Shown: piece after piece, positions 1 through 64,000 of the stretch | Position numbering within the stretch: position 1 is the stretch's first letter | How the letters are laid out: each line of letters begins with the position of its first letter | Made by a program: the position numbers and the translations under genes | The notes under the pieces: model-generated | The model's input: the letters and a program-made list of their open reading frames with translations, nothing else | Database searches by the model: none | Told to the model about the DNA's origin: nothing | From: Oopsacas minuta | Taxonomy: Eukaryota; Animalia; Porifera | Length of the DNA: 64,000 nt | Assembly: GCA_024704765.1 (NCBI GenBank) | Contig: JAKMXF010000099.1 | Location: 1-64,000 of the forward strand | Reading direction: 5' to 3'

Positions 1-3000
1 GGATTTGGACAACTTACTAATGGAAGATTAGACTTTGTAACGATCAGTGAAAACATATTTTTGTTCACCTCACATACATTAGCTTATGTAGGAGAAGAGA
101 ATATGGCCATTACATGGATATTTTCAGAGAATTCAGATCTATCATCTAGTCAACCAGAAACAGCAACCTATGAGGATATGGAAGCTGGATGGAGTTGGTT
201 AGCAGTTGATATTACCCAGCAAGGTTATTATCAGTGCAAAGCAAATTCAGCAACTTATACGATTGGATTGTTTGATCCATTCTTAACTACAGGTAAGTAG
301 ATTTTTCTGATATTTACTATACTAGCGTACAAGGGCGTTAATCCATGTTTCAAGGTAGGTGGGACGTTTTCATAAAGAATTCTACGAACTCCGAGCGTAA
401 TGAGCAACGGTAGTATGTCTTGGAGAGCTCGTACCTTTCCTCATTATTTCATTCCTAGACGGACAAATATTGATCAACGTATTTTCCTACCACCCAATGG
501 AGCCCGAATTTTTTTTGGTTTATACTAACAATATTTTCTTAAATGAGACTATCCCTGCAAATAGCTATATTAATGTTACCAAATTTAGTGAAAAGTTCCA
601 AAAATCTTCCTACGATTATCTGATTACACTATAAATATTCTTGCCAGTTGACGCACATCAACTTTATCAAGTTTTTCACAATGTACGTGGCAAACTGAGA
701 CACAATTCAATCTGTGCTGGGTCATTGTAGCTCTGAGCCAAGTTTTAAGACGCCTTAAAGCGGAAAAACTGCACTCACACTCGCACGAAGAAACAGGACA
801 CACAAGTAACAACTTCAGTAGAACAACTACCTGTGGAAATAAGGAGCGTACTTCAGGTGTCATACTCCGATAAGACAGTTTTGCGTCACTTAACGTATCT
901 GGCTTGTAGTTATGTTTGAATATCTCTAACTGCATTTGTAGTGAACATTTATCAAGTTCAGGATACTTAGAAATCACATCTAAATCAACTTTTCCAGACG
1001 TTAGCACGTTCTCCAACTTCATGTATTGGGCTAATCCAGATTAGCTAAGATCATAAATGTCTGATAGACCTTTGCTTACAGCATCGATAAATTCAAGATA
1101 CTGCTTCCTGTAATGTTCTTCAGGACTGGCAGGTTGATATTGTGCAACTTGATCAACATATCTTTTTGGAAGGCAACGTCTTCTTGGAATCTCTAGTGGA
1201 TCCAGTTCATATGTTTCACCTTTCTCCTTTGCAGTAATAAATATTTCATGGAACACTTCATCTGAATGCCATGCTCGGATAGACTCAGATGATATTTTTA
1301 CAGTTTCCAGCATTCCAGATACAGTAGCTGATTTTGCTTGCAATACACTATTCAACTGCTCTAGAAGTGCTACTGGCCTAGCTGCTATCATCAATCCAAG
1401 TAATGTCTCGCCTTTCTGAAAACGATTTAGAAGCCCGTTTGCTTTTGTTGCGGNGGTGGGTAATAATATTAGGGTATGATAGAATATGCAAAAGAAATCT
1501 TGATAACTTGAGTATCCTTGGACATAGAAATTCGATTAATATACCATTCAATAGCAAATATGCGACTTACTATTACCAAATAATATATATAAAGGGGCTA
1601 AGTCAAAGGAATTTGAAAATTCGGACAATATAAAATCAATTTTGCGAAAGTGACACAGCAAAAATATACAACCGCAAGGGTCAAATCGAAATATTTTTCA
1701 AATTTAAGTCTCGCATTTTCCTAGAAAATGGTAAAGGCAACTTTTCCCTTAGGTAGAAGTTGAACCGACGATTTATACTTTTCTCGATCCGGTCTACTTA
1801 CCAGATCTATTCCTGAGGACGCCTAGTTCATTTGTCCACTGTAAGGCGTTTCGAACGAATTGACTGGATATACGGCATTTTGCATCACGAGGTTTGAAAT
1901 ATGCGATGCACAGTGAAAGTAGAGCGCTAAGGGCTGACATTGTCTTACTCTTGCCTGACAACGAGTGTAATGGGTACTCATGTTTGCAGCTCCACCGTAC
2001 GTTTGGGCGCGTAGATTGCTTAATGGTAATGCAAACCGAGTTAAGACATCAAATACCATCCTGCAATAGATTCACTGGTAATAGTAGGATTTTCATATAT
2101 ACAGACAAATCTTCGTGTACATGTAGATCGGAGTTAACGTGCTTCAAACATATGGGCTCTTGCTCTCGACCACTAACATCTTGTTTCCCATCAACAGTAA
2201 TGGCAAAACATCCATGCTTTTTGAATGTCACTCACAACCTCTCTTACAATGCAATGACTGAACATTTCCATCATTTCTTCTTGTCCACGAGGAGAAATAA
2301 AATTGGTTGTTCGTTTCAGATAGACCCCTAGATCGGGATCATCTCCTGACCTAAGTTTCAAAAGCTGAAAATAATTTCTAGAAGTCTCATCATGGCCATG
2401 AATTGCATAGCCTTATCTTAGTAAATATTTTATCGAAGTAAATAACTTCAAAAGTGAATTCTTGAAATTTCTTGTTCTTTTAGTTTCTGTGTTTTCATTT
2501 GGACATTTGCAGCGGCCTTTTGATTATGGAAATCTGATTTATTGCTAGTTGGTGTGTGTGTGACATTTAATGTGACCTAAACTTTTAATGGGCCTTCTTC
2601 CAGTTGTCAAATCCATTTCGAATGAATTCTGGATCTTTACATCTGGCTAAATCTATTAATCCTAAGGCACTAGCTTTTGAGCAGTAGAAACACAGAACTT
2701 TTTTCAGACCCGAACTGTAATGTAGCCACTGATATTCTTGATGCCAGTTTCTCTGGAAATGAAGTGATCGTGATGGTAGTAGCTGAACAGGGATGACCGA
2801 TATATCTGGTTGATTTGGCTTACCCAAACTGGTGATGTTGTTTGCATTAGACATACTCGAAACTGATATCGAACTACTTGAACCATGTAAATAACAGGAT
2901 CCAGGTGTAGGGAATTCAGAGGGTCAGGGTCGTCACTGTCCAAATGTTGGGGTGTCTCATCAACGCAAACTGCGATGGAAGAACTCCTAGAACCAGATAT

Positions 3001-6000
3001 CGATTGCTGACGACAGGAATCATTTGAGTGAAAATTAAACTGAAGATCTTGTTCGTCATTTTCTGCTAAGCTAAGTATGACGACACAGGGCACACAGCTT
3101 TGACTTGAACCTGCTATTTCAGCGGTGCTAGACTCTAACGTGGGGTATACTACAGGCTGCTCGGGAATAAGAGAAAGATTAGAGAAAGAACTGGGCTGAC
3201 GATTATGTTCATCACTAACGCTGGCCCGCTCATTCTGCGGGATGTCTTTGAAAAATCTCTTAATTCCAGTCAGCTTTGCCCACTTTGAAATAACATTGTT
3301 TCGAGACATGGGTTTCAATCCGTTTCTTTAAGGAGATAATGGAGTTCTTATCTTGAACGATGGAACGCTAATAGTACATAAAAGGGGTCAAAAAATAAAA
3401 ATGACTGGTGGGGAAAATTTGCATTAAAATATTGAATGAGAATTATTATATCTATCTGTATTATAAACAATTTCAAAGACGAAAAAGTGGCGGGGGGGCA
3501 TTAAAATAGGCGTCTCCTCCAGTCCAAAAAGTGCGGGGACGCGTCCCCAAATCCCCCCAGGATTTACAGCCCTACTAGCGTGCTATACTTGCTCGAAATA
3601 TGCGGCAAAAAATGTTCATATGATTAATTCAAAAGTGTGAAAATTGGATTACGCAAATTTGATATTTTAGCCAAGTTATATAGCATTTTGTTTGCGTTAT
3701 TCATTACACGATAAATTCGTAATTATCAGGATCGCGAAATTCGAAATCATAATAGCATCCTCGAAAACCTTTTCCTTGAAGACGAACAAACAGACAAATA
3801 AACTACAATTGAGAGTTAATATCATAGATATTATCCCACTTGCAATTTCATTGACCGCAAATTCTTCCATTTAGTTGCAGCAGAAACTTCGTACCAATAT
3901 ATAGTTGGAATTGACAGAGAGGATGTATTACTGTTGTGTGATCCAATGGATAGTGGGAGTTTAAGCACATTGAGATGGACACTATTAGGTGGCGGAGAGT
4001 TTCTAAATCCTATCAATATATATAACTCAAGAGCTTATCTACCCGAAGATTCTACAGAATTTACTTGCAAGAGGGGTGCAACAATATTTTCAACAAACAC
4101 CATCAGTGTAATAGGTACATCTTGTATTTTGAATGAAATATTCTTTTGATCACAATTATGGATTCAATTGTTTGTAGCTCCCTCGTTAACTATAAGTTAT
4201 GGTGTTGTACCAGCTGGAAGCGTTTCACTACTCTATCCAGATATGAATACGCTAGCAGTTCCTTCAGTCGTACAAGATGTCACCCTGTCAATCAATATTG
4301 ATGGTAGTTGGACTCTTCAAGACAATACTTACTCTACAGGATCTACTTTAACCATTCCAAATTTTTCATCACAAGAAGATGGATTATACATGTTCTATGC
4401 TAACAATTGGGATAATGTTGTAGTATGTGTCATACAAATTCAATTGACATCTTCAGCTACAGTGACAGGTATGTTATATTATCAATGTTTCCTGAGGAAT
4501 TGTATGTTATCTGCCATACCACTCACATTCGATATATTCTGTTGAAAAGCTTTCGATCCTATCGAAAGTAATCGAATTGAATACAATATATTCCTGTAGG
4601 AACTCCAGATATTGAACTAACATATGACAATTCAGCAATTGGGTTCTTCACTAGCACTGATACAACATGGTTTACTAGTCAACTTGATTGCCTGAACTGG
4701 GGAGGAAATCTTGTTACAATCAAGTCAGCAATAGAAGATAGCTTACTGTTCTATAGTAGTACAGATGTCGATACATACTTTTCATGTTGGATAGGTCTAA
4801 ATGGTATAGAAATTGATGCTGGCATTGATGCCGATGCATTTGTGTGGGTAGATGGTAGTAACAGTACTTATAGGAACTTCGGTACACTTGGACATTCATA
4901 TCCTGTAGCAACAACCACTTGGGACTGTGTCAGAAACAGATATAAATCCACTGGTGAATTATCAACCGGTTGGGCAAATCAAGCATGCTCTGATACTACA
5001 AATTGTTACTTCTGCAGTAAACAAGGTAATTGATATATATCAAAAGGTCTTATTACACATTAGTTACTATAACCGTATTTTCATGCATTTTATCTCTAAA
5101 ATTTATAGTTAACTCACAAGGATGTGATCTGATCTATAATGGATTTTGCTATCGAGCCTTTGAAGTGAGTGATGCTATCAACTGGTTAGATGCACAATCT
5201 AGTTGTGCTTTATGGGGTGGTGATTTGACCAGTATTACTACAGAGAGAGATAGGAATTTCTTATACACTATTATCCCTGATACAGTGAGTAATTGCTGGA
5301 TAGGATTGAATGATAGAGATAATAACGATGGAACATATACCTGGATTGATGGTTTAGTATCTACTTATACTAATTGGCCAAATAGCCCACCAAATACGGG
5401 CAATGAAGACTGTGTAGAAATAACAAGTGCTGGAGGAGGTAGTTGGGAAACCGTGGACTGTGAAACAACCATAAATGCTTTTCTATGTAAAAGAGCTTCA
5501 TCTGTAACAACAGGTCAGTATATATTATTTATACTATAAACGTTAATAATTTGATATTGCATATGTGTATGCTTTAGCTGGTGGAGTATTTGGACAACTT
5601 ACTAATGGAAGATTAGACTTTGTGACAATTCGTGAAAACACATTTTTGTTCACCCCACATACATTAGCTTATGGAGGAGAAGAGAAAATAGCCATTAGAT
5701 GGCTATTTTCAGAGAATTCAGATCTATCATCTAGTCGACCAGAAACGCCAACCTATGAGAATATTGACGCTGGATGGAGCTGGTTAGCAGTTGATATTAC
5801 CCAACAAGGTTATTATCAGTGCGAGGCCAATTCAGTCACATATACGATTGGTTTGTATGATCCAGCCTTGACAATAGGTGAGCAGATTATTTTGATATTT
5901 ATTACACTAGCGTGGTAGGCTTGCTTGCACTGCCCCGCTTGCGAACACTTTGTGTTCGCATTGGACCCGATACTTCGTGCCTCGAATTGAGTAATTTTCA

Positions 6001-9000
6001 ATCTCTCAACATATTCCCAACACGTTGGTGATAATTCCCTATTTGTCATCAGCGTACACGTTTACCCCAGGTTATTGTTTGAAAGCACCTTTCTGGGATG
6101 AATTGGAAATTTGTGTGCTTTCTCCACCCATGATTGTAAGTAGTCACAATAGATAGTTTAAATACTACCCCTAATTCTCTCCTGAGACCAAACCTCTTGA
6201 ATCATAAATATTTTTCTTGATTGCACAATAACTACGCCATTATCCGGATCGCGAAGTTCGAATTCAGAATAGCATTCTAGAAATCGTTTTCCTTGACAAC
6301 AAATGAACAAACAATAATTTAGATTGAATTACATAGATATTATCCCACTTACTAATTTCCTGACATCAAATTCTTCTCTATAGTTGCTGCAGGAGCTTCC
6401 TCATACCAATATTTAGTTGGAATTGACAGAGAGGATGTATTACTGTTGTGTGATCCAATGGATAGTGGGAGTTTAAGCATGCTGAGATGGACTCTATCAG
6501 GTGGCGGAGTGTTTCATAATCCTATCAATATATATAATTCAAGAGCTAATTTACCAGAGACTTCCACAGATTTTACTTGCAAGAGGGGTGTAACTGTATT
6601 ATCAACAAATTCCATCAGTGTAATAGGTACATCTTGTATTTTGAATGAAATATTCTTTTGATCACAATTATGGATTCAATTGTTTGTAGCCCCCTCGTTA
6701 ACTATAAGTTATGGTGTTGTACCAGCTGGAAGCGTTTCACTACTCTATCCAGATGTGAATACGCTGGCAGTTCCTTCAGCAGTACAAGATGTTATCCTGT
6801 CAATCAATATTGATGGTAGTTGGACTCTTCCAGATAATACGGACTCTACAGGATCTACTTTAACCATTCCAAATTTTTCATCACAAGAAGATGGATTATA
6901 CAAGTTCTATACTAACAACTGGGATGATGTAGAAGTATGTGTCATACAAATTCAATTGACATCTTCAGCTACAGTGACAGGTATGTTATATTATCAATGT
7001 TTCCTGGGGAATTGTATGTTATCTGCCATACCACTCACATTCCATATATTCTGTTGAAAAGCTTTCAATCCTATCGAAAGTAATCGAATTGAATACAATA
7101 TATTCCTGTAGGAACTCCAGATATTGAACTAACATATGACAATTCAGCAATTGGGTTCTTCACTAGCACTGATACAACATGGTTTACTAGTCAGCTTGCT
7201 TGCCTGAACTGGGGAGGAAATCTTGTTACAATCAAGTCAGCAATAGAAGATAGCTTACTGTTCTATAGTAGTACAGATGTCGATACATACTTTTCATGTT
7301 GGATAGGTCTAAATGATATAGATGTAGATGCTAGTACTTATGCTGGTGCATTTGTATGGGTAGATGGTAGTAACAGTGCTTATAGGAACTTCGTTTCAGA
7401 AACTGGAATAATAAGTCCCTCAGGAGTTGCTGGTCATGATTGTGTTAGGTTCAGATACATGAATCTAGATGACCTATTATCAGCCGGTTGGATAAATCGA
7501 GCTTGTCAAATAACTAGAAATTGTTACTTCTGCAATAAACAAGGTGAGTGATAATACATAAAATATCTGACTCGAAATTGAGTACTTCAAGATAATACAT
7601 AGAAAATGGGTGAAGCATTGTGACATAGAGTTATGAATTCAATTCCATTCTTATATAATTCACTCAACTAGAAATACGTATTCTCAGAATGTAGTTTCAA
7701 ATTTTTGAATAGGAAACTCACAAGGATGTGATCTTATCTATGACGGATCATGTTATCGAATATTTGAATTGAGTACTGGAATCAACTGGTTAGATGCTCA
7801 ATCCAGTTGTGCTGTATGGGGTGGCGACTTGACTAGTATTACTACAGTGAGAGAGAATAATTACTTATACACTATTATCCCTGATACAGTGAGTAATTGC
7901 TGGATAGGATTGAATGATAGGAATGTAGAGGGAACTTATACCTGGACTGATCGTTCATTGTATAGTCATACAAACTGGACCGGAAGTGAACCAACTGTTA
8001 TTGATGAAGATTGTGTTAACATAATACGAGCTGGAGAGGGTAGTTGGGGGACTGTGGACTGTGAAACAATGAGAAATGCTTTTCTATGTAAAAGTCCTTC
8101 ATCTGAAACAACAGGTCAGTAATCCTGTGCCATTTGGATAATATTATATTTTGAATCAGCTAATTTTTCATATTCTGTTTTAGTTGGAGGATTCGGACAA
8201 CTTACCAATGGAGGATTGGACTTTGAAACAATTCGTGAAAACACTTTTTTGTTCACTTCACGTACATTAGCTTATGGAGGAGAAGGGAATATACCCATTA
8301 CATGGATATTTTCAGAGAATTCAGATTTATCATCTAGTCAACCAGAAACAGCAACCTATGAGAATATGCAAGTTGGATGGAGCTGGTTAGCAGTTGATAT
8401 TACCAAGCAAGGATATTATCAGTGTCAAGTCAATTTAGTAACTTATACGATTGGATTATATGATAATTCATTAACAACTAGTATGTATATCTTTGTGTGA
8501 TATATTCCATATATTATTATTCCACTTACTACTCTACTGACCTTAAATTCTTCCATTTAGTTGCAACAGAAGGTACTCCATATGTATACATAGTAGGGGT
8601 AGACAGAGAGGATGTATTACTGTTATGTGATCCTGTGGTCAGTGGTGATTTAAGTATGCTGAAGTGGTCTCTAACAGGTAGTGGAGATTTCCTGAATCCT
8701 ATCAACATATATAATGAGAGGAATAATTTACCAGAACAATCTACTGGCTTAAATTGTGTGAGAGATTCAAGTATTATATTTTCAAACTTTATCAGCGTAC
8801 AAGGTAACTATTTCATTAATTATTATTCTTTGATTATTTTGATTTTGATACTACAGGGAACATATTTATGCTGACCATATAATGGACTGGCTGTTAGAAA
8901 GAAATGATGCGGAAATCGTATTAGTCTCCATTTGCATGTGTTACATTGTAGGTTCCATTATATCTATATTAATATTGTGTGTTTGTTTTAGTTCCAGAAA

Positions 9001-12000
9001 TAACAATTCAAATTGGTAGCATCAGTGCTATTAAATTCACGGAAGTCTGTCCAGCTATGAATGAAATAGATATTGCATTAACAACAAAAGATATCACTCT
9101 TTCTACCAACATTGATGGGAAATGGAATATTCTTGGAACTACCAACTCTACTGGATCTACTACAATAATTGGTAATTTCATTGAAAGAAATGCTGGATTA
9201 TATAAATTCTATATGAACAACTGGGATGGAGTTGATGTGTGTGCTATACAAGTTAATCTTTCATCTTCATCAGCTATTACAGGTAACAGTTACTTGATAT
9301 TTGTAATTAATTTTATGCTCGCCGAGATTGAATTTGATGATTAACATGATAATAATTTTGTTTGTTAGCAATGAACCCAGAACAAGAATTTATATTAGAT
9401 GATACTACTTTTGGATATTTTACAATTTCCTCTGGGATCAACTGGATAACTGCACAACTCAATTGCATCAACTGGGGAGGAAATCTTGCTACAATCAAGT
9501 CAGCAGAAGAAGACAGCTTATTATTCTATAGCATAACAGATTTAGATAATGCTTTTTCATGTTTAATTGGTCTAAATGATATAGATGTAGATGCTGGTAC
9601 TGATGCTAGTGCATTTGTATGGGTAGATGGTAGTAACAGTACTTATAGGAACTTCCAATCTGATTTTGGAATAGTAAGTCCCTCAGATATGTTGCCTCGT
9701 TATGACTGTGTTAGATTCAGATACCAAGTCGGAGGTGTAGTATCAACCGGTTGGATTAATCGACAGTGTGATGTTACTAGAGTTTGTTACTTCTGCAATA
9801 AACAAGGTAGGTTATTATTGGTGACAATATAATACCTTAATATATGTATCACCTGAATATAATACATCCAGGAATGAAAAGACAAGAAATTAAATTGCTA
9901 AGATGTTTATCCGTCTTTCAACGAAGATTTATTACGTATAATACGTTCAATCTACAATTTATAGTTACGTAACTTCAATTAGGCTAATTTCTATAATATT
10001 ATTTCGCATCAAAACAGTAGTTCTTGAATTGTTAATGACGAATATCAGCATAGTTAATCAACTGATATGATAATATTGTGACTTATACAAGTCGAACAAT
10101 GCCAAAATTTCATATTTCGAGGTTAACCTATACGTATAATACATTACAATACATCGCGTATACCGTATTATACAACTTAGTTAAAAAGACAAGAATAAAT
10201 GTAAATTCATTTCTTATCAATCAACCATACACTAAACATGTATTCTCAAACATATATTTTCTGAATTTGATAGGTAATTCACAAGGATGTGATCTGATCT
10301 ATGATGACTTTTGCTATCGATTATTTGAAGTGAGTACTGGAATCAACTGGTTAGATGCTCAATCTACTTGTGCTGTATGGGGTGGTGATTTGACTAGTAT
10401 TACTACAGTGAGAGAGAATAATTACTTATACACTATTATCCCTGACACAGTGAGTAATTGCTGGATAGGATTGAATGATAGGAGCGTGGAGGGAACATAT
10501 ATCTGGACTGATGGTTCAGTATATAGTCATACAAACTGGACAGGAAGTACATCAACTGTTATTGATGAGGATTGTGTTGACATAATACGAGCTGGAGAGG
10601 GTAGCTGGGGGACTGTAGACTGTGAGGATACTCTAAACACTTTTATATGCAAAAGAGCTTCAACTAGTACTATAACAATAGGTTTGTGACTTTATACTAC
10701 GGATATACATATATTTTAGAAATTTTTCATATTGACAATGTCTACCTTCAGTTGGTAGATTTGGAGAACTCACCAACGAAAGATTTGACTTCCAACTGAT
10801 TAAGTCAAATACTTTCTTGTTCACTTCACTTACATTAGCTTGTGGAAGCAATGAAAATAATGTTATCGTCTGGAATTATTCTGTTAACTCGGATCTATCA
10901 AATGGTGAAGTACTTACAGCAATATATAGTAGTACAGAGAATGGATTGAGCTGGCTGACAGTTGATATTTACAAACAAGGATATTATCAATGTCAAACCA
11001 ATTCATTAACTTTTACTATTGGTTTATATAATACATCCTTAACAACAGGTGAGTATATATTTCTGATATTTTCTATAATATCCCACTACTACTCATTGAA
11101 CTTGAATTCTTCTATTTAGTTGCAGCAGGAGTTTCATACCAATATATAGTTGGAATTGACAGAGAGGATGTATTACTGTTATGTGATCCAATGGATAGTG
11201 GAAGTTTAAGCACATTGAGATGGACTTTATCAGGTGGCGGAGAGTTTCATAATCCTATCAATATATATACTTCAAGAGCTGATTTACCGGAGGCTTATAA
11301 CGAATTTACCTGCAAGAGAGATGCTACTGTATTTTCAACAAATACCATCAGTGTAATAGGTACATCTTGTATTTTGAATGAAATATTCTTTTGATCACAA
11401 TTATGGATTCAATTGTTTGTAGCTCCTTTGTTAACTATAAGTTACGGTGTCGTGCCTGCTGGAAGCTTTCAACTACTCTATCCAGAGATGAATACGCTAG
11501 CAGTTCCTTTAGCAGTAAAAGATGTTATCCTGTTAATCAATATTGATGGTAGTTGGACTCTTCCAGATAATACGAATTCTACAGGAACTACTTTAACTAT
11601 TCCAAAATTTTCATCACGAAACAATGGAATATACAATTTCTATACTAACAACTGGGATAATGTTGAAGTATTTATTATCCAGATAAACCTGACATCTTCA
11701 ACTACACTGACTGGTATGTTATCGCTCAATTGAGACACAATCAGTGAAAATGACTGGTAGTGCAGCTAAGTGATAATTATGTGTTTTGTTCTTTTCATGG
11801 GGGGTGGCACGACCCCTAGACCCTCCCGTATTGATGTCGCAATGCACCAGACTCCTTCCAAATTTGGGCTTAACGGCTGGATCTCAAAAATATTTAAAAC
11901 TATTCAATAATATTTGCCCATGCTTAACTTCATATTTTATCCTCAAACCCTATGGATAAAATTCCATGTAATATTCCCACAATTACCTTCTGTCTAACCT

Positions 12001-15000
12001 TTAAACGGGATCATCGGCACCAATTTAAAATATAAGCAAAAGCCTGCGAAATATTATTCATCATACGATTACTCACTGAATGAGAGATTTGGAAATGTCT
12101 CGAATATACTTCACTAGCAATTACAACGAAATCTCTAGAGTCATTTTGAAAATACAAATTGATGTGGAGTAGGATTAATCATATGCAGAGGCATAGCTAT
12201 CATTTCTTCTTCGGGGTTACGATTGAGGCTGCTGACAATTTATCTGGTATTGCTAGCAACTCCAATAATACTGAATCCACAGCAATGCAGGGGTTGCAAC
12301 TTGAGATGATGACGATCGCGCCGGGGTTGCCAGTAACCCCTTAGCTACTCCAATGATCATATCATCAATCATGTAGATATAGATTTGAAAATTTGAAATT
12401 AGAAATCTACATACTCGGTTACCCTGACTAGCAGGTAAAACGAAATTTGTAGCATAATTTGAAAAATATGCCAAAAGGTGTGAAATATAATAATCATTTA
12501 ATATATCTGTGAATTAGTAGCTCTGAAAATCTCAATATCGGGCTCTACACGCATAATTACCCTTACCAACAGGTTGAGACCTAATCTCTAGCATGAATTT
12601 GAAATTACTTAGAAGGTCTAAAAATATGATTAACTACCAAAAGGTTTGAAATATTAACTTGAAAATATTCATTCTCTGACCCATGATGTATATTTTCGTG
12701 TAAATCTTACTGTTAGATTTCGCACGGCAGCGCAGACGGACGTAAGTACGGACATCGTACATCGTCAAAGCTATTAAGGCATCTGCCTATAGGAGCTGTA
12801 CTAAAAACTCCTACATTGTATCAAATCGAAAAGTTATCGAATTTAATAAAATTTATATTATAGGAATCCCGGATATTGAACTAAAGTACGATAATTCAGC
12901 AATTGGGTTCTTCACTACCACTGATATATCATGGTTTACTAGTCAACTTGATTGCCTGAACTGGGGAGGAAATCTTGCTACAATCAAGTCAGCAATAGAA
13001 GATAGTTTACTGTTCTATAGTAGTACAGATATAGATACATACTTTTCATGTTGGATAGGTCTAAATGATATAGAAAATGATGCTGGTACTGATGCTAATG
13101 CATTTGTGTGGGTAGATGGTAGTAGTAGTACTTATTGGAACTTCGGTACACTTGGACAATCATATCCTGTAGCAACAGCTGCTTGGAACTGTGTCAGAAA
13201 CAGATATAAATCTACTGGTGAATTATCAACCGGTTGGGCAAATCAAGCATGCTCTGATACTACAAATTGTTATTTCTGCAGTAAACAAGGTAATTGATTA
13301 TATCAAAAGATGTGTTACTCCTTAGTTACTATAACGGTATTTTCTGGTATTTGATCGCATCTGAATTTGTAGATAACTCACAAGGATGTGACCACATCTA
13401 TAAAGGATCATGTTATCGACTATTTGAAGTGAGTATTGGAGTCAACTGGTTAGATGCTCAATCTAGTTGTGCTGTATGGGGTGGTGACTTGACTAGCATT
13501 ACCACACAAAGAGAGAATAATTACTTATACACTATTATCCCTAATACAGTGAGTAATTGCTGGATAGGATTGAATGATAAGAGTGTAGAGGGAACATATA
13601 CTTGGTCTGATGGTACAACAGTTAGTTATGCAAACTGGACAAATCTCCCAACTACTGCTGGTGATTGTATTGAGATTAAAACAGATGGAGGTGTTAGTTG
13701 GGAAACTGTGAACTGTGAGGATGCTCTAAACACTTTTGTATGCAAAAGAGCTTCAACTAGTACTGTAACAATAGGTTTGTGACTGTATACTACGGATATA
13801 CATATATTTAGGAATTTTTCATATTAACAATATCTACCTTCAGTTGGTAGATTTGGAGAACTCACCAACGAAAGATTTGACTTCCAACTGATTAAGTCAA
13901 ATACTTTCTTGTTCACTTCACTTACATTAGCTTGTGGGGGGGAAGAAAGTAATAATATCATATGGAATTTTTCTCAAAACTCAGATTTATCGAATGGTGA
14001 AGTCCTTGCAGCAACATATTGTAGTACTGAAAATGGATTTAGTTGGTTAGCAGTTGATGTAAATAGACAAGGTTATTATCAGTGCCAAGCAGATTCATCA
14101 ACTTATATTATTGGTTTATATAATACATCCTTAACAACAAGTGAGTATATTATTCTGATGTTTTCTACCTACGTATTCCACTTACTAATTCATTGACTTC
14201 AAAATCTGTAATTTAGTTGCTGCAGGAGCTTCCTCATACCAATATATAGTTGGAATTGACGGAGAGGATGTATTACTGTTGTGTGATCCAATGGATAGTG
14301 GGAGTTTAAGCACATTGAGATGGACTCTATTAGGTGGCGGAGAGTTTCTAAATCCTATCAATATATATAATTCAAGAGCTAATTTACCAGAGACTTCTAC
14401 AGAATTTACTTGCAAGAGGGGTACAACTGTATTATCAACAAATTCCATCATTGTAATAGGTACATCTTGTATTTTGAATGAAATATTCTTTTGATCACAA
14501 TTATGGATTCAATTGTTTGTAGCTCCCTTGTTAACTATAAGTTACGGTGTTGTACCAGCTGGAAGTGTTTCACTACTCTATCCAGAGGTGAATACGTTAG
14601 CAGTTCCTTCAGCAGTACAAGATGTTATCCTGTCAATCAATATTGATGGTAGTTGGACTCTTCCAAATAATACGGACTCTACAGGATCTACTTTAACCAT
14701 TCCAAAATTTTCATCACAAAAAGATGGATTATACAAGTTCTATACTAACAACTGGGATAATGTAGAAGTATATGTCATACAAATTCAATTAACATCTTCA
14801 ACTACAGTGACAGGTATGTTATATTATCAATGTTTCCTGGGGAATTGTATGTTATCTGCCATACCACTCACATTCCATATATTCTGTTGAAAAGCTTTCG
14901 ATATTATCGAAAGTAATCGAATTGAATACAATATATTCCTATAGGAACTCCAGATATTGAACTAACATATGACAATTCAGCAATTGGATTCTTCACTAGC

Positions 15001-18000
15001 ACTGATACAACATGGTTTACTAGTCAGCTTGCTTGCCTGAACTGGGGAGGAAATCTTGCTACAATCAAGTCAGCAGTAGAAGACAGCTTATTATTCTATA
15101 GCATAACAGATTTAGATAATGCTTTTTCATGTTTAATTGGTCTAAATGATATAGATGTAGATGCTGGTACTGATGCTAGTGCATTTGTATGGGTAGATGG
15201 TAGCAACAGTACTTATAGGAACTTCGTTTCAGAAACTGGAATAATAAGTCCCTCAGGAGTTGCTGATCATGATTGTGTTAGATTCAGATACATGAATCTA
15301 GATGACCTATTATCAGCCGGTTGGATAAATCGAGCTTGTCAACTAACTAGAAATTGTTACTTCTGCAATAAACAAGGTGAGTGATAATGCAAGTAAACCT
15401 CCCAAAGCGATACCTCCTAATAGCGGCACAGAATCATTCTCCCGATGGTTGCCGCTTTGAGAGGTTTACCTGTACATAAAATCTGAGACCCGAATTTGAG
15501 TACTTCAAGATAATACAAAATATAAGGGTGAAGCATTGAACATAGAGGTATTTGCTTCAATTCCATTCTTATATAGTTCAAAATACTAGAAATACGTATT
15601 CTCAGAATGTAGTTTCAAATTTTTGAACAGGTAACTCACAAGGATGTGATCTTATCTATGACGGATCATGTTATCGAATATTTGAAGTTAGTACTGGAAT
15701 CAACTGGCTAGATGCTCAATCCAGCTGTGCTATATGGGGTGGCGACTTGACTAGTATTACTACAGTGAGAGAGAATAATTACTTGTACACTATTATCCCT
15801 GATACAGTGAGTAATTGCTGGATAGGATTGAATGATAGGAGCGTGGAGGGAACATATATCTGGACTGATGGTTCAGCTTATAGCCACACAAACTGGACAG
15901 GAGGTGCAATAACTGTCATTGATGAAGATTGTGTTGACATAATACGAGTTGGAGAGGGTAGTTGGGGAACTGTGGTCTGTAACATGACGAGATATGCTTT
16001 TCTATGTAAAAGACCTTCATCGATAACAACAGGTCAGTAATATTAAATCATTTAGAGAATATTATATTGGTTTCAGTGATATAACATATTCTGTTTTTAG
16101 TTGGGGGATTTGGACAACTTACGAATGGAGGATTGGACTTTGAAACAATTCGTGAAAACACTTTCTTGTTCACTTCACGTACATTAGCTTGTGGAGGAGA
16201 AGAGAGTAATGATATCTTTTGGAATTTTTCAGAAAACTCAGATCTATCAAATGGTGAACTACTCACAGCAACATATAGTAGTACGGATACTGGATTGAGT
16301 TGGTTAGCAGTTGATATTTCCAAACAAGGATATTATCATTGTCAAGCCGATTCATTAACATATACTATTGGTTTGTATAATACATCTTTAACAACAGGTA
16401 AGTATATTATTCTGATATTTTCTTATAATTATTCCACTTACGAATTCATTGAACTCAAATTCCTCCATTTAGTTGCAGCAGGAGCTTCATACCAATATAT
16501 AGTTGGAATTGACAAAGAGGATGCATTACTGTTGTGTGATCCAATGGACCTTGGTAGTTTGATTATGCTGCGATGGACTCTATTAGGTGGCGGAGAGTTC
16601 CTAAATCCAATCAATATGTATAATTCAAGAGCTAGTTTACCAGAGGATTCTACAGAATTCACTTGCAAGAGAGGTGTAACTGTAGTTTCAACAAATACCA
16701 TCAGAGTAATAGGTACATCTTGTATTTCGAATAAATGTCCTTTGATCACAATTATCGATCAATATTGTTTGTAGCTCCTTTGTTAACTATAAGTTACGGT
16801 GTTGTACCAGCTTGGAGCTTTTCATTACTCTATCCAGAGATAAATACGCTTGCAGTTCCTTCAGCAGTAAAAGATGTTATCCTGTCAATCAATATTGATG
16901 GTAGTTGGACTCTTCCAGATGATACGAATTCTACAGGATCTACTTTAACTGTTCCAAATTTTTCATCACAAAACAATGGAGTATACAATTTCTATACTAA
17001 CAACTGGGATAATGTTGAAGTATGTATCATCCAGATTAATCTGATATCTTCAACTACAGTGACTGGTATATTTTTTGTCATATATAATACAATCAGTAAA
17101 TAACTTCTGATTCTGTCAAATCGAACAGTAATCGAATTTGAATATATGAGTTCTTCTTATAGGAATTCCTGATATTGAATTAATATATGATAATTCAGTA
17201 ATTGGGTTCTTCACTAGCACTGATACAACATGGTTTACTAGTCAACTTGATTGCCTGAACTGGGGAGGAAATCTTGCTACAATCAACTCAGCAATAGAAG
17301 ATAGCTTACTGTTCTATAGTAGTACAGATATAGATACATACTTTTCATGTTGGATAGGTCTAAATGATATAGAAAATGATGCTGGTACTGATGCTAATGC
17401 ATTTGTGTGGGTAGATGGCAGCAACAGTACTTATAGGAACTTCGCTACACTTGGCCAATCATTTCCTATAGCAGCACTCAACTCGGACTGTGTAAGAAAC
17501 AGATATAGGGAAAACGGAGGGATTTCATCTAATGGATGGATTTTATCAAACGGATGGTCTAATTCACCTTGTACTCAGATTAGATATTGTTATTTCTGCA
17601 ATAAACCATGTAAGTGTTTTGAAATATATTACACTATTTTTCCATGAAAACATTTCTAAATATCCCTAATTGTTAAAAATATCTAGTGTCTAATTTATCA
17701 GGTTTCTACCGCATGAAATAATTTGAATATATTTGAAACGAGCGCGCTTCGCTTGCTCGCGCTACACGTTTGCAACCCTTGGTGTCAACACTCAGAACTA
17801 GGGCCCTCGAGGACATAAACACATCATCTTATCCGTTTCAAACCTGATACAACCATAGTCTTTATCTGAAACTTACCTAATTGTAAGCTATAAATTATAT
17901 AGATCTATGTAGAGAATGTATACAATGTGAATAATATAAATCTATTAATATTAAACGAAATTACGAATTAGAATCCCAAAATATTTCCTCCCGTTCCAAA

Positions 18001-21000
18001 CTATATATAGGTAACTCACAAGGATGTGATCTGATCTATGAAGGATCATGCTATCGATTATTTGAAGTGAGTACTGGAATCAATTGGTTAGATGCTCAAT
18101 CTAGTTGTGCTGTATGGGGTGGTGACTTGGCTAGTATTACTACAGAAAGAGAGAATAACTATTTATACACTATTATCCCTGATACAGTGAGTAATTGCTG
18201 GATAGGATTGAATGATAGGAGTGTAGAGGGAACTTATACCTGGATTGATGGTTCAATATATAGTCATACAAACTGGACAGGGAGTGAACCATCTATTAGT
18301 AATGAAGATTGTGTTGAAATACTCAGAGCTGGTGAGGGTAGTTGGGAGACTGTAAGCTGTGAAATGATAAGAAATACATTCATCTGTAGAAGACCATCAA
18401 ACAGTACTCTAACAACAGGTCAGCTAATGTAATGTATAAATAGTTATTTGGTTAAAAGGTTTAAATGATCCTCTTTTAGTTGGTATATTCGGAGAACTTA
18501 CGAATGAAGGATTGGACTTTCAAATATTGAATGGTAACACATTCTTACACGAATCTACTACATTAGTTTGTGGTGGATTGAGTGATGAAGTAATCTGGAG
18601 ATTTGCTGAAAACGCAGAATTTACAAACAGCGAAGAATTGATAGCAACTCATAGCAACACAGAATCTGGATTGAGTTGGTTAGCAATTAATATCTCTAAA
18701 CAAGGATATTATCAGTGTCGATTAACTGCTGCATTCTCTCATACAATTGGTTTGTATGATCTCTCTTTAGCAACCGGTAAGAGATTTTATCTTTATCATT
18801 TCCATATTTAGTTGTGCTATGGATAATTATAATGGGTATAGTGATAATTTTGTCGAAAATTCAGTGCCTCTGACATTACCACTATATCCATTATCTACTA
18901 TATCATTATAATCTCCCATCTAGTTGCTATATCAGGTACTACATACAACTATATAGCAGGAGTAGACAGACAGGATGTATTACTATTATGTGATCCTATG
19001 GATGGTGGCAGTTTGTCTCTGTTTGGCTGGTTTATACAAGGTTTAGCTACTCTACTGAATCCTATCAATGTATACAGTTTGATAGATAATTCTTCGACAA
19101 CTAACTTGAGCATGAGCTGCTCCAGAAATGGAGTTAAAATATCCACAAACATTATTTGTATTAAAGGTACTCATGTCACTGTATATTATTCCTTACTCGT
19201 CATTGCCTATTTGTTTCTAGTTCCACAAATGATCGTTCGATATGGTGACATGATTGTTGAACATATTTCAGGAGTATACCCCGCCATTAACTATCTAGAA
19301 ATCCCTATTGGTGTCAAAGATGTTTCTATAACAAGTAGCATTGAGGGGAAATGGATACATCCAGATGGAAACTATTCACTCTCTACTCTAACAATTCCAA
19401 ATATTGTTACATTACAAATTGTTGGTTTGTATAAGTTGTATGTAACTAACTGGGATGGTCAAGAAGTTTGTGCTATACAGATCAATATTGATTCAATTAC
19501 AGGTAGGAAATGATTTGTATATTGTATTAAGTGATTATCTCCAAATACGCATTTATCCATTTTAGTTATATCAAACTTTGATAGTCAATTACAAGTTGAG
19601 TATTCAGTGATTTCTCCTGCCTCAAAGATCTACTATTCAAATATTAATAGTATTATTCCTGGCAGTATGATACGTTGGACAACAGATATAGTCAAAGATG
19701 CTGAAGATATAACCTACAGTATTGAGTATCCCAACCCTGTTCTTTTGAGTACAGTATTCTCTAATGTAGGAACAGGTGTCTATGTGTTCAGTTGTATATT
19801 TGGGATGAGTCCTGTTACATTATTAGGGAGCCTACAACTATCTATCAAAGGTAATTTGCCATAAATAATTATTATATATGTGAAAATTCTATTGTATACT
19901 CAATACCCCTACATTAATCTTCCAGTTACAAAAAATTGAATCTCTGACACATTACAGATTGAAACTGAGTTTATACTCAGGAGATACACTGACCTTTACT
20001 GAGGTCTTAAAGAGTCTACCAAACTACTATTTAATTGCATAGACCAGTGGTTCTCAAACTTGTTTCTCTGGTGACCCCCTAAAAGCTCTCCCTTTAATTC
20101 GCGACCCCCTATTTTCCTTGTGAGATATATTTGATCAAATAAAGACAAACTAATAATACTATATCAATGAGAAGGATGTAGCTGTTTATCCTTAACTAAA
20201 TCCTGAATTTCGGGATCTGTATTTGTAAGTGCGCAACGGAGGTCATCTTCTACTTTCAATTTATTCCTTGTGCTTGTTTTTATTTGTAGAAGAGCTGAAT
20301 ACCCTGATTCGCAAAGTAGGTGGTAGGGAATGGCAAAAGTCTTTTCAGGATAATTTCAGTGAGAAGAGGATATGACTCCTCCATTGAACACCAAAAGGTA
20401 CTCAATTCCTCTCTTTCAAATAGTTCCTTGGCAGATCCATCATTAATCAGGTCTATCAATTCTTCCTGTGCACGATCATTGTCGTCTGGTATTGCTTGAG
20501 GGGAGAAAGTCAATGGATTTCTCGGTAATTTCAAATCTGAGTCCTTCCACTCGGGATAATAATGAGAAAATTCTTCGCCTAAGGCCGTTAGGTGCTCGGA
20601 AATTATTATTTTTGAATTATTATCCAACACAATATAGTTTTAATCAAAATATTCGGATAATCTTTCGAACATACATACATTCCCTGAGTCAATTTTTCTT
20701 CTCCAATTGTGGATTTTCATTTGGAAAGCTTTGAGTTTATCACTCAAATCAAACATGTACTTTTCTTTTCCCTGAAGTGAGAGATTCAGTACATTGATAC
20801 GATCAAATATATCCACAAGATACATTCAAAAAACATTATTATTGGAATCATTGATTTGTGTCAAGAATTCATGTTTTCCGTGTTACCAAGAAATAGTTTA
20901 ATCTCTGGAAGCAACTCCAAGACTCGTTTAAGGACATTACCTTTGGAAAGCCAACGTACTTGGCTGTGGAAAAGTAGAGTCTGATGGCCATACCTTCGCA

Positions 21001-23813
21001 AAGTTCCCTGAAAAGGCGAATGTTAAGAGCACTCGATTTAATAAAATTTACGATCTTAATAACTAGTTTCATCACTGGTAAAAGCTGTGCTGGCATAGTT
21101 TTACAGGCAAGTGCTTGTCTATGAATCATGCAATGTGTGCTTGTGACTTCTGGCGATCTATCCTTAATAAGCTTTTGGAAACCAGAACGTGAACCAAGCA
21201 TTGCTGGCGCGTCGTCGGTACAAACTCCACACAAATCCTTCCACTCAATTTTATTATCTTGGAAAAAGCTATTGCCTTCGTTGTGGTTTCAAGTTCGCGT
21301 CATAGCGAAAACTCTTCCTTAAATTTTTTCTCGTGCACATAACGGACGTAAACCAATAATTGTGAACATGAAGATACATCAGTTGACTCATCAAGTTGCA
21401 ATGAGAACAATTTAAAAGGGCTGGATTTTAACTGTTTTACAACTTGCATCAAAATATTGTTTGACATCTCAGATATACGTCTGTGAACAGTGTCATTAGA
21501 TAAGGGAATTGATGATAAATTCCTAGCATGCTCATCACCAAAAACAAGTCGAACAATATCTTTCGAACAAGGGAGAATAAGGTCCTCTCCAATTCTATGA
21601 GGCTTTTTTGCTCTTGCAATTCGGAACGAAACAACATACGAAGCCTCAATACAAGCAAATGATTGCTGGTGATATGCACCTGTTATGTCCAGTCTTGACC
21701 GCTTTAAAACATCTTCCTTCCTTTTAAAAAAAGAAGGATCCTTTTCTAAATACTCAGGATGACGAGTTTCCAGATGTCGTTTTAATTTACTCGGTTTCAT
21801 AGATTCTCCTGATAGCGTGTCACAACAAATAACACATTGGGGCTTTTCAATTCCTGAATTTCGAACAACATTAAAACCATATTCAATGTAGCTGTCATTG
21901 TACTTCCGTCTTTTGGGTGCTGTGGCCATAATTTTCTAATATTTTTGATTGAATGTTACTAAAATACAAGTATAAAGTTAATATATGTAGCTCATGATAT
22001 GCATATTGATTAAGAAGTTTACTAATTACAACCCAAGTGTAAAGAATAAACTCGAGATGTCACTTTTATAATGAAAAACCTCAAGTTAATTCTTTACACC
22101 TTGGACTCTAAATTTGAGGATCATTAAGGTATACTTTCAGAATATTACTATATCTCGCGACCCCCAGTTTGAGAACCACTGGCATAGACGATGTATAGTC
22201 TTCCGATTAGAATGAAATTGGGTAAACATATTCATTTGGGGCGTAGTTTTGCTTTTGCAGAGATAGAGTATGAAAAATCTCTGAATTGTTTGTGGTGCAG
22301 CTCCTATAAACATCAATTAATGGCAAGTATTATGTGGGACGTGCATACTTCTAAGAAATTCAGCAGTCTGATTGATATGAAAATTGGAATAAATATACGA
22401 TTGTACATGTTGGATCTGTGATTTGCTCCTCAGTTATATGTTGTATTTTCATTGAATTTTTCTGACAATTTTTTAGTGATATATCATACTCTAGGGTGCG
22501 ACCCGTGCGGGCTTTATTGTAAATCACGGGCTGAAAAGAGTCAAAAAGAACAATTTTACAGATGATGAATATACTTTAATTATAGAATTAGGTCATGAAA
22601 TTATTACTATTTTAGTATTTGTAAGTATCACAAGTATTATAAATGTTATTTTCGTTTAATCTAATAATCCTCATAGAGAGGTAGAATCATGTCAGTGTTA
22701 TCTGTAACTAACGAAACAATCAAAGTGTTGCATATATATAAAGTTTCATATATATACTATTTGCGCACACGATTTCCCGCATCTTATAACGCGGAATTTA
22801 TATGAATTCTCAATTCTTTGAGAATACATTCACGAATTCAGCCAACAGTGCCATAAAATAAACAAATTTCCTAAATCACGGGCTGGTGGAATAAATAAGC
22901 GGGCCGCGGGCCGCGGGGTTTGATAGCGGGCCACGGACCACGGGCTTTACGGGCCGCACCCTAGATCATACTTCCTCACCTTTCTAAGTACAATTCTAAT
23001 CGCTCACGGATATTAGGTTTAACATGATGTCAGAACAAATTATGTTTATTGTGTATAGAGTCCGATTTAGACATTTTCAGAGTCTCAAGGTTATCAATTC
23101 ATACAAATGTTAATTATGTTGTAACCTGACCAATGGGACAGTCTCCTATTGCCATGAGGGGAACCTAACCAATGGTACAGTCTCCTATTACCATGAGAGG
23201 GTATTCCAGTTGTAGATGCCAATTTTGATATTTCAAATATACATGATTAATCACATCATTAATCATATTTCCCACTTTATCACAAATAATTTGTATCAAG
23301 TAGAAATTTGACCAGATGTCTGAGCTGCGCTCCAGGTTTCGACTTGATATTTTTATTATTCTAGACATTGCTACAATAACAATCAGCTACGAAGGATATA
23401 ACGATTCAATCAGTGATGTAACTAATCCAATGTTTCCATCTCCAAAAGTGATCAGTATACCTCTGGGAACAAAAGATATAACATTAACCTGCAGTCTACC
23501 TGAATGTGTATGGATTATTCCAAACCAAAAAGATACAATCACTACATCTACATATAGTATCCCCGAATTATCTAGTACAAATAGTGGAATTTTCTCCCTG
23601 ATACGGCTAACTGGTTCTGGTGTAACTTACACAACTGCTCATATATCTATTCGAACATTAACAATTACGACAAATCCTACAACATACATACTAATTACAA
23701 TAATTATCTTTTTGTTCATGGCTATCCTAATTGGTACGTTCATTCCACTATCAATTTTCATCTTCATATGCATAAAGAGAAGAAAAGGCAATAAGGATAT
23801 GGAGGGATCATAG
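1..23813 (+). CDS. Gene A: giant multi-exon type I membrane receptor, (CTL-CTL-Ig-Ig-Ig)x6+ then 2 Ig-like domains, TM and a very short cytoplasmic tail; 5' end lies outside the window
   Basis: Exons read by hand from AG/GT boundaries: <1-292, 3875-4114, 4178-4468 | 4600-5025, 5109-5513, 5578-5877, 6384-6626, 6690-6980 | 7112-7543, 7713-8114, 8184-8480, 8561-8803, 8992-9282 | 9369-9806, 10274-10681, 10752-11048, 11120-11359, 11423-11713 | 12864-13289, 13373-13774, 13844-14140, 14217-14459, 14523-14813 | 14945-15376, 15631-16032, 16101-16397, 16473-16712, 16775-17065 | 17163-17609, 18011-18418, 18480-18776, 18924-19166, 19221-19502 | 19566-19850, 23365-23813. All internal exon lengths are multiples of 3 with phase-1 boundaries. 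CTL motifs: C..WGG.L, WIGL, W.DG, DC, W...C, FC. Ig motifs: C..W..GYYQC. Last exon has TM ILITIIIFLFMAILIGTFIPLSIFIFICI then KRRKGNKDMEGS*. Confidence 0.85.
329..3573 (-). mobile_element. Decayed hAT DNA transposon (ZMYM1/DUF4371-type transposase) in an intron of gene A
   Basis: 8-bp direct repeat ACTAGCGT at 321-328 and 3574-3581. Imperfect TIRs AGGGCGTTAATCC / AGGGCTGTAAATCC; exact ends uncertain by about 1 bp. Minus-strand fragments: TTF-type zinc finger (WLHYS..KKVLCFYC..GFDNWKKA), CFAITVDGKQDVSGREQ, YFHCASHISNL, and hAT dimerisation domain (PVSSCECECSFSALRRLKTWLRATMTQHRLN). Split over several frames. Confidence 0.85.
4600..6980 (+). CDS. Gene A cassette 1 (exons CTL-a, CTL-b, Ig-c, Ig-d, Ig-e)
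   Basis: Exons 4600-5025, 5109-5513, 5578-5877, 6384-6626, 6690-6980; match ORF-track fragments 4842, 5030, 5565, 6446 and 6680. Confidence 0.85.
5907..6337 (-). mobile_element. Non-autonomous Helitron in intron c1-d1 (an older copy of the same insertion at ~322/3575-3828 is split by the hAT)
   Basis: On the minus strand: A|TCTATG...TTGTTTGTTCATTTGTTGTCAAGG 5' end, hairpin GCGAACAC-AAA-GTGTTCGC near the 3' end, CTAG|T terminus, no TSD. Paralogous c-d introns (e.g. 11049-11119, 16398-16472) are ~70-80 bp and lack it. Confidence 0.7.
7112..9282 (+). CDS. Gene A cassette 2
   Basis: Exons 7112-7543 (open CTL missed by the ORF track; translated by hand), 7713-8114, 8184-8480, 8561-8803, 8992-9282. 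Confidence 0.85.
9369..11713 (+). CDS. Gene A cassette 3
   Basis: Exons 9369-9806, 10274-10681, 10752-11048, 11120-11359, 11423-11713. Confidence 0.85.
12322..12807 (-). mobile_element. Helentron/HINE-like non-autonomous element in intron e3-a4
   Basis: Minus strand starts TTTTTAG-TACAGCTCCTATAGG, has a GTCC/GTCT microsatellite-like tract, and ends GGAGTAGCTA plus hairpin GGGGTT-ACTGGC-AACCCC. This intron is 1150 bp versus ~90-130 bp in the other cassettes. Confidence 0.35.
12864..14813 (+). CDS. Gene A cassette 4
   Basis: Exons 12864-13289, 13373-13774, 13844-14140, 14217-14459, 14523-14813. Confidence 0.85.
14945..17065 (+). CDS. Gene A cassette 5
   Basis: Exons 14945-15376, 15631-16032, 16101-16397, 16473-16712, 16775-17065. 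Confidence 0.85.
15390..15472. mobile_element. 83-bp Tc1/pogo-like MITE
   Basis: TIRs CAAGTAAACCTCCCAAAGCG / CAGGTAAACCTCTCAAAGCG; right flank TA. The paralogous intron at ~7550 shows the empty site GATAA-TA-CATAAAA. Confidence 0.7.
17163..19502 (+). CDS. Gene A cassette 6 (membrane-proximal, most divergent c/d/e exons)
   Basis: Exons 17163-17609, 18011-18418, 18480-18776, 18924-19166, 19221-19502. Confidence 0.85.
20045..22181 (-). mobile_element. hAT Buster-family transposon (ZBED5/SCAND3-like transposase, disrupted) in the last intron of gene A
   Basis: 16-bp perfect TIR CAGTGGTTCTCAAACT. TSD GCATAGAC (20037-44 and 22182-89) fits the Buster NNNTANNN preference. Transposase fragments at 21929-20280: BED finger CVICCDTLSGESMKPSKLKRH, FSLQLDESTD, CTDDAPAM, HCMIHRQAL, LLPFPTTY. 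Empty site in the duplicate block at ~53047. Confidence 0.95.
22491..22964. mobile_element. 474-bp non-autonomous hAT-type element
   Basis: Ends CTAGGGTGCGACCCGT / ACGGGCCGCACCCTAG; 8-bp TSD ATCATACT. The duplicate block has a single ATCATACT at ~53523. Confidence 0.85.
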
Positions 23814-24924
23814 AACTTCACGGAAAATGAAGTTCTACATTCTCAGACAAGTGACAAGAATTCTGTTAAAATTTATGAAACACATAAATATAGGATCTAA
23901 AGATTTCATACATATAAAGAACATCATTCCAACAGTATTCTTACAACATGACTAGATGCTTTGAATTTGTGCTCTATCTTTCCCCTGTATGTATATTTCG
24001 TATATAAATATATGTGTAATACTAATAGTTATTCTTGCTCTTAGGTTGTATCCTGAGAAATTACTGTGTGTATTAATGATAATTGTTGCTTTACTATATT
24101 TTGTAATTATTGTGGTATTCAAATTTATAATTTTTGTATATTTCCTGTTTATTTTCTAAGGTTTTTCCATGGAATAAACTTGTAAACGATATGAGTCTGC
24201 ACTTGTGTGTGTATTCATAGATTCATATAATTGTTAGCCAAGAAAATTAGTAAATGCTAAGGACCTGTCATTAACAAATGTTCTATACAAAATTGAAGAT
24301 AGGCTGCCCTCAGTTACAGTTGAGAAACAAGTCAATGTAGAATATACCTCAAAAGATAGCAACCTGCTAAAACTACTAAATCAATGGAATGTTGCTAAGC
24401 TATTCATTTCGTAGTAAAGATATTGGTTTTCCTATTAAGCTTCATGTTAGATTAGTTGTCTATATAGTAGTTGTGACGAAATTCAAATTATGTTATCAAC
24501 AAACTCTCAACTCAAAGCGATCGGGTTGCCATCTGAGTTCGTGGTATCATCATCGATCAACCTAATCACTTAGATACGAGAGTGTGTTTCTCATATTTTC
24601 ACACATTTAATAGGAGATGTAACAGATGTTTCAAAGTGACATACCTACTTGCCAACCTGAGTGAAGAAAAAAGTAGGACAATTAAGGTATTTGTCAAGTC
24701 TTTGGGGGATATTAGCTAAATGTCCTCAATAAATGTCCGAAAGAGCGGGACCATTGGCAAGTATTTAATTAAAGAGTTGCCATCTGAGTAAAGTTGTACT
24801 CAGCGGACAACCTTGTCACTTAGCAAATTCGGAACATATAACCAGCATCGAATACAAAGACTTGATTTATATGTAAATACATACATAGTGATACAATGAG
24901 GGATAATGCAGGTTATCTCTCCTG

Positions 24925-25510
24925 AATTCCTTTCCAGAGACGATTATCAGGTTTCAAGAAATATTTTCACACGTCATGGTTTGGGGAAACAGACTTTTAT
25001 TAATATTATCACTATGATTATCTCTCAAATTTTACAGAAGAATCTATAACACAAATGAGAAAAGAATCAAAGAGAGGAGAGGGAGTTTGACACAAGGTCT
25101 AGATGATAGGATTATTCAGCAGACTAGAAAATTGAATCTACAATATGGGAAATCACAAGTCACATTCTTGGAATTCTTAAATTTTGTGATCTATACTTCA
25201 GAAACAAAGGTATCGAATGTTTGAACGATCATTGGAAACCTATCAGCTATTTTTGTGATCCGTGTGCTATCAAATATGGCATTATTGCCAAATTTGAAAC
25301 TTTGAAAGAGGATTCAGATGTTATCCTAAACTAAATATAGAGAAACAATCCAAATCAAAAGTCACATTTCCCAATGACGATCCATATACCATATTAGACC
25401 GTTGTAATGAAGCATTCAAGTTTGTTTCATTACATGTGAGACGAGCAATTTATGAAATATTCAAACAAGATTATCTACTATTTGATTATGAGTATAGATG
25501 ATGAGAACAA
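24925..25510 (+). pseudogene. 5'-truncated, frameshifted copy of the carbohydrate sulfotransferase gene at 59927-61141
   Basis: Collinear nucleotide similarity to ~60539-61130 (e.g. aacgatcattggaaacctatcagc..tgtgatccgtgtgctatcaaatat; tttgaaactttgaaagaggattc). Has indels and an in-frame TAA; lacks the TM and the 5'-PAPS motif. Confidence 0.85.
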
Positions 25511-26103
25511 TCTATCTAATGAAATTGCAATTTTTGTCTGTCTTTGTTCGTTGTCAAGGAAAGGATTTATGGAATGTTGTATTGAATTCAAATTTATCAA
25601 GTCCGATATGTCTCAACATTTATCGTATATACGAAGAAAATAGACAGAAACCAATAAAATTGACTAAATATATCGAATATGCTTAATCCGATTTACAGAC
25701 TTACAAAAACTATATACATGTATCATATGTATATTTTGTTTGTTTTATGAAATCGGCCAAATTTCAAAAAATGTATATATAGGCTTGCTCTAAACGACTA
25801 CTCAGGGGTAACACAATACGCTGGATCTAATTTCGCATTTTCAAGTTTCTCATATGTAAATTTATTGTTGTTTTATGAATATAAAGGAAACAAATTAGCA
25901 AAAATCACAAAATTTAAGTAGATACTTGCCCTCAACTGCTACAAAGGGGTTGATCTTACTAATTAATTCAATTACATATAGTCCATATACGTATATTTGT
26001 GAATTACATTGTTCTATATATCTCTATATTATATTCTCAAAGGGACCGTCAATTTTGAGAACAATGCATACCTCAAGGCACAATGCGACGAACCAAAGGC
26101 TCG
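25511..26103 (+). mobile_element. Helitron-like non-autonomous repeat (family copies also at 32964-34094 and, 3' part, ~45450-45780; 5' fragment on the minus strand ~46630-46710)
   Basis: Shared 5' A|TCTAT...TTGTCTGT(T/C)TTGT..GTCAAGGAAAGGA, shared internal ~150-bp subrepeats, shared 3' end ...CAATGCG...GAC(G/A)A(G/A)CCAA(A/T)GGCTCG|T. Confidence 0.55.
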
Positions 26104-26397
26104 TTCTATTCTATTATTGAACTATATTTACAAAAACAAAATTGGGGTATTTTTATGACTTTTTATTTGTTAGAAAGAACTGTTTCTTAATCGGAAAGTC
26201 CTTTAGAATTGTGTATATTTCGCTTTTGTTTGTTAAATAATGTATTCTATAATTATCAAATAACATTATGGTATAAGTATGTATGTGTGGGAATTGTGAT
26301 AACACATTACAGAACACATAAAGCACTATAATATATTTATGAGGGAAATTAACTGGATATTCTAGATAAATTATACTAGATATTATATTACAATATA

Positions 26398-27315
26398 CAG
26401 TCAGGGGACAAAAGTATTCGACCACACAAATATATTGTCATAAATTGTATACTCTTTCCCGCTCCTATATATTGTGTAGTCTATATTCGTAGCTGCTATC
26501 TAGTAATTTGTATAGAATAACATATGTTTTTCAAGAATTTCAAAAAATTATTTTAGATTGACACTTTTTGAAGGTGTTAATTATTAATAATTATTAGATT
26601 ATTATTGATAATCAAAATATGTGGTAATTCAAAACCTATTAAGAATCTATAATTTCTGACTTGATATTTGAATTCTACGTAGGCGAGTTACCCCAGATTG
26701 AAATTTCCAATCGGATTGAGCAAATTTACCAGAGTTATTGATGACTTTCAATTTTGTGCCATTTGTGCCACCTTTTTGCCGAAGGTGGCATAAGTGGCCG
26801 CTACCAAGAGGTTATTTTGGAATTCAAGGGTTAGCATAGTCATATCATTCGAAAATATTACTTCGACTTATTTCTCCTAACCCTAGTTGATTTCCTTGTA
26901 GTGGCGCTTTTTCCTGCTACCTGTGCCACTTTTTTCAAAAAGTGGCACAAGTGGGACAAATTGAAATTCTTTTATAACTTTGGTAAAAATTGCTCAATCC
27001 GATTGGAAATTTCAACCTGGGGTAACTCGCCTACGTAGAACTCAAATATCAAGTCAGAAATTATAGATTCTTAATAGGTTTTGAATTACCACATATTTTG
27101 ATTATCAATAATTATCTAATAATTATTAATAATTAACCCCTTCAAAAAGTGTCAATCTAAAATATTTCTTTGAAATTCTTGAAAAACATATGTTATTCTA
27201 TACAAATTACTACATAGCAGCTACGAATATAGACTACACAATATATAGGAGCGGGAAAGAGTATACAATTTATGACAATATATTTGTGTGGTCGAATACT
27301 TTTGTCTCCTGACTG
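26398..27315. mobile_element. 918-bp foldback element (Tc1-like ends, ~370-bp TIRs)
   Basis: TA|CAGTCAGGGGACAAAAGTATTCGACCAC ... GTGGTCGAATACTTTTGTCTCCTGACTG|TA. Arms ~26398-26765 and ~26945-27315 are near-perfect reverse complements around a ~180-bp spacer. No coding capacity. Confidence 0.9.
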
Positions 27316-28018
27316 TATATATACAATAGACTCCGCGTTCTATTTAATAGAACATCGATTAATCTTGTCAACTTGGTTATTCTGGGGTCAAGGAGCCAGA
27401 CACAGAACCATACAAATAGTATTAATTTATTTCAGTTAATCGGGCCAACATCATTATTCCACTTTATCTGGTTAAAATGGCCTTGTCCAGATGTGACCCT
27501 ATTAAGAGGACTTTAGTGAAGTAGGATACTCAACAAATCGGGATTATGTTATTCTATCACTGATAAATATTAATACACAACTATATAATTTAGTATACAA
27601 TATAATTTCCTTAAGTTTAAATACTCGTCACACCACGGTAATACAACAGGTGTATATAATTCTACAAATAATGATTACATTGGAATATTTAGATAACATT
27701 TATATTCATGTGGACTATGGCACTGATCTCATTTCCTGTATTAGATAAGACAGGATAATCTACAAATTCGGGGAAGAATTACTCTATAGGGTGTCGGTGA
27801 GTGTACCAAACTACCAACAATTGTTTCCAAGAAACTAAAACTAAAACTCTGCTAATAACGTATTGCAAAATAGTGTTGTGTTCCAATGTACTCAAATGAT
27901 ATATCAAATTTCTGAAGTTGTAAATTATCCTCTCAAATACATTGTATGACTATATAATGAAATCAGTAGATAATTTATTAATCATCAATTTAAATCTAAA
28001 CTCCTGAAGAAATTGAAC

Positions 28019-31000
28019 ATGAAAACTCTCTGTTATAAAATTGGATTATTCTTAGCTATAATTGGTTCATTGATTAGAATCAGATCAGGTGAGTACCTTA
28101 ATTAGAATTTATGTGTAAACATCTAGTAAATGTATTAGACTAATAGTTATCATGAATACTCAGTTAATTATTTACATATTTGAATGTATTTGTTGTGCTT
28201 TAGCTCAAGCTCCGGTTCCGGACCTTGCGTTTACATTCGATGATACTGACTTCAGTTTCTTCACGCTGGCAGAAAATAATATTAATTGGGTTGAAGCTGA
28301 AACAGAGTGCATAAATTGGGGAGGACATCTTGCTACAATCAAGTCAGAACAAGTTGACAGCTTATTCTACTATACTATAGAAGATATACAGATATATACT
28401 TCCTGTTATATAGGTCTGAATGATAGGCAGAATGACGCTGGTACTAATGCTAGTGCATTTGTATGGGTAGATGGTAGTACTAGTAGTTATAGAAAGTTCG
28501 GTAATACTCCTGGTACGATACAATACCCCATTGGATTAGGTCCGAATAATATTCATGATTGTGTTAGGTTAAGGTACAGAAGTGGGACTGGAATATCAAA
28601 CGGATGGATAAATGGGGCTTGTACCCTAGGTAGAAACTGTTACTTCTGCAATAAACCTGGTAAGTTATCAATCAAGAATAATTTGTATGAATACATTAGA
28701 ATGCTAATATCTTAACTCTATATTACAGCAGTATTATTGAATAGTACCAATTCCATAGGTGTACGAGGAAGGTTAAGTGGAGTATTAGCAATAATTAGAA
28801 TGTTGAATGAATTATTAAGGGACCTTAACTCCTTAAGCTCCTAGCAGTTAAATTAATTACTACACGTCACTGTATACTTGGAGAATTGATAGTAAGTCGA
28901 CTAATATATAGGCAAATTTCATTGTATTTATTTTCCAGTAACACCCAGTGAATGTGATCTGATCTATGATGGATTGTGCTATCGATTGTATGAAGTGAGT
29001 ACTGGAATCAACTGGTTAGATGCTCAGTCTAGTTGTGCTGTATGGGGTGGTGACTTGACTAGTATTACTACAGAAAGAGAGAATAATTACTTATACACTA
29101 TTATCCCTGATACAGTGAGTAATTGCTGGATAGGATTGAATGATAGGAGTGAAGAGGGAACATATACCTGGACTGATGGTTTAGTATATAGTTATACAAA
29201 CTGGATAGGGAGTGAACCATCTAATTTTTATGAAGATTGTGTTGACATGATAAAAGCTGAAGGGGGTAGTTGGGAGACTGCGGACTGTGAGATAACAACT
29301 ATAAAGACATTCTTATGCAAAAGACCTTCATCTGTAACTACAGGTCAGTATAATAGGAATGCTACAATACTATATAAATAATAGCTATTGGATACAATAA
29401 ATTATACAGATCATATTTTAGCGGTGAGATTTGGACAACTTACTAATGGAAGATTAGAATTCGAAACAATTAGTGAAAACACTTTCTTGTACAAATCACT
29501 AACGTTGGCTTGTCGAGGAGATGAGGCTAGTGCTATTGTATGGAAATTTTCAAAAAACTCAGATCTATCAAATAGTGTATTCATGACAGCAACATATAGT
29601 AGTACAGATACTGGATTAAGTTGGTTAGCAGTTAATATTAATAAACAAGGATTTTATCAGTGTCAAGTCAATTCATTAACTTATACGATTGGTTTGCATG
29701 ATACGTCCTTAACAACAGGTGAGTAGATCATTCGTTAATATATTCAAATATTTTCCACTTGTACTTTCGAACCTCCAATTCTATCTAGTGGCTGTATCAG
29801 GATCTACATACACGTATATAGTAGGAATAGACAGAGAGGACGTATTACTGTTATGTGCTCCTACTGACACCGTTAGTTTGAGTTTGTTGAGATGGACTCT
29901 ACTTGGTGCAGTAAGTAATACAGATTTTCTAAATCCTATCAACATCTACGAAGAGAGGGATAATTTATCTGATCAATCTACTGATTTCAATTGTATGAGA
30001 GGTTCAAGTACACTTTCTACAAACTTCATCAGTGTGAAAGGTACCGGTAACTATTTATTTCTATCCAGATTGTCTCAGAAAACTACCGCGGGAGTGGAAC
30101 CAAGGTTACAACCGAATAATATTTTGAGAATAATTCAATATTCGGTTACCAACCGAATATCAGTATTCGGTTGATTTCGCCGAATAATATCTGTATTTGG
30201 TTAGCTATTCATGAACACTGATACCCGATTAGATCGGTTTCAACCCTGCGCGGAACCTAGTGGTTGCTATACAGGTTGATTAGTATGAAAACTATATTTC
30301 GAGATTGTATTGTTTGTTATGTACATGTGTCGACTATATAGAGATTCAATGACAATAAGTTCCACTTTAAATAAATACAATTATTTTTTTAGTTCCAGAA
30401 TTAACCATTCAAATTGGTAGCATCATTGCTAGTAGATTCACAGCCGTATGTCCAGTTGTGAATGAGATTGTCATTCCATTAACAACAAATGATATTTCCC
30501 TCTTTACTAATATTGATGGGAAATGGAATATTCTTGGAACTACCAACTCGACTGGATCTACTACAACAATTGATAATTTCATTGAAGGAAATGCTGGATT
30601 ATATAAATTCTATATGAACAACTGGGATAGAGTTGATGTGTGTGCTATACAAATTACTCTTATATCTTCACCTGCTATTACAACAGGTAATATAGACATT
30701 GTTACTTTAGTATTTAATCTTGGAAATTCGAAGAATAGACTCGGGTCTAGTTATTACGAACGCAAGCGACCGTCCAGATCTGTACTCCTTGTAGATAGTT
30801 TCCTAATTCAATTTAGAACTAATTATCCAGGTGGATATAGTTCACCAAATCAATAGAGGAAAGTAAGTATTCACTAAATATTAAGCTTAGCTATACATTT
30901 GTGAAAAGGATAAATTAGTTCAGCTGATGGCTTTATGATATCCTTCATGTATAATTTAGCAATAAGAGAAATTTCAACAGCTAAGACTACTTTTGGATAT

Positions 31001-34000
31001 TTCACGAATTCTGCTAACATAAACTGGATAACTGCCCAACTCTATTGCATCAACTGGGGAGGAAATCTTGCTACAATCGAGTCAGTAGAAGAAGATAGTT
31101 TATTGTTCTATAGTATAACAGATTTAGCTATATCTTATTCTTGTTGGATAGGACTGAATGACATAGATATAGATGCTGGTACTAATGCTGATGCATTTGT
31201 TTGGATAGATGGTAGTGCCAGTAGTTATAGGAACTTCGATTCACTTTTGGTACCAAATCCCTCAGATGCAAATGCTAATTTTGACTGTGTTAGCTTCAGA
31301 TACAGATACAGGAGTGGAGCACAAGTATTATCAACCGGCTGGATTAATCGAGGTTGTGGTAACATTAGAAATTGTTACTTCTGCAGTCAACCAGGTAAGC
31401 GATCGGTTTTTAACAACCAAATAATAAATTATCCATGAAACTAGATTGTGAGTTAAATGAAATTCCGTCCTTTCAACCCACCAAACTCGCAGTTACTATT
31501 CTCAAAAATTTAGTTTCATAATTTGAATAGGTAACTCACAAGGATGTGATCTGATCTATGATGAGTTTTGCTATCGATTATTTGAAGTGAGTGATGGAAT
31601 CAACTGGTTAGATGCTCAGTCTAGTTGTGCTGTATGGGGTGGTGACTTGACTAGTATTACTACAGAAAGAGAGAATAATTACTTATACATTATTATACCT
31701 GATATAGTGAGTAATTGCTGGATAGGATTGAATGATAGGAGTGTAGAGGGAACATATACCTGGACTGATGGTTCAGTATATAGTCATACAAACTGGACAG
31801 GGAGTGAACCATCTAATATTTATGAACATTGTGTTGACATAATAAGAGCTGGAGAGGGTAGTTGGGGGACAGTGGACTGTGGAACAATGAGAAATGCTTT
31901 TCTATGCAAAAGACCTTCATCTGTAACAACAGGTCAGCATAATAGGAATGCTACAATACTATATACATAATAGCTATTGGATACAATGTAATTACATAGA
32001 GCATGTTTTAGCTGTGAGATTTGGACAACTTACTAATGGAAGATTAGACTTTGTAACAATTAGTGAAAACACATTTTTGTTCACCTCACATACATTAGCT
32101 TATGGAGGAGAAGAGAATATAGCCATTACATGGATATTTTCAGAGAATTCAGATCTATCATCTAGTCAACCAGAAACAGCAACCAATGAGAATATACAAG
32201 GTGGATGGAGCTGGCTAGCAGTTGATATTACCAAACAAGGATATTATCAGTGTCAAGTCAATTCACTAACTTATACGATTGGGTTGTATGATCCATCCTT
32301 AACAACAGGTCAGCATATTTGGTACTCTTTGATTAGCCCAACTCATTTATCATTCTAATGTTCCATCTAGTTGCTGTATCTGGAACCACATACAACTATA
32401 CATTAGGAGTAGACAGACAGAATGTAGTGCTGCTATGCGATCCGATGGATAGTGGTAACCTGTCTGCGTTAATATGGTCTGTAGAGGGTAGTGCTACTCT
32501 TCCCAATCCAATCAACATATACAAAATGATTGGTGACAAGTCCATGGGTTACTATAGCATCAATTGTTCGAGAGATAGTGATGAAATATCAAAAAACAAA
32601 ATTTATTCTAGAGGTAGTGTGTTACGATTAAGAGATATGTTATCCAATTATCCTCACATTATTTCCTCTAGTACCACAAATAATCCTCCAATATGGTGAT
32701 CTCATTATTGAAAAATTTTCATCAGTTTATCCTGTCATGAATAATATTGAAATTCCTATTGGTATCACAAACATTTCTATTTCAAATACCATTGAGGGTA
32801 GATGGATGCTACCTGATGGAAGCTATTCATTCTCTACTCTAGAAATTTTAACTTTCACATCACAGTACAAAGGCGTGTATAAGTTATATATTACCAACTG
32901 GGATGGGCTAGAAGTCTGTGCAATACAGATCAATATTACTGTAACAACTGATGGAATTGGTAATCTATATATTTAATTCTCAATTGTTGTTAATTTGATT
33001 ATTTGTCTGTTTGTTTGTCTGTCGTCAAGGAAAGGATATACGGTATGCAATGTTGTCGCATAACTATGTATTTATCGTATTTATCAGGCAGTAATGTATT
33101 TCAATACAACTTAACTAAACATATCTAAAATACTGAATCCGATTTTGACATTTTTGATTGATCATATGTAAAATTATTGCTGTTTTATTAAAATATAGTA
33201 AACAAATTATCCTAATCTCAAACTATAAGTACAGGCTTGCTGAATCAAAATTTCGCATTTTCAAGTTGCTCATATTTAAATTTATAGTTATATTTATGCA
33301 TATAAAGTGAACAAATTTCAAATTGTTATAGAATCATAATTTCAAAAACTATACTGGGGTAATCGAGTATGCTGAGTCCGAATATGGCATGGAATATTTG
33401 TTAGTCCGTTGATTAGTAAATTTATTGTTGGTGTTTTATGAATATAAAGTAAACAAATTAGCACAATCTCAAAATTTACATAGATACTTACTCTCAACGG
33501 CTACAAAGGAGGTTGGTTTTCCAAAATAATTCAATAATATATATACCATATAAGTATATTTGTGAATTGCATGTTCTAAATATATCTGTATTATAATACC
33601 AGGGTCATGTGTGCCTATTTTATCTGCCCAGGTTAAACCCAAATATAAAACATCAGTGCTTCCCATCAGTCATAGCTTTTCTGATTAATACCATATTTTG
33701 AGGCTAGTCTGAAAATTATGGTATGTGATAACTGTATATTGTGTGTTCTTCATAAAGTTAATATTACATTTTTCCACCGTTTTACTTTCATCTTAAATAG
33801 ATAAGAACATATTCAGGTCCTCCAAGTTAACGTGTATGTTTTTAGCATACATACAAGCACCTTATTATGGTTGGTCATGCCATATGGCCAGGACATGGCC
33901 AGGTTGACCGGGCCATGTGACCAATTTCAACCTGGTCAAAACCTGGTCTGGAAAAATTCTGCTCAAGTTTGACTTGGTTAGTTTGCATTACTGGCATGCC

Positions 34001-36104
34001 CTGAATACTCAAAGGGGCCGTCAATTTGGAGGATAATGGATACTTCGAAGCACAATGCGTTGAGTTCATCGCGAAGCGACAAGCCAAAGGCTCGTAGATA
34101 TTTAATAGTAACATCCCCGCATGCTACACAGGGAATAGAATAATATGCAATCCATATATTAACAGTATTGTTTTCTAGAAGAAATAACCAACTTTAACAT
34201 TCCGTTACAAGTAAACTATACTGTTGGTTCAATTATTGATATACTCTACTATTCATACACAGAAATTCCAGATACTAAAATACGTTGGACAACAGACCCT
34301 GTAAACGATGGGGAAAATATGGAATACAGTATTGAGTACCCAAATCCTGTGTTGTTGATTGCAGTATTCTCTAATGTGGGAGCAGGTTTGCATACAATAA
34401 CTTCGTTCTATAGGATGAGTCCAATTACTTCTCTAGGAAGTCTCCAGCTAGCAATCAAAGGTTTGTTGATATTATATATTAAATCATTAAATTATCTATC
34501 ATATATTTACAGATACAGTAGAAGTAACAATCAGTTATGAAGGGTACACCTTTACCACAAGTGATATTAGTAATGAAATATTTCCATCACCACAAGTAAT
34601 CAGTATACTTCAAGGGACAAAAGATATTACGTTAACCTGCAGTCTACCTGTATGTGTATGGAAGATTTCAAATGAAAAAGATACAATAATTGCATCTACA
34701 AATAGTATATCAGAAATAACTCTTAACTTTTACGAGAGTTTCTCATTGGTTCGCTCTACAAGTTCTGGTGTAGAATATACAACAGCACATATTACTATAC
34801 AAACTCCAAAAGAAGCATCAACAAACAGCACTCTGGTACCCATCATAATCATTGTGTTATTATTGATATGTATAATTGTAGCTACAATTATTCTAGTTCC
34901 AATATTCATCTTTCTATATGTAAAGAGAAGAAGACCAACAAAGGTTAAACTATCTAAACGTCCTAAACCCTCCAAATCCAATATAACAGGTGACGAAAGT
35001 AATCCTGATTATACTATTCTATCAGAGATGAATCCACAAACTAAAAAGTACATAGATCTCTCAGTAAATACAAATCCTGACGATATGACAATAGATGGGA
35101 CATCAATAACTACTCTAGACGCACCCACTAATCCCAATGAACGAGGTTATGCAAATTTGTCAAACATTCCACACCAAAATGTAACAAAAAAAGAGAAAAG
35201 AGGTTATATTGAAATGAAGGAAGTCCTGACTTATGAGGAATACACACCCATGAATCCTGTAGAGGAAGAAAACAAATTCACAGCAAAATTCATACCAATA
35301 AAAGAATTCCCTACAATGTATCAACAGTATGTAGAATCTGGAATAGGAAATGATTCATTATTTTCTGTAGAATTTCAAAAGTTAAATGAAGATTCTAAGA
35401 AGGCTGTTGCATCAGAAAGTTACGATGCATTGAAAAAGGGTAATTTGCAAAAGAATCCTATCAAAAACATTCTACCATTTGATGAAAACAGAGTTGTATT
35501 AGATTCTCCACACTTTGTCTGTGACTACATCAATGCTTCATGGTTAGAAAGTTTTCAATTCATTGCTACCATCAATCCAACTCTAGAGACACATCTAGAT
35601 TTCCTACAAATGATCTATCAAACAGAAGCTAGTATGGTGATAATGCTGACTACGAGAAAGGAGAAAGCTACGATACTCAGTGGAATATCTAATCGTATCT
35701 GTTACTGGCCTAAGAAGGATGAACCTATCAATTGTGAACCTTTTGTTTCTACTTTGATCAATTCTACAGAAACGAATGCATTTGTGAAACAGGAAATCTC
35801 TTTGAAGAATACTTTAGCAGGAAAGGAACACTCATTCACTCAGTGTATATCTCCGATATGGAATGAAGATGGTACTGTATTTGAAATGGCTTTAGCTGAT
35901 ATACTTTTGATCAGAATTATGAAACAGAAACAAGACTCAAATAATGTTCCTATAATTATCCATTGTGAAAATGGTATCTCTAAGACTGGAATAATCATGA
36001 CAGTGTTGAATTCAATTAGAGAACTTAACATGAGAAAATCTATCAGCATCTTCAATGCTGTTAAGAACTTACGTAGACAGAGAATAAACATGGCTCCTAC
36101 CTTG
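28019..36104 (+). CDS. Gene B: receptor-type protein tyrosine (pseudo)phosphatase; signal peptide + (CTL-CTL-Ig-Ig-Ig)x2 + Ig-like x2 + TM + Tyr-rich segment + single PTP domain; final exon unresolved
   Basis: Exons 28019-28088 (MKTLCYKIGLFLAIIGSLIRIRS, signal-peptide-like), 28204-28659, 28939-29343, 29422-29718, 29789-30040, 30393-30686, 30960-31394, 31531-31932, 32012-32308, 32371-32613, 32672-32959, 34179-34460, 34513-36104. They sum to 5313 nt = 1771 codons in one frame. PTP motifs: ILPFDENRVVL, DYINAS, IATINP, CYWP, IIIHCENGISKTG, VKNLRRQR. GTAAGT donor at 36105. Confidence 0.85.
30101..30248. mobile_element. Old hAT-like MITE in intron d-e of gene B
   Basis: Ends CAAGGTTACAACCGA / CAGGGTTGAAACCGA (reverse complement of right end); degenerate 8-bp flanks AGTGGAAC / CGCGGAAC. 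Confidence 0.4.
32964..34094 (+). mobile_element. Helitron-like repeat inserted 4 nt after a splice donor of gene B
   Basis: GTAA|TCTATATAT...TTGTCTGTTTGTTTGTCTGTCGTCAAGG start and GCGAAGCGACAAGCCAAAGGCTCG|T end; similar to 25511-26103. Probably carries a nested insert at ~33600-34003 (CAGGG..CATG ends). Confidence 0.55.
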
Positions 36105-37693
36105 GTAAGTATTTTCTAACTGTCATATATATTCTTGTCCTTTTTTGTTAGAAAATATATTGTTCCGACGATATATATAAACTTTCTGAGATTCGTTTTT
36201 GGATTCAGTTTTCAATCTTAATTACTTACCTGATAGCATTACTTGTTAGTAATCCCCATTCATTGAGTATTTCAATACCTATCTGTTCTATGTAAGAGTA
36301 TACCCTACAGTACTTATGCTTGTTCCATTGGTTGGATCTTTTGAAGTTTTTTCCTTCGAATCTGGACAGCCGTTTAGGTTCCAAAAGTTCCATAATATTT
36401 CCCGTGCCAATATGGGTAAAACCTTTGAAATGTTCGATTTCCAATCCCTACAATTCTTTTTTTGAGAAACTGGCTTGTCTATATTTCTTGAATTATATTT
36501 CTAATATGTTCCAGATCCATTATAGACAAAAATGTCTCGCTTAGGATTTCATTTACAGCATAAATAATTATTTTGGTCAATTATTGTTGGGCTGTTGGTC
36601 TGACACGGAACCACAAAATTTATCAAATTCGAGAGTGACAATTTTTCATACAAGCAAAGATCGAGTGTTAGAATCTTTTGGTATAGGAGCTGACTAGCAT
36701 AGTTCGGCATTCTTAGCCAGGCGAAAATGGTGGCTTAAGTGTTCCAATGGCCATTTTTCGCAAATAATTTATACATTTCGCTACCAATATTCGTAAATAG
36801 TCTATTTATTCATAAAATTATATAGTATGGTTGACTCCTATCAATATAGTGGCAAGTTATGGCATAATCTGATAGGCATCCCCTCTCTGTGGCAAAAATC
36901 TGCTGTACAGGGTGTGTGGGCAAAAATTGAAATTGGATGCAAATATCATAAAACGATTTACAGAAAGGGCTATGAAATGTATACTTCGTGTTGTATACAT
37001 ATAATATATTCTATTTATGCAAGAATTGACATAACATTAATTTTAATAATAATATATCTATTGGGGTGTACTTAGCACTTATGGCTAGGTGGTTTGAGCC
37101 CAAAATCCAAAATATTTCAGAAAGTATTTATCAGAGAGCTCTACAATTTTACCGTGCATTCGTAAGATAGAGAACTATCGGAAAATGCAATAAATCACTT
37201 TTGGAGGGTAAACATCAAAACTATGGATATGCAGGGTAAACCGTCCCCTTCAAGCTCACCAATGTTATCACTTTTACCAGCTCAATTATTTTGTTTGACT
37301 AGTTTAATTATTCCATATTCTATCCGATAAGTAACTATAATTTCGACCGAACGGGCGTCCATCTATAACACCCTTATATCAATTCTTCACACTATATTTC
37401 TATTATCTATTCCTCTTATAGGCATGTTATACAACTTGTTATTCTCTCCTAAATGAATATTGTTCTATTCATCTCTAATCTACATCGTGATGTTCTAACA
37501 TTTGTGAATATTTTTCTATTAAGTTTTCTGTTTTTGTTGTTACACTCACGTATACATATATTACTAGTTGTATATTCTTGTGTTCTAATAGACAATAAGA
37601 CACGTTTAAAGATAGTTATGGTTGTTTGTATCCGAATCAGTTTCATATTCTACTTGCTTATCCGAACAAAAATTTTGCTGGATTTGGGAAATA

Positions 37694-37874
37694 CAGTGGA
37701 ATCTAGTTAAAAAAACACGGTTACTATGACTTACCAGATAAGATGTACAATGTCTACACAAAATCAATTCCCTGAATCGCTATTCTATTAGAATTACTAC
37801 AGTTAATTCGAACTCCGGATAAGGCGGACAAATTTTGATTGTCCGTTTGTATTCGTATTAATCAGGTTCCGCTG
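37694..37874. mobile_element. pogo/Tigger-like MITE
   Basis: TA|CAGTGGAATCTAGTTAA ... TTAATCAGGTTCCGCTG|TA. Confidence 0.55.
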
Positions 37875-38245
37875 TATATTTTCTTAGTTAGTTAAGCCAG
37901 AATCACAAGTTTATTTGTTCGAAACGGAAACTACACAGTATTTGTATCTATCAGGAACATTATAAGACGAACAGGAAATTCTACCAAATCATGGTCCTAC
38001 AATACTTATTCAAGAGCACGCTCTAATGTGTGCGCTCCTCCAAAATGGAGTGCCGCTCCACTTTCCGCTCTCCATCAGAAATGGAGCATGTCCTAGTCCT
38101 GCTCTCCAAAAGAGGAGCAGGCATCCGGACCGATGCTCTTTTAAGCTCTTTCCTCTAAAACTGGTTACTTGATTACTTTTGAATTATCAACGTTCTATAT
38201 GATAAATTCTTGATATTCTACAAAACTAAATGTGATCGTCTAATG

Positions 38246-38386
38246 GAGTGGTTCTCAACCTGGGGTTGCGGCCCATAGGGGGTCCGCAGCCCTAGAATGT
38301 TTTCGTTATGTTTATTGGCAGGGCCCTGCGGACCCCATAAAATGGACCAAAGAGGTCCGCGGAAGAAAAATGGTTGAGAACCAATG
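38246..38386. mobile_element. 141-bp Buster-like hAT MITE
   Basis: Ends GAGTGGTTCTCAACC / GGTTGAGAACCAATG resemble the TIR of 20045-22181; flanks GTCTAATG / GTCTGATG. Confidence 0.75.
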
Positions 38387-39795
38387 GTCTGATGGGTAAT
38401 GACCAGCATTATGATAATATCTTTACTATTTCAACGCAATTAAAATCACGAGAGACCTCAAATTATTGAGGGGCTTTGAATACCCAGCCCTGGCCCAGTA
38501 TTTTTTGAGAGACCCGTAAATTATTCAGGGGCCCCAAAAGTAGAGGGCACTACGGGCAGCTGCCCCATGTACCCCCAGGGTTAATCCGGTCCTGCTTATT
38601 GTCCAAATACTAAACTCTCTATTCTAGCTCAGCAGACTTGTTCTTATCTTGGATCCCCTCCAACCAGTCGAGGAGTGCTTTCGCCATGAATTTTGTATAG
38701 ATCAATCTGACCAATTGAAATCAGTTTCCAGAGCCTCTGACTAGATCGGAAAAGTCTGACTACCTTGCTATCTTCCCGAAATAAGTATACATAAGAATGA
38801 TAATCTATTACTCAAATGTTGTGTCAGTGATGATTATTCGATGGTCATCACTAATGCATATATTTTTGGAGGCCCTTGGATGCGAAATGGCCAGTCAGAG
38901 GCCTGTCAGTAGGTTGTTTCTATACTTTGGATCATTGGCGTAGAAAGTTGTAGCGGTCCAGTCTTATTCAACTGCCGAGAAAGTAATTCACAATTCAGGT
39001 GATAAATTATTTTGGTGACTTCTTCGTTGTTTGTATAATTTTTCGCTACCATCATAGATTGACGAAATTGCTAGTGTATAATGATTTCATTATAAATTAG
39101 ACTTTGGTGTTATTTATCTTAATATTTATGATATATTTACAAACATGAACAAAAACAAATTTATTGCTCGCAGTAATCTTGCAAATACTTGGGACAAATT
39201 TCATCAGGCTACTGGAGAGGTAGTAGCCTTGCCTCTTACTTTGAATGGACGTTAACTGTGTTCGATCCAGATTTCCTTAAGCATTTAATAAAATGCCCAG
39301 AGGGTGATATTTTCGAAAGCTTATCCCAACCTTTGTGTAGTAAACAAGTAATTCTACCAAAAATTCGGAGTCAAAACCGTTGAATGATGAACAAATGAAC
39401 AATTTGCTGGAGGGGACATCAAACATGCTCGGAATACACTGAGAAAGCTTATATCATGGGCTGCTCAACCATTAGTGAATTGCATGATAATTCTATCAAA
39501 TTTGTACACCAATTATCCTACCACGCTACCCTCCATTTGAATATAATATGTATAATCAATTTTTGGTACACGATATTTAGCTGGAAGGGAGACTTCAGCC
39601 CATACACGTCCCATATATAGTTACATATATCACAATTAGATATCTGTTTAAATAACTGTAATGTAGGTATAGACTTTTGTGAGATTGTATAAGTAGCAAA
39701 ATTTGTGTTTCCCCAAACATTATTCCCTAGTGAATGATGTTTAGGGAAAAGGGAATCCCTACACAATACTGTTTCATTCACGAAAGTGGTAGGGA

Positions 39796-41978
39796 CAGGG
39801 TGACCAGATCTCCCATGCCAAAAAGAAGGACATTTTTCAAAGTCAAACCATTTGTGTTCGATTATAATATTTATTGTATGTTTATCAAGAGATACAAATT
39901 AACTAACACTGAAATACATAATTTAGATAATCTAATCCAAATTTCGTGATACATGTTTGTGGTACTAAAAACTAGATTTAGTTTGTGTATTTGGCATTGG
40001 AACAGATGTTCTTCAATGCAACTTCGTTATTGGTTAATTTTTGATGCATTTCCCTGCAACTCATTTCAAAATTCGCTATTACTTTAAGTAGTGCACCAAC
40101 AGTGGAAATGTCTAGTTTGTTTCTGTCGTTGCTCCATTGTACCTTTGATAAACTGAACACTCTTTCACACACCGCGTTAGATGCAAGGATAGCAAAAATA
40201 GAAGATACTAATTTTCTTGCAGGGAAATTTTTCTTGTGTAATGATACCCCAACGCTGGTCCAGGCTTAAATCCGAGGTCATTGACAAACTTGGAAAGTTT
40301 CGTTGAAGACAGCATACTTCCTCAAATAAGTCATCAATCTGAGCAATTTCTGGGCATAATAATTCAGCACACCCCTTCAATATTTTATAGTCAATTAATT
40401 CAACATCTTTCAATAATAACCAATCTAAATTTTGTGGTAAACTATCCAAATGTAGCTATTTATCAAGCTAGTCGAATGAAATCTGATAGAATGTCATACA
40501 TTCGGACTTTAATTTGTGTATTTGAATAACGTTGTCAATTTTAGCAAGTTCCATTTCAGTAATAGTTCCTAAAAATCCACCATTATACCGATCCAACAAA
40601 GATTGCTATAATTTTCTTAATTCACGAATCATCTCGGGCAATGAGCGATTGTTTTTCTGGAGAATTAAACTTGTGGTATTGAACAATTTAATGGCACTAT
40701 GCATGAAGAGGAAGTAGCACTGACTAAGATTAGATTCAAAAAATGTTTCCAACATTCTAGGACATATCTCGTTCGAGAGAAAATAAGATTTCAACGCTTC
40801 CCACAGTTTTAGAATCCGTTCTATCAAGGGGAATAAAGTCAACCACCTAGTTTTGCTATGATTGGGAAACTTTAAGTAGTGCAGTTCTAGAAAATCCCAA
40901 AATTCGATAAACCTTTGGTGACGCTGAAGTACCCCACTCTTTTCTCCAGAAAAGAAGGAAGAAATCTTTGCAACAACCGATTCAATATCAACTGATAGAG
41001 CTCGTTCACCAGCGATCTGAGCTGATTTATCTACCAAATGTGATGGACAACCAACAGGAATTAATTTGGATTTAATCTGTTTCAACTTGGTAAAAACATT
41101 GTCACCTTCTGCTCTATTAATATCACCAAAATTTACTGGAGCATTAGCAGCACAGAACGCAATCATTTTTTCTGGGTTCAATCCATACTTAGTAATTACA
41201 TCTAGAAGCATTTCTGCAACATGTTTTGATTTTTCATCTTGTAAATGAACAAAATCTAGGAGCTTATTCTGAACGCCACTACTGTTGAAGTATCGAATAA
41301 TTATAGGAAATGTCTTTAGCTCAGCGTGATTCGATGCATCAGTTGATAAAGAGAAGGCAATACCAGTTTGTAGCTCACTTAATAGTTCCTCAATGCTCAT
41401 CGGTGCTAGAACACCAGTAATTATTGCTTCGGTTTTAGTGCGAGCAGAATGGAAATTCTTTGCTATATCAGAATCAGAAAACATACTGAAAGCAGGTTAG
41501 ACGTACAGTCCATTGTTCTAAAAGAATGATGATGTTTTACTGTATGAAATGCAAAATGTCCCCTCAGCAGCAGAAATTTTTAAACTAATAGGAGAATATC
41601 TCTCTTTGATGAATAATCCCAAAGATTGTGTTGAAGTTATCATTTGTTGGGACGAAGAGTGCTTGATCGTATCGATGTGTTTCTTGACTGAAGAAATTCC
41701 AGCACTGGCTAAATTAATGTCCACATTGCAGATAGTGCAATAGGCGAAATTATTACCTTTATTACTTGATTTTATGAAAGAAAACTCTTGACCAAATTCA
41801 AAGCGGAATGAACATTTCCTCTTCACCATATTTATAGATTTAGCTAATATAACAAAGTAAACAAGGACAAATAAGGACAATAAGGAAAAAAGAAGGACAA
41901 AAGAAGGATAGAATGAAAGAAGACAACTAGTCTAAAAAGGAGGACAATCCTTCCAAAGAAGGACATCTGGTCACCCTG
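39796..41978 (-). mobile_element. Decayed hAT transposon (BED-finger transposase)
   Basis: 14-bp perfect TIR CAGGGTGACCAGAT; TSD GGTAGGGA (39788-95 and 41979-86). Fragments: AYCTICNVDINLASAGISSVKKHIDTIKH, FSLSTDASNH, VGCPSHL, SKTRWL, CERVFSLSKVQWSNDRNKL; frameshifts and stops. Confidence 0.93.
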
Positions 41979-43024
41979 GGTAGGGAGCATGAGTGTAGCA
42001 GCAACAGGATTTTTGTTGGGGGCCTGGTGGAATTTGAAGGGACAAAGTCTCTAAAATATATCCAGTATACCACTGTCCCTTGGTATAATCAATGTATTAA
42101 TAATTTTGGTAGGGGCTTGCTGAGAATTTGGGAACCAAGGGGACAAGTCCCCGTCCCAGACCCTAGAGGGGCTCGTGACCTCCAATTTTGAGCCTCTTTG
42201 TACCATACAGGTCAGACATTCTGAACATTTCACAAGCGTTTCTATAATCATACAAACCTTCATGTGAATATTCAACAATGTATACTTATATGCATACCTG
42301 GCAAGTGCAAACCTATTTTGGTCATATCCATGTATGGAGCTTTCATTTTCTCTATTGCACTGACAGAACCCTGTACATATTAGCGTCGTGCTCAAGTGCG
42401 CGTTATTCGGGTTTCAAATTTTGTGGTGGATGACGTCACTAAAATTGTGTCTATTGTGTTGATGAGTCCAAATATGATATTGTAAATAACCTTTCATTAA
42501 TATTTATATTTGTTCACTTTGGGACATAAATTTCTCAGATTTAAAGATTATGGTAGTATCATGTTTAGTATGGTAAAGATTTTGTTCTCGATGGCCGTAG
42601 GCCCGAGTGTGAACACGAAGTATTCTCTACCACAGAACGCGAGCAGGCGTTGTACGATCGTATCTACTGATATATTAAGTCAACCATTATTCCTGAGCCA
42701 ATATACAAATATCCCATTTTTTGGACATGTTTAGAGGATGATAGTCTAAAACCTTTCTAAAACCTAAGTGCGGCTTAACACGAATTGATCATGTATATGT
42801 TATCGGTCTAGACCGCCAGAAACAAACAATGGCGGTCCGGTCCATGAAATTCCCCGACTGCTGTAACACTGGAACAGTGTCTAATAATATATGAGATATA
42901 TTTTGACACACATCATGTGATACGTATACTTGTAATAGAAATATTATACACACAATATGTATAAGCCACTTTATATAGTTCTATATTATCATAGTACTAG
43001 CTTTATACTGAAATATATGTGAAA

Positions 43025-44470
43025 ATGGCAACTGCATTGATACATGAAATTCCAGCCTCTGGACCTGATAGCTTGATGCCTGTCAGTAACAAGCTACATG
43101 ACAGAATGAATATGCTGAGGGAAGTGATTGACAGCAAGAGGACACTTGTGAGGAAATGAAACAACTGATAGAACAGAAGGCAGAGAAGATTATCAGGGAA
43201 CAGGAAGCAATCTGGGATGAAGCTAACCAACGAATAAAACAGCAAAAAAAGATGAAATTTGTAACGAAATCGAAGAGTTAAACAAACACAAAGCAGAGCT
43301 GGAAAAATCTTCAAAAAATTGAACCAAATTCCCTGTTTCGATCAAATCAATGAATCTATAGAATCCGTCAAAAGAGGAATGAATATTGATATTCCTTACG
43401 TCAACATGAAGTGGAAAGTTAATGAGTTAAGGGAGAGTATAAATACACTGTATACATGTGAACAGAGAATTGTGAAGTTTGTAGAACATATTCATATTAC
43501 ACTCAAGTCAAGTTTTTGAGATACAGGCGAGCTAAATAAACAGATACATAATCCATGTAGTGTAGAAATAGTTTCTATCAATGATAGAATATATGTAGCT
43601 GATTGGGAATCTAACAGAGTTCAGATATTCTCTGGAAATGGAGAATGGATTCAATCTCTAGAAGATGAAGAAATTGTTGATCCAAAGAATATTCTCATTT
43701 TACCTGAGTCCATCTTCGTACAATGCTCTTTCAGAATGTGTAAATTCAACTAATCAACCTTTGAGATAGAATCTTATAAATATCTTCACCAGGGCTGTAT
43801 CAACTCATTTTTAGTTGGCAAAATCAACTCATTTTTCCTACCAATTCATTCATTTTTATTGCACCAACTCATTCAACTCGTTCAATTCATCTAGTTTATG
43901 TAACCAACTCATTTCAACTCATTCAATAAAATGAGTTGATTTTGCCAACTCAAAATTAATTGATACAGCCCTGATCTTCACTGTCTTCTAACAGGAATCT
44001 GTACAGATAATACTTATATTTTTGTGGGTGAATGGAAGAGTATACAGCTAATAGTTCAAACACCTGGATTGTTAGAAGAAAGGAGAATAACTCTTAACAC
44101 TCAATTCAAAGGAGAAGATACTCGATTACAAGATATATCACTAGCTGGAGATGTATTCTATATAGCTCTTACTGATACAGATTATCCTATACAAGCATTC
44201 TCTAAACAAAGCACATTAATTAGATTTGTTGTACACAAAGATTTATTGGTCAAGGTTTGTGTCTTGATCAACAACACAACATACTCGTAGCTGATACAAG
44301 AATTTCTGAAATCAAGATATTCTCAAATGAAGGTAAACTGATTACTAAATTCGGTAAAGAATACCAGTTCCAGGAAATTCACTGGGTTAACTGGAATAGC
44401 AGTAGATGACTTAAGTTCTATTTTAACAATAAATAGCAAGGAACATAACATGATACAGCTCTTCACCTCT
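43025..44470 (+). pseudogene. Coiled-coil + NHL-repeat (TRIM71/NHL beta-propeller-like) intronless gene, frameshifted and MITE-interrupted
   Basis: ATG at 43025, heptad-like helical segment, then NHL-like motifs read across frames (RIYVADWESNRVQIFSGNGEW; ILVADTRISEIKIFSNEGKLITKFG; GIAVDD). Multiple frameshifts and stops. Confidence 0.75.
43790..43973. mobile_element. 184-bp hAT MITE inside the NHL pseudogene
   Basis: 14-bp TIR CAGGGCTGTATCAA; 8-bp TSD ATCTTCAC. Confidence 0.9.
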
Positions 44471-44503
44471 CTGAGTCTCTCTCTCTTTCTTACTTTATTT
44501 ATA

Positions 44504-45032
44504 CAGTGAAACCGCTTAATTGGGGCTCGGATAATCGGGATATCAGCTTAAACTGGACAATGATTTGGGAACAGAGTTTTACATAGAAAAATCACGGATA
44601 ATTGGGACATCGAATCGGTTAATCGGGATTTTTTAACCCGAATAACCGATTATTTAAAAATTCATAATTGGTTCAACACGATAAAAAATCCCGATTTACC
44701 GATTATGAAATATATATATGCTTAATTGGGATTTCATCCCAATTGACGATTGTATATTTATTCAGAATCATTGTAACATGATTTGTTTTTAAAACTAGGA
44801 ATTTTAATATTCTACGACCATAACAATCCAATACCGATACAATTGCAATTTACAAACTAAGATTTTAACTCTACTCACTCCCTATATATTCAGGATTTAG
44901 TAGTAGTGTGATAAGATATTTTTGGTTATGATCTGAAACCATGAAAACTAGTTTTGGATACTTAAATATATAATCGGTTAATCGGGACAAAACATTGACT
45001 CCCGAGCTGTCCCGATGAAGCGGCTTCCAATG
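44504..45032. mobile_element. pogo/Tigger-like non-autonomous element
   Basis: TA|CAGTGAAACCGCTTAATTGGG ... CCCGATGAAGCGGCTTCCAATG|TA; internal TAATCGGG subrepeats. Confidence 0.7.
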
Positions 45033-46725
45033 TATACTTACTCTACTAACTTTGAATTATCCTATATGTATTTATCTCTATGTATTCTATCATGAGAATA
45101 TACCCTGGCTCAATAATAGTTTTGGCTACAGCTTAAATCTCCATACAAATAGTAGTTATAGTACTAATCTTCCTTGTTTTAACGAAAATAGCTCTCCCCT
45201 TCAAAGTTATTAACCATGAACATTTTTCTATTTTGATATTATTAATTTTGATTAATATTACATTTGCCAACTGTCCCGCTCTTTCTGATTTGTGTTTAGG
45301 CTAATGTCCCTCAAAACTTAGCAAAATCCATTATTTTCCCGATTTTTGTATTCCATTTTAATGTAATTATGCTACGTCCTGTGATGACCCACTATAATAT
45401 CACTTCCTGCTTTTTGCTTCACCAAGGTTGGCATGTATAAATACCTGATTTAGTTCTCAAGGATAACTAAGTACGATTAAATAGAATTTCGCTTTTTCAA
45501 GTTTTTCATATGTATATTTATTATTGCTTTTATGAGTATAAAGGAAACAAATTAGCAAAATCTCAAATTTACCTAGATACTTGCTCTCAACGGTTACAAA
45601 AGGGGTTGATCTTACAAAATAATTCCTAAACATATATGCCATATATGTATAACTGTTAATTACGTTGTCCTTAATATCTCTTTATTGCAATACTCAAAGG
45701 GGGCATTCAATTTGGAGAATGATGGATACCTCGAGGCGCAATGCGCAGAATTCATTACAAAACGACGAGCCAATGGCTCGTATGTATGTATATTACAACT
45801 CAATTATTGTAGGATTGTGGGTGTTTGTTTGTCCACTTTGAAATATGATGATAGTGGAAGAAGATCTGAGTATGTAATATAGGAGATAACATACCCTTCT
45901 GTTCACGAGATAGGAAAAGTAAACAATTACATTGGAGTAATCGAGTATGCCGATTCAGATTTTCAATCTTTCGAATTAATTATATGTAAATTTAGTTGTT
46001 GATTTATGAATATAAAGTAAGCAAATAGTTTACATGTGAAATATCCTTAGTCGTTTGCTCTAAAAGCTATATAGAGGTAATCAAGTACGCTGAATCTGAA
46101 GTTCGCATTTTTAGTTTCTCATATGCAAAACGATTTGTTGTTTTTATGAATAAGAAATAAACTAATGTTTGAATTCTTAATAATCATTTCAGTAAAGACT
46201 GGGTAATATCTTTGTAAAATTTAGTATTCCATGCTTTTGCGTTCCTAATATGTCGAAAACTCAAAATATTCTTTGTATAATGGATTATAGGTAGCTTGAT
46301 ATCAAGATTGTCTAAATATGATTGAATTATCATTTCACTCATATCCTGACTAGTGTCATAAGTCACTAGTCTTGTTTCAAAAATCTTAGTAGATGGGAAA
46401 TGTTCTTATCTCCAATCAAACAGCTCGTTGAAGTAATAATGAAGTCTTGTATCAATTTCTGGATGGAGTTTGTTTTGAGTGGAATACTAGTCTGAACAAA
46501 TTTTATTTCTTGATCATTCATGGAATTAAGAAATTCAAGTACTTCTTCCTGTGATTTTATTGTAGCATTAGCTTCAGATATTGACTCTTCGTACTCAGTA
46601 AAAGGAGATGATGGAAACAAGAAATATTCATTCCTTGACAACGGACAAACAAGCAAACAAACAACACTTGAGATGTAATAATATTTGATATATATATATA
46701 TATACAGATTAATTGCGTTTTTGTA

Positions 46726-47012
46726 CAGTACATCCTCGCTAATCCGAACAGCATTGTTCCGATTGCAAAATAATCCGTTCGGATTAGTGATTAGCGATAT
46801 CAAATGCATAGAAACTATACTTAGAATCTGGGAGCCTATTCTTTCGAAAGTTGTACAGACGATGGAATTGCCCAATATGTGTAATAAAGTAATTTTGTAT
46901 TAATTAATCCACAGTAGAATTGGAGAAAATTAGTTAATTGTGAACATTTTTAATCATTTTTCAAAAGGTTGTTAACCTTTTAGGACCTGTTCGGATTAGC
47001 GAGGGTGTATTG
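46726..47012. mobile_element. pogo-like MITE
   Basis: TA|CAGTACATCCTCGCTAATCCGAACAG and reverse-complement CTGTTCGGATTAGCGAGGGTGTATTG at the right end. Confidence 0.7.
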
Positions 47013-47044
47013 ATTAATTTAATTATTTATTATTATTATTATTA

Positions 47045-48349
47045 CGAGAGGCACTCGAAAAGTTTTGCCATTTGATATGAAACCATTAATCTGTCGGATA
47101 TTTTTCCGCATCCATCTTTTCAGACATATTTTATTACTCTACTTTGAAACTTTCATTTATTTATCTCTTCTACTTTCATAAATTAGATAATTTTAGTATA
47201 CATGGCTTCTAAAATATCTCAATCTAAATCAGATCTCACAAAACATGATTTTGGAGCAATGATTTTGATCTTATTCAAACTACAGAAGACAAGAGTAGAA
47301 ATCTATGAATCTTTACAGGAACATTTCCCGGATCTAGCTCCTTCTCTAAGTACAGTTGAATGATGGTACAGGGAGTTTATTCACGGAAACTTTGTTCTTG
47401 AAGATGCCCTCGTTCAGGAAGACCGAATCTTTCACATAATGAAGAAAATGTTAACGAAATGCTAGATCTAATTACTAAAGATCCTCATATTACGTACGCT
47501 CAGTTAGAGTATGAAACCGAGTTGTCATCGGGGACAATTAATATCATTTTGTACAAAGAGCTTTGTGTCAGGAAGTTGTGTGCCCGATGGATCCCCCATT
47601 CTTTGAACTTATAGCAAAATATCCCACATAGACTTTTGAAAGATTATGCTCAAAAGGTTTGCTAATGGAAGTTCAAGAGCTGTTTCTGAGATCCTTACAG
47701 GTGATGAGACATGGATATACCATTATGATCCAGAAACAAAGCGAATGTCAAAGGAGTGGGTTGAAGAAGATGCCCAACCTCCAACCAAAGTGCGGAGGGC
47801 TAGATCTGTTGGGAAACAAATGTGGGCGATATTTTCAGATCTAGTGGGTTTGTCGAAGCTGTTGCTCTCGATGATAGAAAGACTGTTACTGCCGACTGGT
47901 ACACTACAGTGTGCCTACCCAAAGTCATCACAGCAATTGAGTCACAGCGGGAGAAGACAGGTATTAGAGGAATTCTTCTTCATCATGATAATGCATCATC
48001 GCATACGGCAATCAGAACTCGTAAGTTTTTGGAAAATTCTGGACTCAGAACATTACCTCACCCGCCCTACAGTCCTGATTTAGCCCCTTGCGACTTCTGG
48101 TTGTTCCCTAGACTCAAAGGTCAATAACGTGGGAGGAGAATTTCGACTAATGAGGAGTTGAGAGGGGCACTTTTCCAAGCGATCGGAGACATACCCAAAG
48201 AAAAGTGGAAAAATGTTTTGATAATTGGTTTACCAGAATGAAAAAATGTATAGATTGTCAGGGAGAGTATTTTGAAAAAAATGTAATAGTCAATTAATTA
48301 TTACTATCTGATATGTCGGTCAACGTCAAAACTTTTCGAGTGCTCTTCG
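47045..48349 (+). mobile_element. mariner (DD34D) transposon, 1305 bp, transposase disrupted
   Basis: 23-bp TIRs CGAGAGGCACTCGAAAAGTTTTG / CAAAACTTTTCGAGTGCTCTTCG; TA flanks. Motifs TGDETWIYHYDPETK, LLHHDNASSH and HPPYSPDLAPCDFWLFPRLK lie in two frames. Confidence 0.95.
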
Positions 48350-50263
48350 TAGTAGGCTAAGTATATATCTATTGATATCAAATGAAAATACGATTTAGAA
48401 TCTCAAGATATTTCTTCCCGTTCCAAAATATAAATAGGTAACTCAAAGGATGTGATCTGATCTATGAAGGATCTTGCTATCGATTATTTGAAGTGAGTAC
48501 TGGGATCAACTGGTTAGATGCTCAATCTAGTTGTGCTGTATGGGGTCGTGACTTGGCTAGTATTACTACAGAAAGAGAGAGAAGAATTACTCATACACTA
48601 TTACCCCTGATACAGTGAGTAATTGCTGGATCGGAATGAATGATAGGAGTGAAGAGGGAACTTATACCTGGATTGATGGTTCAATATATAGTCATACAAA
48701 CTGGACGGTTGTTGAACCATCTGTTAGTGATGAAGATTGTGTTGAAATAATCAGAGCTGGAGAGGGTAGTTGGGGGACTGTAAGCTGTGAAATGATAAGA
48801 AATACATTCATCTGTAGAAGACCATCAAACAGTACTCTAACAACAGGTCAGCTAATGTAATGTATTAATAGTTATTTGGTTAAAAGGTTTAAATGATCCT
48901 CTTTTAGTTGGTATATTCGGAGAACTTACGAATGAAGGATTGGACTTTCAAATATTGAATGGTAACACATTCTTACACGAATCTACCACATTAGTTTGTG
49001 GTGGATTGAGTGATGAAATAATCTGGAGATTTGCTGAAAACGCAGAATTTACAAACAGCGAAGAATTGATAGCAACTCATAGCAACACAGAATCTGGATT
49101 GAGTTGGTTAGCAATTAATATCTCTAAACAAGGATATTATCAGTGTCGATTAACTGCTGCATTCTCTCATACAATTGGTTTGTATGATCTCTCTTTAGCA
49201 ACTGGTAAGAGATTTATCTTTATCATTTCCATATTTAGTTGTACTATAGATAATGGGTATAGTGATAATTTTGCAGAATTTCAGTGCTTCCTACTGTATC
49301 ATTATAATCTCCCATCTAGTTGCTATATCAGGTGCTACATACAGCTAAATAGTAGGAGTAGAGAGACAGGATGTATTACTATTATGTGATCCTATGGATG
49401 GTGGCAGTTTGTCTCTGTTTGTCTGGTTTGTACAGGGTGTAGCTACACTACTGAATCCTATCAATATATACAGTTTGATGGATTATTCTTTAACAACTAA
49501 CTTGAGCATGAGCTGCTCCAGAAATGGAGTTAATATATCCACAAACATTATTTGTATTAATCGTACTCATGTCACTGTATGTGTATTCCTTACTCATCAT
49601 TGCCTACTTGTTTCTAGTTCCACAAATAATCGTTCGATATGGTGACATGATTGTTGAACATATTTCAGGAGTATTCCCCGCCATTAACTATCTAGAAATC
49701 CCTATTGGTGTCAAAGATGTTTCTATAACAAGTAACATTGAGGGGAATGGATACATCCAGATGGAAACTATTCGCTATCTACTCTAATAATTCCAAATAT
49801 TATTACATTACAAAATGTTGGTTTGTATAAATTGCATGCAACTAACTGGGATGGACAAGAAATATGTGCTATACAGATCAATATTGATTTAATTACAGGT
49901 AGGAATTGATTTGTATATTGTATAAAGTGATTATCTCCAAATACGCATTTATCAATTTTAGTTATATCAAACTTTGATAGTCAATTACAAGTTGAGTATT
50001 TAGTGATTTCCCCTGCCTCAAAGATCTACTATTCAAATAATAATAATGGTATTCCCGGAAGTATGATACGTTGGATGACAGATATAGTCAAAGATGCTGA
50101 AGATATAACCTACAGTATTGAGTATCCCAACCCTGTTCTTTTGAGTACAGTATTCTCTAATGTAGGAACAGGTGTCTATGTGTTCAGTTGATACTTGGGA
50201 TGAGTCTTGTTACATTATTAGGGAGCCTACAACTATCTATCAAAGGTAATTTGCAATAAATAA

Positions 50264-52891
50264 CACTACGTAACAAATTTTTATGAAATCTTTGTTTGGC
50301 TTGATATTTTGATTGTTTATGGATAATTTTGAGGCGCTGATTCCGAAAATACAATTAGTTTTTTTCTATCATCGATCGTTAGCTTTCAGGAAGCCTATTT
50401 ATATGAGCAGGTTACACGCTTAGCCAACCCAGCAAAAACGTACGTCACAATCAAAATCTTTTGTGCTATAACAATAAAGATAACAAACATTTTGCACTCC
50501 CTTCACTGTCTCTTGTCTTTTTAAGCTCTGGGAGACACTTAAAGTGTCTGCGAATGCACAGCTTAAACAGCATCAGAATTCCAGGCTGGGGTAGGATTGC
50601 AAAACTTAGAAATTTCGTTCTTGCGTATGGTTTATTTGCTATCCAGTACCTTCACTTGGAAAGTATTTACTTATATTAATACTATAAGCTACCAGCAGCT
50701 AGTATAAGCATAAGTATAACTGCCTTTAGCAGAGAGGCAGAAATAACTTGCTGGTTGTTCTTACGTTAAGTTAGTGTTTTTCAAATTTAGAAATTGCAAT
50801 GGCTAGTAGACAATGCAAGAATTCACCTGACTCATTTTGCTATGTTTGTGGATATTATGTTGGTGACAAACATGTTTCAAATAAAATATCAAAAGAAGCT
50901 AAGTATTGGGAAGCGTATAGACTGTATTTTGGGATGTCCATTGGGGATCAGGAAAAGGCCTGGGCCCCACATGTGATTTGTGGCAGCTGTCGATCTAATC
51001 TTGAAGCTTGGTTGAGGGGTTCCGCTAGAGTTATGCCATTTGCTATTCCAAGAGTTTGGAGAGAGCCACAAAACCATCATGATGATTGTTACTTTTGTAT
51101 GGTAAATATTGCTAAGTACCGCAAGGTTAAGGGAAGAAGAGCACTGACTTATCCAAGTATACCATCATCCATTGCACCTGTTCCTCATAGTCAAACTTTA
51201 CCAGTTCCAAAACCACCAGCAAATGTAAGTTGTTTTATGTTTTATAATATAAGGCTACGCTAGCTTATATGCTGTAAGGGTGACCCACAATCTGCATCTT
51301 GTGTTTTATTCTTGTCATTTTAGTTGGAGTTTAATACTGAATGTGAAGACTCGATATCAAGTGAAACTTCGGATGCTGAGGAGGAGTATCTCCAATCAAC
51401 AAGTGCAGATCGTCATTATCCTTCTAAGAGAGAATTAGATGACTTAATACGAGATCTGCAACTAACAAAATCTGCAGCAGAGCTATTGACGTCAAGATTA
51501 AGCGAGTGGAATTTGCTGCGTGATGATTGCAAAATAACTGCTTACAGGAAGAGGCACTTGGACTATTCTGTTTACTTTGATGTAATACAGGATCTGTGCT
51601 ATTGCAAAGATGTGAATGGTTTGTTTGATGCTGTTGGAATTGAACATGACCCTTCTCAGTGGCGACTTTTTATTGACAGTTCCACCAAAAGTCTTAAAGG
51701 AGTTTTACTTCATAATGGGAACAAATATCCGTCAATTCCACTTGCTTATTCAATACAAATGAAAGAAGACTATGAAAATGTCAAGCAACTACTGCTTAAA
51801 ATAAACTATGCTGAATTTAACTGGCAGCTCTGTGGTGATTTTAAGATGTTGGGGTTTTTGTTGGGACTGCAGGGTGGTTACACCAAATACTCATGTTTTC
51901 TTTGTTTGTGGAACAGCAGAGCTGATGGAGAGCACTACTCGAAGATTCAATGGCCGCCAAGAAAAGAATTAATGCCAGGAAAGTACAATGTCATCAAAGA
52001 GCCACTTGTATGCCGGGAAAAAGTTTTACTACCACCTCTTCATATAAAACTAGGTTTAGTAAAGCAATTTGTTAAAGCTTTGGATTTTGAAGGAGAAGCT
52101 TTTCAAGAAATCCGTGCAATGTTTCCAAAATTATCAGATGCTAAACTAAAGGGAGGAATATTTGTTGGCCCCCAAATAACCACCATGTTAAAGTCAAGAA
52201 CCCTGGAGGGTAAAATGACCGAAACAGAAAGAAAAGCATGGCAGGCATTTCGTGATGTAGTTAATGGCTTTTTAGGAAATAACAAAGATCCTAATTATGA
52301 AGAGATAGTGAATACTCTGATCACAAGCTACCAAAAGATGGGATGTCGCATGTCGTTGAAACTTCATTTTCTATGCTCTCATCTTGACTTCTTTCAAGAA
52401 AATTTGGGGGATTTCAGCGAGGAACATGGCGAGAGATTTCACCAAGATATTCAGCTAATGGAAAGACGGTATCAGGGCCGCTGGGACAGTGCAATGATGG
52501 GCGATTACATGTGGTTTTTGATAAGGGAAGACATTTCTGGTCACAAAAGAAAAGCTCGTTCAACAGTTCATTTTTGAAGTATTTTAACTCTCTAACATGA
52601 GTGCGTTTTGTTTTCTTTAGGACTTGTAATCAGCAATGTACTGTTTGGTAATGATTTTCATGTTCAAATTAACTTATCAACACATCACTACGTGTTTAAA
52701 TCTATTACAAGAGCTGTAGGTAAATTTGCATATAATGAACAACACAACTTGTTCGGAAAAAGCAAAAAGTGTAAATACGTCAAAAAGCATTGATGATATG
52801 GAAAAACTAACACGATTTTTGAATTCAGCGACGCAAAAAGCATAAGGGAACATCAAAAATTGAAGCCAAACAAAAATTGTGTTACGTAGTG
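50264..52891 (+). mobile_element. Chapaev3-like (CMC superfamily) DNA transposon, apparently intact
   Basis: Ends CACTACGTAACA / TGTTACGTAGTG, 3-bp TSD TAA, empty site at ~19865 in the duplicate block. Family assignment is from recognising the CAC ends, TWA TSD and protein motifs. Confidence 0.8.
50799..52577 (+). CDS. Two-exon Chapaev-like transposase, 559 aa
   Basis: Exon 1 50799-51224 (CKNSPDSFCYVCG ... CGSC ... HHDDCYFC zinc-binding region); phase-0 GT-AG intron 51225-51323; exon 2 51324-52577 (FIDSS, LCGDFK, PPLHIKLGLVKQF, EEHGERFHQD). No stops. Confidence 0.85.
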
Positions 52892-53279
52892 TAATGATTA
52901 TCAATGTGAAATTCTATTATTTACACAGCTCCAGTTACAAAAAATTTAAATCTCTGACACATTACAGATTGAAACTGATTTATACTCAGGAGATCCACTG
53001 CCCCTTTACTGAGGTCTTAAAGAGTCTACCCAACTACTATTTAATTGCATAGACGATGTATAGTCTTCCGATTAGAATGAAATTGGGTACACATATTCAT
53101 TATGGTTTAGATTCGTATATAAAGAGTATGAAAATCTCTGGATTGTTTGTAGTGCAGCTAGTATGGAAATTGAGTTAATGGCAAATATTATGTGAGACGT
53201 GCATACTTCTAAGAAATTTAGCAGTCTGATTGATATGAAAATTGGAATAAATATACAATTATACATATTGGGTCTGTGA

Positions 53280-53454
53280 CAGGGTATCAATGCCACGCGC
53301 CTACAGGCGCATAAATTTCAGCAAAAATAGATCTAGGCGTTTCAAAATTCGCGGAAGACCCCATACCGTAATGCTAAATGTATACTCTAGGCGCATATAA
53401 ATATGAATGCGAACATTTTAGGCGTATGTTTCAGAAAAGCTGGATGAAACCCTG
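53280..53454. mobile_element. 175-bp hAT MITE
   Basis: TIR CAGGGT(A/T)TCA; 8-bp TSD GTCTGTGA; absent from the duplicate block at ~22412. Confidence 0.85.
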
Positions 53455-55399
53455 GTCTGTGATTTGCCCCTCAGTTATATATTGAATTTTTATAGAATTT
53501 TTCAGACCATTTTTAGTGATAAATCATACTTTCTCGCCTTTCTAAGTACAATTCCAATCGCTCACCGATATTAGGTTTAATATGATGTCAGAACAAATTA
53601 TGTTTACTGTCTATAGAGTTCGATTTAGACATTTTCAGAGTCTCAAGGTTACAATTTCATACAAATGTTGTTCGTGTTGTAACATTACCAACGGGACAGT
53701 CTTCTGCTGCCATGAGGAGTTATCCAGTTGTAGATGCCAATTTTGATATTTCAAATCTACATGATTTATCATATCATTAATTATATTTCCCACTTTATCA
53801 CAAATAATTTGTATCTGGTAGAAATTTTACCAGATATCTGAGCTGCGCTCCAGGTTTCGATATGATATTTTTATTATTCTAGACACTGCTACAATAACAA
53901 TCAGCTACGAAGGATATAACGATTCAATCAGTGATGTAACTAATCCAATGTTTCCATCTCCAAAAGTGATCAGTATACTTCTGGGAACTAAAGATATTAC
54001 ATTCACTTGTAGTCTACCTGAATGTGTATGGATGATTTCACACCAAAAAGATACAATAATTACATCCACATATAGCATCCCCGAATTATCTAGTGCACAT
54101 AGTGGAAATTTCTCCCTGATACGATTACCCGGTTGTGGTGTAGCTTACACAACTGCTCATATATCTATTCGAACATTAACAATTACGACAAATCCTACAA
54201 CAAATCCTACAACACATTTTATAACAACAGTATCAACGCCAGCTCCAACGTTTAGTCTTTTACTAATTGCAATAATTATCTTGCTGTTCATCGTTATCTT
54301 CATTGGCACATGCATTCTAGTATCAATTTTCATCTTCATATGCAAAAAGAGAAGAATACCTGCTCACGCTAAATATAATCAACAAGAGAATGTAGAACTT
54401 CACGGAAAATGAAGTTCTACATTCTCAGACAAGTGACAAGAATTCTCTCAAAATTTATGCAAAGACATAAATATAGGATCTAAAGATTTCATATCTATAA
54501 AAGAACATCATTCCAACAGTATTCTTACAACATGACTACATGCTTTGAATTTGTGCTCTATCTTTCCCTTGTATGTATATTTCGTTTATTAATATATGTG
54601 TAATAGTAATAGTTATTCTTGCTCTTAGGTTGTATCCTGAGAAATTACTGTGTTTATTAATGATAATTGTTGCTTTACTATACTTGGTAATTATTGTGAT
54701 ATTCAAATTAATTATTGTATATTTCCTGTTTATTTCAAATGTTACTCATGTGACAAATTTGTAACCGATATGAGTTTGCACTTGTGTGTATATTCATAGT
54801 TTCATATAACTGTTAACCTAGAAAATGACTAAACACTAAGGACCTGTCATTAACAAATGTTCTATGCACATTGAAGATAGGCTGCCATCAGTTACAGTTG
54901 TGAAGCAAGTCAATGTAGAATATACCTCAAAAGATAGCAACCTGCTAAAACTACTAAATCAATGGAATGTGCTAAGCTATTCATTTCGTAGTAAAGATAG
55001 TAGTTATCCTAGTAAGCTTATTGTTACATTAGTCGTGTATATTTAGGAAGGGAAATTGGACAAAATTCAAATTATATTATCAACATACTCTCAACTCAAA
55101 GTGATCGGGTTGCCGTCTCAGTTCGTGGGATCATCATCATGGATCAACCTGATCACTTAGGTATGAGAGTGTGTTTCTCAGAATTTCACACATTTTACAG
55201 GAGATTTCACAGTTGTTTCAAAGTGACATATCTACTTCCAACCTGAGTGAAGAAATAAATAGGACAATTAAGGTATTAAGCACATTTTAGCGGGATATTA
55301 GCTTTATTGTCCCTCAATAATGTCCGAAAGAGCGGGACAATAGGCAGGTATTTAGTGATCGAGTTGCCATCTGAGTTAAGTTGTACTCAGCGGACAACC

Positions 55400-57430
55400 T
55401 TATCGATTTCTGGTATTGTACTAGTGTTACTACTCGTACATACTAATGTTGTGTCATCATAGAACACATTGTTACCAGATAATTTTGTGTATTCTCCCTG
55501 TGACAACTCAGCAAAATTAGCTATAAAGGTAAATATATAAATACTTCTGATGAATATCCTTTCTGCTGTCGAAGATATATTATACAACACACTCACATAT
55601 ACGAGATAGTGTTACTGTATCGCTAGTATATCTGCACTATTTCAATCTGTTACATACAATTCATATATTCTAGTTAAATTAGCTGTAAATACTTCGAATA
55701 CTTTAGAAAGGTTGGCTCCTAGAACTGTTAGGATATTTCCATTCTCCTACGAGGTTAGTCCCCAGCATAACATTCTTAGGCAAGACCATGATATCAGAAT
55801 TATTAGTCTCTGATGAAGTAGGTAACATAGAGTATGTTGATCTGGTGTAGTGGATAATGTAATTGCAGGTGGGCCTATTGAAACAAACAAATTTTAAAAT
55901 AATAAATTTAAAGTTTATTGAGAGGAAATACAGGTGCTCACCTTGTACCAATAGATCTACGCTTAGTATAGTAACAGATCCTACTTAACAATCAAATGTA
56001 TCAGACTCTTGGTTTGGTACATTATTGAGAACTACAGGATTCTCAATACAACCCCATTTCATGTCAGGTAACACTCTATTAGTATGAGTTGTACATCACA
56101 GTTGTGTATCTGAAGAATCTACTCCTTTAGTGTGAGAGTATTGTCTCCTTTGTGTTGCAACTAAATACACATGAATATGTTCAAATACAGAGATGGAACC
56201 TGTCAGGCTTCACCAGCCAGGTGACCAAATTTGAAATTCGAAATAACTTAAATAAGGCTAATTACACTTGTAATGAGGTCTATTTTCTGTAATTGAAGTA
56301 ATTGGTAATATAGTATGATTCATAAGATTTATGCTCATTCATTGTTATTTAGCGTTGCATAAAATTGATCGGACAATCGTTCGACAGGCCAATCGGGTCG
56401 GGTCGTAATTCAAACCAGACCGGTAATGTCGGGTCATAAAAATGCTGCCAGTTCCATCTCTGATCAAATTCTGATTTTAGTAATACACATTTCTATTTCT
56501 ATCTTAACTGTTGTAATACTAGGACCAAATACAGATGTCGTGATGCGTAGGTCGCTCCTACAAAACATGTATAATATCCTTGTGCTGTTGTTTGTATATT
56601 CAATGTACTTATCCCTATATCAGAATTCCATATGCCTAGTAGTGTTTTGTTACCACTTGGAATTCCTGCAGTTATATCACTTGTAGCACAAATTAATGTA
56701 GAATCAGTATAGAACATTTCATAACCAGAGAGTAAATTGTATACTCCTGATGACGTCATTTCAGCAAAGTTACTACCTGGAAGAAATGTTGTATATCAAT
56801 ACTGATTTCAATATACATTAGTTCAACCGAATACGTTCTGCAAAATGTGTGATTTTATATGACGTCATCAAGGTGTGAAACTATTGAAATTTTCGGGAAT
56901 GCAGAAAACGAAGTAATAACATACTTGTGTTCCTCTTCATTACGATCATAAATCTTCAGCCATGATCGACAGATATATCTAGTTGTATAGCCAATACATT
57001 TTCTGTAAGTTCTGTTCTATTATACACACAAGTTACCATACAAACCATCACTTTATGACCATGTCGATGAAAATAGTAGCTAATAGGCGGATTCCACAAT
57101 ATTTTATTGAGGTACATACTTGCATACGTGATATATACAATATTTACCTGCAGCAGAAATGTCAATCTGTATAGTTAATTCTCAGTTTCCATCATCAGCA
57201 TAAAATTTGTACAATCCAGCAGAGGCGACAGTGAAAACATCAAAATTGATTGTATTATAGCTACTATTTGCTTTGTCAGGTCTCTGCCATATCCCTGCTA
57301 TATTAGCATCTAAAGTAATATCCTGAGTTAGTACAATAATTTCTTCAGTGTTAGTGTAAGGAGGGAAGTTTGTGTAAATTGTGCCAGTAGCTAAGATGCT
57401 TGATATTGATATTTCAGAATCTGTAATTAT
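55400..57430 (-). pseudogene. Opposite-strand relative of the receptor family made of Ig-like c/d/e exons only, with premature stops
   Basis: e-like exon ending at 57148 (DITLDANIAGIW..AGLYKFYADDGN*ELTIQIDISAA); c-like ~56760-56500 (TLICATS..QGYYTC); d-like 56160-55942 (VATQ..GVDSSDTQL*C..MKW..NP..DC*VGS..LLVQ, phase 1-1); e-like ~55880-55700; c-like ~55540-55400. Confidence 0.65.
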
Positions 57431-57932
57431 GATAATTCTATATTTAATCAAATACTCAACCTATCAATTCAATGTATGATTTCATTGGAAATTTAGCGCT
57501 CTTCAATAAATGTACTGAATAAGAATTCCCTTAATATCTACATACTGTATATAAGGTGTACGAATATTTATTGCCCAAGTATATATCCAAAAGATATAAT
57601 ATAGTATAAAATTTACAGTTAACTTGTCCAATCACTGAATCTATTTGCACCAAAAATAATAACAAAACTAACAGAGGGTTCCCTCTCATAGTATAACATA
57701 TACGACTTATATTCCCAAATATTGTAACTATACTTCAAATAGTAGTGTGGTCAAACACAGTATAATTACATATTACTGCATACAACACAGTTAAATGAAA
57801 TGTAAGAATATCTCTCTAAATTCTCCTATCTTGGAAGTATGTAAATCCTTCTGTTTCAGCAATCTTCAATAATAATGACATAATACATTATGTCTATGGT
57901 GTAGACTAATAGCATAATTGAGTTATTATATA

Positions 57933-58439
57933 CAGTACAAATTGGATTTAACGACACTCGTTTGGGCAAACCAAAAAGTTCGCTATATCCGATTTGTTGC
58001 CAAATCCGCGGGAGCAAAAGAAAAGCGTTTCCTTTTGCCAACTCCGCTCGAATCCATGACAACGAAATTTCAGCATTACATTGTATGTACAATAGCTATA
58101 AATATGCATTTTCTTAAGAAGCCAGATGTTGTTGATTCAAAGCAGGGGAGAATGTCATTCCTTTATAATCAAATCAATTATTAACCCCTAATAATTTACT
58201 AATTAGTACACTTTTCTGAAGTCCACAGTACAGACAGCCCAAAAGTCGTAATATCCGATGGGATTTGCATGGAACAGGCATAGAAATATGTCGCTAAATT
58301 CAATGTGTCGTTATCTCACAAGTCGTTATAACCGAGGTATGATGTGTGCAGAATAATGCTGCGAGATTCTGGGCGAACAAAATGAGTCGTTATAAGCGTT
58401 TGTCGTAAAAGCCGATGTCGTTAAATCAAATGTTTACTG
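57933..58439. mobile_element. 507-bp pogo/Tigger-like non-autonomous element
   Basis: TA|CAGTACAAATTGGATTTAACGACA ... TGTCGTTAAATCAAATGTTTACTG|TA. Confidence 0.75.
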
Positions 58440-59926
58440 TATTGGAAAAAGTGCATGAAGGTTATAGAGATATTATAGTATCACCATGAAATACCTTGAG
58501 TAATGTTTTTTGTATAATTATACATTCAGTTGCATGATGCTTTGCCACTGTACAAGAATGAGATAAGTATTAAAAGAAGTAACTCGATAAATGCGAAGAT
58601 TTCCAGAAAACGGCAAGTTGTTATTACTTGTAATTTGTGACTTATGTGGCATGAACAAAATACAGTAAAGTGTCGCGATCCTTTTGGTACAAGGATGGGA
58701 ATCACGATCTCTTGACGATGTTTTATTGAACGATCGGGAGCGTTACCCAGGTTGAATAATCGGGATCTAATGGATTTCTAATAATTTTTAGAATACGATA
58801 TTTCCTTGATTTTACGGGTAACTCTTTCCAAAATGCTTACTACAGGCTCTTTGAAATATCATAATTCAACAATACAAATAATCCACCCATTTTACTAAAT
58901 CGGTCATCTAACTTACCCAATTGTTTGTTGAGGTTGGTTTCTATGGAAATATGCAAAGTCGCTACTAGATCATATTCTGCATTCACTCAGCATTAACGCT
59001 CCTCATTTTCTCACACATTTGCTCCTACCCTAAAAAGGAGCGCACTCCCGCTCCCAATCCTGAAAATGGAGCTCAATCCAATTCGGCACCCTTCCATTCT
59101 TCCAGAGTTACATTAGATTTGTATTATATATAATAATGAGTACCGAATTGGACCAATGTACGACCGGGAAATTGTTAAATGTGCAACGTCAAACAGTTCC
59201 AACAAATCTATACGTACGTACTATGTTAATGTGAATTATCAAAAGTGTCCCAAGCTCCCAGCAACCACCTTTTCTAGCCAGAATATTGAATTCTTTGCAG
59301 AATAACGATGGAATCTGTATGTCGTTGGCTATGAAATTGGACCGCGAGCTTCGGTGTTCCCGCTCCTTCAAAAATGGAGCATGGCCGACCTCCAGCTCTA
59401 GAGTTATAAATGGAGCGGGGCTCCAGATTCCGCTGCTTGAATGTTCTGGCATTCACCGGTTAGCGAGGTTGATTTGAATCCAAGTTGATGCAACCTAGAA
59501 GACATTCGCATGTCCTCAGTTAGCGAGGTTATCCGTACTAAAATATTACTTTTTTCAGCTGGTCGTTTTACGATTCGAAGGAAAATTCATAATTAGGTAT
59601 TGCAAAGGGGAAAATTGTGCAGAAAAGGTTAAGAACCACTGCTGCAGTAACTCTACCATTGCATAACGTTAGCAATTCCGACAGTATTAAGAAATCTTTG
59701 AAATTCAAATCATTTTGCTTTCGTTAATTAATATAATTATTGTCAATGAATTGGAGCTACATTAACCAGGACTGATGTACATATATTTACCAGCTTAGTA
59801 ATGTGATACTGTTCTGACAAAGATTAGTATGAACTCTTCATATATAGGTTGACGCCAATGATAAAAAATCTAGAAATCTAAATAGTTGGAAGACTATACT
59901 TTTGCCATTCGAGATTCTGCTTTTAA

Positions 59927-61141
59927 ATGAAGAAACTGACACGAAAAGAATTGTTTATTTTCATTTTGATACTATATACCCTAATTACAACGTTCTATAT
60001 TACACAATTCAGTGAACCAAATGAATATTTTATAAAAGAAGAAATTCACAAAAATAAAAAAGAGAAAATAATCGAGAATAATGTTAGCTGGATAAATTAC
60101 AGGAAGAACTGGAACCAAGAGGTCCTGGTTACGACTAATATCGCTGATAAAACACTTAAATTTACAGATAAGTATAGAATGGAGATGACGTCAAAGGGTC
60201 TACATCCACTCAACTTGCAGCACAAATATCTGCATGATAGAATTGATAGGATAGATCAATTCTGTAATGTATCACTACTCGAAAGTAAAGGGATATACAA
60301 ATTATTTGGAAGTTACTATCGAGTCCGTTTCAGTGATAAGTCAGAATTGCTCCAGTGTGCGGTACTGAAGGTGAGTTCTCGTACATGGATACATCTTCTC
60401 AGAGAATTGGAAGGAATGAAGGAAGAATCTTTCCCATACCAAAAGACCTTTCGTAGAATATCAATGGATTTCAATTATCAGAATCCCAAACTAAATGCAC
60501 AGAGGTACCAGACCTACACAAAGTTTTTGATAGCGAGAAATCCTTTCCAAAGACTATTATCAGGTTACACAGATCAATTTATTACACGTTACAGATTAGG
60601 AAAACCATATTTTTATGAAGTTATCACTATAAATTATCTCTCAAATCTAACAAAAGAATATATTACACAATTGAGGAATGAATTGAAGAAAGGAGAGGAG
60701 AGGTTGACTCAAGGTCTAGATAGCAGCATTATTCAGCAGATTAGAAGATTGAATGCAGGATATGGGAAATCAAAAATCACTTTTTTGGAATTCTTAAATT
60801 TTGTTATCTATAGTTTCAGAAACAAAGGGTTCTATGGTTTAAACGATCATTGGAAACCTATCAGCCATTTTTGTGATCCGTGTGCTATCAAATATGACAT
60901 TATTGCCAAATTCGAAACTTTGAAAGAGGATTCGGATGCTATTTTAAACTACGTACAGAGAAACAATCCAAAGCGTAAAGTCACATTTCCCAATGACCAT
61001 CCAACTACTACACTAGACTGTTGTAATGAAGAATTTAGGATTGTTCCACTAAATGTGAGGAGATCAATTTATGAAATATTCAAACAAGACTATCTACTAT
61101 TTGGTTATGAGTATAGAGAAGATGAGAACAATATTTGCTAA
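59927..61141 (+). CDS. Golgi carbohydrate sulfotransferase (Sulfotransfer_2; CHST8-14/HNK-1ST family), intronless, 404 aa
   Basis: N-terminal type II TM (LFIFILILYTLITTFYI), 5'-PAPS motif CAVLKVSSRTW, 3'-PAPS motif KFLIARNPFQRLLSGY, HWKPISHFCDPCAIKYDIIAKFETLKEDS, and C-terminal YEIFKQDYLLFGY. Confidence 0.92.
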   Translation: MKKLTRKELFIFILILYTLITTFYITQFSEPNEYFIKEEIHKNKKEKIIENNVSWINYRKNWNQEVLVTTNIADKTLKFTDKYRMEMTSKGLHPLNLQHKYLHDRIDRIDQFCNVSLLESKGIYKLFGSYYRVRFSDKSELLQCAVLKVSSRTWIHLLRELEGMKEESFPYQKTFRRISMDFNYQNPKLNAQRYQTYTKFLIARNPFQRLLSGYTDQFITRYRLGKPYFYEVITINYLSNLTKEYITQLRNELKKGEERLTQGLDSSIIQQIRRLNAGYGKSKITFLEFLNFVIYSFRNKGFYGLNDHWKPISHFCDPCAIKYDIIAKFETLKEDSDAILNYVQRNNPKRKVTFPNDHPTTTLDCCNEEFRIVPLNVRRSIYEIFKQDYLLFGYEYREDENNIC

Positions 61142-61535
61142 CACACTTGATTCAAGTTCAATGAGTATTAAACTGACATGTTAAATAGGCATACTATGTC
61201 TGGCAAATATCGATACATATACATATGGTTAAAATCTCCGATATACGATATATCGGAATATTACTCGATACGATAAATATAGGTTCAATATTTCTAAATT
61301 GGAAATATTGAAATGTGGGAAATATAGAAAACATTGGGGATATACCGAAAAATTTCAAGTAAGTATCCTAAAATTTCGGAAATAACAAAATTCGATATTT
61401 TTGATGTTTCAATGCATCTGTATATTTTGATCGAATTCTTTGTAGAACTTTGATCAAATTTTCTTATGTCGAACTTTGATCAAATGATGAAAAAGGCAAA
61501 TTTTGATCAAAGTTCTACTTAAATGTCTTCAGTCG

Positions 61536-62475
61536 AACTTTGATCGAAAAATTGTAGAACTTTGATCGAAAAATGAGAACTTGATCGAAAAATGTAGAAC
61601 TTTGATCGAAAAATGTAGAACTTTGATCGAAAAATGAGAACTTTGATCGAAAAATGTAGAACTTTGATCGAAAAATGACAACTTTGATCGAAAAATGTAG
61701 AACTTTGATCGAAAGATGAGAACTTTGATCGAAAAATGTAGAACTTTGATCGAAAAATGAGAACTTGATCGAAAAATGTAGAACTTTGATCGAAAAATGT
61801 AGAACTGTGATCGAAAAATGAGAACTTTGATCGAAAAATGTAGAACTTTGATCGAAAAATGACAACTTTGATCGAAAAATGTAGAACTTTGATCGAAAGA
61901 TGAGAACTTTGATCGAAAAATGTAGAACTTTGATCGAAAAATGAGAACTTGATCGAAAAATGTAGAACTTTGATCGAAAGATGAGAACTTTGATCGAAAA
62001 ATGTAGAACTTTGATCGAAAAATGAGAACTTTGATCGAAAAATGTAGAACTTTGATCGAAAAATGACAACTTTGATCGAAAAATGTAGAACTTTGATCGA
62101 AAGATGAGAACTTTGATCGAAAAATGTAGAACTTTGATCGAAAAATGAGAACTTGATCGAAAAATGTAGAACTTTGATCGAAAAATGTAGAACTTTGATC
62201 GAAAAATGAGAACTTTGATCGAAAAATGTAGAACTTTGATCGAAAAATGACAACTTTGATCGAAAAATGTAGAACTTTGATCGAAAGATGAGAACTTTGA
62301 TCGAAAAATGTAGAACTTTGATCGAAAAATGAGAACTTGATCGAAAAATGTAGAACTTTGATCGAAAAATGTAGAACTTTGATCGAAAAATGAGAACTTT
62401 GATCGAAAAATGTAGAACTTTGATCGAAAAATGACAACTTTGATCAAAAATGTAGAACTTTGATCGAAAAATGAG
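61536..62475 (+). repeat. Minisatellite of 46 units (20-21 bp, consensus AACTTTGATCGAAAAATG(T)AG) with a 9-unit (~184 bp) higher-order period
   Basis: Read unit by unit; degenerate forward and inverted monomers also at ~61425-61518. Confidence 0.97.
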
Positions 62476-62874
62476 TTCTTTTATTTATCACATAAATATC
62501 ACGAGTTATATAATTTGGTTAACTAACATAAGATTTCTTTTTATTAATTCGGGAACTTGTGTTCATGTGCAAAATATCTGTGGCAGAAATCAGCTCAATT
62601 AACTTACGTCACCAAAAATTATTGATTGAACTATTAATACGTGTTAACGTAATAAGTCTTCACTGAAAGAAGTATTAAACAACTTAGGATAGAACACACA
62701 TATGACACATATATTACTTCTACATTCTAATAGCATATGGGTAATGTAACTATAAAGTAATATTCGTTATCTAACTTTAGATAATATACCATCACTAAAC
62801 TACAATATATTATCACATTAACCTAATTCTAATATTCAGTTAAAACTGTCATGTCAAACGTTGGATTGACTTTG

Positions 62875-64000
62875 CTATTGGAAAATCTGCATCTTGTTCA
62901 TTATAATAGAACGACAAACTGGGCATCTATCACCGAGCGTAAAATTCAGTTCACAATTTCCGCATACATTAGCATGTCCACAAGGTATGAAGACAAACGT
63001 TAAATCTCTACTGTTCAAACAAATGATACACGGATTCTTCACCATTGATTCTTCATCGCTTGAACTATCAGAAGTTTCATCTATACTTTCTTCCAATTCC
63101 GTAGATCCCGAATAAGTCCAAAATTTCGGATTACCAATAGTATTTGAAATTTCTTTAATATATTCTAGTGATGTGCATTCTTTTCTTTGAAGTTTTTCTT
63201 TACATTTGTTTCTAATTTTCTCATTATTTATATCCTTTGCACTTCGCTCGCCAATTTCTAGGTCATTCTTCATTCTCTGGTATTCAAGATCATATTTTTT
63301 CAGCGTCTTTTCGAGACATTCCATAAATGCCCATAGGTTAGGCTTTTTTACACGGATGAGAGACTTTAAACCCCGATGATATACTTCAGAACAGTTATTA
63401 GTTGTTTGAATAGAATGGGATATTGATAAATCATTTCTGTTAATCCATTCTCTCTTTATGTAACTCTTAAGCCTTTGAAGATTAATAATCTCATGATCTT
63501 TCATATTTTGTAGAGTAACTCCAGATAACAATCTATAGACTGGTAGAATTTCTTCTTCAGGTAACATGGGAAGTACCATAACAGACCTGACCCATCCATT
63601 AAACTCAGAGTTCTTTGTATACGAAGAAGTGAGATGTAGCTTTGTTAACCTTTTCCAAATAGCTCTCGAAAAATGAAACAGGCATCCTGATACTTCTATC
63701 GAATTGAAAGCTGTGCGAAATGAATTTCTTGAAGCCCTTTCATAGTCACCTACAGCTAATTTTGGTTTGAAATCAGGCATAAATTCTCTTACCTTTTGCA
63801 GAACATCGTCATAGAGAGATTCTGATTTTTTTGACATTAAAATATGTATGGCTGGCAAAGCATGATGACCTTCTTGTAGGAAAATAGTAAACAACTGGTA
63901 AAATAATTTGGGGACAACAAAAAATGTTGCATCAAAATTGATAGCATCAGTATTTTTCAGAGATTCAAACATAAAATCAGACCAGAATAAAGCTGCAAAG
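62875..64000 (-). CDS. MULE (Mutator-like) transposase with a C-terminal RING finger; 5' end outside the window
   Basis: FDATFFVVPKLFYQLFTI, AVGDYERA, GCLFHFSRAIW (C/DxxH motif) and TTNNCSEVYH, then an acidic linker and CIICLNSRDLTFVFIPCGHANVCGNC..RCPVCRS. The frame stays open to the window edge. Confidence 0.88.
   Translation of the reverse strand, partial: FAALFWSDFMFESLKNTDAINFDATFFVVPKLFYQLFTIFLQEGHHALPAIHILMSKKSESLYDDVLQKVREFMPDFKPKLAVGDYERASRNSFRTAFNSIEVSGCLFHFSRAIWKRLTKLHLTSSYTKNSEFNGWVRSVMVLPMLPEEEILPVYRLLSGVTLQNMKDHEIINLQRLKSYIKREWINRNDLSISHSIQTTNNCSEVYHRGLKSLIRVKKPNLWAFMECLEKTLKKYDLEYQRMKNDLEIGERSAKDINNEKIRNKCKEKLQRKECTSLEYIKEISNTIGNPKFWTYSGSTELEESIDETSDSSSDEESMVKNPCIICLNSRDLTFVFIPCGHANVCGNCELNFTLGDRCPVCRSIIMNKMQIFQ

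Follow-up and report, generated by a model that had tools for sequence, protein, structure and literature searches.

What kind of receptor is encoded by the repeated lectin-like and Ig-like exons of this locus, and do they serve recognition? The original prediction saw a tandem cluster of modular CTL-CTL-Ig-Ig-Ig receptors with a PTP domain. Having analyzed the whole 64-kb stretch (the window), we consider it likely, at a probability of roughly 0.7, that it carries a tandem cluster of type I surface receptors belonging to a large family, restricted to glass sponges, that descended from a two-domain receptor-type tyrosine phosphatase (RPTP).

Organization of the locus

Alignment of stop-to-stop frames revealed five exon types recurring as CTLa-CTLb-D1-D2-D3, and by repeat finding each type had 6-8 copies spaced ~2.2-3.1 kb apart. 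The features are as follows; within each cassette, exons are given in that order.

1-23813, plus strand: gene A, 35 exons, 3,852 codons and a stop (exon model and translation), 5' end outside the window
1-4468, plus strand: gene A partial cassette 0 (D1 1-292, D2 3875-4114, D3 4178-4468)
4600-6980, plus strand: gene A cassette 1 (CTLa 4600-5025, CTLb 5109-5513, D1 5578-5877, D2 6384-6626, D3 6690-6980)
7112-9282, plus strand: gene A cassette 2 (7112-7543, 7713-8114, 8184-8480, 8561-8803, 8992-9282)
9369-11713, plus strand: gene A cassette 3 (9369-9806, 10274-10681, 10752-11048, 11120-11359, 11423-11713)
12864-14813, plus strand: gene A cassette 4 (12864-13289, 13373-13774, 13844-14140, 14217-14459, 14523-14813)
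14945-17065, plus strand: gene A cassette 5 (14945-15376, 15631-16032, 16101-16397, 16473-16712, 16775-17065)
17163-19502, plus strand: gene A cassette 6 (17163-17609, 18011-18418, 18480-18776, 18924-19166, 19221-19502)
19566-19850, plus strand: gene A exon D4, membrane-proximal, beta-rich domain
23365-23813, plus strand: gene A last exon, with D5 (weakly D3-like), TM helix, tail KRRKGNKDMEGS and stop
28152-37478, plus strand: gene B, complete CDS, 13 exons, ~1,783 aa
28152-30686, plus strand: gene B cassette 1 (signal peptide and CTLa 28152-28659, CTLb 28939-29343, D1 29422-29718, D2 29789-30040, D3 30393-30686; Pfam)
30960-32959, plus strand: gene B cassette 2 (CTLa 30960-31394, CTLb 31531-31932, D1 32012-32308, D2 32371-32613, D3 32672-32959)
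34179-34460, plus strand: gene B exon D4 (exon model and splice joints)
34513-36104, plus strand: gene B exon 12, with D5, TM helix, juxtamembrane region and most of the PTP-like domain (35400-36104)
37422-37478, plus strand: gene B last coding exon, phase 0, 18 codons, encoding ACYTTCYSLLNEYCSIHL and stop
48438-54409, plus strand: pseudogene C, a copy of gene A from cassette-6 CTLb through the TM exon
56523-57451, minus strand: two family fragments (D3-like, D1-like) from a six-frame HMM scan

Using our own HMMs, gene A reads D1-D2-D3, six times CTLa-CTLb-D1-D2-D3, followed by D4 and D5-TM, and ends in a tail of 11 residues. Each ectodomain exon encodes one domain, and a cassette comprises a CTLD pair followed by three predicted beta-sandwich, Ig-like domains. 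All internal exons (33/33 in gene A and 10/10 in gene B) have an AG acceptor, a GT donor and phase 1-1; in the explicit exon models of both genes they measure 240-447 nt, always a multiple of three. The spliced CDS of gene A within the window runs for 3,852 codons, with the terminal TAG as its first stop, and that of gene B is stop-free. Thus, the structure proposed originally, with six complete cassettes and one partial cassette in gene A, two in gene B, symmetric one-domain exons without stops and more than 3,850 codons in gene A, was recovered exactly. It should be noted that a hAT transposase remnant (624-1022, minus strand) lies within the 3.6-kb intron of gene A cassette 0, and that D4 of gene A gave PKD/bacterial Ig-like domains as a protein-atlas lead only.

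Splicing and 3' end of gene B

Gene B begins with MNTQLIIYIFECICCALAQA|PVPD and also has a hydrophobic stretch of ~30 residues followed by KRRR. Its product comprises a signal peptide, two cassettes, D4, D5, a single TM helix, a Tyr-rich juxtamembrane region and an intracellular PTP-like domain (PF00102), which is the layout of a receptor-type PTP. Gene B is spliced as predicted. Five of its junctions (30686|30960, 31932|32012, 32613|32672, 32959|34179 and 34460|34513) were found as GT..AG joints at the exact predicted bases in run X3, which we call RNA-like (its record does not give the kind) and which, like all reads used, comes from a single sample; they were absent from all three DNA-like runs of that sample. 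Exon depth in X3 was high, and no exon-skipping joint occurred among those listed. Another joint in this run carries the 10-nt start of gene A's exon at 5578, for which a paralogue is a possible source.

Position 36104, originally taken as the gene end, proved to be only the end of exon 12. A further coding exon, detected by motif search and matched to the C-terminus of O. minuta P0086, completes the PTP-like domain, so that gene B ends at 37478. Two nearer acceptors (36152 and 36311) were rejected as unused, RNA depth falling to ~3 at 36150-36349.

Could the gene A cassettes have been misassembled from a repeat family, or could gene A be an untranscribed relic? The read comparison was confined to gene B's region, and pseudogene C shows that copies here do decay, both of which would leave room for such an explanation. 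However, every cassette is distinct (dS between copies 0.06-0.9), and DNA-like contigs match the gene B region, introns included, with 0 mismatches. Moreover, gene A retains 34/34 acceptors, 34/34 donors and 3,852 stop-free codons, which points to selection because such integrity could not otherwise persist at this base composition. An artefact or dead DNA is therefore very improbable.

Lectin-like and Ig-like domains

Both CTL exons of a cassette had been assigned to the C-type lectin fold, and Pfam agrees: Lectin_C was matched by CTLa (E = 1.8e-6 and 7.5e-7) and CTLb (E = 1.4e-19), including both CTL exons of gene A cassette 1. CWIGLND and paired cysteines are kept, in accordance with a CTLD sequence profile. 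The EPN/QPD and WND motifs of Ca2+ site 2 are absent, CTLb reading EPS/EPT and WGT/WET and CTLa having neither. On sequence grounds CTLa and CTLb are CTLDs, from which lectin activity does not follow.

Support for three Ig domains per cassette was uneven. D1-D5 gave no match to the Pfam Ig families (I-set, V-set, C2-set, ig) at E <= 0.01, and profile searches of PDB sequences returned only sub-threshold Ig matches (NCAM2, TCR beta, titin, KIT; E 0.02-1). D1 has an invariant Trp and YYQC and a B-strand Cys in 6/10 copies, giving a C..W..YxC signature, and C..W..C is invariant across D2 copies. D3 has no Cys pair; its model (pLDDT 70-89) aligned with Ig domains over 70-88 residues (Z 6.5-7.7, rmsd 2.2-2.9 A). 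Models of tandem domains matched CD4, IgVJ-C2, IgLON and antibody light chains, the D1-D2 model being of low confidence (pLDDT 57). D3 is thus modelled as an Ig-like sandwich, and D1 and D2 are more weakly supported: the Ig assignment is backed by the D3 model and the D1 signature, and the missing Pfam matches and weak D1/D2 models count against it.

Among sequences of solved structure, CTLb was closest to CTLDs of the mannose receptor family, namely DEC-205 (LY75), PLA2R (PLA2R1), Endo180 (MRC2) and MRC1. Both groups are type I receptors with many tandem CTLDs, mostly without sugar-binding motifs, and the short tail of gene A is a further likeness. Mannose receptor family members carry N-terminal ricin-type Cys-rich and FNII domains before 8-10 CTLDs. 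In contrast, these domains are missing from gene B, its signal peptide leading straight into CTLa; three Ig-like domains separate one CTLD pair from the next, a single phase 1-1 exon encodes each CTLD, and some members of the cassette family end in a PTP-like domain. The resemblance raises the alternative of a housekeeping receptor that would anchor the syncytial tissue to spicules or matrix, or take up bacteria as food by endocytosis in the manner of mannose receptors, without self/non-self discrimination. The very long ectodomain and 11-residue tail of gene A would suit such a role, as would the high exon depth in the RNA-like run; however, the gene B N-terminus has no CysR or FNII domain, and no endocytosis motif was found in the gene A tail.

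A D2-type PTP-like domain in gene B

Gene B matches Pfam Y_phosphatase (E = 4.7e-40), and RPTPs were the best-scoring matches of this domain, led by the D2 domain of RPTP alpha. Aligned to RPTP alpha and sigma, it reads KNPI, WNE and HCENGISKTG in place of KNRY, WPD and HCX5R, with Lys for the catalytic Arg. With this catalytic signature lacking, the domain is best regarded as a putative PTP-fold pseudophosphatase of D2 type, not the active classical PTP that the label 'PTP' might suggest. It is of the membrane-distal type, and from known PTP chemistry we infer that it is probably catalytically crippled, although the Lys P-loop may retain some activity. Decay was ruled out, since the HCxDGxSKTG P-loop is conserved in ~100 relatives and therefore represents a maintained variant.

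By tblastn, the window contains a single PTP-like stretch and no second PTP domain. The O. minuta protein KAI6650360.1 has, behind an ectodomain of D1-D2-D3 modules, a PTP D1 domain with active motifs (WPDHDVP, VHCSAGVGRTG) and then a K-type PTP D2 domain. Tandem D1-D2 RPTPs (RPTP alpha/epsilon; LAR/PTP sigma/delta, type R2A) share type I topology and, probably, Ig-like ectodomains with the cassette family. They differ in that gene B has only a D2-type domain with KNPI, WNE and CX5K, and in that the family ectodomain adds CTLD pairs and repeated five-exon cassettes, with >100 paralogues in tandem arrays.

The juxtamembrane region of gene B holds the motifs NPDYTIL-x9-YIDL, RGYANL, RGYIEM and YEEYTPM. 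The first, which is ITAM-like, is kept in O. minuta P0095, and an ITAM-like pattern was present in 15 of 36 scorable relatives.

Distribution and relatives of the family

A D2-D3 profile matched 148 clusters among 1.84 billion representative proteins. Ten long or mid-length matches were traced to their source: eight were from Oopsacas minuta, one was an ENA protein and one a marginal frog sequence. The family thus appears from these searches to be confined to glass sponges. Near-identical CTLb words reached ~40-60x baseline depth in DNA-like runs, and many copies are therefore implied. Genes differ in cassette number (6.6 in A, 2 in B and 1-2 in the ENA contig), and other domain orders occur in O. 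minuta. Gene A was the only source of a tail-less D5-TM exon in our search, so that this locus is what suggests a pairing of tail-less with signalling forms.

Four O. minuta proteins, KAI6658950.1 ('Ladderlectin'), KAI6650360.1, KAI6661271.1 ('Macrophage mannose receptor 1 isoform X2') and KAI6650284.1, share the D1/D2/D3/D4/D5/CTL modules and are true family members; their names are automatic only, and they arrange the modules in other orders, with CTLb-D1 units and D1-D2-D3 triplets. KAI6658950.1 and gene B share 70% identity across 694 residues, a stretch that takes in the ITAM-like motif, and the homologous O. minuta locus is rearranged relative to the window. A literature search found no paper on the cassette receptor family, which is absent from both published glass-sponge genome papers. 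On all three points (a lineage-restricted expandable family, cassette number and content that differ between genes, and an architecture unmatched to any characterized family) these data bear out what had been proposed from the window.

Evolution of the cassettes

Cassettes multiplied by tandem duplication and were exchanged between copies: which relative is nearest depends on the exon type, giving mosaic exon genealogies, and dS between gene B and the O. minuta locus was 0.1-0.19 for CTLb, D5, TM and PTP and 0.40-0.74 for D1-D4. The outcome was three different forms: gene A encodes a giant protein with no signalling tail, gene B a signalling form with two cassettes, and C is a copy that has decayed.

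In paralogue comparisons, omega per domain was 0.48-0.61 overall, and the CTLD long loops were the fastest-evolving parts (CTLa loop 1.10 vs 0.54 for the rest, Fisher p = 0.002; equivalent CTLb stretch 0.74 vs 0.43, p = 0.017). Loop omega was not significantly >1 in these comparisons (binomial p = 0.39), and relaxed constraint therefore explains the loops equally well. Overall purifying selection (omega ~0.5) would also fit the adhesion or uptake receptor outlined above; however, it would be unusual for a structural adhesion protein to have >100 paralogues of its signalling tail and so fast a turnover of structure, and we regard that role as unlikely.

The same data bear on the candidate allorecognition or immune locus proposed originally. 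Such a locus would be polymorphic, and the alleles and cassette numbers that an individual carries would determine whether it fuses with or rejects another, or how it recognizes pathogens. Several features are consistent with this: the genes form a tandem family whose members vary in cassette number, their exons are mosaic, the presumptive binding loops evolve rapidly, ITAM-like and other Tyr motifs are present, and CTLb depth implies many copies. However, no omega was significantly >1, none of the joints listed shows exon skipping, and the TM helix of gene A has zero charged residues and thus none for adaptor pairing. We consider this reading doubtful.

Possible function and significance

For the RPTP-derived family we somewhat favor a role in recognition, taken broadly to cover microbes or particles, self versus non-self, or other cells. 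CTLD long loops and Ig-like domains would bind ligand, which, because canonical Ca2+/sugar motifs are absent, is probably a protein or a non-canonical glycan. Receptor clustering would then lead to phosphorylation of the juxtamembrane Tyr motifs, the crippled D2 domain of gene B might act as a phosphotyrosine-docking or regulatory module, and the gene A product could serve as a partner, whether in adhesion, as a decoy or as a co-receptor.

Neighbouring sponges may fuse or reject one another, and sponges host dense microbial communities, yet recognition receptors are not known from glass sponges. The family may be compared with Hydractinia Alr, Botryllus fuhc/fester/uncle fester and vertebrate KIR/Ly49/LILR, a resemblance in working only: both have tandem modular Ig/CTLD arrays in which the number of domains varies and tail-less forms accompany others with Tyr-motif tails, whereas signalling here would use a pseudophosphatase and not ITIM/SHP recruitment or a charged-TM adaptor. 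A further-reaching version, germline-diversified self/non-self or microbe recognition by >100 RPTP-derived receptors whose cassettes are reshuffled through gene conversion and unequal crossing-over, with ITAM-like Tyr motifs, a conserved Lys-type D2 pseudophosphatase and tail-less partners such as A, is rather improbable; if true, the logic of these immune receptors would owe nothing to the IgSF/ITIM, NLR and TLR systems known elsewhere.

The cassette family is large, tandem and of fast structural turnover, and places lectin-like and Ig-like modules in frame-neutral exons; its sole intracellular module, strongly conserved, is a converted regulatory D2 domain from a tyrosine phosphatase. It thus offers concrete candidates for recognition or adhesion in glass sponges, a natural case for the role of a stand-alone D2 pseudophosphatase and, in an early-branching animal, a clean example of how exon cassettes are amplified. 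Even ordinary adhesion would call for correcting the annotation of 'mannose receptor', 'ladderlectin' and 'Fc epsilon receptor' proteins.

Pseudogene C

The partial cassette noticed originally in pseudogene C is indeed a decayed copy of the gene A 3' end, with 81-99% identity to the last cassette. CTLa is missing, indels shift the reading frame of CTLb, D3 and D4, and D2 is interrupted by an in-frame stop. A mariner-like fragment lies upstream (47402-48124), and an insertion with ORFs (50775-52574) splits the pseudogene.

Architecture of the receptor genes

The DNA was AT-rich and eukaryotic (G+C 30-39%), aligned to an Oopsacas minuta contig with 77-97% identity, and the named relatives closest to its receptors were all O. 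minuta proteins. Five types recurred among the plus-strand stop-to-stop frames, and repeat finding gave 6-8 copies per frame type at a spacing of 2.2-3.1 kb. Gene models were obtained by finding the conserved AG acceptor and GT donor that flank every frame and assembling the exons. Each cassette comprises five one-domain exons, two lectin-like (CTLa and CTLb) and three putatively Ig-like (D1-D3), and D4 and D5 are membrane-proximal. Every sequence-level element of the original prediction about the cassettes was borne out by the frames, splice sites and assembled models.

1-23813 (+): gene A, truncated by the left edge of the window, 35 exons inside it; partial cassette D1-D2-D3, six full cassettes CTLa-CTLb-D1-D2-D3, D4, last exon
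Last exon of gene A (+): D5, transmembrane (TM) helix and tail KRRKGNKDMEGS
28152-37478 (+): gene B, complete; two cassettes, D4, 1,592-nt exon (D5, TM, juxtamembrane region and PTP domain)

The assembled exon models contained the six complete cassettes and one partial cassette predicted for gene A, as well as the two predicted for gene B. The claim that exons of A were in phase 1-1 with lengths divisible by 3 held in 33/33 internal exons (240-447 nt, all bounded by AG and GT), and the spliced frame had 3,852 codons and zero stops, where more than 3,850 codons had been claimed. An assembly artefact and a pseudogene were both dismissed as readings of A because its cassette sequences were distinct and its frames intact. 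Transposon remnants were present in its introns, with a hAT dimerisation domain in the first long intron (624-1022, minus strand) and a zinc-finger ORF within the D4-D5 intron (21300-21929, minus strand).

Gene B started with an ATG at 28152, and its first CTLa was joined directly to a typical signal peptide. Position 36104, previously taken as the cluster end, proved to be a genuine exon end, the 1,592-nt exon closing at a GT donor after it, but not the gene end, as the final exon lies at 37422-37478. This exon, located via a C-terminal match to the O. minuta relative P0086 (reading GCYRTCYSLMNEYCSIHL), was in phase 0 and encoded ACYTTCYSLLNEYCSIHL followed by a stop. Candidate acceptors past 36104, at 36152 and 36311, were ruled out by an RNA-like depth of ∼3 there.

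Transcription and read depth

Reads came from four runs of one sample and covered 30350-36349. Three runs were DNA-like, with intron depth similar to exon depth, and one run (X3) was RNA-like, its depth dropping to 0 over intronic positions 30750-30949 and to ∼3 past 36150. Exact GT..AG joints at 30686/30960, 31932/32012, 32613/32672, 32959/34179 and 34460/34513 were found in X3 alone of the four runs. No cassette-skipping joint was seen among the joints listed for this interval, in which 13 further joints exist. Further X3 joints had inserted letters that matched paralogous D1 starts (one being the 10-nt start of the exon of A at 5578), showing that paralogues were also spliced; gene A itself may possibly be among those spliced and expressed.

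Depth over the CTLb exon rose to ∼40-60x baseline in the DNA-like runs, which points to dozens of genomic copies and is consistent with the nucleotide-invariant islands common to all copies. Three short stretches in the 1.2-kb D3-D4 intron of gene B (32950-34150) reached 100-700x baseline depth in these runs and are high-copy repeats.

Ectodomain

Both CTLa and CTLb matched Pfam Lectin_C, and CTLb was most similar to the C-type lectin-like domains (CTLDs) of DEC-205, PLA2R, Endo180 and MRC1. Their Ca2+/sugar motifs were lost, CTLb having EPS/EPT and WGT/WET in place of EPN and WND and CTLa having neither, and they should therefore be termed CTLDs, not lectins. They belong to the CTLD superfamily but lack the sugar site that defines a C-type lectin, and the receptors also differ from the mannose-receptor family in its defining domains.

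None of D1-D5 matched a Pfam family, and profiles of D1, D2 and D3 gave only sub-threshold Ig matches against PDB sequences. In D1, the Trp and YYQC were invariant and the B-strand Cys occurred in 6/10 copies; in D2, C..W..C was invariant. Owing to two in-frame introns, D1-D2 and D2-D3 could be modelled as contiguous references from the window, the remaining copies of these exons supplying the alignment. The D2-D3 model had a mean pLDDT of 71 (70-89 inside D3), and its D3 resembled Ig domains with Z of 6.5-7.7 and rmsd of 2.2-2.9 A over 70-88 residues (amphioxus IgVJ-C2, KIT, IgLON, LAG3, CEACAM, NCAM and CD4 D2). The D1-D2 AlphaFold model was poor (pLDDT 57), too weak for a firm fold call; tandem Ig proteins were the best Foldseek matches of both models. 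Of the three Ig domains originally proposed, D3 is thus well supported as Ig-like by modelling and D1 and D2 are plausible, but a Pfam Ig family was matched by none, and the receptors share the defining features of the Ig superfamily only in part. D5 was weakly D3-like. A protein atlas returned nothing usable for D1 (best score 0.59) and a PKD/bacterial-Ig lead alone for D4 (0.85-0.87).

Phosphatase-like domain and tyrosine motifs

The PTP domain of gene B matched classical receptor-type phosphatases (RPTPs), scoring 77 bits against the membrane-distal phosphatase domain (PTP-D2) of RPTP alpha versus 58 bits against the membrane-proximal one (PTP-D1). Its loops were altered, with KNPI in the pTyr-loop (normally KNRY), WNE in the acid loop (normally WPD) and HCENGISKTG in the P-loop (normally HCSAGxGRTG). 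In PTP chemistry, the P-loop Arg binds phosphate and stabilises the transition state; with Lys in its place, little or no catalysis is predicted. Thus, the earlier PTP assignment stands for a domain of the PTP fold family, but a catalytically weak or dead one is predicted, which departs from the classical PTP definition. Decay as the cause of the altered P-loop was ruled out: ∼100 of 120 proteins found with the last large exon of B carried HC(E/Q)DGISKTG, and omega against the O. minuta copy was 0.27-0.62, indicating that the variant has been maintained.

The O. minuta protein KAI6650360.1 had the ectodomain (D1-D2-D3)x3-D4 and a TM, followed in its cytoplasmic part by a canonical PTP-D1 (WPDHDVP, VHCSAGVGRTG) and a K-type PTP-D2 (WNEKGEP, IHCVDSIGKTG). 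We infer that the family was derived from a two-domain RPTP, B-type genes having lost PTP-D1 and kept PTP-D2. The juxtamembrane region of B was Tyr-rich (∼7 Tyr in 128 residues), and its ITAM-like NPDYTIL-x9-YIDL was conserved in O. minuta P0095. Such a pattern occurred in 15 of the 36 relatives scorable under a strict TM filter, although chance matches are not negligible at this Tyr density. The receptors work like a modular surface receptor.

Selection and exchange between copies

Pairwise Nei-Gojobori omega among cassettes was 0.3-0.5, and tree-based values per domain were 0.48-0.61 (12-15 copies each). Whole-exon dN/dS never exceeded 1 in any pair class, save one D2 pair with dS 0.055. In the long loop, the usual ligand-binding part of CTLDs, omega was 1.10 in CTLa versus 0.54 elsewhere (Fisher p = 0.002), and in the equivalent CTLb stretch 0.74 versus 0.43 (p = 0.017), showing that the CTLD loops are the freest parts of the sequence. 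As the CTLa value was not significantly above 1 (p = 0.39), positive selection is not claimed; for CTLa codons 37-48, an apparent omega of 8.9 was an artefact of near-zero synonymous change. An immune or allorecognition role for the locus is rather unlikely in our judgement, at perhaps one chance in four or five.

The closest copy depended on exon type: D1 of cassette B2 grouped with A0-A2, and D2 and D3 paired A1 with A4, whereas CTLa and CTLb paired A2 with A5. Between gene B and its O. minuta counterpart, dS was 0.1-0.19 (CTLb, D5, TM and PTP) versus 0.40-0.74 (D1-D4). We read these shifting relatives and uneven dS as the outcome of unequal crossing-over, of which a three-cassette higher-order duplication in A would be one case, together with exchange among copies. 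Islands almost invariant in nucleotides, synonymous sites included, were seen in all CTLa (TGGGGAGGAAATCTTGCTACAATCAAGTCAG, for example 4690-4725) and all CTLb (CCTGATACAGTGAGTAATTGCTGGATAGGATTGAATGAT, for example 5270-5320), even between genes A and B, with flank dS of ∼0.3-0.6. They may represent conversion tracts or anchors, or else splicing signals within the exons.

Distribution of the family

Searching 1.84 billion cluster representatives with the D2-D3 profile retrieved 148 proteins (E <= 1e-3). The source look-up covered ten long or mid-length matches: 8/10 were from O. minuta, one was an ENA protein and one a marginal frog match. Automatic annotation had labelled the O. minuta proteins, for example, 'Macrophage mannose receptor 1' or 'Low affinity IgE Fc receptor', and our own HMMs revealed alternative module orders there (CTLb-D1 units and D1-D2-D3 triplets). 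The 652-kb ENA contig ERZ25072730 contained at least three family genes head to tail, all three ending in D4-D5-PTP; the two complete in the stretch read had one and two CTLa-CTLb-D1-D2-D3 cassettes. Since a few contigs held many of the 120 PTP-exon matches, the genes form tandem arrays. A length-filtered search found no other tail-less D5-TM exons. The architecture had not been recognised from any characterised family. No relevant paper emerged from our literature search on the family, on the automatic name RyPTPR4a or on CTLD/PTP receptors of sponges; two glass-sponge genome papers mentioned neither lectins nor phosphatases.

The O. minuta locus with the closest relative of B was rearranged in order relative to the window, its PTP-like exon forming an inverted pair upstream of, not after, a B-like ectodomain gene (contig L001, 4756-7560). 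Either the order truly differs or the assembly is at fault here.

Pseudogene and neighbouring reading frames

The partial cassette predicted in pseudogene C (48438-54409) was recovered as a broken copy of the last CTLb-to-TM part of A (81-99% identical), with frameshifts disrupting CTLb, D3 and D4, and D2 interrupted by an in-frame stop.

47402-48124 (+): mariner-like fragment upstream of C
50775-52574 (+): insertion splitting C, two ORFs without any Pfam match
56523-57451 (-): receptor-family open frames resembling D3 and D1, probably another gene fragment or pseudogene
59927-61138 (+): intronless 404-aa ORF adjoining the receptor cluster, Sulfotransfer_2 (E = 2.2e-33)
62875-63972 (-): one ORF with a MULE transposase domain and a C-terminal C3HC4 RING finger
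43265-44287 (+): NHL-repeat-like open frames (YVADWESNRVQIF)

An NHL gene was also located 4 kb downstream of the closest relative of B in the O. minuta contig (L001, 18958-19677), a hint of a conserved neighbourhood.

Follow-up and report, generated by a model that had tools for sequence, protein, structure and literature searches.

The 64-kb window analysed here (the whole stretch of 64,000 nucleotides from the sponge Oopsacas minuta) carries tandem five-exon modules, each made of a CTLD-a, a CTLD-b and three Ig-like exons, and at least two membrane-receptor genes, A and B, are built from such modules. In both lectin domains amino-acid change clusters in the C-terminal third, within the long loop, the beta3-beta4 turn and the beta4-beta5 loop. 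Direct observations comprise the module architecture, the mosaic exons, the measured omega values, the missing sugar-binding motifs and the splicing of gene B; ligand binding by the loops and the role of the receptors are what we infer. We lean, not strongly, towards a germline repertoire of differing binding faces on one framework, with a conserved core, old loop types and near-neutral drift of the loops. Literature searches found no description of this CTLD/Ig receptor family.

Exons and genes of the locus

A combination of tblastn, motif scans and exon models gave eight CTL-a exons and eight intact CTL-b exons. Exact exon models with AG/GT boundaries place one domain in each exon, and all CTL-a and CTL-b exons are of phase 1-1. 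The CTL-a exons are:

4600..5025, + strand: CTL-a, module 1 of gene A; loop 4881-4925, GTL...YP type, 15 aa
7112..7543, + strand: CTL-a; loop 7393-7440, VSETG..SP type, 16 aa
9369..9806, + strand: CTL-a, the copy behind the AlphaFold2 model; loop 9656-9706, QSDFG..SPS type, 17 aa
12864..13289, + strand: CTL-a; loop 13145-13189, GTL type
14945..15376, + strand: CTL-a, a clear mosaic; loop 15226-15273
17163..17609, + strand: CTL-a; loop 17444-17488, ATL...FP, of GTL type
28204..28659, + strand: CTL-a, first of gene B; loop 28500-28559, GNTPG..YPIG type, 20 aa
30960..31394, + strand: CTL-a, second of gene B; loop 31238-31285, DSLLVPNPS type, 16 aa

The 17163 exon has a 7-residue insertion that repeats SNGW after beta3, and its donor reads T|GT. 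The loops fall into a few types and are not eight independent ones: copies 4605 (the 4600 exon), 12869 and 17168 share one type, 7117 and 14950 another, and 9377, 28218 and 30965 stand singly. Within the first type the loop of the 12864 exon differs from that of the 4600 exon by four amino-acid changes and one synonymous change. The CTL-b exons are:

5109..5513, + strand: CTL-b; loop part 5354-5410; EPN position PPN; WND position (5444-5452) WET
7713..8114, + strand: CTL-b; loop part 7955-8011; EPT; WGT at 8045-8053
10274..10681, + strand: CTL-b; loop part 10516-10572; TST; WGT at 10606-10614
13373..13774, + strand: CTL-b; loop part 13615-13665, two residues shorter; LPT; WET at 13699-13707
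15631..16032, + strand: CTL-b; loop part 15873-15929; AIT; WGT at 15963-15971
18011..18418, + strand: CTL-b; loop part 18253-18309; EPS; WET at 18343-18351
28939..29343, + strand: CTL-b, gene B; loop part 29181-29237; EPS; WET at 29271-29279
31531..31932, + strand: CTL-b, second of gene B; loop part 31773-31829; EPS; WGT at 31863-31871

The sequence-only reading had counted eight CTL-a and nine CTL-b exons between 4600 and 31932. The eight CTL-a exons and eight intact CTL-b exons stand; the ninth can only be a frameshifted copy beyond that range, in a third array at 48.4-54.4 kb:

48454..48848, + strand: ninth CTL-b copy, frameshifted, close to the 18011 copy, part of the third array

Two frame changes are required to read this copy; with 1 nt deleted and 2 nt inserted, it is a pseudo-exon or an assembly error. 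The two genes have different ends:

23316..23813, + strand: end of gene A, with the last Ig-like part, a transmembrane helix and a short basic tail
34746..36119, + strand: signalling end of gene B, an ORF with a transmembrane helix, a Tyr-rich juxtamembrane stretch and a single PTP domain

No phosphatase exon was found downstream of the 23316..23813 exon of gene A, and the receptor-type PTP layout, a transmembrane helix followed by a PTP domain, is found in gene B only. All relatives of the gene B ORF carry PF00102, and the nearest named match is RyPTPR4a of Oopsacas minuta. The catalytic activity of this phosphatase is doubtful because the Arg of the HCX5R motif is replaced by Lys (H-C-E-N-G-I-S-K). 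The exon borders of gene B were confirmed by spliced joints in assembled Logan contigs of sequencing run X4, in which an RNA-like joint from 28086/8 to 28202/4 sets the acceptor of the 28204 exon. One RNA-like joint in gene B, from 28656 to 31529, is of module-skipping type and may be a chimeric contig, since its flanks are common to paralogues.

Lectin fold and variable face

In searches run exon by exon, the Pfam Lectin_C family is matched by CTL-a with 31.8 and 30.5 bits and by CTL-b with 68 bits (cut-off 22.6), and PF00059 is carried by all relatives. The AlphaFold2 model of the 9369 copy of CTL-a has a pLDDT of 93.8, and in a Foldseek search it has at least 500 CTLD matches with TM 0.71-0.84, including the CD23 lectin domain. 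For CTL-b, whose AlphaFold2 model reaches a pLDDT of only 46, the fold rests on profile matches to the solved CTLDs of PLA2R, DEC-205 and the mannose receptor. Across the alignments there is little or no variation in the Cys, W-I-G-L and W columns, and CTL-b has the additional N-terminal Cys pair of long-form CTLDs.

The long-loop/beta3-beta4 region is the ligand-binding surface of C-type lectins, in which EPN or QPD together with WND specifies Ca2+-dependent binding of mannose or galactose. The proposal that the variable stretch is this region holds: in alignments with solved CTLDs it lies opposite the long loop that bears EPN, and the S-P-S of the 9369 copy falls on the E-P-N of a CD23 variant. 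Neither EPN nor QPD occurs at the EPN position of the CTL-a exons in the window, which read YPV, SPS, FPI, YPI or NPS, followed by WAN, WIN or WSN at the WND position. The CTL-b readings given earlier (PPN, EPT, TST, LPT, AIT and EPS; WET and WGT) are all present, and neither domain type in the window has the EPN/QPD and WND signature of a classical Ca2+-dependent CRD. Among the relatives EPN is found in only 2/87 CTL-a and 2/126 CTL-b domains, WND in only 2/87 and 0/126. The earlier suggestion of non-classical ligands is thus supported: since the canonical Ca2+/sugar residues are missing in the window and in about 210 relatives, the ligands are probably non-sugar or non-canonical ones.

All six CTL-a loops named in the sequence-only reading are present, and its framework motifs are near-constant except in copies A28218 (NWGGHL) and A30965 (TIES and FVWIDGS); its near-invariant CTL-b motif has one exception, YIIIPDIVSN in copy B31548. 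It had placed the variation between YR(N/K)F and the next Cys, and change is indeed concentrated there beyond chance, but the variation extends over the entire C-terminal third. The mean pairwise pN of CTL-a is 0.51 in the loop versus 0.15 in codons 13-96, and that of CTL-b is 0.27 in the loop part versus 0.07 in codons 1-81. Besides the C-terminal loops, alignment combined with DSSP shows high-entropy positions in the linker at the N-terminus and in the alpha2-beta2 loop.

Conversion, ancestry and selection

Mosaicism is most evident in the 14945 exon, both ends of which resemble the 7112 copy and the middle of which resembles the 9369 copy:

15058..15213, + strand: gene-conversion tract within the 14945 exon; maximum chi-square 88.5, permutation p<=0.002

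In this tract (alignment codons 41-92) 21 of the 23 informative sites agree with the 9369 copy, and its breakpoints lie in the NWGGNL patch and at YRNF, immediately before the loop. The 5' two-thirds of the 7112 exon match module 1, while its loop and 3' end are of other ancestry, and in the mosaic analysis identity falls from 949/1014 to 99/153 at codon 90. Neighbouring modules differ in this way because breakpoints of conversion or crossover sit at conserved nucleotide patches. Their large differences represent segments of different ancestry, since the adjoining intron is as divergent between neighbouring modules as the loops are. The frameworks had been described as homogenised; patchy gene conversion is seen, but purifying selection dominates (omega 0.26-0.33, three sponge assemblies), and nucleotide-level constraint may explain part of the effect because the low synonymous divergence of the conserved patches is seen between species too. 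In the tree of the N-terminal segment the copies cluster by species (support 94/99; trans-species clade rejected, p-AU 0.03). In the best C-terminal tree loop types from different species come together, with a topology that 153 columns do not secure (p-AU 0.12-0.26). The loop types are probably old, predating the species split and common to the species.

Selection was analysed with our own GY94-type codon likelihood on segment-specific IQ-TREE trees; the branch lengths are saturated (tree length 7-37), and recombination is handled by segment, with residual recombination possible within segments. The CTL-a loop has an omega of 1.3-1.5 against 0.47 for the rest of the segment in the eight window copies, and of 0.82 against 0.32 in 24 copies (likelihood-ratio test, p=0.005 and ~2e-4). 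The CTL-b loop has 0.62-0.71 against 0.37-0.39, and the N-terminal segments have 0.33 and 0.26. The expectation that dN/dS at the loops exceeds background is borne out about twofold, but the values are not significantly above 1, and region-level tests of omega>1 were significant for neither the CTL-a nor the CTL-b loop. The CDR-like positive diversification proposed earlier is not supported by these values, as the loop omega of CTL-a does not differ statistically from 1 and that of CTL-b lies below it; antibody-like positive selection on the loops is not shown.

It could nevertheless be argued that recurrent diversifying selection drives the loop residues to new specificities, as in CDRs or the contacts of NK receptors, while conversion keeps the scaffold uniform. 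The loop omega is two to three times the background, 84 of the 87 loops of the family are distinct, with lengths of 11-21, and fixed branch lengths and grids give approximate p-values that single out one CTL-a site, which precedes the conserved Pro by two residues (beta>alpha, p=0.001, posterior 0.99) and, marginally, two CTL-b sites (p=0.07), with a posterior of 0.99 at the EPN-Glu position. An M1a/M2a-type test of the eight window CTL-a copies gives p=0.047, with no site above a posterior of 0.82. However, an omega>1 class is absent from the sets of 24 and 23 sequences, so that M2a is supported in one of four C-terminal data sets and in neither of two N-terminal ones. The loops of sister pairs are at the neutral ratio (48N:13S, pN/pS 1.04, and 71N:28S, 0.73), recent duplicates are only 0-4 loop residues apart, and a loop picked for being variable has an omega biased upward. 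Weakly in the same direction, none of the differences listed for assembled contigs, which carry no allele frequencies, falls in the four loops of gene B; a further 57 differences lie beyond that list. The non-coding flanks show a divergent haplotype (18 differences in 325 nt). A loop omega of about 1 is an average, under which strong positive selection at a few sites could hide, and we regard this explanation as unlikely but worth keeping in mind.

At the other extreme the pattern may have no function, with the loops an unconstrained surface, ligands recognised elsewhere (by the Ig-like domains or a conserved CTLD face), and divergence merely blocking conversion. The CTL-a omega of about 1 and the lost ligand-coordinating residues would fit, as would the Ig-like exons, which are fairly divergent too (pN 0.21-0.27). 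The CTL-b loop is at 0.6-0.7 and not at 1, though, and across three assemblies there is strong constraint on the loop Pro (p<0.001), on the Asp that precedes Cys and on G-T-L; moreover, loop types are kept across species and AlphaFold2 predicts the CTL-a loop as ordered (pLDDT 86-93), and we find this explanation quite improbable. To a system of germline cassettes we give still less credence: ancient binding loops of non-canonical CTLDs would be reshuffled among modules and genes by conversion at ultra-conserved patches, giving individual-specific repertoires directed at self/non-self or microbes. In-frame module skipping may add diversity there (all exons are of phase 1; compare the joint from 28656 to 31529), and the paired phosphatase and short-tail endings may be part of such a system.

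Proposed mechanism and known systems

The germline repertoire that we prefer would belong to a large glass-sponge-specific family of type I receptors, with an ectodomain of strings of [CTLD-a, CTLD-b, three Ig-like] modules. After the transmembrane helix, gene A finishes with a short tail and gene B with a tyrosine-phosphatase domain. The N-terminal two-thirds of the CTLD (the helices, beta1 and the WIGL strand) would be under strong purifying selection and would also be replaced locally through gene conversion or unequal crossover, along tracts whose two ends lie where the nucleotide sequence is most conserved. The C-terminal third, which forms the usual binding face of a CTLD and includes the long loop, whose cis-Pro belonged to the now lost EPN motif, would consist of a handful of old types seldom crossed by conversion. 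Here G-T-L, [YF]-P and D-C would be constrained and the other positions would drift about neutrally, with positive selection at a few positions at most.

The NK-cell receptors (Ly49/KLRA, NKG2/CD94, KLRB/CLEC2) are germline multigene clusters whose CTLDs lack the Ca2+/sugar residues. They share with the present family the germline clusters, the lost residues, variation in the long loop and beta3-beta4 region, mosaic genes made by gene conversion or unequal crossover, and relatives with different signalling ends. They are type II proteins with a single CTLD that signal via ITIM or adaptor proteins, whereas the sponge proteins are of type I, contain repeated CTLD-CTLD-Ig3 modules and in some cases have an intrinsic PTP. 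We know of no MHC-like ligand in sponges. The mannose-receptor family (MRC1, PLA2R1, LY75/DEC-205, MRC2/Endo180) gives the best sequence matches to CTL-b (7qsr, E=3e-93, and 7jpt, with scores summed over multiple domains). Its members, too, are type I with tandem CTLDs, most of them without EPN/WND and with non-sugar ligands. That family differs in having few genes, 8-10 different CTLDs, and no Ig-like modules, PTP or large tandem expansion; its N-terminal ricin-type domain and its FNII domain may be a further difference.

In phages and bacteria the variable proteins of diversity-generating retroelements (DGRs), such as Mtd of a Bordetella phage, acquire their variation through mutagenic homing mediated by reverse transcriptase. 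The likeness is that a CLec-type fold varies in its C-terminal part while the scaffold stays constant; the difference is the origin of the variation, which in this animal genome is the divergence of germline paralogues together with recombination. We rejected a DGR-like or somatic mechanism, as the differences between the germline exons are fixed and the intron next to them has diverged as much. Expanded C-type lectin repertoires are found in invertebrates such as bivalves (PMC10140915), and the family resembles them in that CTLD genes have expanded and diversified within one lineage of marine invertebrates. Glass sponges have CTLD proteins, as is shown by the one characterised hexactinellid lectin, the Ca2+-dependent, galactose-binding AVL of Aphrocallistes vastus (PMC4557014, PMC11278381). 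Invertebrate lectins and AVL are mostly single-domain, secreted or membrane proteins, whereas the domains described here lack the Ca2+-site signature and stand in modular receptors.

It should be noted that the constant framework with a variable loop arises here from purifying selection, relaxed constraint and breakpoint-limited conversion, and that demonstrable positive selection is unnecessary for it. To our knowledge no immune-type receptor family with variable binding faces has been described in sponges. With more than 100 modular receptors that have conserved frameworks, lost sugar-binding residues and many loop types, the CTLD/Ig family is a concrete candidate system by which an early-branching animal may tell self from non-self or recognise symbionts.

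Organization of the receptor locus

Modules of five exons are repeated in tandem on the + strand of the window; each consists of two C-type lectin-like (CTLD) exons, CTL-a and CTL-b, followed by three Ig-like exons, X1, X2 and X3. All module exons are in phase 1 at both ends, and nucleotide alignments including the flanks show that their AG acceptors and GT donors are conserved. The features are listed below; single copies are named by exon start.

Features of the locus (window coordinates)
From beyond the left edge, + strand: gene A, a short-tail receptor, six modules
4600, 7112, 9369, 12864, 14945, 17163 (exon starts), + strand: CTL-a exons of gene A
23316-23813, + strand: transmembrane exon and end of gene A
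28204-32976, + strand: gene B, a receptor with a PTP domain, two modules
34746-36119, + strand: 3' ORF of gene B, transmembrane helix and PTP domain in one ORF
48454-54355 (48.4-54.4 kb): third array, partly decayed
48454-48848: CTL-b copy of the third array, two frame changes needed
48940-49206: X1 exon of the third array
49742-49885: X3 fragment of the third array
53834-54355: transmembrane exon of the third array, 72% identity to its gene A counterpart

No phosphatase exon was found downstream of the transmembrane exon of gene A. The third array has the look of a duplicate, now decaying, of this gene's last module. ORFs of a hAT/zf-BED-type transposase lie on the - strand (20280-21929; weak Pfam matches to zf-BED, zf-C2H2_12 and DUF4371) in the long gene A intron that separates the last Ig-like exons from the transmembrane exon. 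Gene B has H-C-E-N-G-I-S-K for the catalytic HCX5R motif of its PTP domain; Lys takes the place of Arg, which makes phosphatase activity doubtful.

Searches were run exon by exon, by reference. CTL-a and CTL-b exons alike match Pfam Lectin_C. The X1-X3 exons gave no Pfam match; they contain the pattern C...W...DxGxYxC, and the ESM Atlas offers weak neighbours of the Ig type, to be taken as a lead only. In three of the eight X1 exons (5613-5879, 8216-8479 and 32044-32310) the first canonical Cys is changed to Tyr (TLAYGG for TLACGG), so that these domains would be without the Ig disulphide.

Four sequencing runs of one sample contain the queried stretch; their labels, X1 to X4, are unrelated to those of the exons. 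Run X4 is RNA-like, with coverage restricted to exons and GT..AG joints. These joints (29716>29787, 30684>30958, 31930>32010 and 32611>32670, together with the CTL-a-to-CTL-b joints 28659>28940 and 31395>31532) confirm the exon borders of gene B. An RNA-like joint from 28086/8 to 28202/4 splices out an ATG-led, signal-peptide-like ORF at 28152, and the true first exon of gene B may therefore be located upstream. Another joint, 28656-31529, connects the end of the first CTL-a exon with the second CTL-b exon, which may mean that one module is skipped in frame, or that the contig is chimeric.

Variable loops and their place in the fold

The sequence-only reading described variable loops, running in CTL-a from YR(N/K)F to the next Cys and in CTL-b covering the EPN position, within near-constant frameworks. 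Every loop and motif that it quoted is present at the exon to which it was assigned. Its eight CTL-a exons stand; of its nine CTL-b exons, eight are intact in the range it covered, and the ninth is the frame-changed copy of the third array.

Mean pairwise pN in CTL-a is 0.51 in the loop vs 0.15 in codons 13-96, and in CTL-b it is 0.27 in the loop part vs 0.07 in codons 1-81; the Ig-like exons are intermediate (0.21-0.27). In CTL-b the mean column entropy rises from 0.60 bits over the N-terminal 80 residues to 1.75 bits over the remainder. Among 87 CTL-a relatives there are 84 distinct loops with lengths from 11 to 21, and three types recur, GTLxxx[YF]Pxxxxxx[DN]C, ETGFPxxxVDRDC and QPGFPRSD..DRDC, each with a conserved Pro. 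A 7-residue insertion which repeats SNGW follows beta3 in the 17163 CTL-a copy (17489-17608), and the split-codon base of this exon's donor is T, not G.

The AF2 model of CTL-a is a standard CTLD (pLDDT 93.8) whose best Foldseek matches are CD23, a scavenger-receptor lectin, Endo180 CRD2 and type II antifreeze proteins (TM 0.71-0.84). A HMMER alignment places S-P-S...Y-D-C of the CTL-a query opposite E-P-N...E-D-C of a CD23 variant. The Pro conserved in the loops is thus that of EPN, and within the long loop region the quoted loop makes up the part that bears EPN. Positions of high entropy are likewise found in the turn between beta3 and beta4 and in the loop between beta4 and beta5 and, less expected, in the N-terminal linker and in the loop joining alpha2 to beta2.

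At the EPN position CTL-a has YPV, SPS, FPI, YPI or NPS and CTL-b has PPN, EPT, TST, LPT, AIT or EPS; at the WND position CTL-a has WAN, WIN or WSN and CTL-b has WET or WGT. Family-wide, EPN occurs in only 2/87 CTL-a and 2/126 CTL-b copies and WND in 2/87 and 0/126. Since the Ca2+/sugar signature is missing in the window and nearly so in the family, the earlier suggestion that these domains may bind non-classical ligands seems reasonable.

Mosaic exons and tests of selection on the loops

The sequence-only reading considered the frameworks to be homogenised, and mosaicism is indeed plain. The 14945 CTL-a copy resembles the 7112 copy at 43 informative sites, then the 9369 copy (21 of 23 informative sites in codons 41-92, 15058-15213), and then the 7112 copy again at 39 sites (maximum chi-square 88.5, permutation p<=0.002). 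Modules 1 and 2 show 93.6% identity (949/1014) from X2 through CTL-a codon 90, vs 65% (99/153) in the loop and exon remainder and 50% in the next intron. The contrast between these neighbours therefore marks a breakpoint at which segments of unlike ancestry meet, and not local hypermutation; the adjoining intron has diverged as well.

The breakpoints are located at patches in which synonymous divergence is very low (pS 0.04-0.09 at NWGGNL.TIK in CTL-a and 0.05-0.14 at TIIPDTVSNCWIGLND in CTL-b). The tree of the N-terminal segment unites five window copies in one clade (support 94/99), and a cross-species clade of copies with GTL-type loops is rejected (p-AU 0.03). In the best tree of the C-terminal segment the window GTL loops join GTL loops of another assembly, and 7112 and 14945 group with 9369 and an O. 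minuta copy; alternative topologies of this tree were not rejected (p 0.12-0.26). The framework is conserved at the protein level in all three assemblies and the low-pS patches persist between species, so that its constancy is mostly due to purifying selection, possibly with nucleotide-level constraint, and conversion comes on top. In CTL-b codons 21-45 and 56-70 (e.g. 18073-18222) pS is 0.03-0.07 within the other assembly (contigs L003-L005) and 0.15-0.20 between assemblies vs 0.5-0.9 in the flanks. Conversion by itself may be insufficient to account for such patches, and a constraint on the nucleotides themselves is possible.

The loops had been taken to show CDR-like diversification. In sliding Nei-Gojobori windows pN/pS is 1.2-1.5 in the CTL-a loop vs 0.3-0.6 elsewhere, and in CTL-b it peaks at 0.85-1.08. 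Because the exons are mosaics, we used a fixed-sites codon model of the GY94 type on trees from the C-terminal segment alone, with an own rate multiplier for the loop. For the eight CTL-a exons of the window this gave a loop omega of 1.54 (1.31 without the multiplier) vs 0.47 (p=0.23 vs 1, p=0.005 vs the rest). With 16 further exons from three other assemblies the values were 0.82 vs 0.32 (p ~0.3 vs 1, p ~2e-4 vs the rest). The loop part of CTL-b gave 0.62, not significant, for the window copies and 0.71 for 23 copies (p=0.08 vs 1, p=0.009 vs the rest). N-terminal segments of the two domain types gave 0.33 and 0.26.

Nine and ten independent sister pairs with unambiguous loop alignments had 48N:13S (pN/pS 1.04) and 71N:28S (0.73) in the loops vs pN/pS 0.45 and 0.35 outside them (Fisher p=0.02 each). 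A two-rate site scan found one CTL-a site with beta>alpha (p=0.001), two residues N-terminal of the conserved Pro, and two CTL-b sites at p=0.07, one being the EPN-Glu position; strong constraint was seen at Pro, Asp-Cys, Gly and Trp. In approximate M1a/M2a tests a class with omega>1 was absent from the larger sets and from window CTL-b, and window CTL-a gave p=0.047 with no site posterior >0.82. Loop dN/dS is thus above background, as diversification would have it, but not demonstrably above 1, and positive selection is not established. The loop was singled out for being variable, which biases omega upward; saturation (tree length 7-37) and residual recombination act in the opposite direction, by lowering the power of the tests.

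The reads also bear on allelic hypervariability of the loops. Run X1 matches the window, and runs X2 and X3 contain a haplotype with 16-18 differences over ~320 nt upstream and with 7 over 72 nt in the first intron; this non-coding haplotype is ~5-10% off the window at 27900-28224, 28669-28740 and 32748-32866, which suggests that heterozygosity is high or that the sample holds more than one individual. The four loops of gene B had no difference among those listed for the assembled read contigs, and one X3 contig spans 28471-28660 with zero changes. This is weak evidence against allelic hypervariability, because it comes from contigs only, with 57 further differences not shown.

A receptor family of glass sponges

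Among named proteins the nearest come from the glass sponge Oopsacas minuta, with 86% identity for the CTL-b exon, 70% for the CTL-a exon and 56% for the PTP exon ('RyPTPR4a'); window 34206-35537 has 89.5% nucleotide identity to one O. minuta contig. In word searches the relatives numbered at least 162 for the PTP exon, 98 for CTL-a and 148 for CTL-b, and those listed all come from O. minuta or two ENA assemblies. The latter have the identical module order, in tandem genes with one or two terminal PTP domains. Two ENA contigs contain inverted, identical or near-identical module copies (L004 8305-10142 vs 11317-13154; L005 174-1495 vs 2558-3879), one CTL-a pair of which differs slightly. These palindromes are probably artefacts of assembly; exact duplicates were taken out ahead of analysis.

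A description of this CTLD/Ig receptor family was not found in the literature searched; a review lists a single hexactinellid lectin, AVL (PMC4557014). The observation made from the sequence is confirmed and its interpretation partly supported. NK-type CTLD receptor clusters and mannose-receptor-type multi-CTLD receptors are closer likenesses to the sponge locus than CDRs. The locus belongs to a previously undescribed receptor family of glass sponges, a germline repertoire of apparently old, distinct, predicted binding-face loops on a conserved, conversion-patched CTLD scaffold.
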